Part shown: piece by piece, positions 1-32,000 of the stretch
How positions within the stretch are numbered: the stretch's first letter is position 1
Layout: each line of letters starts with the position of its first letter
Assembly (NCBI GenBank): GCA_004563595.2
Contig: CP042461.1
Span: 570,001-602,000 of the forward strand
Reading direction: 5' to 3'
Source: Candidatus Saccharimonadota bacterium
Lineage (GTDB): Bacteria > Patescibacteriota > Gracilibacteria > BD1-5 > UBA6164
DNA length: 32,000 nt
Position numbers and translations under genes: made by a program
The notes under the pieces: generated by a model
Seen by the model: only the letters and a program-made list of their open reading frames with translations
What the model was told of the DNA's origin: nothing
Database searches by the model: none

Positions 1-102
1 TCATTTATATTCTTTGTCTCGGTTGTAATTTTTAGTCAAAGCAATATTGAAAAACCCTGAAATATTAGTATCATTGCAACATCAAAAAAGATTAGAGGTT
101 AA
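1..102 (+). CDS. possible 3' end of an upstream CDS (hydrophobic tail ...FIFFVSVVIF...), frame uncertain
   Basis: Frame 1 is open from the window edge to TAA at 100-102, with one in-frame TGA at 58-60. Frames 2 and 3 stop at 26-28 and 33-35. A terminator hairpin overlaps or follows. About 100 nt is too little to fix the frame. Confidence 0.25.
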
Positions 103-120
103 TCTAATCTTTTATTTTTT
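89..120 (+). terminator. rho-independent terminator
   Basis: Stem agattaga (89-96) / tctaatct (103-110), 6-nt loop, then tttatttttt. Confidence 0.7.
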
Positions 121-258
121 TGAGTAGGGGTATTGATCTATTGCAGTATCATTATTTAAGTATTATTAATTCTACTTATTTTAGTTATTTCATATGATCA
201 GTCGGAATAATTACAATTATTATAAATTAGCTTCAAAATATTATTAACAACCCTTTTT

Positions 259-1506
259 ATGAAAAAAAACATACTTTTAACACTGATAATATTATCTATA
301 TTTATATTTACTACTCATGCTTATAATCTAAACAATAAAGACCAATTATTCATCAACAATATCACTCTGAAAATAGAAAAAATAATTTCTAAAAAATGAG
401 AAAAATATAGAAATCTATTTATTAATAAATTAACAAAATATTCTATAAAGTATAGGGATACAAAACCAAGATATTCAGAGATATTTATATGAGTTGCTGA
501 AAATATAACAATAGAAGCAATTCCTAAAAAATGTTATCTATGAATGGAAGTACCATCTGATTTAATGAGATTTTCAAAAGATTCTCCATGGAGACAAAAA
601 ATATTAAGCACTCAGACGCTTGATAGTAATTCGGATGCTATGATAGCAAACTTAAAAAAGATCCTTACCATTGATCTTAAAAAATCAAAAGCAGTATTAA
701 ATCCAAGCATTCAAAAATGGTCGTCACCAGTTCATATAATAGATAGTGATAACTGCGAACTATTTGACGTACAAAATGAAAACTGAAGTTACCATGACTC
801 TATTGATCCTGATAGGGATTGAATTATTAAGAACATACCAATACCAAAAGAAATTTGGGCAGAACCAGAAGTAGACTGACATACAATTTTGATCGATTTG
901 AATAAAAGAAAAGTTCGGGAATTTTCAAGGTTTCAACAGTTATCAAACTGAAAATATCAAGCGAGTACAGCTGCGATATGGGATCTAGATTCAAAATGAA
1001 TATGAAAAGCGTTTGATTGAAAAACTTGGTATAGGCAGTGAGTAAATGGAGCAGGAACGTCTTACTTTGGATGAATGATTACGTTTGAAGAAATGAAAGC
1101 CTGAAAAATTGAGCATGTACTTGCGGTGAGTACTCCAGCAAATAGGAAAAAAATGAGTAAATGATGAGCTTATAATTCTGAACTTTGTGCTGATGTAGCA
1201 ACAAGAACAGATGGATGGGGAATAGGACCAGAATTCATTTTAGAAGGTCAAAAAATTCAATTAAATCCAGATTTAGATCTTGATAAAATAGGCCTTTCTG
1301 AGAATGCAAAAATTATAGCAAGAGCATTGCAAGAGTATTGAGCATATGTAATGGATAATGCAAGATGATTTAATCTTATTATGCAAAACATGGATAGTGA
1401 TTGATCTGGAAAAACTTGGATAAAAGATTTTTCAGATGTAAATTTATTTGATATCCCCCTTGATGAATTTAGAGTGTTGAGTTGTGATAATGTAATGAGG
1501 AAATAA
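259..1506 (+). CDS. secreted hypothetical protein, 415 aa (code 25)
   Basis: ATG at 259, TAA at 1504-1506. About 19 in-frame TGA and no TAA/TAG. N-terminal signal peptide MKKNILLTLIILSIFIFTTHA. The track ORF 544-786 is an in-frame fragment. TGG is also used (SPW, EIW, DGWGIG), so TGA is not Trp. No family recognised. Confidence 0.8.
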
Positions 1507-1566
1507 CAAAATCAAACATAGCTATATTCATGTTTTGAATCTTTGCTCATTTGTAAAATGCTAATA

Positions 1567-1605
1567 AAAGAGAGGAATTAATCCCTCTCTTTTATGTTAT
1601 TTTTT
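1567..1605 (+). terminator. rho-independent terminator
   Basis: aaagagagga / tccctctcttt stem (one bulge) followed by a T-rich tract. Confidence 0.7.
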
Positions 1606-1666
1606 GACTTAAGTCTTTTTTCCATATATACTACATGAAAATATAATATACGTAATATCTGAAATA

Positions 1667-2074
1667 ATGGATAAAAAATTAAACATAAAAATCTACTGAG
1701 TAACAACTGTTTGACCGAAATGACAAGTAATTATTCCTCGTGATTGTAGGCCAGAATTTGGAATAAATATTTGAGATGACCGTCCTATTATAACAATTGA
1801 TAATATTGCTTTTGGTTTACCTAATCCAGATAATTGAGATGAAATATGCGAGGATGGTGAACTTGATGAGAAATCGATTGATTGTTTTTGATCTGTTAAA
1901 ATATGAACAAAACACCAATTTGTAATCCCAAGTGAGATCAGGAGTGCTCTTTGAATAAAGAGTTGAGATTCGTTAGTTGTTATATGAAAAGAGTGAGAAT
2001 GAATTTGATTCGTAAGAAATGATAATATAGATTATTTTTTTGCAATTATTAAAAAGAAATTAAGTTCAGTTTAA
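1667..2074 (+). CDS. AbrB/MazE/SpoVT-family DNA-binding protein with two tandem SpoVT-AbrB-like repeats, 135 aa
   Basis: ATG at 1667, TAA at 2072-2074, about 15 in-frame TGA. Repeat 1 is VGPKGQVIIPRDCRPEFGINIGDD. Repeat 2 is HQFVIPSEIRSALGIKSGDSLVVIG, matching the G-Q-v-x-IP-x-x-iR-x-x-lgi-x-x-GD signature of the swapped-hairpin fold. Confidence 0.75.
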
Positions 2075-2094
2075 TCCATTACTTTAGCTTTAAT

Positions 2095-2127
2095 AAAGAT
2101 GACAAGATACCTCATCTTTATTTTTTT
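2095..2127 (+). terminator. rho-independent terminator
   Basis: aaagatga (2095-2102) / tcatcttt (2112-2119), then a ttttttt run. Confidence 0.7.
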
Positions 2128-2148
2128 GTCTAAAAAAAAGGAATATAT

Positions 2149-2177
2149 TTGACAAAGAGGGTATGAAAAAGTATACT
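2149..2177 (+). promoter_or_regulatory. sigma70-type promoter for the MFP-RND operon
   Basis: TTGACA (2149-2154), 17-nt spacer, TATACT (2172-2177), about 40 nt upstream of the ATG at 2218. Confidence 0.5.
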
Positions 2178-2217
2178 AAGTTGTATACAAAATCATACTT
2201 TTTTAAATAATCTAAAT

Positions 2218-4053
2218 ATGAAAAATTTCTTAGCTCCTTTGTTTTTACTTGTATTTATTACAAGTTGTAGTGTAGAAGGACAGAATATTGAAGTAAGTGA
2301 AAGTACTCCTGAGATAGAAAGGGAACAATTTGTTGTTTGATGAAAAAAGAATAATTTTTCAAACATATATGGGAACATCTTGAATAATAATTCAAAAGAG
2401 TTAGTGGCTCATACAAATGGTCAAATAGATTATCTTGCATGTCAGGTTTGAGCTGAAGTTGATTCAGAAACACTAATAGCAAAAATTAGTCCTGATGTTG
2501 CTGATACTTTTTATAAAAATAATGTCATTCAACTCAACTCTTTAAGAGAACAGATTTTAAATCAAAATAATATTCGTAGATCTACTTTATTAAACTTTGA
2601 TAGTCAAATTAAACAACTCGCTTTTCAAGAGAATGATCTGAATACTCAATTAATAAATTTAGATAATAATCTAGGAATTCTAAAGAATCAAAAAGATCTT
2701 ACGGGTAATGATATATGATTACAATTAGAATCAATTATAGAACAAATAAGTAACTTAGAAGAATCAAAAGCACTTTTAGAGCAAAATAAAAAAGAAACCC
2801 TCAAGGATATAGTGGTAAACATAGAGAATTTAAAACAACAAATCTATAATACAGGAAATAAAAGTTTAGAAAAACTTGATGAAATATTTTGAGTTTCAAG
2901 CGAAAATAAAGATGAAAATGATGAATTTGAAGATTTTCTATGAGCAAAAAATTCAGCCTTAAAAGCAGAAACTGAAAGACAAATAACATATTTCCTGAGC
3001 AAAGGAGGTGCAAGTTTGGAGAATCTTTCTGATGAAGACCTTTCAAATGAAATAAAGAAACTCTCAGACCTTCTGAAAGATGCTGCTGAGGTAATGAGTA
3101 ACTCTATTGAAAGTGAATGAACATTTTCTAAAACTACCATTGATAGTTTATATAATGAGTTTTTATGATATTCTGATGCTGTTTTATGATACAAAACAAA
3201 CTTTGATAAATTAAGAAATGCTATTGGTACTACTTGATTAAAATTTGATTCAGATTTAAAAGTTCTTGAATGAAGTTTAACAACCTTGAATAACCAAAAA
3301 ACAAATATAGAAAATAACGGGAGTCAAAATTCTGATTTAACATTTGATACGAATATCAATAACTTAGAAAATCAGATCGATTCTTTAAAAATATCTTTAA
3401 AAAATACATCTGAACAAATAACCAACACAAAAGAAAGTAAAATAAGTAACATTAATCAAATAGATATTCAAATTAGCCAAATACAAGACTCTATTTCAAG
3501 AACTTCAGTACTATTACAATGAGAAAAAATATACGCAACTTTTCCATGAATAGTAAAAGAAAAAAAAGTAAAAGAGGGGAATGTAGTAAGTACAGGGACA
3601 CCTATATGTGTGATTGTACCTGAGTATAATTCACTGAAATTAGAAGTCTATTCTCCAAATGTGTTACAACTTGGGAGTCAGTTTAAGTATTATAAAGAAT
3701 GAGAATTTTTATGAACTGGGTCAATTATGACTGAATCTCCAGTAAAAAATATTCAAACACAAAATTATACATATGAATGAAGTATTAATTATTCTCAATT
3801 AAAAGAAGGAGATTATTTGGATATAGTCGTTACAAATAAAGAAAGTTGAAATGATTCTTTATGAGAATCAAAAAAAGACCTTGAAATCTGGTTACCTATT
3901 ACGTATGTGAAACCAAGACTTGAATGATACTTTGTTTCTGTTATTGATTCTGATGGAAGTATTTCTGAAAGGAGTATTGATATATGAAGAATGAATTATG
4001 GTGAAGTTCAAGTAATATCTTGATTGGAGTTAGGAGATACTATATCTAAATAA
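2218..4053 (+). CDS. efflux membrane-fusion (periplasmic adaptor, HlyD/RND-MFP family) lipoprotein with a very long helical insert, 611 aa
   Basis: Lipobox LVFITSC. Lipoyl half-motifs GQIDYLACQVGAEV (about aa 68-81) and IYATFPGIVKEKKVKEGNVVSTGTPICVIV (about aa 438-467) are separated by about 335 Asn/Leu/Glu/Lys/Ser-rich residues. TAA at 4051-4053. The track ORF 3286-3522 is in frame. The RND gene starts 21 nt downstream. Confidence 0.85.
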
Positions 4054-4074
4054 TAATTATATAAGAAATTTTTT

Positions 4075-7000
4075 ATGATAATAAAATTTATACAATCAAA
4101 AACGGTTTTCATTTGGAGTCTCATTGCGCTTGGTTTCATTGTATGATTCAATGCCTTGAACTCTATACCCAAAGAAGAAAACCCATCGATTAGTCTTCCT
4201 AAGTTTGTTATTAATACTTTTTATTTTTGAGGTGATCCAAAAACAATAGAAAAAGAAATTACAGAGAAATTAGAAGATGAATTTAAATCTATTACTTGAA
4301 TTAAAAAGATAAGTTCTGTATCGGGTTTTAATGTCTCAACTGTAATAGTAGATTTTTATGATAATAAAGGAAGAATTGAGGCAAAAAGTGACTTAAAGGA
4401 CAAAATTGATAAAGTATCCGGATGATTCCCAATATGAACTCAGACTTCTGTAGTAACTCATATAAATCCAGATGATACTCCTGTCTATTCTTTTGCAGTT
4501 ACTGGTGACCTCTTTGCTAGGGACCTCTATGATAGATCTAAAGGTTTAGAAGATAATTTTAAATGAATAAAGGGGGTATCAGATGTAATTGTGATATGAG
4601 AACCAGACAAAAAAATCAATGTTTTTGTTGATTATAACAAAATGAATAGGTTTTGAATATCACTGGATAGTGTTGTTGGTATTTTAAAATGAACCTTTGT
4701 AAGTGCACCATCTGATAAAAAATCAATTGATGGAAGTCTGTATTCTTATGAGATCGTCAGTTATGAAAAAAATATCCCTGATATCGTAGAAAGGCTCTAT
4801 AATAAAGATATTGTAAATCTAAACTCTCAAAGTATTAAATTGAGAGATATAGCAAATATTACATATGAAGAAATAAGTTTACGTCAAAAAGCATTTTTTG
4901 ACCAGAATAACAATAATACAAATGCAATCAGCTTCAATATAAAAGTTTCTCCAGGAACAGATGTTGAATCTGTAATTAAACAGGTATTAGAGTATACCGA
5001 TGATTTTGCTGCTAAGAATAGTGATCTACAAGTAGTAGAGACTTTTTCTAAATTATTGTCTATAGATGATATGTTTGATACATTCCTTTCGAACTTTTGG
5101 CAAACAGGAGTGTTGATCCTTATTATTCTTATTATTTTTATTGGATCAAGATTAGCTTTGGGAGTAGGTATTGCTTTCCCACTTGCATATTTCTTCACTT
5201 TTATTTATTTATCATTTGTTTGATATACATTTAATACCATAGTATCTTTTTCTCTGGTGTTGAGTCTGTGAATCATGGTAGATAATCTGATTGTTGTCAG
5301 TGAATGAATCTCAAAAGAATTAAAGAAATGAATCTGATTTTGGACTGCGTATCAAAACACACTCGATACTTACCTATGGTCAATTGTTGCTTGAACTCTG
5401 ACAACGATTGCTATATTTCTTCCTATTAATTTTATGGTTGAGTGAATGGTATGACAATTTATAGCACCTTTGAGTATTACCATTACCGGTACTCTTATCG
5501 CATCGTTATTTGTATCTCTGCTATTACTTCCTGTAATACTTTCTAAAATATTGTGAAAGGGGAATGTAGGTAAGGAAACTAAATGATCTCAAGCATTGAG
5601 TCGTTCAGCAGTTTATATTTCAAAACTTACAGAAAAAGTTCTTCAAACAAAAAAGAAGATGCTTTTAGTTATTGTATCTTTTTGGGCACTTCTATTTTTT
5701 GCATTTTCTTTGGTTTGAAGTGGAGTTATTAAAAATGATTTCCTACCAGCTACTGATGAAGAAAATGCTTGGGTAAATATTAAGTATTCAGCAGGAACTT
5801 CACTTCCAAAAAATCAAGAGTATACAAATATTGTTATTGACTCAGTGAAACAATATTTAGATGAGAACTTCCCAGAACATGTAAGATTTATTGAGATAAA
5901 TATATGAAACCTCTATTCTACAGATGCTGCAACTTCTGCTTCTAATCCAACTGCAGATAATCAAGCATACTTGAATCTCAGATTTGTAGATGAGGATCAG
6001 AGAGAGAACCTTTCATTTGAAGTAGTTGAATCTTTACAGAAGTATCTCAATGCAAATATTAAATCAAAATATGATTTTATAAGTGATATCTATACTGTTT
6101 CATGAGTAGGGTTAGCATGATGAAAACCGGTTTGATTTTATATTATTTGAAAAGATTTAGAACAAATAACTGCTTACATAAAAAAAATTCGTCCGGAAGT
6201 AGAAAATATAACTTGAGTTTTTAATGTCACAACAAATTTAGAATATACAAATGGTACTATCAGGTATTTAATAGATACCAACAAAGCTCAACGTAATAAT
6301 TTGGATCCAAGCTCAGTAGTTCAATTACTTTCATCATTGAAAAATTCAGATTACTTACCAAATGGATTAGCTATAACAAACTTTAGTGATGTTGCTGATG
6401 AACAAGTGAATCTGAACTTATTCACAAATTATCAAGGAAATGTAGAAGATTTAAAGATTTGAGAAAATTTTGTATCAAAGATAACAGAAAAAAAGGAGAT
6501 TTTACCTCAACTAAAAAATATAGCTCATCTAGATGGGAACCTACAAGTTATTATTGAATCAGATAAAGAAGCAGCTACACCTCTTTGAGGTATTACGCAA
6601 GCGATAGATCAGATTATTAAGACACATGGATTGCCTGAATGATTAAGCTTTCGTTATAATGATAATATTAGTGATCAAAACGAATCTATGTGAGGTTTAT
6701 GAGCTGCATTTTGAACTGGATTCCTGTTAATGTTACTTATCTTGATATTCCAATTTAATAGTTTTAAGTATGCGATTATCGTAATGACCTCCACTTTTCT
6801 ATCTATTATTTGAGCTATTTTTACTCTGGGGCTCTTAGGTTTACCACTGAGTTTTCCTGCTCAATTATGACTCTTTGGTGTTATTTGAGTATGAGTAAAT
6901 AATGCGATTCTTTTTATAGATACCTATATCTCAGAAATGAGAAAAAATACGAATCTGAGCTCTCAAGATTTGAAAACTTTACTTGTTGAGACGGTTCAGC

Positions 7001-7185
7001 ATAGATTTTCACCTATATTTTTAACAAGTCTTACGACTATTGCTTGATTGGTAACTCTTGCATTAAAGGATGCGTTATGGTGAAGTTTAGCTATTGCTTT
7101 TATTGGTTGATTATTACTAAACATATTTATGGTTATAGTATACCTTCCTTCAATTTTGTACCTTACAGAAAAGAAAAATAAGTAA
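4075..7185 (+). CDS. RND-superfamily efflux transporter (AcrB/HAE-like), 1036 aa
   Basis: ATG at 4075, TAA at 7183-7185, dozens of in-frame TGA and no TAA/TAG. AcrB-like motifs SLVLSLGIMVDNLIVVSEGI and FGVIGVGVNNAILFIDT. Twelve-TM-like layout with two large loops. The track ORF 4840-5223 is in frame. Confidence 0.9.
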
Positions 7186-7236
7186 TTAATAAGCATCTTC
7201 TCTAAAATATAATTCTCTTATTGTACCTATATAATC

Positions 7237-7371
7237 ATGAAAGACTTCAAAGATCAAATGCTAGAATTAGCAAATAAAGAATGAATAGACAAAGTAGAAG
7301 AATACTTAGGTGATATTTGATATGGGGAGAGTCTGAAGAAAGAGATTCTAGATTTTATAAATTATTTATAA
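7237..7371 (+). CDS. small hypothetical protein, 44 aa
   Basis: ATG at 7237, TAA at 7369-7371, two in-frame TGA, no SD. It lies between the RND stop and the terminator. Weak support. Confidence 0.3.
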
Positions 7372-7393
7372 AATCTAGATATTAAATAATAGA

Positions 7394-7432
7394 AAAGAAG
7401 CACTCATATAATTAAAATGAGTGCTTCTTTTT
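7394..7432. terminator. bidirectional rho-independent terminator
   Basis: 14-bp stem aaagaagcactcat (7394-7407) / atgagtgcttcttt (7417-7430), lying between convergent genes. Confidence 0.8.
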
Positions 7433-7446
7433 AAAATTATGAAATG

Positions 7447-7848
7447 TTATTTAAATGGATTGTGTCATTTTTTAATAAAATTTTCAATAGGAACAAATAA
7501 TGGTTTCGGGAAATTATCCCGTTCAAACCAGTTCCATGCTTCAAATTTTTCAGGCTCCATTATCCTTACCTCTCAATAATCATATTTTGCAGACATCATA
7601 ATAGTAACATAATGTTTATTCTCAAGGTCAAAGATGTCATTCGTTGCAGTGCAGAAAGAAATATTTTTGATATGAATTCATGTTTCTTCCATTGTTTCTC
7701 TTGTAGCACAATCCTCCCATGATTCTTTAAACTCCAAATGTCATCCAGGGAAGCTCCATGAGCCATCTCAATGAGAATTTTTTCTTTTTCAAAGGAGTAC
7801 TTTGTTATCCTTGATAATCATTACTCATACTCATACTTTTGTTACCAT
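7447..7848 (-). CDS. Nudix hydrolase, 133 aa
   Basis: Minus-strand ATG (cat at 7846-7848), TAA (tta at 7447-7449). Complete Nudix box [24 protein letters not shown]. Eight in-frame TGA, including the second G of GGHLE. Confidence 0.9.
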
Positions 7849-7905
7849 GATTTTTAGCTATGGAATAATTATATATACTATATGTAAAACTAAATCTTAT
7901 CAAAG

Positions 7906-7946
7906 ACAAAAAATAAAAGGCTCCAGGAATTATCCTGGGCCTTTGT
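7906..7946 (-). terminator. rho-independent terminator of 7952-8413
   Basis: aggctccagga / tcctgggcct stem (one bulge). The minus-strand downstream sequence is T-rich (ccttttattttttg). Confidence 0.65.
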
Positions 7947-7951
7947 TTTAT

Positions 7952-8413
7952 TTATACTACAGCTTTAACTACTGGAGTAGCTTTTAATACTCCGGATTCT
8001 ATAAGTCTTTCTCGAATAATATCATTATCTTCAGAGAAGTTTTCAAACTTAGAAACCTGATTAGCATATGTTATGCTAAATTCACCAGAAATATAAAAAT
8101 CACACTCAAACCATACTTTTCCATTATTAGGAATTTTAAGTAAAACAGCACTTTCTCCACCTTCTGTTTTGTATGCTATTGGTACAAGATATTCAGAGAT
8201 ACCTACTAATTCTCTTATTTCGGAAGAATAAATAAGCATAACCTTCATGTATAAACTTTGGAATTTTACTTCTTCAGCTTCCTTATTTACTTCATTTATT
8301 ATTATTGTAACCCCTTTTTGATATTTTTGGAACCATTTAACTAAACAATATGTCATGATTCCTCCTAGTATTACCACTACCATTAGAATTATCTTTTCTA
8401 TAGTAATATTCAT
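7952..8413 (-). CDS. hypothetical membrane-anchored protein, 153 aa (SD-led, TGA-free class)
   Basis: Intact in both code 11 and code 25, TAA stop. N-terminal TM IILMVVVILGGIMTYCLV. SD AGGAA lies 6 nt before the ATG. All 9 Gly are GGN. An in-frame TAA lies 10 codons upstream of the ATG. Confidence 0.75.
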   Translation of the reverse strand: MNITIEKIILMVVVILGGIMTYCLVKWFQKYQKGVTIIINEVNKEAEEVKFQSLYMKVMLIYSSEIRELVGISEYLVPIAYKTEGGESAVLLKIPNNGKVWFECDFYISGEFSITYANQVSKFENFSEDNDIIRERLIESGVLKATPVVKAVV

Positions 8414-8456
8414 TCTAATTTCCTGAAGAGTGATATTTAATTTTTACAATAACAGA

Positions 8457-8484
8457 ATTATAATAAATTGGTAAAATATGTCAA
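8457..8484 (-). promoter_or_regulatory. near-consensus sigma70 promoter for 7952-8413
   Basis: On the minus strand: TTGACA (8484-8479), 16-nt spacer, TATAAT (8462-8457). Confidence 0.55.
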
Positions 8485-8504
8485 AAAAATATGAGGATAA
8501 AATA

Positions 8505-8531
8505 AAAACTCGCTGTATTTAGCGAGTTTTT
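8505..8531 (-). terminator. rho-independent terminator of 8586-9113
   Basis: aaaactcgct (8505-8514) / agcgagtttt (8521-8530). Confidence 0.7.
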
Positions 8532-8585
8532 AATGTTGTAATAAAGTCGAGGAATCTAAATTGTTAGATCCTTTTTGTTTATTAA

Positions 8586-9113
8586 TTAGAGAAGACCTCT
8601 TCTAGGTGGTAAGTCCAATTTAAAATTACTATTATTTTTAAAATTACTATCATCACAAAAAAAAATTTCGGATAATTCTCCACTGATTAGTTTTTTTTGT
8701 TTTCCAAAAAGGCTACTTATTAGGTCACTCATAAATGGTATATACCATTCCTTACAATAACCAGGTAGGGTCATTGGAAAATACATATTTATTCTATCAG
8801 ATTCTATTACATTTTCTAACCCTGTTCGTTTGGGAAGATTATTTTCAACAATACTAAAGGACTGATATTCACCACTGACAGTTAGTATATATTCTACTCT
8901 CCATTGCGATGGGTCATCTTTAGGAATACGAATATTTCTAGCTCTTTCATTTAGATACTCAGCCTGTTTAAGAAGAGCATATCCTTTTTTAAAACCACCG
9001 TTTTCAAGTGTATCAAAAAACCAACCTGGGTCAGTAAATATAATTTGAGGTAAAATTTTTTTATTGCCCTCACATTCATAAAAATCAACTTCCGTAAATT
9101 CCCTGATTTTCAT
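8586..9113 (-). CDS. hypothetical protein, 175 aa (SD-led, TGA-free class)
   Basis: Intact standard ORF with a TAA stop. SD AGGAGG lies 6 nt before the ATG. All 11 Gly are GGN. An in-frame TAA lies upstream of the ATG. No family recognised. Confidence 0.8.
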   Translation of the reverse strand: MKIREFTEVDFYECEGNKKILPQIIFTDPGWFFDTLENGGFKKGYALLKQAEYLNERARNIRIPKDDPSQWRVEYILTVSGEYQSFSIVENNLPKRTGLENVIESDRINMYFPMTLPGYCKEWYIPFMSDLISSLFGKQKKLISGELSEIFFCDDSNFKNNSNFKLDLPPRRGLL

Positions 9114-9153
9114 ATTTTTCCTCCTGTATATAGAAAATTAACATGTAAATATA

Positions 9154-9181
9154 TATATACTTTTAATTATAAATAAGTCAA
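9154..9181 (-). promoter_or_regulatory. putative sigma70 promoter for 8586-9113
   Basis: On the minus strand: TTGACT (9181-9176), 16-nt spacer, TATATA (9159-9154). Confidence 0.4.
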
Positions 9182-9475
9182 GAATACTATGTTAGTATTT
9201 ATTATGGAATATTATATTTTATATAGACCATAGATAAAAAGTACTTTAATTTTTTATTAATTACTTCTTACTTAAATACCTCTTAATATCACTAGTTATA
9301 ATACAAAGCGTAACCTCGAGAATTACAATGTTACGAAACATAAATCTTTATTTGTATACTTAAATATATTTTTTGTCTTAAATAAAAATATGAAAAAAAT
9401 AAGATACCAAAAAATGAATAATAAGAGTATACAAAGAAAAAACAAAATAATTTTAAATAAATAAATACACATATT

Positions 9476-10018
9476 ATGAATAATAAACTTTTATCGGCTT
9501 TATTGATAGCCGGAGTCACTGCTACTTGATTTGCTTGAATATCAAACGCTGATGAATCGAATGCAGATACAACTACAAATACAGTAAAAGAATTTAAAAA
9601 ATTTAATTGAGATCATGGATCTAGAGGTTGAAACCATAAATGAGGAAACTTAACAGATGATGAAAAAGCGGCTATAGATTCTATGACTGATGATGAGAAA
9701 AGAGAATTCTTTGAAGCTAAAAGAACAGAACATAAAGCTAGTAGAGATGCTAAAGAGACTGTAATAGATACTTTACTTGCTTGAGATGCATTAAGCACTG
9801 ACCAAGAAACTCTTAGGGCTGAAATTATTAGTGAGAGAGCTGAGAGAAAGATAAAACAAGTTGAAAGAGAAACTCAAAGGGAAGAAATGAAAGCTCTTTT
9901 TGATAAAAAGAAAGCTTGAGAAGATTTAACTGATTGAGAAATTGCACAATTAGAAGAATTTAAATCTAAGCATAAAGGTTGAAAAAAGTGAAAATGAAGA
10001 CATTTTGATAGAAAATAA
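9476..10018 (+). CDS. secreted Lys/Glu-rich helical protein, 180 aa; loosely CpxP/Spy/ZraP-like
   Basis: Signal peptide MNNKLLSALLIAGVTATGFAGISNA. Three L(T/S)-D-x-E/Q repeats (LTDDEK, LSTDQE, LTDGEI) resemble the LTxxQ motif but do not match it. About 10 TGA. TAA at 10016-10018. It sits directly upstream of a two-component system. Confidence 0.7.
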
Positions 10019-10028
10019 TATTTATTTT

Positions 10029-10058
10029 AAAAGACTAGAATTTTTCTAGTCTTTTTTC
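10029..10058 (+). terminator. rho-independent terminator
   Basis: aaaagactagaa / ttctagtctttt stem followed by a T-run. Confidence 0.75.
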
Positions 10059-10131
10059 TTAAACACTTCTTACTTTCCATCCTTATGATAATATATATAA
10101 AATTTTAAAAATAGTTTTTAAATATAAAACA

Positions 10132-10794
10132 ATGAGAGTATTAGTAGTAGAAGATAATGAAATACTATCCAGAAACTTAGTGAAATACCTGATAGCAAGG
10201 GATATATTTACTGAAGTATCTTTGGATTGAGAAGAGTGATATAGAAAAGCTATTTCTAATTATTATGATGTACTCGTGTTGGATATAAATCTTCCTTGAA
10301 TGAATTGATATGAAATATGTAAGCAAATAAGAGAAAAAGAGAAAGATATCTCAATTATTATGCTTACTTCAATGTGAACAAATGATGATATAGTTACTGG
10401 GTTAGACGCGTGAGCTGATGATTACGTAGTGAAACCATTTGAATATACTGAATTGCTTGCAAGAATGAATGCTATTACAAGAAGAAAAATGGCGAATAGA
10501 AGTAATACACTTATCAAAATATGAGATATTATGCTTGATTTAAAACAAGTTGAAGTCAGAAAAGCATGAAAAATTATTAAAATGTCTACACTAGAGTATG
10601 ACTTATTTAAATATTTGGCACAAAATAGATGAGTGGCACTATCAAGACAAAAAATATATGAAAATGTATGGGGAGAGTTTGATATTGATTTTATGTTTTC
10701 TAAAACAATAGATGTTTATATATGATATTTGAGAAAAAAACTTTGAAAAGAGCTTATAGAAACGAGAAAAGGTTTTTGATTTTTAATAAGGTAA
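10132..10794 (+). CDS. OmpR/PhoB-family response regulator, 220 aa
   Basis: Receiver motifs VLVVEDN, DINLP-G-MN-G, GLDA-G-ADDYVVKPF. Winged-helix C-terminus DVYIGYLRKKLGKELIETRKGFGFLIR. 12 Gly are encoded by TGA and 3 by GGN (hand count). Confidence 0.93.
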
Positions 10795-10797
10795 ATT

Positions 10798-12051
10798 ATG
10801 AATTCAAACATACGAAAAACAAAAAGAAATTTAACCATTGCTTTTTCTGTAATAATTTTCATTGTAATTTTTATATTAGGAGTTACTTTTTTTTCAGTTA
10901 AATATTTTAAAGAAGTGAGAGCAGAGAAAAATGAATTTTCTCATTTGATAAGGCAAGTTGAAAATTGAAAACTTAGCATTCATGATATTATGAATTTTGG
11001 TTCAGAGTATAGAGATGATTTTTTAGCCTGAAAAAGAAATAAAGAACATTTTAAAGTATCTTCTCCTGGTTTGAATTTTAGATCCAGAGGGTTTATGAAC
11101 TATCTTTATATAGATAGTAGTTCAATCATTATTTCAAGTAATATTAGAGATGAAATTGATTCCGATTTTATAATTTCTATTTATAAACATGATTCATATT
11201 TTAAATTACAACAAGAATCATGATTTTTAGTGAAAAAATTTATTGTAAATAAGAATGATGGAATATTTGTGATCGTAAAAAAAATAACCTATAGTATATC
11301 AGATTATATGAATGATGTTCTAGGATTCTTATTTATCAATCTATTATTTTCATTAATTCTTTATTTTATTGGCTTAAAATTTGTTAATAAATCATTTATC
11401 CCTGTAGAGGATAACTTAAAAGATATGAAAGATTTTATTCATAATGCGGGGCATGAGTTAAAAACACCTATATCGGTAATAGACTCAAATATTCAGTTAA
11501 TGGATGATATGAAAGTATATGATGCAAATATGACAAAAGAATTAAAACAAGAAGTGTTGAGGTTAAATTCTATAATAGAATGACTGATTAAACTGAGTAA
11601 CATTGATGTATTCAAAGATGTGGTAACGAATAATTTAAAGGATAGTATTGAATGAACTATAAAAGATTTTAAATTTAAAATATCAGATAAAAATTTAAAA
11701 ATTAAGATTGATATACCTGAATCTATAAACATTAATGCAAATAAGGATTACTTTTATATATTCATTTCAAATATTATTTGAAATGCTATTAAGTATAATA
11801 ATAGTAACGGACACATTGAGGTATCATATAAAAATTGAGAATTAATTATAGCAGACTCATGAATTTGAATAGATGAAAAAGATGTAGGAAAAATATTTGA
11901 TAGGTTTTTTAAATCTGATAGATCTAGAGAATCAGATGGATTTGGCATTTGATTATCTCTTGTAAAAAAAATATCAGAGATTTATAAATGGAATATAAAA
12001 GTTGATAGTAAAAAAAATAAATGAACTCGTTTTATAATTAAGTTGTGATAA
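10798..12051 (+). CDS. sensor histidine kinase, 417 aa
   Basis: The ATG lies 3 nt after the regulator stop. Two TM segments flank an extracytoplasmic domain of about 130 aa. H box HNAGHELKTPISVI, N box NIIGNAIKYN, G1 box DSGIGID, G2 box GFGIGLS (the G1 and G2 glycines are TGA). The track ORF 11230-11583 is in frame. Confidence 0.92.
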
Positions 12052-12170
12052 GAAATCTCTATCTTGCATATAAAATAGATTTTTTAAGCTTTATTTAAGG
12101 TTGGTAGATAAATTTACAATCATAGAGAAATGGATATATTAAATCTTATGTATAAATTAATATAAAATGG

Positions 12171-14132
12171 ATGAAAAATAAATCACTTATAGCTATTATA
12201 ATTATATTATTGTTACTCATATGAGCTTGAGCATTTTATTTGTACATGAGTATGACGCATAATATGTCTATGTGAGATATGGAGGATTGAAATAATGATG
12301 CAATGAGAGCGCATTGTCAGATGATGCCTGAGATGAAAGGCTGTGAAAAATATATAAATGAGGTAAAAAATGATCATCATATGTGAAGTATGGTATGAAT
12401 GCCGAGTTGAGAAACATTTGATGAAAGTATTGATGGACTTCCAGATGCAAAAAAATCAGAAATAATTATCTTAAAAGATGGAGATACATATGAGATGATT
12501 GCCAGTGCAGTAAAACAAGAGCTATGAAATAGAACAGTAAAAAGGCTTGCATATAATGGGATGATTCCATGACCACTCTTACAAGTGGAAAAATGAGAGA
12601 AAATTAATTTAAAACTCACTAATAATTTAGATGTTGATACAACACTTCACTCTCATTGATTAAGACTTGATGATTCAAAATTTGATGGATTACCAACTAC
12701 TATGCAATGAGAACAAGTTCCAATGAAAAAAGGAGATAGCTTTACTTATGAGCTTAATTTCCCAGATACATGAGTATTTTGGTATCATCCCCATATTAGG
12801 GAAGACTATACACAAGAGATGTGACTGTATGGGAATTTTTCTGTGGTCGAAGAATGATATTGGTCTACAGTTGATAGAGAAGAGTTTCTTATTCTAGATG
12901 ATTTTTGAGAAGATGACGTCTTTTATAAAGAAAAAGTGAACAAAACTCTCATGTGAAGATTTGGAAACATTATGTTAATTAATAATGATGAAGATTATAA
13001 ACTGAAGTTAAATACAGGAGAAATATCAAGACTGTATCTAACAAACGTAGCAAATACAAGAACTTTTGATTTTACTATTTCAAAAAATTGAGAAAATATT
13101 GATTTTAAACTTGTTTGAGGTGATATAGGTAGAATAGAAAAAGAAGTTATTATAGATCATCAAATAATATCTCCAGCTGAAAGGTATATTATAGAAACTG
13201 TTTTTAATGAACCTGGTACTTATGAAATAAAATCAAAAGATAGAAAACTAGGGGAGATTATAGTTACATGAGATGAAAGTAATACAAGTAATCTTTCTGA
13301 TCTTAGGAATAATTGATCTGACTATAGAGATATTAGAGATAGGTTTCAAGCATACTTAGATAAAAAAGCTGATAAAAAATTAGAGCTCACTATCTCAATG
13401 AACTGAATGAAAGATTGAATGATGATGTGAGATGAGGAGTGACATAATGATGATGGTATAGAATGGGAAGATGAAATGAGAGAGATGAATCTCATGAGTA
13501 GTGATCAAACTATGGAGTGGAAACTCTTAGACCCTGAAACCTGAAATGAAAATATGGATATACAATGGAATTTTAAAAAATGAGATTTTGTAAAAGTAGA
13601 AATATTTAATGATCCAAAATCTATGCATCCTATGCAACATCCAATTCATTTTCATGGGCAAAGATTTATTGTTTTAACGAGAGATGGGGTTGTGAATGAT
13701 AATCTTCAATGGAAAGATACTACACTGATTAGAAATTGAGAAAAAATAGAAATACTCATAGAAATGACAAATGTATGACTTTGGATGAGCCACTGTCATA
13801 TCGCAGAGCATTTACAATCTGGAATGATGATGAACTTTACAGTGGAGGAAAATCTATCAAATTCAGGTGATAATGATGGAACAATAATCACACTCAATGC
13901 AAAAAAATGGGAATTTGATACAAAAGAAATCAGAGTAAAAAAATGAGAAAAATTAACAATAAAAGTTAATAATACTGATATATTACATGGAATTGCTATA
14001 CCTGATATGATGATTATGTGAGACGATGAAATCGAAGTGGACACCTCCCAAACTTGAGAATTTTTATATAGATGTTATAATTACTGTGGAGAGGGGCATC
14101 AAGATATGATTGGAAAACTTATAATCGAATAA
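12171..14132 (+). CDS. multicopper oxidase (CueO/CopA-like) with Met/His-rich segments and a C-terminal CuA-like cupredoxin domain, 653 aa
   Basis: Copper ligand motifs HSHGL, WYHPH, HPIHFHG and HCHIAEHLQSGMMM. Met-rich N-terminus (MSMTHNMSMGDMEDG...MMPEM...HHMGSMVGM) and a Met-rich insert (MNGMKDGMMMGDEEGHND). The C-terminal ~95 aa carry LHGIAIP...CYNYCGEGHQDM. TAA at 14130-14132. Confidence 0.9.
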
Positions 14133-14146
14133 CTTAATATAACAAA

Positions 14147-14614
14147 ATGAAGAATAACAAACATATAAAGTTTATAAAAGAGTATGGGATATTATTACTG
14201 ATAATTATATGACCAATAGTGTGATTTATGACTTTACTGGCATTGAAAGGTGAAAGTTCAATCACTGCGAAACAAGTTCATTGGCATATGCCTATTGCTT
14301 ATGACTTGTGTGGTAATACTACTCAGTTAAAAGACAGTTGAAATCATGGAATTCTCCATTGACATGATGATGCAAAAATTCATATAGAATGAGTTATTGA
14401 TACTGCAAATAGGCAAGAGACACTTGGGTGATTCTTTGATTCTGCAAATATTGTATTTTCGGAGCTGCAAATTGCTTGATTTACTAATGGTGATGTATGT
14501 GAGTGATCTAATACTCCATGAAAACTAAGAGTAGAGATAAATGGAGAAGAAAATTTTGATTTTAGAAATTTTGTTCTAAGTGATACAGATGAGATCAAAA
14601 TAATTTTTAAATAG
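14147..14614 (+). CDS. membrane-anchored His-rich hypothetical protein, 155 aa
   Basis: ATG at 14147, TAG at 14612-14614, about 11 TGA. One N-terminal TM, then HWHMP...GNHGILHGHDDAKIHIEG and two Cys. Probably co-transcribed with the oxidase (14-nt gap). Confidence 0.7.
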
Positions 14615-14660
14615 TTAAAAGAATTAAAAAAATGTAAGAGATAGTTTTAGTTTCAAACTA

Positions 14661-14699
14661 AAAAGGAACTGTAAGTGTATACTTACAGTTCCTTTTTTT
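14661..14699. terminator. bidirectional rho-independent terminator
   Basis: 16-bp stem aaaaggaactgtaagt / acttacagttcctttt between convergent genes. Confidence 0.8.
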
Positions 14700-14708
14700 C
14701 CAACTTTT

Positions 14709-15002
14709 TTATCTTATAGAATGCTCTAACTTTGCTTTTGTACTAAACGTCGTTATGTATTGTATAGCTACTTGAACAGATGAATCAGGTATTTTTTTAT
14801 CTGATTTAAATAAAGTTAATACCATATCTGCTTTATTTTCTAATAATGTACAAATTTCGTGAAGAATATTATCTGTCAATTCACTGCTACGATAGAACTT
14901 GCCTTGGCGCAATAATCGGTTAGTTGTATGTATAATTAACAGGCTAATAAGGCGATTACCTTGAGTACCTGTTGAATCAATCAAGTTATGAACTGTTGGC
15001 AT
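14709..15002 (-). CDS. hypothetical protein, 97 aa (SD-led, TGA-free class)
   Basis: Intact standard ORF with a TAA stop. SD GGAGGA lies 3-4 nt before the ATG. An in-frame TAA lies upstream. All 3 Gly are GGN. Confidence 0.7.
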   Translation of the reverse strand: MPTVHNLIDSTGTQGNRLISLLIIHTTNRLLRQGKFYRSSELTDNILHEICTLLENKADMVLTLFKSDKKIPDSSVQVAIQYITTFSTKAKLEHSIR

Positions 15003-15080
15003 CTTTCCTCCAATGGAACTTTTAATGAACGTTTTTTAGAAACAAAAGTAGTATAATTAATAATAATATATGTCAATTTT

Positions 15081-15114
15081 TTATAAAAAGAAAAGCTCAG
15101 ATGATGTGAGCTTT
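15081..15114 (-). terminator. rho-independent terminator of 15139-15318
   Basis: aaagctca (15092-15099) / tgagcttt (15107-15114). T-rich on the minus strand after the stem. Confidence 0.55.
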
Positions 15115-15138
15115 AAATACTATTAATAGGGAAACATA

Positions 15139-15318
15139 TTAGTTTTTGTGATTCCTTACTATTAATGGTCCGAAAAAATTAACAAATATAACTGTGAATA
15201 CTCCTATAGAATGAATAAATGTAAGTGGAAAGCATACATATATGCCAACTGATACAAAAAGCGAAACTATAGATCTCAGTAAAAGCCTATCTATTGCAAA
15301 ACATATTATTTTTTGCAT
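15139..15318 (-). CDS. small two-TM hydrophobic protein, 59 aa
   Basis: MQKIICFAIDRLLLRSIVSLFVSVGIYVCFPLTFIHSIGVFTVIFVNFFGPLIVRNHKN. SD GGAG lies 8 nt before the ATG. TAA stop, no TGA. It falls below the 60-aa cut-off of the track. Confidence 0.45.
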   Translation of the reverse strand: MQKIICFAIDRLLLRSIVSLFVSVGIYVCFPLTFIHSIGVFTVIFVNFFGPLIVRNHKN

Positions 15319-15382
15319 AACAGAACTCCATTGTTGTTTTCGTATCTATAATACTACTATATTTTGATAATATATCAAGTAA

Positions 15383-15544
15383 TTATTTTAATTTATCATC
15401 TTTCATGAGTTTATTGATTTGCGATTGAATACCTTGAAGTTTTCTTTCTACTTGGGACTTTTGTTTTTTATTTGTAATTTTTTCTAATTTTTTATTTAAT
15501 AATTCATAAGATTTTTCTAATTGGTTTAAGTGGAGGTCTGACAT
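15383..15544 (-). CDS. small coiled-coil protein, 53 aa
   Basis: MSDLHLNQLEKSYELLNKKLEKITNKKQKSQVERKLQGIQSQINKLMKDDKLK. TAA stop, no TGA, no SD. Weak support. Confidence 0.3.
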   Translation of the reverse strand: MSDLHLNQLEKSYELLNKKLEKITNKKQKSQVERKLQGIQSQINKLMKDDKLK

Positions 15545-15609
15545 ATGTTTTTTTAATATAATAAATACTTTTATTATACTGATGAGACATTAACAGGACA
15601 TTAATATTT

Positions 15610-15651
15610 GAGAAAAAAGTACATTTTATTAAAATAATGTACTTTTTTCTC
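15610..15651 (-). terminator. rho-independent terminator of the NSS transporter gene (palindromic, could act both ways)
   Basis: 16-bp stem gagaaaaaagtacatt / aatgtacttttttctc. The transporter stop codon (15653-15655) abuts the stem. Confidence 0.75.
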
Positions 15652-15652
15652 A

Positions 15653-17155
15653 TTATTTTTTCTTTTTTTTCATAATTTCAGCTATATTGAATATAACTCA
15701 AAGTCAGAAGATGCTCACTAATGTATATATTCAATAAAATATAAGATAAGATTTATCATATCATTCATAGTTGAGGATTCAAGATTGAATATTGAGTACA
15801 AGTAACCAAGTGAGAATAAATATCGTTGCTACCCAACTAAACATGAGGTACCATTTATTGATAATAAACCTTAAACATGATTTATTATGTTTATCCACAT
15901 ACTTTCAGAGTGACTTCCATGCTATAAGAAGTATAATTGCCTCTGATAATCAGATAATTATCATTCAGAAGGCTGTGATATAATGATCTACAATATCTAA
16001 TACATATAATCAATTCCCAAATGTATAAAGGATACTAGATAGTCATATTATAGTAACTATTCATAATGTTATTACTTCTATTCTAAGCTTTTTAAACTTA
16101 TTTCTTAGGACCATTGCAACTGCTTCAACAAGTGACATAGCACTATCAATAGCGAGCATAAATATAGTAGAGAAAAATATGATAGCAAAGAGTGAATTAA
16201 ATGCGGGAAGCTTGTTTATAATTTCAGGAAATATTCCAAATATAAGTCATGGTCAACCTTTTACTACCTCACTTACATCTACTCAGTTTTTCATTGCAAG
16301 ATATCAAAGAGTTCCAAAGACTGCAATTGCAGATAAAAATGATATGAGGGTATTTCAAAGTACTACTATAAAGACTGATTTTACTATTTCTGATTTTTCT
16401 TTTTTGAGTGCTCAGTAAGCGTACATGATTCACATGGCAACTGAAAGAGTAAAGAATATTTGCCCTCATGCAGCAGACCAAGTACTGAGAGAGAAGAGTT
16501 TGTCATAATCTATGGTTGTTAGATATGAGAGGCCTTCTCCTGCCCCATCTAATGTAGCTCACCTTATTGCAAGTATTGTAAGACTGAGAAAGGGAAGTGT
16601 TGCTGTTACCATAATTACTTTTCATACTGATTTTACACTTTTAAATGTAAAGAAATAGAGAAGTATTATAGTTGAGAGTGTTCATATAAACACCGGTTTA
16701 GATATATTTCAGAGTGTTTGGACTCAATCTGTGAGTCAAAGAACATTATTATAAAAAAATCATGTTGTATCAGTTCACCAGGCAAAGCTTCATGTGAATA
16801 ACGATTGAATAGAGTAATACAGGTAGTCCATTCACCAACCAATAACAACTACATAGTAAGAAAGGATTCAAAAAGAAACAAATATGGCACTCCACCCAAC
16901 CCAGCTAAATGCTTTATTAATGGATCATAGTGCTCAAACCGCTCATTTTCTTGTTTGTTGTCAGAGAGCAATTTCTCATATCAAGAGTCAGAATCATACT
17001 ATAAAAAGCATTACAAGGTATGCGACTATGAACGCAGCTCCACCATTATCATATACTAAATATGGAAATTTCCACAAATTTCATAATCATGCAGCTGATC
17101 CAATAGCAGCTAGAATAAACACCCACTTGTTTTTCCATAATGCTTGCTTTTCCAT
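15653..17155 (-). CDS. neurotransmitter:sodium symporter (NSS/SNF, LeuT-like) family transporter, 500 aa
   Basis: The minus-strand ATG (cat at 17153-17155) gives MEKQALWKNKWVFILAAIGSAAGLGNLWKFPYLVYDNGGAAF, the NSS signature. TAA is tta at 15653-15655. TGA is so frequent that no standard ORF of 60 aa or more exists in this frame. The track shows only antisense and off-frame ORFs here. Confidence 0.9.
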
Positions 17156-17365
17156 ATTCCTTAAATTATGTAAATAAACCTTTATTTTATAATGATTTTT
17201 TGATAGATTACTAGTTTTTTCATGTACATACTTTCTAAAAAAAAATAGATTTAAGCTTATTTTAAGATTAGTTTGTATTTTTATAATAGTATATATAGTA
17301 AGTATACATGAGTGAATATAATAGATAAATGAATAAAATTTTATAATTTAATATGTTTGGTAGAG

Positions 17366-18241
17366 ATGAAAGATAATAATACAATCATGCAAGTTGGGAT
17401 ATCATTATTACTTGCTGTTATAACTATAATAGCTACATATATAATTGTTGATATAAAGACAAAAAATATTTCTGAGGAAGTTGTAAATCAAATGTTATTA
17501 GTAGAATATAAAAAAGTAGGTGGAAAAGTAAACTATGATAAAATCATAGAAATACAACAGAAGCAAGTTGAGGAATGATTAAAAGGGTATGATAATGGAT
17601 GAGCAGCTTGAACAGTAGATACAAATCAAGCAAATAACGTAGTTCCTTCTCCTTCTTGATCAACTCTTTCTATAGAGCAAGCAACAAAAATCACATCTGA
17701 GGGAACATATATATTATGAAATAAAGATGCTGAGATTAGTTTCATTGAATATTCAGATTTAGAATGTCCTTTTTGTAAAAAATTACATGAATCTGGTGTT
17801 ATTGAAGAATTACTTGAGAATTATGACGGAAAGGTTAATTTTATATTTAAGCAATTTCCACTTGATTTTCATGTCCAAGCGCAAATGGAAGCTGAAGCAA
17901 CACTCTGTGTCTGAGAAATAGCGTGAGAAGATAAATATTATGAATTTATAACAAAGGTATTTGATGGCTCTCAAGCAAACGGAAGAAGTTATACAAAAAA
18001 TACTATTTCTGAATTATGAGCAACAATTGGAATAGATAAAAGTAAACTTCTTAGTTGTATCGAGAGTGGAAAAATGAAGCAAAGAGCTCAAGATGAAATG
18101 GCAGAATGAGGAAGCGTTTTTGGTATTACATGAACACCATGAAATGTGTTAATAAATAATAAAACAGGGAAGTGGGATAAACTCCCATGAGCATATCCAT
18201 ATGCTAGTTTTAAAGCAAAAATAGATTCATTATTACAATAA
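17366..18241 (+). CDS. DsbA/BdbD-like thiol:disulfide oxidoreductase, membrane-anchored, 291 aa
   Basis: N-terminal TM, then the thioredoxin-fold motif YSDLECPFCKKLH and FGITGTPGNVLIN (cis-Pro loop). TAA at 18239-18241. The track ORF 17357-17578 is the in-frame N-terminus. The start could be TTG at 17357 or ATG at 17366. Confidence 0.88.
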
Positions 18242-18314
18242 TATGTATATATATCACAATATAATAAAAGTTTTAAAATCACCTCTATGAATAATAGGGG
18301 TCTTTTTTGGTGGA

Positions 18315-18704
18315 ATGACAATACTTCTCCCAAGTTTTTATTTTATTCAAAAAGATCTTATTATATGAAATTTAGGTCATAGCTTTTATATAATGGAGAT
18401 TGTTTTAACTATTGTAATAAGTATATTATTTTGATTATTTATTTGATCTACACTGTATAAAATTAAATATTTCCAAGTAAAAAAAACATGAGCAGGATTT
18501 ATTTGATGATTTTTTGGTGTATTGGTCTCATGATGTCCAGCTTGTAGTGTCACTCTTGCATCATATATATGACTTGCTTCAATTATATCAACCTTTCCTT
18601 ATTATGGAATGGAGTTAAAGTTTTTATCTGTATTTATGTTGATATACGCAAACTATGCTACTCTAAAGACTTTGGAGTTATGTAATATACAAGTAAAAGA
18701 TTAG
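18315..18704 (+). CDS. small three-TM membrane protein with an intramembrane CPAC motif, 129 aa
   Basis: The ORF runs from ATG at 18315 (alternative ATG at 18390) to TAG at 18702-18704, with about 9 TGA. Contains GFIGGFFGVLVSGCPACSVTLASYIGL. It lies directly downstream of the DsbA-like gene. Confidence 0.6.
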
Positions 18705-19168
18705 AAGTAAGATTCAAAATTTAGACAAAATAAAAGGGACTTGAAAGTCCCATTTTTTATGAAGGAAGAATAATATCAAGTAATCTTACCTGCAAGGCAA
18801 GATTCTATAGCTTTACTGAGGTCTCTTTTTCTTTCCTCTATATCAGTTGAGGAAAAGTTACCTGAAAAGACTTCATTCATATATTCAACTTCAAATCTAC
18901 AATTATCAAAGTATACAGCACTTAAGTAGTGTCCTTGATAATGAATAGTACATGTCGCAAAAAGTTTAAAATCTCTATCAGCTTGTGCGATACGTTTTAG
19001 ACTGTATGCGGGGTTATACTCATCTATATTTGTTTTTGTTATTTGTGAAATTTTTTCTAAAAAATACGAGTAAAAGTTTTCTTCCGAAAATTTTGCAAAT
19101 TCTATCTCTTCTAGAGAAAGACTTCCTTTATTACGAATTTTATTGAAACCTTTAATATCAGTTTTCAT
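18701..19168 (-). CDS. hypothetical protein (SD-led, TGA-free class); 130 aa if TGA at 18776-18778 stops, 154 aa if read as Gly
   Basis: ATG (cat at 19166-19168) is preceded by AGGAG, with an in-frame TAA just upstream. The standard-code ORF ends ...CLAGKIT-TGA at 18776-18778. Under code 25 it continues GYYSSFIKNGTFKSLLFCLNFESYF to TAA at 18701-18703. That extension runs through the terminator hairpin and into the convergent gene's stop codon. Confidence 0.75.
18732..18758. terminator. bidirectional rho-independent terminator
   Basis: gggact (18736-18741) / agtccc (18746-18751), with an A-tract before and a T-tract after. Lies between convergent genes. Confidence 0.7.
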
Positions 19169-19209
19169 AAATTACTCCTAAGCCGTAAATAAGACTATTT
19201 CACAAGAAT

Positions 19210-19237
19210 ATGATATATGAATTATATATGATGTCAA
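19210..19237 (-). promoter_or_regulatory. putative sigma70 promoter for 18776-19168
   Basis: On the minus strand: TTGACA (19237-19232), 16-nt spacer, TATCAT (19215-19210). Confidence 0.4.
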
Positions 19238-19306
19238 TAATTAAAATTACAAAACTTTCTGCTTGAAAAGGGGAGTTTCTTTTTGCATTATGCGCTTATA
19301 TCATTA

Positions 19307-19328
19307 TATATTGATATAAATCAATATA
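19307..19328. repeat. perfect 9-bp inverted repeat (possible operator) in a divergent intergenic region
   Basis: tatattgat-ataa-atcaatata. AT-rich, so chance occurrence is not negligible. Confidence 0.35.
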
Positions 19329-19345
19329 ATATAACATTATAGGTT

Positions 19346-20590
19346 ATGCTTTGAAGAATCTGATTATTATTCCTTTTGCTCCTATTAACATTTTATTGCA
19401 TCATTATTATTCATGTTTGATATACTCTCTGACTAGAGAAGTTTATTGCGGAAAAAATGTATACACATTTCATTTTCTATCTTTCCTATATCTGACCGAT
19501 ATTATTATTGTTATTTCTGATTTATTACTTAGCAACTTGATGTAGTGCTGATAGAATATATAAAAAATACATGTACTTTTATATCTGATATCTTATATTC
19601 TTAGGCATTTTATATTCTTTGTACCATATCCAATATAAAGAACTCAATTTTATTCCTAAAGTTATATTTGAAACGAAGCTTCAGAATGTAAATCTCGATA
19701 ACGACTTAAACTGACTAGTTCAACTCATAAAATTATTAGATATAAATAAACAACAGTATTTATTACAAGATTTATATAATGAAAGTCATGAAAGAAGTAA
19801 GTGTATCTATAGTTGGGGTGTATTATGATGTAGTGATACAGAAAGACTTAATGTAATATCACGAAGTATAAAGCTTACTCAAGTTGAGATTGAGAATATT
19901 GAAGACCTCAATTGAGATTTTTTAAAACTTTTAAGATATAAATATTTTAAACAAGATAAAAAATCAAATGTAGCCTTTAATTTTAATGGGATTGCATCTC
20001 TTGCAAAAGTAAATCTCTACTACTCTATCTATAATCTTGAAAAAGGGAATCCTAAGAAAGCTATTAGCATACTATCTCTTTATAATAAAATCTGAGAGAA
20101 ATTAATAAAAAGTGATGGAGGTATTTTGCCTATTGTATCATGAATTACTATTATTCATTTGTGACAAAATAATATAGAATTTATTTTGAATAATTATAAT
20201 TTTTCATCTGATGAACTGCAAAAACTAAAAGAGAGTTTTAGTGCAGATTACAATTCAAAAGATATTGCGAAAAACACTCAAACATATACATATCAAGCTT
20301 GATATTTCATTTTTGATAGTACGTTTAGATGATCTGATATCTGATTGAATAAAAATCATTTTTATAATCAACTACGAAATTTTTATGTATGACTTATAAA
20401 TAGATTCATTTTATTGTATGATAATTATGATAATAGTTATATGTGAAAGAGTTTCTCATATTATTTCTTTGAAAATATTGGAAATATATCATTTGAGGGC
20501 TACGAAGAAGGTATATCAAATATAAATAAAAAGAATAAAGAAATTATAAATAAAATTGATATTTTACTTTATCAATTAAAAGGGAAGTAA
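19346..20590 (+). CDS. hypothetical membrane protein with a soluble C-terminal domain, 414 aa
   Basis: The code-25 ORF opens after TAG at 19340-19342. First ATG at 19346, TAA at 20588-20590, about 20 in-frame TGA. The hydrophobic N-terminal ~100 aa suggest several TM segments. The start is uncertain (another ATG at 19457). The track ORF 19351-19545 is in a different frame. Confidence 0.65.
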
Positions 20591-20596
20591 ACAAAT

Positions 20597-20637
20597 AAAA
20601 AGAGAATATTATTAGATTAATATTCTCTTTTTATTTT
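20597..20637. terminator. bidirectional rho-independent terminator
   Basis: aaaaagagaatatt (20597-20610) / aatattctcttttt (20619-20632). The stop codon of the convergent kinase gene (20636-20638) abuts it. Confidence 0.8.
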
Positions 20638-21514
20638 AATAAAGTATTTCTACAGTAAATTTTTTATCTTCAGATTTTATATTCATAGTATATCATAATG
20701 TTTTTATAATTTCTTCTATCATTGGTAACCCGAGACCATATCATTTACTTTGTTCTGGGGATTGAGAGTAAAACTTATTTGTCATATTTTTAAGATCTTT
20801 TTGCGATATATTTCTTTCTATTTTATTTTGAAAGATGAGCTTGTCAGTGTTTATATATATGAGTAATTTTCAATCAAGTGAATATTTTAAAGCATTTTCT
20901 ATGAGATTTTTAATCACTCTCAAGAATAAGACCTCATCTGTATAAATAGAGAGGTTGAACTCTTTATTTATAATTTTTATATTTGATTTTTCTTTTACGA
21001 AGTAGGTGCTTTGTTGAATAAAGTTTTCTAAATTAATATTTTTTTTACTAGATATATGGAGTGAGTTTGAAAAATCTAAGAGTCAATCAATGATCTTTAT
21101 CATATTCTTTAATTCATCTTGGGAGCTACTAATTTTTTCTTTATTAAATCAGAATTTTAGAATATCCAAATTTGAATGAATCACCGAAATTGGAGTTTTA
21201 AGCTCATGGGCTAAATTATGATTATATTCTCTCAATTTCTTATTATGTCTTTCTATTCAAGTAAATAATTTTTTTGTAAAAAAATATGAGATAAAATATA
21301 TTCAAAATAATATCGAGATACATTTTATTCCAACGTATGTATAGAAATAAAATACATTTTTTCAAAAAATTATTTTTTCCTCAAAGAGCTTTAAATATAT
21401 ATCTTTTATACTTACTGAATCCGAAAATATAAATAAAAATATACTTCAATACACTGTAAAAAGTAAGAATACAAAGAATGTGATCTGGAGAGCTAAGCGT
21501 TGTTCATTTTTCAT
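20636..21514 (-). CDS. intramembrane-sensing-type histidine kinase with a degenerate G1 box, 292 aa
   Basis: Two TM segments with a short loop. H box HNLAHELKTPISVI, N box NLIENALKYS, G2 box GYGLGLPMIEEI. The expected DxGxG position reads FQNKIERNIS. The ATG lies 9 nt after the regulator stop. Confidence 0.85.
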
Positions 21515-21523
21515 AATATATAT

Positions 21524-22186
21524 TTAATCTATTATATAACCGATTCACTTTATAGTTTTTATAAAATCTTTTCCTAGTTTTTTTCGAATAGAATAGATAT
21601 GTGATTCAAGAGTTGTACTGTTAAAATCAAGATTTTCTTCAGCTTCTCACCATACATATTCCATTATTTTTAATTTATTTTGAGGGTATCAATAGTTTTT
21701 TGATAAGAACTCTATAATGAGGTATTGTTTATATGAGAAAATTATTTCAGTTTTTTTCAGTAATACTTTATTTGATGAGTAATTAACAGTGTATTTTCAG
21801 ATTTTTTTTTGATCATCAATTTTTTTATCAGATCGTTTTAAAATTGATTTTAACCTTGCGACAAGTTCTTCAATTTCAAAGGGTTTAGTTATATAATCAT
21901 CTACTCATAAATCAAACATTTCTAGTTTGTCAGCAAGCATAGAATCAGAAGTAAGTGCTATAATAGGAATTACTTTTCAACACATTTTGAATTGCTTGAG
22001 AAACTCTTTCCCATCCATAATAGGCATATTTATATCCAAAATAATTGCATCATAAGATGTTTTGGTTAGTTTTTGTAGTGCCTCTTTTCCATGAGATGCT
22101 CATTCTCATAAATAATGAAATTTTTTTAATAAAAAAATGAGATTCTCTCTTAATATGTTATTATCTTCTACGATTAATATTTTCAT
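21524..22186 (-). CDS. OmpR/PhoB-family response regulator, 220 aa
   Basis: MKILIVEDNN..., DAIILDINMPIMDGKEF, DLGVDDYITKPF, C-terminal winged helix ...LESHIYSIRKKLGKDFIKTIKGIGYIID. TAA is tta at 21524-21526. Confidence 0.92.
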
Positions 22187-22224
22187 AAGTATTATTAGAT
22201 GAAGTAGAGTATCTTTATTTATAT

Positions 22225-22278
22225 GAAATCTACTTGAAATTTTAAATATTTTTTTAAAGTTTACTTCAAGTAGATTTC
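22225..22278. promoter_or_regulatory. perfect 14-bp inverted repeat with a 26-nt AT-rich spacer in a divergent promoter region
   Basis: gaaatctacttgaa (22225-22238) and ttcaagtagatttc (22265-22278). It lies between the regulator start (22186) and the membrane-protein start (22346). Confidence 0.5.
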
Positions 22279-22345
22279 AATTATATTCTTATTATATCTA
22301 CAGTTTAAATAAAATAAACTATTTTTATCCCCTTATTTTTATTTT

Positions 22346-24226
22346 ATGAGAAATCTTTTTAATATTTTTAACGCTGAGGCTTTGAAAAAAAATCTGAAAA
22401 CGATTATGTATCGTTTTCCTGTTTCAATTTGTCTTATTTTACTTGTGAGTTGATTATTTTTCTTAAATTTACATGTGTATTTTAGTGAAAGTGTTAATGA
22501 TCATTTAATGAAGGTGATTATGACATCTATTATAACTTTTTTCTTGAGTGTTTGAGTTTATATTAGTACGGAGAATACTTCTTTTTCTCAATTTAAGCAA
22601 CATATATACCAGTTATTCCCGGTATGATTCTGAATACTGTTATATGTTGTATTGAGTGTGAATCTTGGTGATTTTGAAAATATATTATTTATTATTCTGA
22701 GCTTCTTTGGTATTCTCTTTTATATATTCTTTGCTCCATATTTAAATAACATTATAAAAAATAATATTAAACAATCAGTTTTTTATACCTATTTTTATAA
22801 TATAAGTGTATTATTCTTAATTTCATTTATTCTGGGAGGAGTACTATTTGGATTATGAAGTATTTGAATATGAACAGTATTTGCTCTTTTTGATTTGTGA
22901 GATATTATTTGATATAATATCTATCAAGATTGGGCTATATTAGCACTTTCTGTATTTACCCCATTATTTGCGCTTACACAAGTTCCAAATAAAAAAAGTA
23001 CACAAGAGAATCACTTTAATGAAAATGCATTTTTCTCTTTTTTAGTGAAGTATATTGCGATTCCTTTTATATATGTATATTTTATTATTCTTTATGCATA
23101 CACGATTAAGGTATTAGCAAATTTTTGAGATTGGCCAAAATGAGAGGTAAGTTGGATGGTTATAGGGTTTTCTATTTTTGGATATATTATCTATATCTTT
23201 TCTTATATTTTTGAAGATAAGAATAAATTTATAAAGGTATTTAGAAAAGCTTTTCCTTTTGTGGTAATTCCTCAGATCTTTATGTTATTCTATGCTATCT
23301 ACTTGAGAATTTCTCAGTACGATATTACGGTTAATAGGTATTTAGTAGTTGTATTTGGTATATGGTTACTTCTCATATCGTTATATTATGTCTTTTCTAG
23401 AAAAAAGTATTTATCTACTATCCCATTTTTATTAACTGTATTTACTCTTGTTATTTCAATTTGACCATGGTCTGTTCATTCTTTACCAGAGTCTAGACAG
23501 TCACAAAGGCTAGAATTATTTCTTATAGAAGCAAATATACTACAAAATGGTAAGATTATACCGTTAACAAACTATGATGATATTTCAAAAGAACTTTCAA
23601 AAGAAATTTATTGATGAATTAATTACTTATGCGATTTTGATAATTGTAATTTTATAAAAGAGCTTTTCCCTATCATATATAAAGAAATTGATGAGCAATA
23701 TAAAAAATATAATGATAGACCAGAAATCTATATAGGATCAAGGGAACCAGAACTGAATAGATGGGAAATTGTAAGTGAAATAACAAAGAAAATTAAAGTA
23801 AAAAATTATCACAGTGATAATAGGTTTCAGAGTAAAACAATTTGATTATCTATAAATTGAAGTGAAACACTTTTTCCAATAAATATTTGAGAATATTCAA
23901 AAATATTAGAATTATCAAATAACTCTTATGGAAAAAATTCACATCATTACTCAAAAATAAACTTCAAAAATAAGACTATAGAGATAATAGAGAACTGACT
24001 TACTATTGAATCATTTTCAATATCACAAATATTAGAGAACCTCTATAGTAAATATAAAAGTCTATGAACCACTGATCTATCTAAAGAGGACCTTATATTT
24101 GAAGTAATCTCAAATAATAAAACTTATAAAGTATTATTTAGTCAAATCAGTATAGATAATCCTGATTTCGATTGAACAGAGGAATTCCCATATTATTATG
24201 CCAGAGGTTATATTTTAATAAAATAA
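22346..24226 (+). CDS. large polytopic membrane protein with a soluble C-terminal domain (DUF4153-like by recollection), 626 aa
   Basis: ATG at 22346, TAA at 24224-24226. The track ORFs 22652-22858 and 23156-23464 are in-frame fragments. About 10 hydrophobic segments are followed by ISIGPWSVHSLPESRQSQRLELFL and a hydrophilic tail of about 250 aa. The family assignment is from memory and unverified. Confidence 0.8.
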
Positions 24227-24228
24227 AA

Positions 24229-24266
24229 AATAAGAAGAGTATTTTTTAATACTCTTCTTATTTTTT
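24229..24266. terminator. bidirectional rho-independent terminator
   Basis: 15-bp stem aataagaagagtatt / aatactcttcttatt. The stop codon of the convergent cyclase gene (24258-24260) lies inside the right arm. Confidence 0.8.
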
Positions 24267-25436
24267 GTTTGTAAAAATATTTTTTACTTTAATAATTGTT
24301 TTATTTTTTTGAGATGAATACTTTTTTATAGTTTCAATAAACGTTTTTTTATATTTTTTTCAAATATTAATAATCTTATTTTTATCTCTTTTTGCAATCT
24401 CTTTTCATGACTTTACTGAATAACTAAATAATGTTTTTAATTCTTTATTTGTTGCTTTTACTCACTGACTCTTTTTATAAAAATAATAACTGAGTACTTT
24501 TCAAATTGAATATGTTAATCAAAAATTTAACGGAATCATTAGATATCATCAAAAACCTACAAAACCTAGTTTTGTTATTCATACTATGGTTTGGGAAAAA
24601 ACATAACTCCCTCATACGCTAGAGAGTATGGTTGTGAATATTTCTTTAGATTCATCTTTATTCAGCTCTATTCAATAACTATGAGAAATTTCTTGTAAGA
24701 GGTATAAATGAAAAGGAAGTACACTATATGTATCTAAAAATGGTATTGGTTGTACACCTAAAATTGCAGCTACAGATGAGAATTTAAAAATAGTGTCATC
24801 GATCTTTTTTATTTTTGTCTTGAAGTCCTCACTAATAAAATAATCATTAATATTTACATGCTGTATTTTTCATTCTTTTATATTTTTTACTTCCTGAAGG
24901 TTGTGTACTATTTCATATATATCAACTTCATAGAGTACTCATTTAAATGACGTTTTTCATAAATATAGATGTACATAATCATTTTTCTTTTGTATTGCAT
25001 TCCATAACCCTCATGAAATAAAAATTTTATTTTCAGGAGTTTTATTTTGTAATCTAGATGCAACATTTACAGAATCTCAAAAATAATCTTCTCAATTTAT
25101 TGTAACTTCCCTTTCTAATGATCAGTAATCAGCACTTATTCTCAGTTCTATTTTATATAAATTTAATTCTATTTGGGAGTTATATTTTTCGAGCTTCTTT
25201 TGTATTTCAATTGATGTTTGCAGGGCATTTTCAGGTTTTTCGAAGACTATCATATATGAATCTCCAATAGATTTTACTATCTTTCAAAAGTATTTCTTTA
25301 TTATTGGGAAAATAATCTCATCTTGTTTACTCAAAAGCGTATTTATTTGAACTTGAGTCATCAGAGATGTTTTTAATGTGAAATCTTTTATATCTGTAAA
25401 TAAAACAGCTCAATTAATAGAATCTATATGTTTCAT
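24258..25436 (-). CDS. class III adenylate/guanylate cyclase catalytic domain fused to a DUF697/YcjF-like membrane-associated domain, 392 aa
   Basis: Cyclase motifs AVLFTDIKDFT, KSIGDSYMIVF, LRISADYGSL, DYFGDSVNVASRL. The C-terminal half (LGVQPIPFLDTYSVLPFHLYLLQEISHSYGIEL..., then Gly-rich hydrophobic segments) resembles DUF697, by recollection. Confidence 0.85.
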
Positions 25437-25496
25437 ATATTTGTTTTTTTATATACTTTTTTTATTTATATTCATAATAACATATTATAAAATATA

Positions 25497-25529
25497 AGTA
25501 AAAAAATAAAGATACTTCTCAGTATCTTT
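25497..25529 (-). terminator. rho-independent terminator of the disulfide reductase gene
   Basis: aaagatact (25508-25516) / agtatcttt (25521-25529). T-rich on the minus strand after the stem. Confidence 0.65.
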
Positions 25530-25533
25530 ATTT

Positions 25534-26934
25534 TTATTTTATTGCTTTTTTAGCGTTTCTCGCTGCATTTCTTACATTTTCAGGGAGAGCAGGGTGGATA
25601 TATATAATATTGAGTATATCATCTAGTTTTGCTCACATAGTTATAAATACAATAAGTATATGAATCATATTTGATGCTTCAACTCAGATTATATGTGCTC
25701 AGAGTAACTTGAGTGAAGTTTTATCAAAGAGTAGCTTTACTATTCAATGATCACTTTTTAGTGCATCTCACATGGCTGAATCTTGATACTTATTTATTCA
25801 CTTAATATAGCTTACTCATTCATTTATTAATTCATCTTCTGTTTTTCATACTCAAGCTACTTGAGGGTTTGAAAAAATAGCCCATGGCATAGGTGGATAT
25901 GAAATCTGATTTTTTGGTTTCAAGTTGTTATCTTCTATGAGTTCTTTATAAAGGTATTCAGCTTCAAAGTTTACTGAATGTCTGAATAAATAGTTTCATA
26001 TACAGTCTCATAGAGCATATATATGAGGGAGAGATGTTTGAAGTGTATCATCAACTTCAATAAATCCTCTTTTGTTCGTTGTAATATCTGTATTCTCTAG
26101 ATTGAGTGTATCACTATTGGGTTGTACACCAGTTGCTATTAAAAGAGCATCTCATTGGATTGCCTTTTCTTCATTATTTTGAGTGTAATAGAGAGTGAAT
26201 TCTTTCCTTGTCTTATCGTATTCAACTTTGTGGGTTCAAACTCACTCTAGTACATTATATTTTTCTTTAAAAACCCTTCCGAATTCCTCTTTAATTTCAG
26301 AATCTACGTTTCAAATCAGTCATCATCTTACAATAAATGTTACATTACTTCCAAGAGCTCCGTACGCATGACCAAGTTCAACTGCAATGTATCAACCTCA
26401 AATAACCAGGAGCTTTTTTGGGAGTTGTTTATTTCTGAGAGCTTCTGTTGAAGTCATATATGGAGTAGCTTCTAATCATTCAATTGGTGGAATAGTTGGT
26501 CTTGCTCCTACCGCTATGATAATTTTTTTTCCTGATATAACTTGGCTATTCACTTCGATCCTATTGTTATCTAAAAACCTTGCCTGTCCATGAAAATAAT
26601 CTAGAGTTTCATTTTTTGATGAATTATAGAGATCGTTTATTTTATTTGAAGTTGAATCAGTTGATGTATTGATTTCAGTTACTAATTTACCAAAATCAAC
26701 TGTCGGTGCATTTACAGAGATATGATATTTTTTTGCCTCACGTATTTCTTGCATAACATCAGCTGGATGTATTAGCATTTTTGAAGGAATACATCCTCTG
26801 TTGAGGCAAGTTCATCAAAGCTTATCTTTTTCAATAATGGCAACATTGAGTCATCTTTCTGCTGCGGGACGTGCAATTTTTCCAGCTCATCACGATCAAA
26901 TTACAATGAGGTCATATATTTTTTCTGTTTCCAT
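25534..26934 (-). CDS. class I FAD-dependent pyridine nucleotide-disulfide oxidoreductase (Lpd/glutathione/mycothione reductase family), 466 aa
   Basis: FAD fold DLIVIGSGGAGK, redox-active disulfide GGTCLNRGCIPSK, NAD fold LLVIGGGYIAVELG, ALGDC, and dimerisation motif IHPALPE. The track ORF 26476-26778 is an in-frame fragment. Confidence 0.92.
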
Positions 26935-27018
26935 GCATTACAAAATTAGGATATAGGATCTTTATATTGTATCCAATTATAAGCAGATGTATAATTTATT
27001 TAATACTTTTTATTTTAA

Positions 27019-27054
27019 GTAAAAAGGCTTACAGATATGTATCTGAAAGCCTTT
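27019..27054 (-). terminator. rho-independent terminator of 27118-27453
   Basis: aaaggcttacagat / atctgaaagccttt (one mismatch). The minus-strand downstream sequence is cctttttactt. Confidence 0.65.
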
Positions 27055-27117
27055 ATTAATTAACATGTAACACCAAAAATCTCCTTTTGTTGTAGTACAT
27101 TATTATTTTGTTTAACA

Positions 27118-27453
27118 TTATGCGACAAGTGCACATACTGTTGGTTTTTGTGTAGCCTTTACAATCTTTTTAACAGATCGTTCTAGCGTATCTTGTTGAT
27201 CGAAAAACAATTGAGTTTCAATTCTCAGACACTCAACACAGTATACAGATTGAGATATAATATTTTCTTCAGCATACCTTCTTGATAGCTGAAGAATTTT
27301 TCTTCTCATGGTTAATGTTATTCTCTCATGTGCATTATTTGTATCACATTTTTGAGAACACTTTTCACATGTATCAAGTTGATCAGTAAAATGATCAACA
27401 TACTTCTGGTTAAGATAATCAACAATTTTCCGCATAACGCTTCTAATTTTCAT
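27118..27453 (-). CDS. Cys-rich, glycine-free hypothetical protein, 111 aa (SD-led, TGA-free class); possible zinc-binding
   Basis: Intact standard ORF with a TAA stop. SD GGAG lies 8 nt before the ATG. CEKCSQKC and CVEC give CxxC...CxxC. Confidence 0.7.
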   Translation of the reverse strand: MKIRSVMRKIVDYLNQKYVDHFTDQLDTCEKCSQKCDTNNAHERITLTMRRKILQLSRRYAEENIISQSVYCVECLRIETQLFFDQQDTLERSVKKIVKATQKPTVCALVA

Positions 27454-27537
27454 TTGATACTCTCCACATTTGATAAATGTACTCTCTTTATACTTGTTCT
27501 GTAATAAAAATCAAACATAATATTATTTTAGAAAAGC

Positions 27538-27570
27538 AAAAGGCTATCAGATATTCTTCTGATAGCCTTT
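27538..27570 (-). terminator. rho-independent terminator of the 21-aa peptide unit
   Basis: aaaggctatcag / ctgatagccttt stem with an 8-nt loop. Confidence 0.7.
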
Positions 27571-27588
27571 ATGTGTAAATTGTTTGCA

Positions 27589-27654
27589 TTACAGTATGAG
27601 TCCTGTAATTATAAGTACTATACCAACGATAGCAAGCGTGAATGGTTCAAACAT
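27589..27654 (-). CDS. 21-aa hydrophobic peptide MFEPFTLAIVGIVLIITGLIL
   Basis: Strong SD AAGGAG lies 7 nt before the ATG (cat at 27652-27654). TAA stop at 27589-27591. It is boxed in by two terminators, so it is its own short transcription unit. Confidence 0.45.
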   Translation of the reverse strand: MFEPFTLAIVGIVLIITGLIL

Positions 27655-27732
27655 TGTATCTCTCCTTTTTTATATTTTTTGTTCTAATACATGAGTCATG
27701 TTATCAATTTTATCAAAAAAGTCAAAGTAAAT

Positions 27733-27766
27733 AACAAAGACCTATTATGAATAATAGGTCTTTGTT
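27733..27766 (-). terminator. rho-independent terminator of the RRM gene
   Basis: 16-bp stem aacaaagacctattat / ataataggtctttgtt. Confidence 0.8.
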
Positions 27767-27777
27767 ATTTGAAGTTA

Positions 27778-28038
27778 TTATGCTTCTTCTTTTTCTTGAG
27801 CAAAATCAACTTTGATATCTCTTCCATCTAATTCAGCTCCGTCCATAGCTTCTTTTGCAGCTACAGCTTCTTCTACTGAAGAAAATTCAATGAAACCAAA
27901 CCCTCTTGATTTTCCAGTTTCTCTATCTGTGATAATTTTAACGTAAGATACTTCTCCAAATTCTTTGAAAGCGTCTTTTATATCTTGCCATTCTAAATTC
28001 CAAGATATACCTCCTATAAATAACTTGTTCGTTTCCAT
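27778..28038 (-). CDS. RRM-type (RNP-1/RNP-2) RNA-binding protein, 86 aa
   Basis: RNP-2 LFIGGI and RNP-1 RGFGFIEF. TAA stop. All 8 Gly are GGN, with no TGA. No SD. Confidence 0.92.
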   Translation of the reverse strand: METNKLFIGGISWNLEWQDIKDAFKEFGEVSYVKIITDRETGKSRGFGFIEFSSVEEAVAAKEAMDGAELDGRDIKVDFAQEKEEA

Positions 28039-28204
28039 AATACTATATGAATAAATATATAAAATTTGAGATAATAAGGTTTTTACTCAAGCACTTAGTA
28101 TTATGACTTTAAAAATGACTTTTATAAGTGATAAAAAATTATTTCTCGAACATATTATAATTGTTATTTACAAATAGCAAGTTTTATTTCTGTATTTTAT
28201 AATA

Positions 28205-28236
28205 CAAAAAAAAGTGGGGAACTAATCCCACTTTTT
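28205..28236 (-). terminator. rho-independent terminator of ppa
   Basis: agtgggga / tcccact stem flanked by A and T runs. Confidence 0.65.
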
Positions 28237-28238
28237 GT

Positions 28239-28769
28239 TTATTTATTAAATTTAATTTTGTACGCTTTATGACACTCGTGGAGTCTTTTTATTGCTTCTG
28301 CTTTATTATCCCAACCGTTTAATTCTACTTTTTTTCCATGGAGATCTTTATAATGAAGCATGTAATATTCTATATCTTCTAACTCTTTTGCATTTACATT
28401 TTCTATATCATTTATATCAGAATAATATTTATCATCTGCAACAGCAAGTACTTTGTAATCATCTTCCCCTGAATCTATCATTTTGAGTCCACCTACAACT
28501 CTACAGGGTACAATTACTCATACTGCAAGAGGTTGACTACATAAAATAATTACATCAAGAGGATCATTATCACCCTCATTCCATGTTTGTGGAAGGTCTC
28601 AGTAGTTAAATGTATAGTCAATTGGAGTTTTCCCAACTCTATCTACCCACATGGCACCTGTTTTATGATCAAATTCATACTTTACTTTGCTCCCCTTTGG
28701 AATTTCTAGTACAGCATTGATTTCACTTAATTCTTCATTCCCAAGTGGAATATCGTGATATAAATTCAT
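28239..28769 (-). CDS. ppa: family I inorganic pyrophosphatase, 176 aa
   Basis: MNLYHDIPLG..., FNY-G-DLPQTW, and the signature GDNDPLDVI. The track ORF 28239-28481 is the C-terminal fragment. Only 2 of 12 Gly are TGA. Confidence 0.92.
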
Positions 28770-28833
28770 ATTTTTTATGTTAGCAATATATTAATAAGTG
28801 GATTGTATATATTTTTTCTATTTTTTCAAAGTT

Positions 28834-30555
28834 TTATCTTCGTCTTTTTTTTCATTTTCCAAATCTTGTCTGGAGTCTTTTTACTTCTTTTTCTCAGAGC
28901 TTTTCTTCAAGTACTAGATTCATTTGTGCTTCTTCATCAAATATATTTACATCCATATCTATGTTATGATCTTGTTTGTACTTATAGTCTTCATAATTTC
29001 AGTAGCTGATAGAAAGTTCTCAGTCACTTATAAACCATATATTTGTAGAGAGTTTATTTACGAAATATCTATCATGTGAGATAAATAGAAGGGTTCATTT
29101 AAAATCCCTAAGGGATTCTTCGAGAGATTCTCTCGTATCATAATCAAGGTGATTTGTGGGTTCATCGAGTATCAATAAACTACAATCTTTTTGTCATAAA
29201 ATAGCAAAGAGTAATTTTGATGTTTGTCCTCACGAGAGATCACTTACTTTTTTATCTATATCTGCTCTATCAAATAAATAATGAGTAAGTATAGCTATGA
29301 GATGTTGTTCAGGGTAATGGAGTCAGTGTATTTCAAAATTTTCTTTTATTGTTTTATTCTTATCAAGTTCTTCATGCATTTGTGAGTAGTAACTAATTTT
29401 TACTCATTTTCATTTACTATAAAATCAATCGAGAATAGGAAGTTCTCAAACAATAGATTTTAAAAATGTAGATTTTCAAGCTCAGTTTTCTCATACAATT
29501 CATATCCTTTGTCAGGCATAAAGTATTGATTCTTGAATATAGAATAGAGGCTCTTTTCTCCCAATAAAACATTCTTTAAATGAAAGTATTTTTTCGGGGT
29601 GTTCTCATGTAAAATCAAAGAAAAATTTTGGCTTTTTAGGAATATATGGTTGTTCCATTTTTTCCATTTTTTCGAGAGCCTTTCCTCGAGATTTTGCCCA
29701 TCAGGCTCTTGATCATGCCCTAAACCTATTAATAAGCTTTTCCTCTTTATCTATGAATTCCTGTTCTCTTTTATAATTATCCACTTTTTTCTTCTCAGTT
29801 GCACTTCTTTGTTGCACATAATCTGAGTAATTACAATGATAAAAAGTGAGAGGTCTATTTGGTTGGACTTCATATGTTTTACTACATGTTTTATCTAAAA
29901 ATTCTCTGTCATGAGAAATGATTACATATCATCATTTCCATTTGTTTTGAAGAAATGATTCGAGCCACTCAACACTTTTCATATCTATGAAGTTGGTTGG
30001 TTCATCTAAGAAAAGTATGTCTGGAGATTCTAATAGTACTTTTGCAAGTGCTACTTTGGTTCTTTGTCATCAACTGATTTCGAGCAATTTTTTATCAAGG
30101 AGCTTGAGTATTCACATACCGTTTGCAACACCATGAATTTTATTATTATAATCATTTCATCCAATATTATTAAACTGTTCAAGTAGGGAAGTATAACTAT
30201 CTATAAGCTCCATATTTGTAGGATCTTTTGTCATTTGAGATTCAATCGCAATAATTTTATCTTCAAGATCTTGAATGCTATCAAACCCACTGGCTAATTC
30301 CTCTCTGACAGTTTTTTCTTCATTATCTGAATAGACTTGATGGAGGTACCCGATACTTATATTTCAAATATTGTCTATATGCCCATCATAGCTTTTCATT
30401 TCTCATGTAAGAACCTTTAAAAGAGTTGTTTTTCATGCTCCATTTGGCCCTACCAGACAAATTCTATCGTTTGAATTAATAGTTATATCGATATTCTTTA
30501 GTATTTCTACTCAGCTTATTTCTAGTTTATCAATTTTTACTTTGAGATGTTTCAC
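28834..30555 (-). CDS. ABC-F family ATPase (two ABC domains plus linker), 573 aa
   Basis: Walker A GPNGAGKTT and GENGAGKST. Signatures ISGGQR and LSGGQT (the Gly are TGA). Walker B ILFLDEPTN and LLILDEPTN. Basic C-terminal tail. The start is assigned to GTG (cac at 30553-30555) from the usual distance to Walker A. The frame stays open further upstream, so the start is uncertain. Confidence 0.88.
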
Positions 30556-30712
30556 GATTTTAAATTTATAAATACTTTTACTAAGAGATATCTTACTGAC
30601 AACTCTAAAAAAATGAAAATAAAACTTGTAAAATAGATAAAAATCTTTAAAATTATCCGGCACAATCTTAAGTATCTTGTCATATATTTCCTATTAATTT
30701 CGGAGTGATGTT

Positions 30713-30841
30713 ATGAAAGACACAGTTGAGCTTACAAAAAATACAAATCAAAATGGATCTTCAACAGCTAGAATACTTTTGAAAAAAAATATTTCGAAAG
30801 TTAAAGCTGCTAGAAGGCGAATAGGAATACGTAGACGATAA
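30713..30841 (+). CDS. small very basic protein, 42 aa (MKDTVELTKNTNQNGSSTARILLKKNISKVKAARRRIGIRRR)
   Basis: SD GGAG lies 8 nt before the ATG. TAA at 30839-30841, followed by a GC-rich terminator. No TGA. An overlapping alternative ORF starts at ATG 30708 in another frame, with two TGA. Confidence 0.35.
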   Translation: MKDTVELTKNTNQNGSSTARILLKKNISKVKAARRRIGIRRR

Positions 30842-30856
30842 AAATCCTTGTCTATG

Positions 30857-30892
30857 AAAAAAAGGCGCGTTTTATAATACGCGCCTTTTTCT
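30857..30892. terminator. bidirectional rho-independent terminator (unusually GC-rich stem)
   Basis: aaaggcgcgt (30861-30870) / acgcgccttt (30879-30888). Confidence 0.8.
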
Positions 30893-30903
30893 TGCCTAAA
30901 TTT

Positions 30904-31233
30904 TTAACTGATAGAGTAAATATTACTCATAAATGCGATTATGTATAATCAGAGAATCATATAGAGATGCGTAGTAACAAAGTGAATAATTCATACTATT
31001 ATATTGATGAAAATTTGAAATAGGAGAGCTAGATTACTCAGTGATAATACAGCGCTACTATATTCTATATTAAGTCCCATTAGATTATAAGTAAACAATA
31101 AAAATATAGCACTGTATGCAATATAGCTTATAACAGAGAATATTTTTTTCTTTGAGTTTTTTCTTTGCAGAATACTTTGCAGAATATTATAGTTTACTTC
31201 AGGAGTAGTATAACTCTTAATTATTGTTTTCAT
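30904..31233 (-). CDS. membrane protein translationally coupled to the ECF sigma factor (putative anti-sigma partner), 109 aa
   Basis: The ATG (cat at 31231-31233) lies 17 nt inside the sigma gene's 3' end. The track ORF 30991-31233 stops at TGA. The code-25 reading continues GIIHFVTTHLYMILGLYIIAFMSNIYSIS to TAA at 30904-30906. Three hydrophobic segments. Confidence 0.7.
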
Positions 31234-31756
31234 ATTGTTCTAAGTTAGGTTTTAGTTTTTTCTTTGCTCTGGAGAGTCTTGTTTTTATGGAATTTTCATT
31301 TATATTCATTATTTTTGATATTTCCTTGATTTTCAGCTCATCGTAGTAGTAGTATAGAAGAATATTTCTATCAATTAGAGGTAGTTTATTTATTTCATTT
31401 GTTATGTCTTGAGTTTTCTTTTTAGTATCAAGTCAATGATAATACTCAGTATCATCTGGAATAAAATTTTCAACTTCAGATATCTCTATATATCATCTCT
31501 TCTTTTTTATATATGTTATGCTCTCATTATAAGATATGCGATATGCCCAGGTCTTAAATTCACTTTTAAATTGAAATTTTGGGAGATTTTTAATGATTTT
31601 GAGGCATACGTTTTGAGTAATATCATGAGCATCACTCTCATCTAAACAGACTCGAAAACATGCTCAAAATATATTTTGAAGATTATTTCTCAGTAATTCT
31701 TCAAGAGCACCCTCGTCTCCTTCTAAATACTTTTTAATTAATTTTTGATCCGACAT
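31217..31756 (-). CDS. ECF (sigma-70 group 4) RNA polymerase sigma factor, 179 aa
   Basis: Region 2: DAHDITQNVCLKIIKNLPKFQFKSEFKTWAYRISYNESITYIKK. Region 4: LPLIDRNILLYYYYDELKIKEISKIMNINENSIKTRLSRAKKKL. Three TGA. Confidence 0.88.
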
Positions 31757-31784
31757 AATTATTATTTTTTTATTACTTTATATA

Positions 31785-31813
31785 TTAGATACAAAAAGTG
31801 AAAAATAGTTTCA
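31785..31813 (-). promoter_or_regulatory. ECF-type promoter candidate for the sigma operon (TGAAAC-N18-TCTAA)
   Basis: On the minus strand: TGAAAC (31813-31808), 18 nt, TCTAA (31789-31785), about 30 nt upstream of the sigma ATG. Confidence 0.45.
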
Positions 31814-31835
31814 TTTTTTTGAAAAAAACTTTTTT

Positions 31836-31864
31836 TGAAACCTTTATGAAGTAAAGTGGTCTAA
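31836..31864 (+). promoter_or_regulatory. ECF-type promoter candidate for the divergent secreted-protein gene (TGAAAC-N18-TCTAA)
   Basis: On the plus strand: TGAAAC (31836-31841), 18 nt, TCTAA (31860-31864), about 30 nt upstream of the ATG at 31894. Confidence 0.45.
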
Positions 31865-31893
31865 TCAGTACAATAAATCTTAACCATATAATT

Positions 31894-32000
31894 ATGAAAA
31901 CAAACTTTAATATAAAATACTTTTTAATTTTTACCGTATTAATTTCTTCACTTTTTACGTATTGAAATGTATCAGCATTTGAAATAATGAAATGAGAGGA
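31894..32000 (+). CDS. 5' end of a secreted or membrane protein (partial at window edge)
   Basis: ATG at 31894. MKTNFNIKYFLIFTVLISSLFTYGNVSAFEIMKGE... looks like a signal peptide. Two in-frame TGA. Runs off the window. Confidence 0.55.

What the first reader, a model, noticed from the sequence alone, without database searches (positions are those of the whole stretch)
1..32000. The whole window uses a UGA=Gly genetic code (table 25), so the supplied standard-code ORF track is fragmented and partly antisense
Long genes are interrupted every 10-30 codons by TGA but never by TAA or TAG, and domain motifs stay in frame across the TGAs. TGA falls on invariant glycines:
- receiver domain DINLP[TGA]MN[TGA] and GLDA[TGA]ADDY (10132-10794)
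- kinase G1/G2 boxes DS[TGA]I[TGA]ID and GFGI[TGA]LS (10798-12051)
- Rossmann folds VI[TGA]S[TGA][TGA]AGK and VI[TGA]G[TGA]Y (25534-26934)
- ABC signature IS[TGA][TGA]Q (28834-30555)
- Nudix box PG[TGA]HLE (7447-7848)
- NSS motif AA[TGA]L[TGA]NLWKFPY (15653-17155)
- PPase NY[TGA]D (28239-28769)

Conserved Trp positions use TGG (NLWKFPY, WYHPH), so this is not the Mycoplasma-type UGA=Trp code. In the regulator at 10132 I count 12 TGA against 3 GGN glycines. UGA=Gly is established only for Absconditabacteria (SR1) and Gracilibacteria (BD1-5), which places this fragment in those CPR lineages. The 500-aa NSS transporter and the 1036-aa RND pump are invisible or shredded in the given track.
Basis: partly seen in the sequence, partly recalled or inferred. 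Interest (0 to 1): 0.85.

Follow-up and report, generated by a model that had tools for sequence, protein, structure and literature searches.

The report
Known Gracilibacteria UGA-glycine code fragment

Summary

- **ORFs.** Under table 11 the window has only 10 ORFs of 100 aa or more. Reading through TGA gives 29 genes covering 85% of it, all ending in TAA or TAG.
- **TGA means glycine.** TGA makes up 376 of 9,071 codons. It aligns with Gly, not Trp: 59 Gly against 1 Trp over 111 PDB-aligned columns, and Gly in 116-119 of 119 NUDIX homologues at 7 of 8 sites. Pfam scores are highest with Gly (SNF: 319.7 bits, against Ser 287.3 and Trp 221.4).
- **Source.** Exact protein matches identify Candidatus Gracilibacteria bacterium 28_42_T64 (GCA_004563595.2; Sieber et al. 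2019). It was annotated with code 25, prfB was reported absent, and Codetta independently inferred UGA=Gly.
- **Not testable here.** The tRNA-Gly(UCA) could not be checked, because no such tRNA lies in the roughly 48 kb I could reach.

Side results:
- Both informative CGG codons sit on tryptophan columns (W 117/119 and W 15/22, no Arg). This suggests CGG=Trp, which Codetta left undetermined and GenBank translates as Arg.
- Five genes strongly avoid TGA.
- JGI, Logan and ENA hold Trp-mistranslated copies of these proteins.

The parts
259..1506 (+). g01, hypothetical secreted protein, 415 aa, 18 TGA / 9 GGN. It carries one CGG codon at 916-918.
   Evidence: There is no Pfam hit. 22 homologues were found. 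Gly is 22/22 at three TGA columns. The CGG column is W 15, Y 6, L 1, R 0.
1667..2074 (+). g02, AbrB/MazE-type small DNA-binding protein, 135 aa, 13 TGA / 3 GGN
   Evidence: Pfam MazE_antitoxin, 42.7 bits.
2218..4053 (+). g03, HlyD-like membrane-fusion protein, 611 aa, 21 TGA
   Evidence: Pfam HlyD_3, 29.6 bits. It lies directly upstream of the RND pump.
4075..7185 (+). g04, RND efflux pump, 1,036 aa, 40 TGA / 33 GGN
   Evidence: Pfam ACR_tran, 394.7 bits, profile positions 2-1018 of 1021. Under table 11 it is broken into fragments; the only in-frame ORF of 60 aa or more is 127 aa.
7447..7848 (-). g06, NUDIX hydrolase, 133 aa, 8 TGA / 2 GGN. It carries one CGG codon at 7519-7521.
   Evidence: Pfam NUDIX scores 77.5 bits with Gly and 59.4 with Trp. 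Across 119 homologues, Gly is 116-119 at 7 of 8 TGA sites. The CGG column is W 117, F 1, L 1, R 0. In Arabidopsis NUDX1 structures the same site is Trp.
7952..8413 (-). g07, gene with no Pfam or PHROG match (no homologue search run), 153 aa, 0 TGA / 9 GGN
   Evidence: There is no Pfam or PHROG hit. The AlphaFold2 model has pLDDT 47.
8586..9113 (-). g08, orphan gene, 175 aa, 0 TGA / 11 GGN
   Evidence: It matches only itself among 5.8 billion proteins. It is identical to GenBank QFR39128.1. Together with g07, 0 of 20 Gly codons are TGA, p=1.6e-8.
9476..10018 (+). g09, hypothetical protein, 180 aa, 11 TGA / 5 GGN
   Evidence: no family found.
10132..10794 (+). g10, OmpR-type response regulator, 220 aa, 12 TGA / 3 GGN
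   Evidence: Response_reg scores 93.1 bits with Gly against 71.1 with Trp. Trans_reg_C scores 63.4 against 49.7. The Gly translation is identical to QFR39130.1.
10798..12051 (+). g11, histidine kinase, 417 aa, 12 TGA / 12 GGN
   Evidence: HisKA and HATPase_c are listed for the called product. TGA sits in the G1 and G2 boxes.
12171..14132 (+). g12, multicopper oxidase with a C-terminal cupredoxin-like domain, 653 aa, 32 TGA / 23 GGN
   Evidence: Cu-oxidase_3 and Cu-oxidase_2. NCBIfam CueO, 120 bits, below its cut-off.
14147..14614 (+). g13, hypothetical protein, 155 aa, 9 TGA / 7 GGN
15653..17155 (-). g14, neurotransmitter:sodium symporter family transporter, 500 aa, 39 TGA / 13 GGN
   Evidence: Pfam SNF scores: Gly 319.7, Ser 287.3, Ala 286.2, Arg 276.3, Cys 267.5, X 264.0, Leu 234.4, Trp 221.4 bits.
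17366..18241 (+). g15, DsbA/thioredoxin-like protein, 291 aa (the start is uncertain; the public call is 309 aa), 12 TGA / 15 GGN
   Evidence: Thioredoxin_4.
18243..18704 (+). g16, small membrane protein, 153 aa, 9 TGA / 7 GGN
18701..19168 (-). g17, hypothetical protein, 155 aa, 1 TGA / 6 GGN
   Evidence: The weak Pfam hit is not credible.
19346..20590 (+). g18, hypothetical membrane protein, 414 aa, 18 TGA / 10 GGN
20636..21514 (-). g19, histidine kinase, 292 aa, 9 TGA / 3 GGN
   Evidence: HATPase_c 38.4 bits and HisKA 36.8 bits.
21524..22186 (-). g20, OmpR-type response regulator, 220 aa, 8 TGA / 4 GGN. It has two CGA codons (118 and 201).
   Evidence: Both CGA codons face Arg in BasR and DrrD structures.
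22346..24226 (+). g21, DUF4153 membrane protein, 626 aa (the public call is 568 aa), 20 TGA / 12 GGN
   Evidence: Pfam DUF4153, 47.7 bits.
24258..25436 (-). g22, class III nucleotidyl cyclase domain protein, 392 aa, 19 TGA / 6 GGN
   Evidence: Guanylate_cyc, 59.8 bits.
25534..26934 (-). g23, pyridine nucleotide-disulfide oxidoreductase (dihydrolipoyl dehydrogenase-like), 466 aa, 26 TGA / 13 GGN
   Evidence: Pyr_redox_2 scores 191.8 bits with Gly against 134.4 with Trp. In three PDB alignments, 15-17 of the 26 TGA columns face Gly and none faces Trp. The best NCBIfam match is dihydrolipoyl dehydrogenase, below its cut-off.
27118..27453 (-). g24, orphan gene with two CxxC pairs, 111 aa, no Gly codons. 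It has a CGG codon at 27430-27432.
   Evidence: No homologue covers codon 8 among 1.84 billion representative proteins.
27778..28038 (-). g25, RRM-type RNA-binding protein, 86 aa, 0 TGA / 8 GGN
   Evidence: RRM_1, 84.5 bits. It is identical to QFR39144.1. TGA avoidance has p=7.7e-4.
28239..28769 (-). g26, inorganic pyrophosphatase, 176 aa, 2 TGA / 10 GGN
   Evidence: Pyrophosphatase, 167.5 bits. The Gly version is identical to QFR39145.1, and a Trp version exists in JGI, Logan and ENA.
28834..30555 (-). g27, ABC-F ATPase, 573 aa from a GTG start (the public call extends to 30663, 609 aa), 30 TGA / 12 GGN
   Evidence: ABC_tran scores 158.2 bits with Gly against 105.8 with Trp. NCBIfam ribo_prot_ABC_F scores 433 bits, above its cut-off of 380.
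30904..31233 (-). g28, small membrane protein, 109 aa, 2 TGA / 1 GGN
31217..31756 (-). g29, ECF-type sigma-70 factor, 179 aa, 3 TGA / 2 GGN
   Evidence: Sigma70_r2 48.6 bits and Sigma70_r4_2 57.5 bits.

Best explanation
The window is a chromosomal segment of the published, closed genome of Candidatus Gracilibacteria bacterium 28_42_T64 (BD1-5; GCA_004563595.2). This organism translates with genetic code 25.

**Shown here**
- UGA is an ordinary glycine sense codon, and in fact the commonest one: 59% of Gly codons in the window.
- Only UAA and UAG terminate genes.

**Inferred for this genome from what is known of the lineage, not seen here**
- A dedicated tRNA with anticodon UCA and glycine acceptor identity (G1:C72, C2:G71, G3:C70, U73) reads UGA.
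- Release factor 2, which would otherwise terminate at UGA, is absent. The genome paper reports that prfB was not detected.

**Consequences**
- Any table-11 ORF track is shredded and partly antisense.
- A table-4 translation gives full-length proteins with Trp wrongly placed at every glycine UGA.
For: **ORF structure and coding density**
- Table 11 recovers 17% of gene length, against 85% coverage of the window with TGA read through.
- In-frame codon frequencies are TGA 4.15%, TAA 0 and TAG 0.

**Meaning of TGA**
- PDB-aligned columns: Gly 59/111, Trp 1/111.
- NUDIX homologues: Gly in 116-119 of 119 at 7 of 8 sites.
- g01: Gly 22/22 at three sites.
- Pfam scores are best with Gly in every gene tested, and among eight residues tried on SNF.
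- Amino-acid composition is normal only if TGA=Gly.

**Source**
- Gly translations are identical to GenBank proteins of Gracilibacteria bacterium 28_42_T64, on a 1,343,103-bp contig.
- Logan and JGI assemblies are 100% identical to the window over their overlaps.

**Literature on this genome and lineage**
- The genome paper used code 25 and did not detect prfB (PMC6851277).
- Codetta inferred UGA=Gly for this assembly (PMC8629427 source data).
- Proteomics in another BD1-5 bacterium found 97 peptides unique to the UGA-Gly database, against 3 unique to the UGA-Trp database (PMC4032931).

**Lineage-level tRNA**
- 102 of them carry a tRNA that ARAGORN calls with anticodon tca. Nearly all are Gracilibacteria or Absconditabacteria-type MAGs.
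Against: - No tRNA-Gly(UCA) lies in the window or the roughly 16 kb of reachable flanks. The only tRNA there is a tRNA-Lys(CUU).
- RF2 absence was not tested here.
- Some TGA columns in poorly conserved regions face other residues, for example 22 of 33 in the distant NSS-to-human DAT alignment. GGN glycine codons behave the same way, with 26/52 on Gly.
- Five genes almost lack TGA, so TGA use is not uniform across genes.
Confidence: 0.97

Rival explanations
1. UGA is read as tryptophan (table 4), as in Mycoplasmatales and several insect endosymbionts. This gives the same long ORFs.
For: - The ORF structure is identical under tables 4 and 25.
- The genome has low GC (27.5%), as in Mycoplasma.
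- Public JGI, Logan and ENA gene calls of this DNA are Trp translations.
Against: - Only 1 of 111 PDB-aligned TGA columns faces Trp.
- Pfam scores drop by 14-98 bits per family with Trp.
- Trp content would be 4.9% and Gly only 2.9%.
- Conserved Trp columns are encoded by TGG.
- The organism is a Gracilibacterium.
Confidence: 0.01
2. UGA is still a stop. The in-frame TGAs would then reflect pseudogenes, sequencing errors, selenocysteine or programmed read-through.
For: No direct evidence. It is simply the default reading of a table-11 track.
Against: - There are 376 in-frame TGAs in 25 of the 29 genes, and no in-frame TAA or TAG.
- Full-length domain matches run across the TGAs, for example ACR_tran positions 2-1018 of 1021.
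- Three assemblies agree base for base.
- Cys, as a proxy for selenocysteine, scores 52 bits worse than Gly on SNF.
- No gene ends in TGA.
Confidence: 0.005
3. The fragment belongs to a stop-codon-recoded phage or other mobile element rather than to a code-25 bacterium.
For: - Recoded phages exist, and phages of Gracilibacteria share code 25 (PMC10746230).
- g01 has one weak PHROG tail-protein hit, E=0.002.
Against: - The gene content is cellular: two-component systems, an RND pump, pyrophosphatase, ABC-F, a sigma factor and dihydrolipoyl dehydrogenase-like enzyme.
- The proteins match exactly a closed 1.34-Mb bacterial chromosome.
- No phage hallmark genes were found.
Confidence: 0.01

Closest known systems
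NCBI genetic code 25 (Candidate Division SR1 and Gracilibacteria code): UGA=Gly
   Same: - UGA is an abundant Gly sense codon.
- UAA and UAG are the only stops.
- The genome has low GC.
- The organism is a Gracilibacterium, and the genome was published and annotated with this code.
   Different: Nothing differs for UGA. The window hints at an additional CGG=Trp reading that table 25 does not include.
Genetic code 4 (Mycoplasma/Spiroplasma and insect endosymbionts): UGA=Trp
   Same: UGA is a sense codon, RF2 is lost and GC is low. ORF boundaries are identical.
   Different: Here UGA columns are Gly rather than Trp, and Trp is encoded by UGG.
Absconditabacterales CGA/CGG=Trp reassignment (Shulgina and Eddy 2021), with CGG=Trp predicted in some Gracilibacteria (UBA5194, UBA6489)
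   Same: - The setting matches: low GC and very rare CGN codons.
- Both informative CGG codons here lie on Trp columns.
   Different: - CGA is Arg here (Codetta says Arg).
- Codetta left CGG undetermined for this genome and lists neither tRNA(CCG) nor tRNA(UCG), so the decoder is unknown.

Membership tests
Genetic code 25 (UGA=Gly) | In-frame UGA is frequent inside conserved genes and does not terminate them. | tested here: met
   There are 376 in-frame TGAs in 9,071 codons. Domain matches run across them.
Genetic code 25 (UGA=Gly) | UGA aligns with glycine in homologues from standard-code organisms. | tested here: met
   - PDB-aligned columns: Gly 59/111.
- NUDIX homologues: Gly 116-119 of 119 at 7 of 8 sites.
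- Pfam scores are best with Gly.
Genetic code 25 (UGA=Gly) | UAA and UAG remain stops, and UGA is not used as a terminator. | tested here: met
   27 genes end in TAA, 2 in TAG and none in TGA.
Genetic code 25 (UGA=Gly) | A tRNA with anticodon UCA and glycine identity elements (G1:C72, C2:G71, G3:C70, U73). | not testable with these tools
   - There is no such tRNA in the window or flanks.
- At lineage level, 102 of 120 pattern hits in GTDB representatives are tRNA(UCA) genes, almost all in Gracilibacteria or Absconditabacteria-type MAGs.
Genetic code 25 (UGA=Gly) | Release factor 2 (prfB) is absent. | not testable with these tools
   This needs the whole genome. The genome paper reports prfB not detected and prfA present (PMC6851277).
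Genetic code 25 (UGA=Gly) | The organism belongs to Gracilibacteria or Absconditabacteria. | tested here: met
   Exact protein identity to GenBank entries of Candidatus Gracilibacteria bacterium 28_42_T64. Taxid 1862133, phylum Candidatus Altimarinota. GTDB order BD1-5.
Genetic code 4 (UGA=Trp) | UGA aligns with tryptophan. | tested here: not met
   Trp faces 1 of 111 columns. Trp translations lose 14-98 bits per Pfam family.
CGR=Trp reassignment (Absconditabacterales type) | CGA aligns with tryptophan. | tested here: not met
   - Both CGA codons of RR2 face Arg in three structures.
- A CGA codon sits on the Arg of the conserved NYRS helicase motif in the flanking UvrD gene (that this Arg is invariant is from my own knowledge).
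- Codetta says Arg.
CGR=Trp reassignment (Absconditabacterales type) | CGG aligns with tryptophan. | tested here: met
   Only two informative codons exist. NUDIX codon 110 faces W in 117/119. g01 codon 220 faces W 15, Y 6, L 1 of 22. Neither column has any Arg. The chance of this placement is 6.8e-4. The sample is small.
CGR=Trp reassignment (Absconditabacterales type) | A tRNA(CCG) or tRNA(UCG) with tryptophan identity. | not testable with these tools
   The published table lists tRNA(CCG)=0 and tRNA(UCG)=0 for this assembly. I could not examine the genome.

The most novel reading that the evidence does not exclude
Besides UGA=Gly, this Gracilibacterium reads the very rare codon CGG as tryptophan while CGA stays arginine.

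- GenBank (table 25) translates CGG as Arg, and Codetta could not infer it for this genome.
- The closed genome is reported to have neither tRNA(CCG) nor tRNA(UCG). CGG would then be decoded by an undetected or unconventional tRNA.
- The genome would be a snapshot of a sense-codon reassignment in progress.
Probability: 0.6. Interest if true: 0.5.

Novelty: already known. Interest (0 to 1): 0.2.

Why it matters
**For the scan.** It matters practically. Any feature called in this window from a table-11 ORF track is unreliable, and gene-based findings should be redone with table 25.

**For databases.** JGI, Logan and ENA protein collections hold table-4 translations of this genome, with Trp at about 4% of positions. 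This degrades homology searches and structure prediction for code-25 lineages.

**Scientifically.** The UGA=Gly code of Gracilibacteria has been established since 2013-2014 and was already applied to this genome, so nothing new is learned from it.

**The CGG lead.** This is the only part with research value. It would add a sense-to-sense reassignment to a closed genome in which the expected decoder tRNA is reported missing.

Tried and rejected
- **Exact DNA look-ups.** A 52-mer from the window found nothing in the GTDB representative genomes or the JGI metagenome collection. The full genome could therefore not be read.
- **Look-up of Gly-translated proteins.** I used TGA-free genes and a returned protein instead, which gave flanks of 9.7 kb on the left and 6 kb on the right.
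- **tRNA scans.** The window and flanks hold only a tRNA-Lys(CUU).
- **Rfam.** There is no hit at gathering thresholds. The only weak hit in the 1-kb gap at 14615-15652 is a chance miRNA match.
- **Origin of the TGA-free genes g07 and g08.**
  - There is no Pfam or PHROG family.
  - g08 has no homologue in 5.8 billion proteins.
  - Single-sequence AlphaFold2 models have pLDDT 33 and 47, too poor for a fold search.
  - GC and GC3 match the rest of the window. Foreign origin is neither shown nor excluded.
- **Third CGG codon (g24).** No homologue covers it.
- **More CGG codons.** There are none in the flanking genes.
- **CGA=Trp.** This was considered and rejected.

Full report
**Observation**

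The window has 27.5% GC. Under the standard bacterial code it holds only 10 ORFs of 100 aa or more, the longest 175 aa.

It holds 42 ORFs of 60 aa or more. Only 15 of these are in-frame pieces of real genes, and they recover 17% of gene length. 21 are antisense to real genes.

If only TAA and TAG stop translation, ORFs reach 1,042 codons. I called 29 genes that cover 85.2% of the window.

In the reading frame of these genes TGA is 4.15% of codons, about one every 24, while TAA and TAG are absent. In the other two frames TAA alone is 4.3-4.8%. All 29 genes end in TAA (27) or TAG (2), and none ends in TGA.

The counts are also right: 12 TGA against 3 GGN in the regulator at 10132, a 500-aa NSS transporter and a 1,036-aa RND pump.

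**What TGA encodes**

I masked TGA as X and aligned two genes to solved structures from standard-code organisms. Over 111 TGA columns, the residue opposite was Gly 59 times and Trp once. Ordinary GGN glycine codons in the same alignments face Gly 26 of 52 times, so TGA behaves like any glycine codon.

For the NUDIX gene, 119 homologues of 63-78% identity have Gly in 116-119 sequences at 7 of the 8 TGA sites. In the hypothetical protein g01, three TGA sites are Gly in 22 of 22 homologues.

I used Pfam bit scores as a likelihood test, and they always favour Gly over Trp:

| Pfam family | Gly (bits) | Trp (bits) |
|---|---|---|
| Response_reg | 93.1 | 71.1 |
| Pyr_redox_2 | 191.8 | 134.4 |
| SNF | 319.7 | 221.4 |
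| ABC_tran | 158.2 | 105.8 |
| NUDIX | 77.5 | 59.4 |

On the SNF transporter (39 TGAs), Gly also beats every residue reachable by one base change, plus Ala and X. The scores are Ser 287.3, Ala 286.2, Arg 276.3, Cys 267.5, X 264.0 and Leu 234.4.

Composition agrees. Gly is 7.0% of residues if TGA=Gly and 2.9% otherwise. Trp would be 4.9% if TGA=Trp, against 0.75% from TGG. Conserved Trp columns are encoded by TGG.

UGA=Gly is therefore shown for the genes of this window, and UGA=Trp is rejected.

**Where the window comes from**

Gly translations of the pyrophosphatase, the response regulator and the NUDIX protein are identical to GenBank QFR39145.1, QFR39130.1 and QFR39126.1. So are two TGA-free proteins, which match QFR39128.1 and QFR39144.1. 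All belong to Candidatus Gracilibacteria bacterium 28_42_T64, on a contig of 1,343,103 bp (taxonomy).

A Logan assembly (SRR3580189) and a JGI metagenome contig (3300030037) are 100% identical to the window over their overlaps.

This is the closed genome described by Sieber et al. 2019 (PMC6851277). They predicted genes with code 25, reported 28.87% GC and 33 tRNA genes, and did not detect prfB while prfA was present.

Shulgina and Eddy's Codetta screen lists this assembly (GCA_004563595.2, GTDB order BD1-5) with UGA=Gly. UGA=Gly in a BD1-5 bacterium was validated by proteomics, with 97 peptides unique to the UGA-Gly database against 3 unique to the UGA-Trp database (PMC4032931).

It is already known for this very genome.

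**Mechanism, and what could not be tested**

The accepted mechanism has two parts. A tRNA with anticodon UCA and glycine acceptor identity reads UGA, and release factor 2 has been lost.

Neither part can be checked in the window. No tRNA lies in it, and the only tRNA in the roughly 16 kb of flanks I could fetch is a tRNA-Lys(CUU). Exact look-ups of window DNA in the genome and metagenome collections found nothing.

As a lineage-level check, I scanned the GTDB representative genomes for a tRNA-shaped pattern with a GCG...CGC-U acceptor end and a UCA anticodon. 102 of them carry a tRNA that ARAGORN calls with anticodon tca, nearly all in MAGs labelled Gracilibacteria, Absconditabacteria or misfiled relatives. 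The 18 without such a tRNA are in unrelated phyla, roughly the number I estimated by hand for chance matches. The source genome was not among the rows returned.

**Gene content**

The window is ordinary chromosomal DNA. It encodes:
- an HlyD-like protein and an RND pump
- a NUDIX hydrolase
- two OmpR-type regulator and histidine kinase pairs
- a multicopper oxidase
- an NSS transporter
- a DsbA-like protein
- a DUF4153 membrane protein
- a nucleotidyl cyclase
- a dihydrolipoyl-dehydrogenase-like flavoprotein
- an RRM protein
- inorganic pyrophosphatase
- an ABC-F ATPase
- an ECF sigma factor
- several hypothetical proteins

There are no phage hallmarks.

**A second codon: CGG**

Shulgina and Eddy reported CGA and CGG reassigned to Trp in Absconditabacterales, and CGG=Trp in some Gracilibacteria. 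I therefore looked at these codons.

CGA occurs 11 times in the window and is arginine. Both CGA codons of the second regulator face Arg in three structures. One in the flanking UvrD gene sits on the Arg of the conserved NYRS helicase motif (that this Arg is invariant is from my own knowledge). Codetta also says Arg.

CGG occurs only three times, and there are none in the flanking genes:
- **NUDIX codon 110 (window 7519-7521).** The 119 homologues have Trp 117, Phe 1, Leu 1 and Arg 0. Arabidopsis NUDX1 structures have Trp there.
- **g01 codon 220 (window 916-918).** The 22 homologues have Trp 15, Tyr 6, Leu 1 and Arg 0.
- **g24 codon 8 (window 27430-27432).** This gene is an orphan, so the codon is uninformative.

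None of the 15 AGA or AGG codons in those two genes lies on a Trp column. Two randomly placed codons would both fall on Trp-majority columns with probability 6.8e-4. Three assemblies agree on these bases.

This points to CGG=Trp in this organism. For this assembly Codetta gave '?' for CGG, with usage of 0.48 per 10,000 in Pfam-aligned codons. It lists no tRNA(CCG) and no tRNA(UCG). GenBank translates CGG as Arg.

With two codons this is a lead, not a result, and the decoder is unknown.

**Uneven TGA use**

TGA supplies 59% of Gly codons overall, but five genes avoid it:

| Gene | TGA among Gly codons |
|---|---|
| g07 | 0 of 9 |
| g08 | 0 of 11 |
| RRM protein | 0 of 8 |
| pyrophosphatase | 2 of 12 |
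| g17 | 1 of 7 |

For g07 and g08 together, p=1.6e-8. For all five together, p=2.6e-14. Three small ORFs in the left flank are also TGA-free, 0 of 12.

The RRM protein and pyrophosphatase may be highly expressed, but I have no expression data. g08 has no detectable homologue (g07 was not searched), both have typical GC, and no usable structure model could be made.

Liu et al. 2023 describe standard-code phages of Gracilibacteria that avoid TGA. That makes import from such elements possible, but I found no evidence for it.

**Verdict**

The finding is correct and well reasoned, and it is essential for reading this window properly. It re-derives the published genetic code of a published genome, so its novelty is nil. 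Its interest is low apart from the CGG lead.

Noticed in passing
window 7519-7521 (minus strand, NUDIX codon 110) and 916-918 (plus strand, g01 codon 220); also 27430-27432 (minus strand, g24 codon 8): The only two informative CGG codons sit on tryptophan columns: W 117/119 and W 15/22, with no Arg in either. CGA sits on conserved Arg. This suggests CGG=Trp, which Codetta left undetermined for this genome and GenBank translates as Arg. The published table lists no tRNA(CCG) or tRNA(UCG).
   Followed up: partly
window 7952-8413 (-), 8586-9113 (-), 18701-19168 (-), 27778-28038 (-), 28239-28769 (-); L003 6360-7791: Five genes almost lack TGA, although TGA is 59% of Gly codons overall: 3 of 47 Gly codons, p=2.6e-14. 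g08 has no detectable homologue and g07 has no Pfam or PHROG match; the RRM protein and pyrophosphatase are housekeeping proteins. Three further small TGA-free ORFs lie in the left flank. The cause is unknown. It could be expression level, or import from TGA-avoiding standard-code elements.
   Followed up: partly
whole window (public protein copies, e.g. P0004, P0007, P0008, P0129): JGI/IMG, Logan and ENA hold table-4 translations of these genes, with Trp at every UGA. Only NCBI holds the Gly versions. One NUDIX homologue (P0066) shows the same Trp-for-Gly artefact.
   Followed up: yes
window 14615-15652: There is a gap of about 1 kb with no convincing gene under either code. It has no Rfam family at gathering score and no tRNA. 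Public gene calls place only 53-aa and 97-aa ORFs there.
   Followed up: partly
L002 1603-4997 (just right of the window end): Three tandem paralogous genes of about 355-375 aa each carry a RelA_SpoT (alarmone synthetase/hydrolase) domain. A UvrD helicase gene lies next to them.
   Followed up: no
L007, L032, L067, L081, L095 (GTDB loci from the tRNA pattern scan): A few genomes labelled as non-CPR taxa also carry an ARAGORN tRNA with anticodon UCA that matched the Gly-acceptor pattern. The labels are Anaerolineaceae, Akkermansia, Archangium, Woesearchaeota and Gemmatimonadales. These could be tRNA-Sec, suppressor tRNAs or bin contamination.
   Followed up: no
window 28834-30663, 17366-18241, 22346-24226, 7952-8413: Start codons are uncertain for four genes. 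My calls and the public table-4 calls differ by 10-58 codons: ABC-F 573 against 609 aa, DsbA-like 291 against 309, DUF4153 626 against 568, and g07 153 against 143.
   Followed up: no

What the first reader, a model, noticed from the sequence alone, without database searches (positions are those of the whole stretch)
7952..30841. Two gene classes coexist: SD-less, UGA-rich native genes versus small, SD-led, UGA-free, individually transcribed genes
Eight small ORFs share features that the other ~25 genes lack. They are 7952-8413, 8586-9113, 14709-15002, 15139-15318, 18776-19168, 27118-27453 and 27589-27654 on the minus strand, and 30713-30841 on the plus strand.

(i) Each has a GGAG/AGGAGG Shine-Dalgarno site 3-8 nt before the ATG. 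In coordinate order: ctcttcAGGAAattagaATG, tacAGGAGGaaaaatATG, attGGAGGAaagATG, aatGGAGttctgttATG, cttAGGAGtaatttATG, tgtGGAGAGtatcaaATG, aaAAGGAGagatacaATG, ttcGGAGtgatgttATG.

(ii) None contains a single TGA codon. The five largest contain 28 Gly, all GGN, whereas ordinary genes here encode most Gly as TGA (12 of 15 in the regulator at 10132).

(iii) Most of these ORFs (all but the two smallest, 15139-15318 and 30713-30841) appear to be separate transcription units inserted between conserved operons, flanked by hairpin terminators; a TTGACA/TTGACT -35 box was identified by eye for four of them (7952-8413, 8586-9113, 14709-15002, 18776-19168).

By contrast I could find no usable SD in front of the RND, MFP, regulator, oxidase, DsbA, cyclase, reductase, ppa, ABC-F, RRM or sigma genes.

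I can see two readings and cannot choose between them. (a) These are recent acquisitions from a standard-code, SD-using donor such as a phage, plasmid or host/prey bacterium. (b) They are a native regulon deliberately insulated from UGA decoding and translated through a different initiation route. Either would be new biology for a recoded lineage.
Basis: partly seen in the sequence, partly recalled or inferred. Interest (0 to 1): 0.8.

Follow-up and report, generated by a model that had tools for sequence, protein, structure and literature searches.

The report
TGA-free, SD-led accessory genes in Gracilibacteria
In a bacterium that reads the stop codon TGA as glycine, a set of small inserted genes never uses TGA and keeps a classical ribosome-binding site that its own genes lack; they look like imports from ordinary-code bacteria, and in related genomes such genes are kept readable in both codes.

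Summary
The window comes from the closed genome of Candidatus Gracilibacteria bacterium 28_42_T64 (code 25, 27.5% GC). The eight ORFs have 0 TGA among 35 Gly codons, against 65% in native genes (P about 1e-16). Their anti-SD pairing averages -7.3 kcal/mol, against -0.1 for 30 native genes (P = 1e-5). Length does not explain this.

The association replicates in 26 loci of other Gracilibacteria (Fisher P = 4e-4), but at about 1% of genes rather than about 20%.

Seven ORFs have no detectable homologue. ORF 8586-9113 belongs to a patchy family found only in standard-code bacteria, including the tra region of Ti-type conjugative plasmids. Two SD-led genes keep a lone C-terminal TGA, which looks like a fossil standard-code stop. 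Relatives show empty sites and different cassettes at the same intergenic positions.

In one orthologous cassette (a glycine-zipper lipoprotein), the SD and the TGA-free state persist through about 45% protein divergence, while Gly codons in the flanking native genes switch freely between TGA and GGN. So selection, not only recency, keeps such genes TGA-free.

Best reading: imported, dual-code-readable accessory cassettes. Code-11-compatible Gracilibacteria phages are already published, so this is a new variant of a known kind. Why selection acts, and what the proteins do, remain unknown.

The parts
7952..8413 (-). ORF, 153 aa, with an N-terminal TM helix. 0 TGA, 9 GGN. Orphan.
   Evidence: Exhaustive phmmer against 1.84e9 representatives found only itself. 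No Pfam, PHROG, PADLOC or NCBIfam hit.
8420..8424 (-). Weak SD (AGGAA), 6 nt before ATG 8413. An alternative strong AGGAGG at 8360-8365 precedes the in-frame ATG at 8356.
   Evidence: (dG -4.3).
8457..8484 (-). Perfect sigma-70 consensus promoter, TTGACA-N16-TATAAT (12 of 12), for ORF 7952-8413.
   Evidence: the best match in 7000-20000.
7908..7939 (-). Hairpin terminator after ORF 7952-8413.
8586..9113 (-). ORF, 175 aa. 0 TGA, 11 GGN. Member of a patchy family found only in standard-code bacteria and Ti-type conjugative plasmids (traH-[hyp]-ProQ/FinO).
   Evidence: tblastn against plasmids gave 31 records. blastp E = 2e-26, 35% identity over 140 aa. Plasmid context. Ten genome loci across 5 or more phyla, none CPR. 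The only self-type hit in 5.8e9 proteins names the source genome.
9120..9125 (-). Strong SD (AGGAGG), 6 nt before ATG 9113.
   Evidence: (dG -10.3).
9153..9181 (-). Promoter-like TTGACT...TATATAT for ORF 8586-9113.
   Evidence: by eye and pattern only.
8499..8531 (-). Hairpin terminator after ORF 8586-9113 (12-bp stem).
14709..15002 (-). ORF, 97 aa. 0 TGA, 3 GGN. No homologue found.
15006..15011 (-). Strong SD (GGAGGA), 3 nt before ATG 15002.
   Evidence: (dG -9.3).
15050..15076 (-). Promoter-like TTGACA-N17-TATACT for ORF 14709-15002.
14660..14699 (-). Hairpin terminator after ORF 14709-15002.
15139..15318 (-). ORF, 59 aa, very hydrophobic (two predicted TM segments). 0 TGA, 3 GGN. Coding status unproven.
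   Evidence: SD GGAG at 15326-15329, dG -5.9. Terminator at 15085-15114.
18776..19168 (-). ORF, 130 aa, ending in TGA. Under code 25 it reads on to 18701 (155 aa) through its own terminator. This looks like a fossil standard-code stop.
   Evidence: No homologue.
19175..19179 (-). SD (AGGAG), 6 nt before ATG 19168.
   Evidence: (dG -6.8).
19210..19237 (-). Near-consensus promoter, TTGACA-N16-TATCAT (11 of 12), for ORF 18776-19168.
18727..18751 (-). Hairpin terminator starting 25 nt after the TGA of ORF 18776-19168. It lies inside the code-25 read-through.
27118..27453 (-). ORF, 111 aa, Cys-rich (two CxxC pairs), no Gly at all. Called by the Logan annotation. No homologue found.
   Evidence: SD GGAGAG at 27460-27465, dG -6.8. 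Hairpin at 27021-27054.
27589..27654 (-). ORF, 21 aa, hydrophobic. AAGGAG SD at 27662-27667. TTGACT-N16-TAACAT promoter at 27698-27725. 13-bp terminator at 27539-27570. Coding status unproven.
   Evidence: (dG -8.7).
30713..30841 (+). ORF, 42 aa, with a basic C-terminus. GGAG SD at 30702-30705. Promoter-like site at 30626-30653. GC-rich hairpin at 30857-30890. Divergent from ABC-F, whose GTG start is at 30555.
   Evidence: (dG -6.1). No counterpart upstream of ABC-F in L023 or L005.

Best explanation
The eight ORFs belong to a real and distinct class: small accessory gene cassettes of foreign, standard-code origin. They are inserted singly or in pairs between conserved native genes of a code-25 Gracilibacterium.

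Each cassette carries generic bacterial expression signals: a sigma-70-type promoter, a leader of roughly 35-60 nt with a strong Shine-Dalgarno site, and an intrinsic terminator. Because these genes were written under code 11, they contain no in-frame TGA. Some still end in a TGA that the host now reads through to the next TAA or TAG.

Native genes start translation without an SD, and their start regions pair with the anti-SD even less than random ATG contexts do. The host ribosome can nevertheless use an SD, so the cassettes are translated by the classical SD route.

After insertion, at least some cassettes are kept in this dual-code-readable state by purifying selection rather than drifting to the host's preferred TGA-Gly.

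Shown here: the statistical class, its replication in relatives, a standard-code and plasmid family for one member, insertion polymorphism, fossil TGA stops, and selection on SD and TGA-freeness in one orthologous family.

Inferred: that all eight window ORFs share this origin, that they are expressed, and that the host 16S keeps the anti-SD.

Unknown: the protein functions (several are membrane or secreted, one is Cys-rich) and the reason for the selection.
For: Class statistics: 0 of 35 TGA (P = 1.6e-16). dG -7.3 against -0.08 kcal/mol (P = 1.4e-5), and Fisher P = 2e-5.

Independent replication: in 26 de-duplicated code-25 loci (385 genes), 4 of 7 SD-led genes are TGA-free against 21 of 378 others, P = 4e-4.

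Pooled SD-led class: 0 of 121 Gly codons are TGA, against 53 of 211 in native genes assumed to be highly expressed (ppa, RRM, NDK, ATPase c, S15), P = 3e-12.

Foreign origin:
- The ORF 8586-9113 family occurs only in standard-code bacteria and in Ti-plasmid tra regions.
- The relatives' cassette is a PF05433 glycine-zipper lipoprotein.
- Lone C-terminal TGA codons occur at window 18776 (followed directly by a terminator) and at L035 21816-22109 (TGA at codon 87 of 97, the other 7 Gly all GGN).
- Orphan status.

Insertion: CorA abuts RRM in L005, while other small genes sit there in L023. The uvrD-upstream site is empty in L025, L034 and L035, holds the Gly-zipper gene in L040 and L041, and holds a different TGA-free pair in L029 and L031.

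Selection: the orthologues are 53-60% identical. 15 of 15 conserved Gly positions are GGN in both lineages, and 9 of the 15 differ at the third base. Flanking native genes show 12 of 67 conserved Gly positions switched between TGA and GGN. AAGGAGTyTATTATG is invariant within a variable leader.

Literature: code-11-compatible Gracilibacteria phages (PMC10746230). Anti-SD loss is confined to a Parcubacteria subgroup, and Gracilibacteria lack bS21 (PMC9297842).
Against: - Only one of the eight window ORFs has any detectable homologue, so foreign origin for the other seven is by analogy.
- GC, GC3 and non-Gly codon usage match the host (z = -2.2 only). A donor would have to be similarly AT-rich, or the genes old.
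- No phage hit for any member in INPHARED or IMG/VR.
- No integrase, shared boundary repeats or other insertion machinery.
- The density in this window (about 8 of 31 genes) is far above the roughly 1% seen in relatives and is unexplained.
- The host 16S 3' end was not seen.
- There are no expression data.
- Three ORFs are so short that they may not be genes.
Confidence: 0.55

Rival explanations
1. This is a native high-expression class. UGA-Gly is a slow or costly codon, so the most heavily translated genes avoid it. These small genes are simply very highly expressed, with consensus promoters and a strong SD, and nothing foreign is involved.
For: Conserved native genes RRM, NDK and ATP synthase c are nearly TGA-free across Gracilibacteria (4 of 73 Gly codons). 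The two best promoter matches in 7000-20000 belong to candidate ORFs (12 of 12 and 11 of 12). Host-like codon usage. The maintained TGA-freeness in the orthologous cassette fits translational selection.
Against: None of the TGA-poor native genes has an SD, so SD is not the lineage's route to high expression. The SD-led class has 0 of 121 TGA against 25% in the native set, and even against 5.5% in RRM/NDK/ATPc the probability is about 0.001. The genes are orphans with presence/absence polymorphism. The fossil C-terminal TGA stops and the plasmid family have no place in this model.
Confidence: 0.2
2. This is an insulated regulon, the reader's option (b). The genes are kept UGA-free and SD-dependent so that they are still translated when UGA decoding or the normal SD-independent initiation route is compromised, for example during phage attack, tRNA cleavage or stress. 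Alternatively, they keep circulating across the code boundary with the standard-code hosts of these episymbionts.
For: Purifying selection on both SD and TGA-freeness in one family. The absence of TGA is categorical rather than a reduction. Code-11-compatible phages suggest selection for cross-code portability in this ecosystem. Several products are membrane or secreted proteins.
Against: No hit to any defence family (PADLOC). No shared regulatory motif or sequence among the cassettes. The genes are unrelated to one another and lineage-specific. There is no evidence for conditional UGA decoding. No identical or near-identical copies were found in phage, plasmid or genome collections.
Confidence: 0.15
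3. This is an artefact: chance ORFs, a mis-assembly, or contaminant DNA from a standard-code organism.
For: The 21-, 42- and 59-aa ORFs are short enough to be open by chance in AT-rich DNA. Most candidates have no homologues.
Against: ORFs of 97-175 aa free of TAA, TAG and TGA at 27.5% GC are vastly improbable by chance (stop frequency about 8% per codon). An independent Logan assembly is 100% identical over 20713-32000. NCBI annotates ORF 8586-9113 in the closed genome. GC equals the flanks. The same class is seen in other Gracilibacteria assemblies.
Confidence: 0.05

Closest known systems
Code-11-compatible phages predicted to infect Gracilibacteria and Absconditabacteria (Liu et al. 2023, mBio, PMC10746230)
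   Same: Genes associated with code-25 hosts that lack in-frame TGA. TGA used as a stop is backed up by a later stop. The genes read the same in both codes. The authors propose retention of the standard code for cross-code host range.
   Different: Those are whole phage genomes linked to hosts by CRISPR spacers, and that paper found prophages to be code 25. Here the genes are isolated chromosomal single-gene cassettes with no phage context or phage homologues. The SD contrast with native genes, and vertical maintenance of TGA-freeness, were not described there.
Phage 'morons' and genomic islets: autonomous promoter-ORF-terminator units inserted between conserved genes (from my own knowledge; Hendrix and colleagues)
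   Same: Small orphan ORFs, each with its own promoter and terminator, sit between conserved genes. Content is variable at the same site in relatives.
   Different: There is no prophage backbone and no compositional deviation. Native genes here also have their own terminators.
SD-poor translation in Bacteroidota with rare SD-led genes such as rpsU (from my own knowledge; Baez 2019, Jha 2021, McNutt 2023)
   Same: A lineage whose genes generally lack an SD although the anti-SD is retained, plus a small minority of genes with a strong, functional SD.
   Different: In Bacteroidota the anti-SD is occluded by bS21 and others, and the SD-led gene is a native autoregulated ribosomal-protein gene. Gracilibacteria lack bS21 (PMC9297842), and the SD-led genes here are accessory orphans.
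Amelioration of horizontally acquired genes, and the genetic code as a one-way barrier to HGT (from my own knowledge)
   Same: Genes entering a stop-to-sense recoded lineage from code 11 are expected to be functional and initially free of the reassigned codon.
   Different: Amelioration predicts gradual gain of TGA. The orthologous cassette shows none despite saturating synonymous change, while its neighbours turn over.

Membership tests
Code-11-compatible mobile genes of Gracilibacteria (Liu et al. 2023) | No in-frame TGA, so the ORF is the same under codes 11 and 25 | tested here: met
   0 of 35 Gly codons in the window ORFs and 0 of 121 in the pooled class. All but 18776-19168 are identical under tables 11 and 25.
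Code-11-compatible mobile genes of Gracilibacteria (Liu et al. 2023) | TGA used as a stop, followed by a backup TAA or TAG | tested here: inconclusive
   One of eight (18776-19168) has TGA and then TAG 25 codons later. L035 21816-22109 has TGA and then TAA 10 codons later. The other seven window ORFs end in TAA.
Code-11-compatible mobile genes of Gracilibacteria (Liu et al. 2023) | Located on a phage genome, or homologous to phage genes | tested here: not met
   No tblastn hit in 50,697 phage records and no relative in IMG/VR. No PHROG above noise. The flanks are chromosomal housekeeping genes.
Horizontally acquired accessory genes (genomic islets) | Patchy distribution, with homologues in unrelated taxa or on mobile elements | tested here: met
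   Met for ORF 8586-9113 only: 31 conjugative plasmids and 10 genomes across Proteobacteria, Bacteroidota, Myxococcota and WOR-3, none CPR. The other seven have no homologues, which is inconclusive.
Horizontally acquired accessory genes (genomic islets) | Absent from the syntenic site in close relatives | tested here: met
   L005 and L023 lack the ORFs downstream of RRM and upstream of ABC-F. Among relatives, the uvrD-upstream site is either empty or occupied. Sites 7952-9113, 14709-15318 and 18776-19168 could not be compared.
Horizontally acquired accessory genes (genomic islets) | Atypical base composition or codon usage | tested here: not met
   GC and GC3 equal the native genes. Non-Gly codon usage gives z = -2.2, within the native range. 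Only TGA, Cys and Arg usage differ.
Phage morons | Own promoter and own terminator | tested here: met
   Consensus scans and hairpins. These are pattern matches, not transcript data.
Phage morons | Embedded in a prophage | tested here: not met
   No phage genes in the window.
Bacteroidota-type bS21-gated SD translation | bS21 present and occluding the anti-SD, with an SD-led rpsU | not testable with these tools
   The ribosomal genes of this genome are not in reach. The literature says Gracilibacteria usually lack bS21 (PMC9297842).
ExoX-like_C / QSregVF_b motif proteins (PF20600, PF12843), for ORF 8586-9113 | Pfam score above the gathering threshold | tested here: not met
   The window ORF has no hit. 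The plasmid homologues score 20-21 bits against a cutoff of 26.5.
Type I toxin-like small hydrophobic peptides, for 27589-27654 and 15139-15318 | Small hydrophobic ORF with an overlapping antisense RNA | not tested
   Only hydrophobicity and the strong SD were seen. No Rfam family is present in the window.

The most novel reading that the evidence does not exclude
[quoted passage not shown] This would be either because they continue to be exchanged with, or even act in, the standard-code bacteria these episymbionts live on, or because they must be translated when UGA decoding fails. Genetic-code compatibility would then be a selected trait of individual chromosomal genes, and the SD a second, orthogonal initiation channel in an SD-less lineage.
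Probability: 0.2. Interest if true: 0.85.

Novelty: new variant of a known kind. Interest (0 to 1): 0.6.

Why it matters
Stop-codon reassignment is usually discussed as a barrier to gene flow. This finding shows the incoming side of that barrier at single-gene resolution. Imported genes can be recognised by two independent marks, absence of the reassigned codon and donor-type ribosome-binding sites. At least some stay in that state under selection instead of being absorbed into the host's dialect.

That gives three things:
- A simple genome-wide marker for foreign or portable genes in all code-25, and probably code-4, lineages.
- Evidence that SD-less CPR ribosomes still use an SD when one is offered.
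- A testable link to the published code-11-compatible phages of Gracilibacteria.

It also has a practical use. Gene callers and annotation pipelines for recoded genomes could use the two-class structure.

Tried and rejected
- My first exact look-up trimmed the wrong end of the minus-strand ORFs, so it was uninformative.
- A concatenated query to the word-indexed protein search returned not even the self hits, so it was uninformative. The exhaustive search refuses concatenated queries.
- Pfam, PHROGs, PADLOC and NCBIfam found nothing significant for any of the eight. PDB sequence searches found nothing.
- Single-sequence AlphaFold of ORF 8586-9113 gave pLDDT 33, which is unusable, so no fold search was run.
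- Neighbours of the 8586 family in non-plasmid genomes are mostly unannotated, so they add no functional clue.
- I suspected that native genes have short leaders and candidates long ones. The promoter scan does not support this, because several native genes have good -35/-10 boxes 30-40 nt upstream. Idea dropped.
- Codon usage as evidence of foreign origin has too little power, because any roughly 30% GC donor looks like the host.
- A search for shared boundary repeats or an attC-like structure among the cassettes found nothing.
- No Rfam family is present in the window.
- No 16S gene is present in any fetched locus, so the anti-SD was not seen directly.
- I could not extend the source genome beyond +9 kb. 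The look-up tool refuses TGA-containing proteins, and this genome is in neither the genome nor the metagenome scan collections.
- Literature searches for an earlier description of TGA-free chromosomal genes in recoded bacteria found only the phage paper.

Full report
**Source and code.** The window is 27.5% GC. It yields 1,480 aa of ORFs under table 11 and 10,932 aa when TGA is sense. The only database hit of ORF 8586-9113 is a hypothetical protein of Candidatus Gracilibacteria bacterium 28_42_T64 on a 1.34-Mb contig. This is the closed, curated BD1-5 genome of Sieber et al. 2019 (PMC6851277), predicted with code 25. An independent Logan assembly is 100% identical over 20713-32000 and extends 9 kb to the right.

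**Checking the observation.** All eight ORFs and all quoted upstream strings are correct.
- The eight ORFs hold 35 Gly codons and no TGA. Thirty native genes use TGA for 65% of Gly, so P = 1.6e-16.
- Anti-SD duplex energies average -7.3 kcal/mol for the candidates and -0.08 for native genes (Mann-Whitney P = 1.4e-5). Native starts are weaker than random ATG contexts, which average -1.37. Fisher's test of SD against TGA-free gives P = 2e-5.
- Six of nine native genes of 180 aa or less carry 8-13 TGA, so length is not the cause.

- 7952-8413 has only AGGAA at its first ATG, but an in-frame AGGAGG-ATG lies at 8356.
- 18776-19168 ends in TGA and, under code 25, reads through its own terminator hairpin to 18701.
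- The RRM gene is TGA-free without an SD.
- Promoters and terminators also flank native genes, so they do not distinguish the classes.
- ABC-F starts at a GTG at 30555.

**What the proteins are.** Pfam, PHROGs, PADLOC, NCBIfam and PDB sequence searches give nothing significant.
- ORF 7952-8413 is an orphan in an exhaustive HMMER scan of 1.84 billion representatives.
- ORF 8586-9113 matches a hypothetical protein on 31 conjugative Agrobacterium and rhizobial plasmids, 35% identity over 140 residues, E = 2e-26. That gene lies between traH and a ProQ/FinO gene in the tra region.
- A scan of 185,579 species genomes finds ten more members, in Gammaproteobacteria, Variovorax, Rhizobiaceae, Chitinophaga, WOR-3 and Myxococcota. 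All are standard-code and none is CPR.
- No candidate has a relative in phage collections, or in about 600 kb of related Gracilibacteria DNA.
- Composition is host-like: GC3 is 0.14-0.29, and non-Gly codon usage gives z = -2.2. Cys and Arg are enriched.

**Comparative test.** Using ppa and uvrD as anchors, I fetched 34 code-25 loci from other Gracilibacteria.
- In 26 de-duplicated loci (385 genes), 4 of 7 SD-led genes are TGA-free against 21 of 378 others, P = 4e-4. The association is therefore general, but rare there (about 1% of genes) compared with this window (about 20%).
- TGA-free genes without an SD in the relatives are conserved genes I take to be highly expressed (RRM, NDK, ATP synthase c).
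- Pooled, the SD-led class has 0 of 121 TGA. The conserved native genes I took as highly expressed have 53 of 211, P = 3e-12.

**Insertion and origin.**
- L005 keeps ABC-F-ppa-RRM with CorA directly after RRM. L023 has other small TGA-free genes at that position.
- Upstream of uvrD, L025, L034 and L035 have an empty site. L040 and L041 carry a glycine-zipper lipoprotein (PF05433). L043 carries the same gene, but there two further genes lie between it and uvrD. L029 and L031 carry a different TGA-free pair at the site.
- A second fossil stop exists: L035 21816-22109 is SD-led, with 7 GGN Gly codons and a lone TGA at codon 87 of 97.

**Selection.**
- The three Gly-zipper orthologues are 53-60% identical. 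Half of the identical residues use different codons. 15 of 15 conserved Gly positions are GGN in both lineages, and 9 of the 15 differ at the third base.
- In the flanking native genes at the same divergence, 12 of 67 conserved Gly positions have switched between TGA and GGN.
- The block AAGGAGTyTATTATG is invariant, while the leader before it varies.
- So both TGA-freeness and the SD are under purifying selection, and Gracilibacteria ribosomes evidently use the SD. This agrees with the report that anti-SD loss in CPR is limited to a Parcubacteria subgroup and that Gracilibacteria lack bS21 (PMC9297842).

**Interpretation.** The best reading is that these are imported cassettes that can be read in either code. 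They have a standard-code origin, bring their own classical signals, are inserted at variable intergenic sites, and are in at least some cases maintained in that state.
- Liu et al. 2023 (PMC10746230) already showed that most predicted Gracilibacteria phages are code-11 compatible. A TGA-free mobile pool around these bacteria is therefore known.
- What appears new is the chromosomal class, its coupling to SD in an SD-less background, and its long-term maintenance.
- The main rival is ordinary translational selection in a highly expressed native class. It explains TGA avoidance, but not the SD, the orphan status and presence/absence pattern, the plasmid family or the fossil stops.
- An insulated or portable regulon is not excluded, but it has no direct support.

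**Limits.**
- Seven of the eight ORFs have no homologue.
- I have no expression data.
- The host 16S was not seen.
- The three shortest ORFs may not be genes.
- The high local density is unexplained.

Noticed in passing
window 27778-28038; L005 4201-4461; L040 3671-4114; L007 3529-3750: Conserved native genes (RRM protein, nucleoside diphosphate kinase, ATP synthase c) are almost TGA-free across Gracilibacteria yet have no SD. This looks like translational selection against UGA-Gly in highly expressed genes. ppa varies from 0 to 75% TGA between genomes.
   Followed up: partly
window, all native start regions: Native start regions pair with the anti-SD less well (mean dG -0.08) than random ATG contexts in the same window (mean -1.37). 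SD-like sequence may be actively avoided upstream of native genes.
   Followed up: no
window 28834-30555 (-): ABC-F most likely starts at a GTG at 30555-30553, giving 573 aa (orthologues are 578-579 aa). The Logan call of 609 aa is too long, and the first-ATG call of 521 aa is too short.
   Followed up: yes
window 8354-8367 (-): An in-frame internal AGGAGG-N4-ATG inside ORF 7952-8413 could give a 134-aa isoform without the N-terminal membrane helix. The database representative starts at yet another Met (residue 11).
   Followed up: no
window 1667-26934: The native neighbours form a metal and envelope-stress neighbourhood: an AbrB/MazE-like regulator, MFP plus an RND pump, NUDIX, two OmpR/HisKA two-component systems, a multicopper oxidase with a Met-rich N-terminal region, a DsbA-like protein, a CxxC membrane protein and a pyridine-nucleotide disulfide oxidoreductase. 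All are in TGA-rich native code.
   Followed up: partly
L031 8858-9985 (also in L042): An isocitrate/isopropylmalate dehydrogenase of 375 aa has 0 of 28 Gly as TGA (P about 5e-8 for that genome) and no SD. It is probably a metabolic gene imported from a standard-code donor.
   Followed up: no
L040 9290-9330, L041 9050-9090, L043 1085-1125: The terminator hairpin of the gene upstream of the Gly-zipper cassette carries TTGACA in its loop and shows compensatory stem changes among the three relatives. It may double as the cassette's -35 box.
   Followed up: no
L023 10123-11580: The closest relative has three other small hypothetical genes downstream of RRM. Two are TGA-free, and one has a weak DUF736 match (a plasmid/ICE family). 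None has an SD. The site seems to be a hotspot for variable small genes.
   Followed up: partly
L029 9039-9916; L031 228-1201: A different pair of small TGA-free genes occupies the uvrD-upstream site: a 185-aa Cys-rich lipoprotein-like protein with an AGAAGGT SD, and a 73-74-aa, very Lys-rich protein.
   Followed up: partly
window 27021-27054 and 27539-27570 (-): The terminator hairpins after ORFs 27118 and 27589 resemble each other (AAAGGCTwTCAGA...TCTGwAAGCCTTTT). The repeat finder did not report them as a family.
   Followed up: partly

What the first reader, a model, noticed from the sequence alone, without database searches (positions are those of the whole stretch)
18701..19168. A gene that appears to end in TGA inside a UGA=Gly genome, so the code-25 reading runs through its own terminator
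The 130-aa ORF (AGGAG SD, own promoter) ends ...CLAGKIT-TGA at 18776-18778, 18-25 nt before the terminator hairpin (gggact/agtccc, 18736-18751). That is the normal geometry for a real stop codon.

Read with table 25, translation continues for 24 more codons (GYYSSFIKNGTFKSLLFCLNFESYF). It passes through the hairpin and its U-tract, and the first TAA (18701-18703) overlaps the stop codon of the convergent gene. If the terminator works, the transcript ends before any in-frame TAA or TAG, giving a non-stop mRNA under the resident code.

All other genes I delimited end in TAA or TAG. This fits a recently imported standard-code gene that is not yet adapted, or context-dependent UGA termination.
Basis: partly seen in the sequence, partly recalled or inferred. 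Interest (0 to 1): 0.75.

Follow-up and report, generated by a model that had tools for sequence, protein, structure and literature searches.

The report
Fossil TGA stop in recoded genome
In a bacterium that reads TGA as glycine, one small orphan gene is still built as if TGA were its stop codon, so its translation runs on into non-coding terminator sequence; it is a neat single-gene relic of a code mismatch, not a new way of ending translation.

Summary
The window comes from Candidatus Gracilibacteria bacterium 28_42_T64, which uses code 25; the published genome paper found no RF2 gene.

The minus-strand ORF has:
- a near-consensus promoter and an AGGAG Shine-Dalgarno (SD) site;
- a 130-codon body with no TGA;
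- a TGA at 18776-18778;
- a hairpin with T-tracts 24 nt further on;
- the first TAA at 18701-18703.

New results:
- The hairpin is a bidirectional terminator shared with the convergent Dsb-like operon.
- The 24-codon tail has non-coding codon usage, lower than all 346 in-gene windows.
- The protein has no homologue in billions of sequences.
- Related genomes keep the neighbouring gene pair but not this gene.
- Native genes here lack SD sites (0 of 23). Four TGA-free unknown ORFs of 97-175 aa, including this one, carry a GGAG core. Three TGA-free unknown ORFs were searched and all three are orphans.

Best reading: this is a standard-code-style cassette, probably imported, and its TGA is a fossil stop now decoded as glycine. 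It would yield either a non-stop mRNA or an unselected 25-residue tail.

A plain TAA-to-TGA stop-loss mutation is the main rival. Context-dependent UGA termination is unsupported. No donor was found, and there are no expression data.

The parts
19210..19237 (-). Sigma-70-type promoter TTGACA-16 nt-TATCAT
   Evidence: 11 of 12 matches, second best in 12001-32000. Consensus match only; function not shown.
19175..19179 (-). Shine-Dalgarno AGGAG, 6 nt before the ATG
   Evidence: Unusual here: 0 of 23 TGA-containing genes in the window carry a GGAG/GAGG core.
18779..19168 (-). 130-codon TGA-free core ORF (orphan protein; all 5 Gly codons are GGN)
   Evidence: Codon log-odds +0.21 per codon in frame, against -0.63 and -0.98 in the other two frames. 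No homologue other than itself.
18782..18804 (-). 10-bp hairpin inside the last codons, ending 3 nt before the TGA
   Evidence: -11 kcal/mol, z = -3.2. Role unknown; may be chance.
18776..18778 (-). TGA: a stop under the standard code, glycine under the resident code 25 (fossil stop)
   Evidence: An independent Logan assembly of run SRR3580189, evidently the same population, is identical here.
18704..18775 (-). 24-codon read-through tail (YYSSFIKNGTFKSLLFCLNFESYF) with non-coding composition
   Evidence: -0.39 per codon. Lower than all 346 in-gene windows and all 24 C-terminal windows. Lies within the intergenic distribution.
18736..18751 (.). Bidirectional intrinsic-terminator hairpin GGGACT-N4-AGTCCC
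   Evidence: about -9 to -10 kcal/mol on either strand.
18727..18735 (-). U-tract (UUUUAUUUU) for minus-strand transcripts; predicted 3' end of the orphan gene's mRNA
   Evidence: The 3' end itself is inferred, not measured.
18752..18761 (+). T-tract (ATTTTTTATG) for plus-strand transcripts of the DsbA-like/membrane-protein operon
18701..18703 (-). First in-frame TAA under code 25; overlaps the convergent gene's TAG
18243..18704 (+). Convergent native gene: 153-aa membrane protein with a CPAC motif and 9 TGA codons. Its end defines the other side of the 71-nt spacer
   Evidence: Orthologues follow the DsbA-like gene in L002 and L006.

Best explanation
The ORF 19168-18779 is a real orphan gene organised as a complete standard-code cassette: sigma-70-type promoter, AGGAG ribosome-binding site, 130 TGA-free codons, TGA, then an intrinsic terminator. 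It sits in a Gracilibacterium that decodes TGA as glycine and has no RF2.

The TGA is a fossil stop codon. Most likely it arrived with the gene from a source in which TGA terminates, or from a 'code-11-compatible' mobile element. In this cell ribosomes insert Gly at the TGA and run on into sequence never selected as coding.

Two outcomes follow:
- On transcripts that end at the bidirectional terminator, ribosomes reach the 3' end without a stop. This is a non-stop complex, presumably handled by ribosome rescue.
- On transcripts that read through the terminator, ribosomes stop at TAA 18703-18701 and make a 155-aa protein with an unselected, aromatic-rich 25-residue tail.

Shown: the anatomy, the code, the coding signal of the core, the non-coding signal of the tail, orphan status, lack of synteny, and the SD/TGA-free association.
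Inferred: the import, the 3' end of the transcript, and the fate of the protein.
For: Code and release factors:
- Code 25 is confirmed. prfB is absent and prfA present in this genome (PMC6851277).

Geometry:
- Read with TGA as a stop, the two convergent genes are separated by 71 nt with the hairpin nearly centred: 31 nt from one stop and 24 nt from the other, with T-tracts on both sides.
- Other genes in the window have their hairpins roughly 1-22 nt after the stop (my reading of the downstream sequences printed).

Coding signal:
- The core scores +0.21 per codon in frame and is negative in the other frames.
- The tail scores -0.39, below all 346 in-gene 24-codon windows and all 24 native C-termini (minimum -0.10). 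It lies inside the intergenic range.

TGA avoidance:
- The core has 0 TGA among 5 Gly codons, while 59% of Gly codons in the window are TGA.

SD association:
- The SD core GGAG/GAGG is present in 0 of 23 TGA-containing window genes, 0 of 7 TGA-containing flank genes read, 1 of 77 ORFs in AT-rich relatives and 8 of 186 in 40% GC recoded loci.
- It is present in 4 of 6 ORFs with TGA-free bodies in the window, including this one. Hand-computed Fisher p is about 6e-4; the tool's looser tests gave 0.0025-0.01.

Orphan status and synteny:
- The protein matches only itself in 5.8 billion and 1.84 billion sequence libraries, and nothing in viral or metagenome contigs.
- The two other TGA-free ORFs that were searched are also orphans.
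- The closest relatives keep the DsbA-like/membrane-protein pair but have no homologue of this gene; in L006, the one relative whose contig continues past the pair, different genes follow.

Precedent:
- Most predicted Gracilibacteria phages lack in-frame TGA and are code-11 compatible (PMC10746230).
- The genome paper infers gene transfer from non-CPR donors into this genome.
Against: - No donor or homologue was found, so import is circumstantial.
- G+C content (29.5%), GC3 and synonymous codon usage outside Gly are indistinguishable from native genes: class mean 0.30 against native 0.35, p = 0.15. This means either an AT-rich donor or a native gene.
- Five Gly codons is a small sample. The native RRM gene is also TGA-free (0 of 8), so P(0 of 5) is about 0.01-0.05, not negligible.
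- The hairpin is needed by the opposite operon, so its presence does not prove that it terminates this gene.
- Weaker terminator-like hairpins do occur inside coding sequence here, for example 18281-18301.
- The SD/TGA-free class rests on about 40 kb of one genome.
- There are no expression, 3'-end or peptide data.
Confidence: 0.5

Rival explanations
1. Native orphan gene with a recent stop-loss mutation. The original TAA mutated to TGA (one A-to-G transition at 18777), which in a code-25 cell converts stop to Gly. The ORF then extends to the next in-frame TAA. No import is needed.
For: - It explains the terminator geometry and the non-coding tail equally well.
- Native-like G+C content and synonymous codon usage.
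- All 28 other genes in the window end in TAA or TAG, mostly TAA.
- With about 6.5% TAA/TAG per codon in AT-rich sequence, a 24-codon run to the next stop is unremarkable (own estimate).
Against: - It does not explain the TGA-free body (0 of 5 Gly codons; window average 59% TGA).
- It does not explain the AGGAG site in a genome whose native genes lack SD sites.
- It does not explain why this gene shares both traits with other orphan ORFs of the window.
Confidence: 0.2
2. The annotated 155-aa protein is the real product. The TGA is an ordinary glycine codon, the tail is part of the protein, and the hairpin belongs to the convergent operon and merely overlaps this gene's 3' end.
For: - This is the GenBank annotation (QFR39137.1).
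- TGA is the commonest Gly codon here.
- The genome is compact, and a strong terminator stem overlaps the stop codons of genes 22346-24226 and 24258-25436.
- A single-sequence AlphaFold model draws the tail as a beta-hairpin, but at low confidence.
Against: - The tail's codon usage is below every native coding window tested (0 of 346).
- The hairpin carries a full U-tract in this gene's direction, so many transcripts should end before the TAA.
- The one TGA sits exactly where a stop codon would be expected.
- Model confidence is poor (mean pLDDT 56.5), so the model carries no weight. Foldseek found nothing.
Confidence: 0.15
3. Context-dependent termination. UGA here acts as a stop, or ribosome stalling plus rescue acts as one, because of its position near the mRNA 3' end or the flanking hairpins. 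This would resemble the position-dependent stop codons of some ciliates and trypanosomatids.
For: - The geometry is that of a stop codon.
- A stable hairpin ends 3 nt upstream of the TGA (-11 kcal/mol, z = -3.2).
- Nothing in the data directly excludes it.
Against: - No RF2 gene in this genome (PMC6851277). RF1 does not read UGA (established knowledge).
- No other gene among 28 in the window, nor among about 260 ORFs of related recoded loci, shows the pattern.
- TGA occurs as a sense codon within 1-10 codons of several native stops, so proximity to the 3' end does not make it a stop.
- No SECIS or other Rfam element.
Confidence: 0.04
4. Not a functional protein-coding gene. It would be a chance ORF or a decaying pseudogene that happens to lie between a promoter-like and a terminator-like site.
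For: - No homologue anywhere.
- No credible domain: the Pfam Multi-haem_cyto hit at 22.3 bits is implausible because the protein has no CxxCH motif.
- Low-confidence structure.
Against: - 130 codons free of all three standard stops in a 28% G+C genome is very unlikely by chance (own estimate, about 1e-5 per start).
- Clear frame-specific codon signal.
- SD site at correct spacing, near-consensus promoter and terminator.
Confidence: 0.04

Closest known systems
[quoted passage not shown] 2023, mBio, PMC10746230)
   Same: DNA associated with code-25 hosts whose genes contain no in-frame TGA, and which sometimes use TGA at gene ends. Such genes give sensible products under either code.
   Different: - Those are phage genomes in which a TGA stop is followed closely by back-up TAA/TAG. 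Here the gene is chromosomal and isolated, with no phage genes nearby and no significant PHROGs hit (best E = 0.07).
- The next stop is 24 codons away, beyond a terminator.
- No sequence similarity to viral contigs.
Stop-loss C-terminal extension, and the genetic code as a barrier to horizontal transfer (established concept; own knowledge)
   Same: A gene whose stop codon is a sense codon in the recipient is translated into its 3' UTR. This gives extended or non-stop products.
   Different: This is a natural single-gene case in a CPR bacterium. It has the extra twist that the extension passes through a working-looking terminator. The consequences are inferred, not measured.
Non-stop mRNA and trans-translation substrates (tmRNA/SmpB; established knowledge)
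   Same: If the transcript ends at the U-tract there is no in-frame stop before the 3' end. This is the defining substrate for ribosome rescue.
   Different: Here the non-stop state would be constitutive and encoded in the genome, not caused by mRNA damage. Presence of tmRNA in this genome and tagging of this protein were not tested.
Position-dependent stop-codon meaning in Condylostoma and Blastocrithidia (for example PMC12153298, listed; otherwise own knowledge)
   Same: One codon is sense inside genes and appears at the position of a stop near the mRNA 3' end.
   Different: In those eukaryotes it is genome-wide and uses eRF1 together with 3'-end context. Here it is one gene, in a bacterium without a release factor that reads UGA.
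Bacterial selenocysteine UGA recoding (SECIS)
   Same: An in-frame UGA with RNA hairpins nearby.
   Different: The stronger hairpin is upstream of the UGA. The downstream one is a plain terminator 24 nt away. No Rfam SECIS match. The resident code already reads UGA as Gly.

Membership tests
Genetic code 25 genome (UGA = Gly) | Genes are open only if TGA is read as sense | tested here: met
   ORFs of at least 150 aa cover 3% of the window under table 11 and 81% with TGA as sense.
Genetic code 25 genome (UGA = Gly) | TGA aligns with conserved glycine, not tryptophan | tested here: met
   TGA at Gly positions of Walker A GxxGxGK, LSGGQ and Rossmann GxGxxG. TGA reaches up to 7.8% of codons in a gene.
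Genetic code 25 genome (UGA = Gly) | No RF2 (prfB); a tRNA-Gly with anticodon UCA is present | not testable with these tools
   The window has no tRNA gene and no release-factor gene. Absence of prfB and presence of prfA are taken from PMC6851277.
Bidirectional intrinsic (Rho-independent) terminator | G+C-rich stem-loop flanked by an A-tract upstream and a T-tract downstream, so that both strands read hairpin plus U-tract | tested here: met
   GGGACT-N4-AGTCCC. Minus strand UUUUAUUUU, plus strand AUUUUUUAU. About -9 to -10 kcal/mol.
Bidirectional intrinsic (Rho-independent) terminator | Lies between the stop codons of two convergent genes | tested here: inconclusive
   True for the plus-strand gene (31 nt after its TAG). 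True for the minus-strand gene only if TGA is taken as its end. Under code 25 the hairpin lies inside the ORF.
Bidirectional intrinsic (Rho-independent) terminator | Transcript 3' ends map to the U-tract | not testable with these tools
   No transcriptome data available.
Code-11-compatible mobile or phage genes of Gracilibacteria (PMC10746230) | No in-frame TGA in the gene body | tested here: met
   0 TGA in 130 codons, 5 Gly all GGN.
Code-11-compatible mobile or phage genes of Gracilibacteria (PMC10746230) | TGA stops backed up by a nearby TAA or TAG | tested here: not met
   The next TAA or TAG is 24 codons downstream.
Code-11-compatible mobile or phage genes of Gracilibacteria (PMC10746230) | Phage or mobile-element context or homology | tested here: not met
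   No PHROGs hit better than E = 0.07, and no PADLOC, phage-genome or IMG/VR match. Neighbours are native TGA-rich genes.
Horizontally acquired gene | Closest homologues in a different lineage, or atypical composition | tested here: not met
   No homologues at all. G+C content and synonymous codon usage are native-like. Only indirect signs are positive: SD site, TGA avoidance, non-synteny.
Non-stop mRNA (ribosome-rescue substrate) | No in-frame stop between the start codon and the mRNA 3' end under the resident code | tested here: inconclusive
   Met by sequence if the transcript ends at 18727-18735. The 3' end is predicted, not measured.
Context-dependent stop codon usage | The reassigned codon recurs as the terminal codon of many genes | tested here: not met
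   0 of 28 other window genes. No comparable case in about 260 ORFs of related recoded loci; the apparent candidates are antisense to tRNA genes or come from TGA-poor genomes.
Selenocysteine insertion (SECIS) | SECIS hairpin immediately 3' of the UGA | tested here: not met
   No Rfam match except a sub-threshold L20 leader hit (E = 0.18). The downstream hairpin is a 6-bp terminator stem 24 nt away.

The most novel reading that the evidence does not exclude
This genome holds a distinct population of small, SD-led, TGA-free orphan cassettes that stay compatible with the standard code. They would be maintained because they shuttle with, or are expressed in, standard-coded partner bacteria. In this reading the terminal UGA of this gene is used functionally: translation through the terminator or obligatory ribosome rescue would set the protein's level or couple it to transcription termination. 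A weaker form of the same idea is genuine RF2-independent termination at a 3'-proximal UGA in a code-25 bacterium.
Probability: 0.06. Interest if true: 0.85.

Novelty: new member of a known kind. Interest (0 to 1): 0.42.

Why it matters
Alternative genetic codes are often proposed to shield a lineage from foreign genes and phages. This locus is a concrete natural test case. A gene with standard-code punctuation sits in a UGA=Gly cell, and the mismatch predicts either an extended protein or a permanently non-stop mRNA.

The wider pattern seen here is that native genes lack Shine-Dalgarno sites and are rich in TGA, while the orphan ORFs have SD sites and no TGA. If that holds genome-wide, it would give a simple sequence signature for counting and dating gene influx across the code boundary in Gracilibacteria. 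It would also allow asking how such genes become adapted. For annotation, it warns that code-25 gene calls can include C-terminal tails that were never selected as protein.

Tried and rejected
Searches for relatives or a function:
The search for homologous proteins, the exhaustive HMMER search of 1.84 billion representatives, phage-genome tblastn, IMG/VR and JGI metagenome contigs returned only the protein itself.
- The single weak hit, P0003 (E = 5e-4), is a tandem-repeat protein matching 35-40 residues. I judged it spurious.
- PDB sequence search and PADLOC gave nothing. PHROGs gave only a non-significant hit (E = 0.07).
- Pfam gave a borderline Multi-haem_cyto hit. I rejected it because the protein has no CxxCH motif.
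- AlphaFold without an alignment gave pLDDT 56.5, and Foldseek against PDB had no hit with E <= 0.001. Function remains unknown.

Other checks:
- Rfam found no SECIS or other element.
- Repeat search found no insertion footprint around the cassette.
- The five TGA-free ORFs are not paralogues of one another.
- Non-Gly synonymous codon usage does not separate the class from native genes.

Survey limits:
- A genome-wide survey could not be run. The look-up of encoding contigs refuses proteins that contain TGA-encoded Gly. Only about 8 kb of extra flank was obtained, through TGA-free proteins.
- Candidate 'terminal TGA' ORFs in the 40% GC recoded loci turned out to be antisense to tRNA genes or to come from TGA-poor genomes.

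Full report
**1. What the window is**

The target ORF is an exact match to QFR39137.1, hypothetical protein A9Q91_02785 of Candidatus Gracilibacteria bacterium 28_42_T64, annotated as 155 aa. This is the closed 1.34-Mb genome from an oil-degrading enrichment (PMC6851277).

The window is recoded:
- ORFs of at least 150 aa cover 3% of it under table 11 and 81% with TGA as sense.
- In 30 code-25 ORFs there are 378 TGA codons against 261 GGN codons.
- TGA occupies the invariant glycines of Walker A, LSGGQ and GxGxxG motifs.

The genome paper reports prfA but no prfB.

**2. The observation**

- ATG at 19168.
- AGGAG at 19179-19175.
- TTGACA-16-TATCAT at 19237-19210 (11 of 12 matches).
- 130 codons ending CLAGKIT.
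- TGA at 18778-18776.
- 24 nt further on, GGGACU-UUCA-AGUCCC at 18751-18736, then UUUUAUUUU.
- The first in-frame TAA at 18703-18701. It overlaps the TAG of the convergent gene 18243-18704.

An independent Logan assembly of run SRR3580189, evidently the same population, is identical across the locus.

**3.

(a) The hairpin is bidirectional. The plus strand reads AAAAUAAAA-hairpin-AUUUUUUAU. The hairpin lies 31 nt after the stop of the native DsbA-like/membrane-protein operon. If TGA is taken as the end of the minus-strand gene, the 71-nt spacer has the hairpin almost exactly in the middle. Other genes here have hairpins roughly 1-22 nt after their stops (my reading of the downstream sequences printed).

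(b) A codon-usage log-odds model was trained on the native genes of the window.
- The core scores +0.21 per codon in frame, against -0.63 and -0.98 out of frame. It is therefore coding.
- The 24-codon tail scores -0.39.
- That is lower than all 346 in-gene 24-codon windows and all 24 native C-termini (minimum -0.10).
- It lies inside the intergenic distribution, mean -0.67, sd 0.53.
- The tail therefore looks like untranslated sequence that happens to be open.

(c) The protein is an orphan.
- It matches only itself in the 5.8-billion-cluster search.
- The same holds for the word-index-free HMMER scan of 1.84 billion representatives.
- Phage genomes, IMG/VR and JGI metagenome contigs gave nothing.
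- The one marginal hit is a tandem-repeat protein and is spurious.

(d) Synteny. The closest Gracilibacteria have DsbA-like proteins 57-67% identical by the tblastn.
- L002 and L006 keep the DsbA-like/membrane-protein pair next to the multicopper oxidase.
- None of the related loci encodes a relative of the target.
- In L006, the one relative whose contig continues past the pair, different genes follow.

**4. A second foreign-looking signature**

Printing the 25 nt upstream of every gene showed that native genes of this organism have no Shine-Dalgarno (SD) sequence. A GGAG/GAGG core 3-13 nt upstream occurs in:
- 0 of 23 TGA-containing genes of the window;
- 0 of 7 TGA-containing genes read in the extra flanks;
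- 1 of 77 ORFs in AT-rich relatives;
- 8 of 186 ORFs in 40% GC recoded loci.

By contrast, the unknown ORFs of the window that lack TGA do have one:

| ORF | Strand | SD motif |
|---|---|---|
| 8586-9113 | - | AGGAGG |
| 14709-15002 | - | GGAGG |
| target 18779-19168 | - | AGGAG |
| 27118-27453 | - | GGAG |
| 30713-30841 (42 aa) | + | GGAG |
| 7952-8413 | - | AGGA only |

- Four of six ORFs with TGA-free bodies carry the core, against 0 of 23 TGA-containing genes. Hand-computed Fisher p is about 6e-4; the tool's looser definitions gave 0.0025-0.01.
- By my reading of the sequences printed, most have their own TTGACA-type promoter and a terminator-like hairpin.
- They are unrelated to one another.
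- All three that were searched are orphans.
- The native RRM gene is also TGA-free but has no SD site, so TGA avoidance alone is not diagnostic.

**5. Interpretation**

The simplest reading that accounts for all of this is a standard-code-style cassette whose TGA was its stop codon. In this host the TGA is decoded as Gly, because UGA is the major Gly codon and the genome paper found no RF2 gene.

The downstream consequence follows from the sequence. No in-frame TAA or TAG precedes the U-tract. Terminated transcripts would therefore be non-stop. Read-through transcripts would give a 155-aa product with an unselected tail.

Precedent exists:
- Most predicted Gracilibacteria phages are 'code-11 compatible', lack in-frame TGA and sometimes end genes in TGA (PMC10746230).
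- The genome paper infers transfers from non-CPR donors.

**6. Caveats and rivals**

Caveats:
- No donor was found.
- G+C content and non-Gly synonymous codon usage are native-like. Import must therefore have come from an AT-rich source, or the gene is native.

Rivals:
- A single TAA-to-TGA transition in a native orphan gene would reproduce the geometry and the non-coding tail. It fails only on the TGA-free body and the SD site. I give it 0.2.
- The annotated 155-aa protein could be genuine (0.15). The tail's codon usage and the U-tract in this gene's direction argue against it.
- Context-dependent UGA termination (0.04) has no support: no RF2 gene was found, no second example appeared among 28 window genes or about 260 ORFs of related recoded loci, and native genes carry sense TGA within 1-10 codons of their stops.
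- A non-gene (0.04) is unlikely, given the frame-specific coding signal and the expression signals.

**7. Comparison with known systems and verdict**

- The locus behaves like a stop-loss extension caused by a code mismatch.
- It resembles the code-11-compatible phage genes of Gracilibacteria. It fails two of their features: there is no nearby back-up stop and no phage context.
- It is not a SECIS-type recoding site.
- It is a new, tidy example of a known kind of event, not a new mechanism.
- Its value lies in being directly testable by 3'-end mapping, peptides and a population allele check.
- It also points to the SD-plus-TGA-free signature, which deserves a genome-wide count.
- The function of the protein remains unknown.

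Noticed in passing
window 8586-9113(-), 14709-15002(-), 18779-19168(-), 27118-27453(-), 30713-30841(+); weaker case 7952-8413(-): A class of small unknown ORFs with no TGA codons, each with a GGAG-type Shine-Dalgarno site. Most have their own TTGACA-type promoter and a terminator-like hairpin. Native genes of this genome lack SD sites (0 of 23) and use TGA for 59% of Gly codons. The ORFs are unrelated to each other, and the three that were searched are orphans.
   Followed up: partly
window 10798-12051(+): The histidine-kinase gene ends ...KLG with TGA as its last sense codon, directly followed by TAA (TGA-TAA). This could be an older fossil TGA stop with an adjacent back-up stop, or simply a terminal glycine.
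   Followed up: no
window 18782-18804(-): A 10-bp hairpin (AAUCUUGCCU-UGC-AGGUAAGAUU; -11 kcal/mol, z = -3.2) lies inside the last codons of the target gene and ends 3 nt before the TGA. Its role is unknown and it may be chance.
   Followed up: partly
window 27778-28038(-) and 28239-28769(-): The RRM RNA-binding protein gene (0 TGA among 8 Gly) and the inorganic pyrophosphatase gene (2 of 12) are TGA-poor. They have no SD site and otherwise look native. Highly expressed native genes may avoid TGA.
   Followed up: no
window 18281-18301(+): A terminator-like hairpin plus T-run sits about 40 nt inside the 5' end of the membrane-protein gene, just after the DsbA-like gene's stop. It is a possible internal attenuator of the two-gene operon, or chance.
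   Followed up: no
window 24225-24266: A 19-bp bidirectional terminator stem overlaps the stop codons of both convergent genes (22346-24226 and 24258-25436). It shows how tightly terminators are packed against gene ends in this genome.
   Followed up: no
window 17273-18704(+); L002 2195-3529; L006 4511-5891: A DsbA-like thioredoxin-fold protein followed by a small membrane protein with a CPAC motif. The pair is conserved in L002 and L006 next to a multicopper oxidase. In L006 it is followed by a small cysteine-rich membrane protein, possibly VKOR-like (my guess, not tested). It is probably a disulfide-bond formation module.
   Followed up: partly
L082 1603-4997 (just beyond the window's high end): Three tandem RelA_SpoT-domain genes (374, 354 and 353 aa) lie side by side, all TGA-rich and without SD sites.
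   Followed up: no
window 9331-9798(-): A 155-codon ORF overlaps the antisense strand of gene 9476-10018. It has low-complexity Ser/Phe-rich content and is almost certainly spurious.
   Followed up: no
L013 393-677, L023 114-515, L035 1654-1989: In 40% GC recoded loci, code-25 ORF calling produces ORFs that run antisense through tRNA genes (tRNA-Met in all three; also tRNA-Ser in L035). This is an annotation artefact to watch for when TGA is treated as sense.
   Followed up: yes
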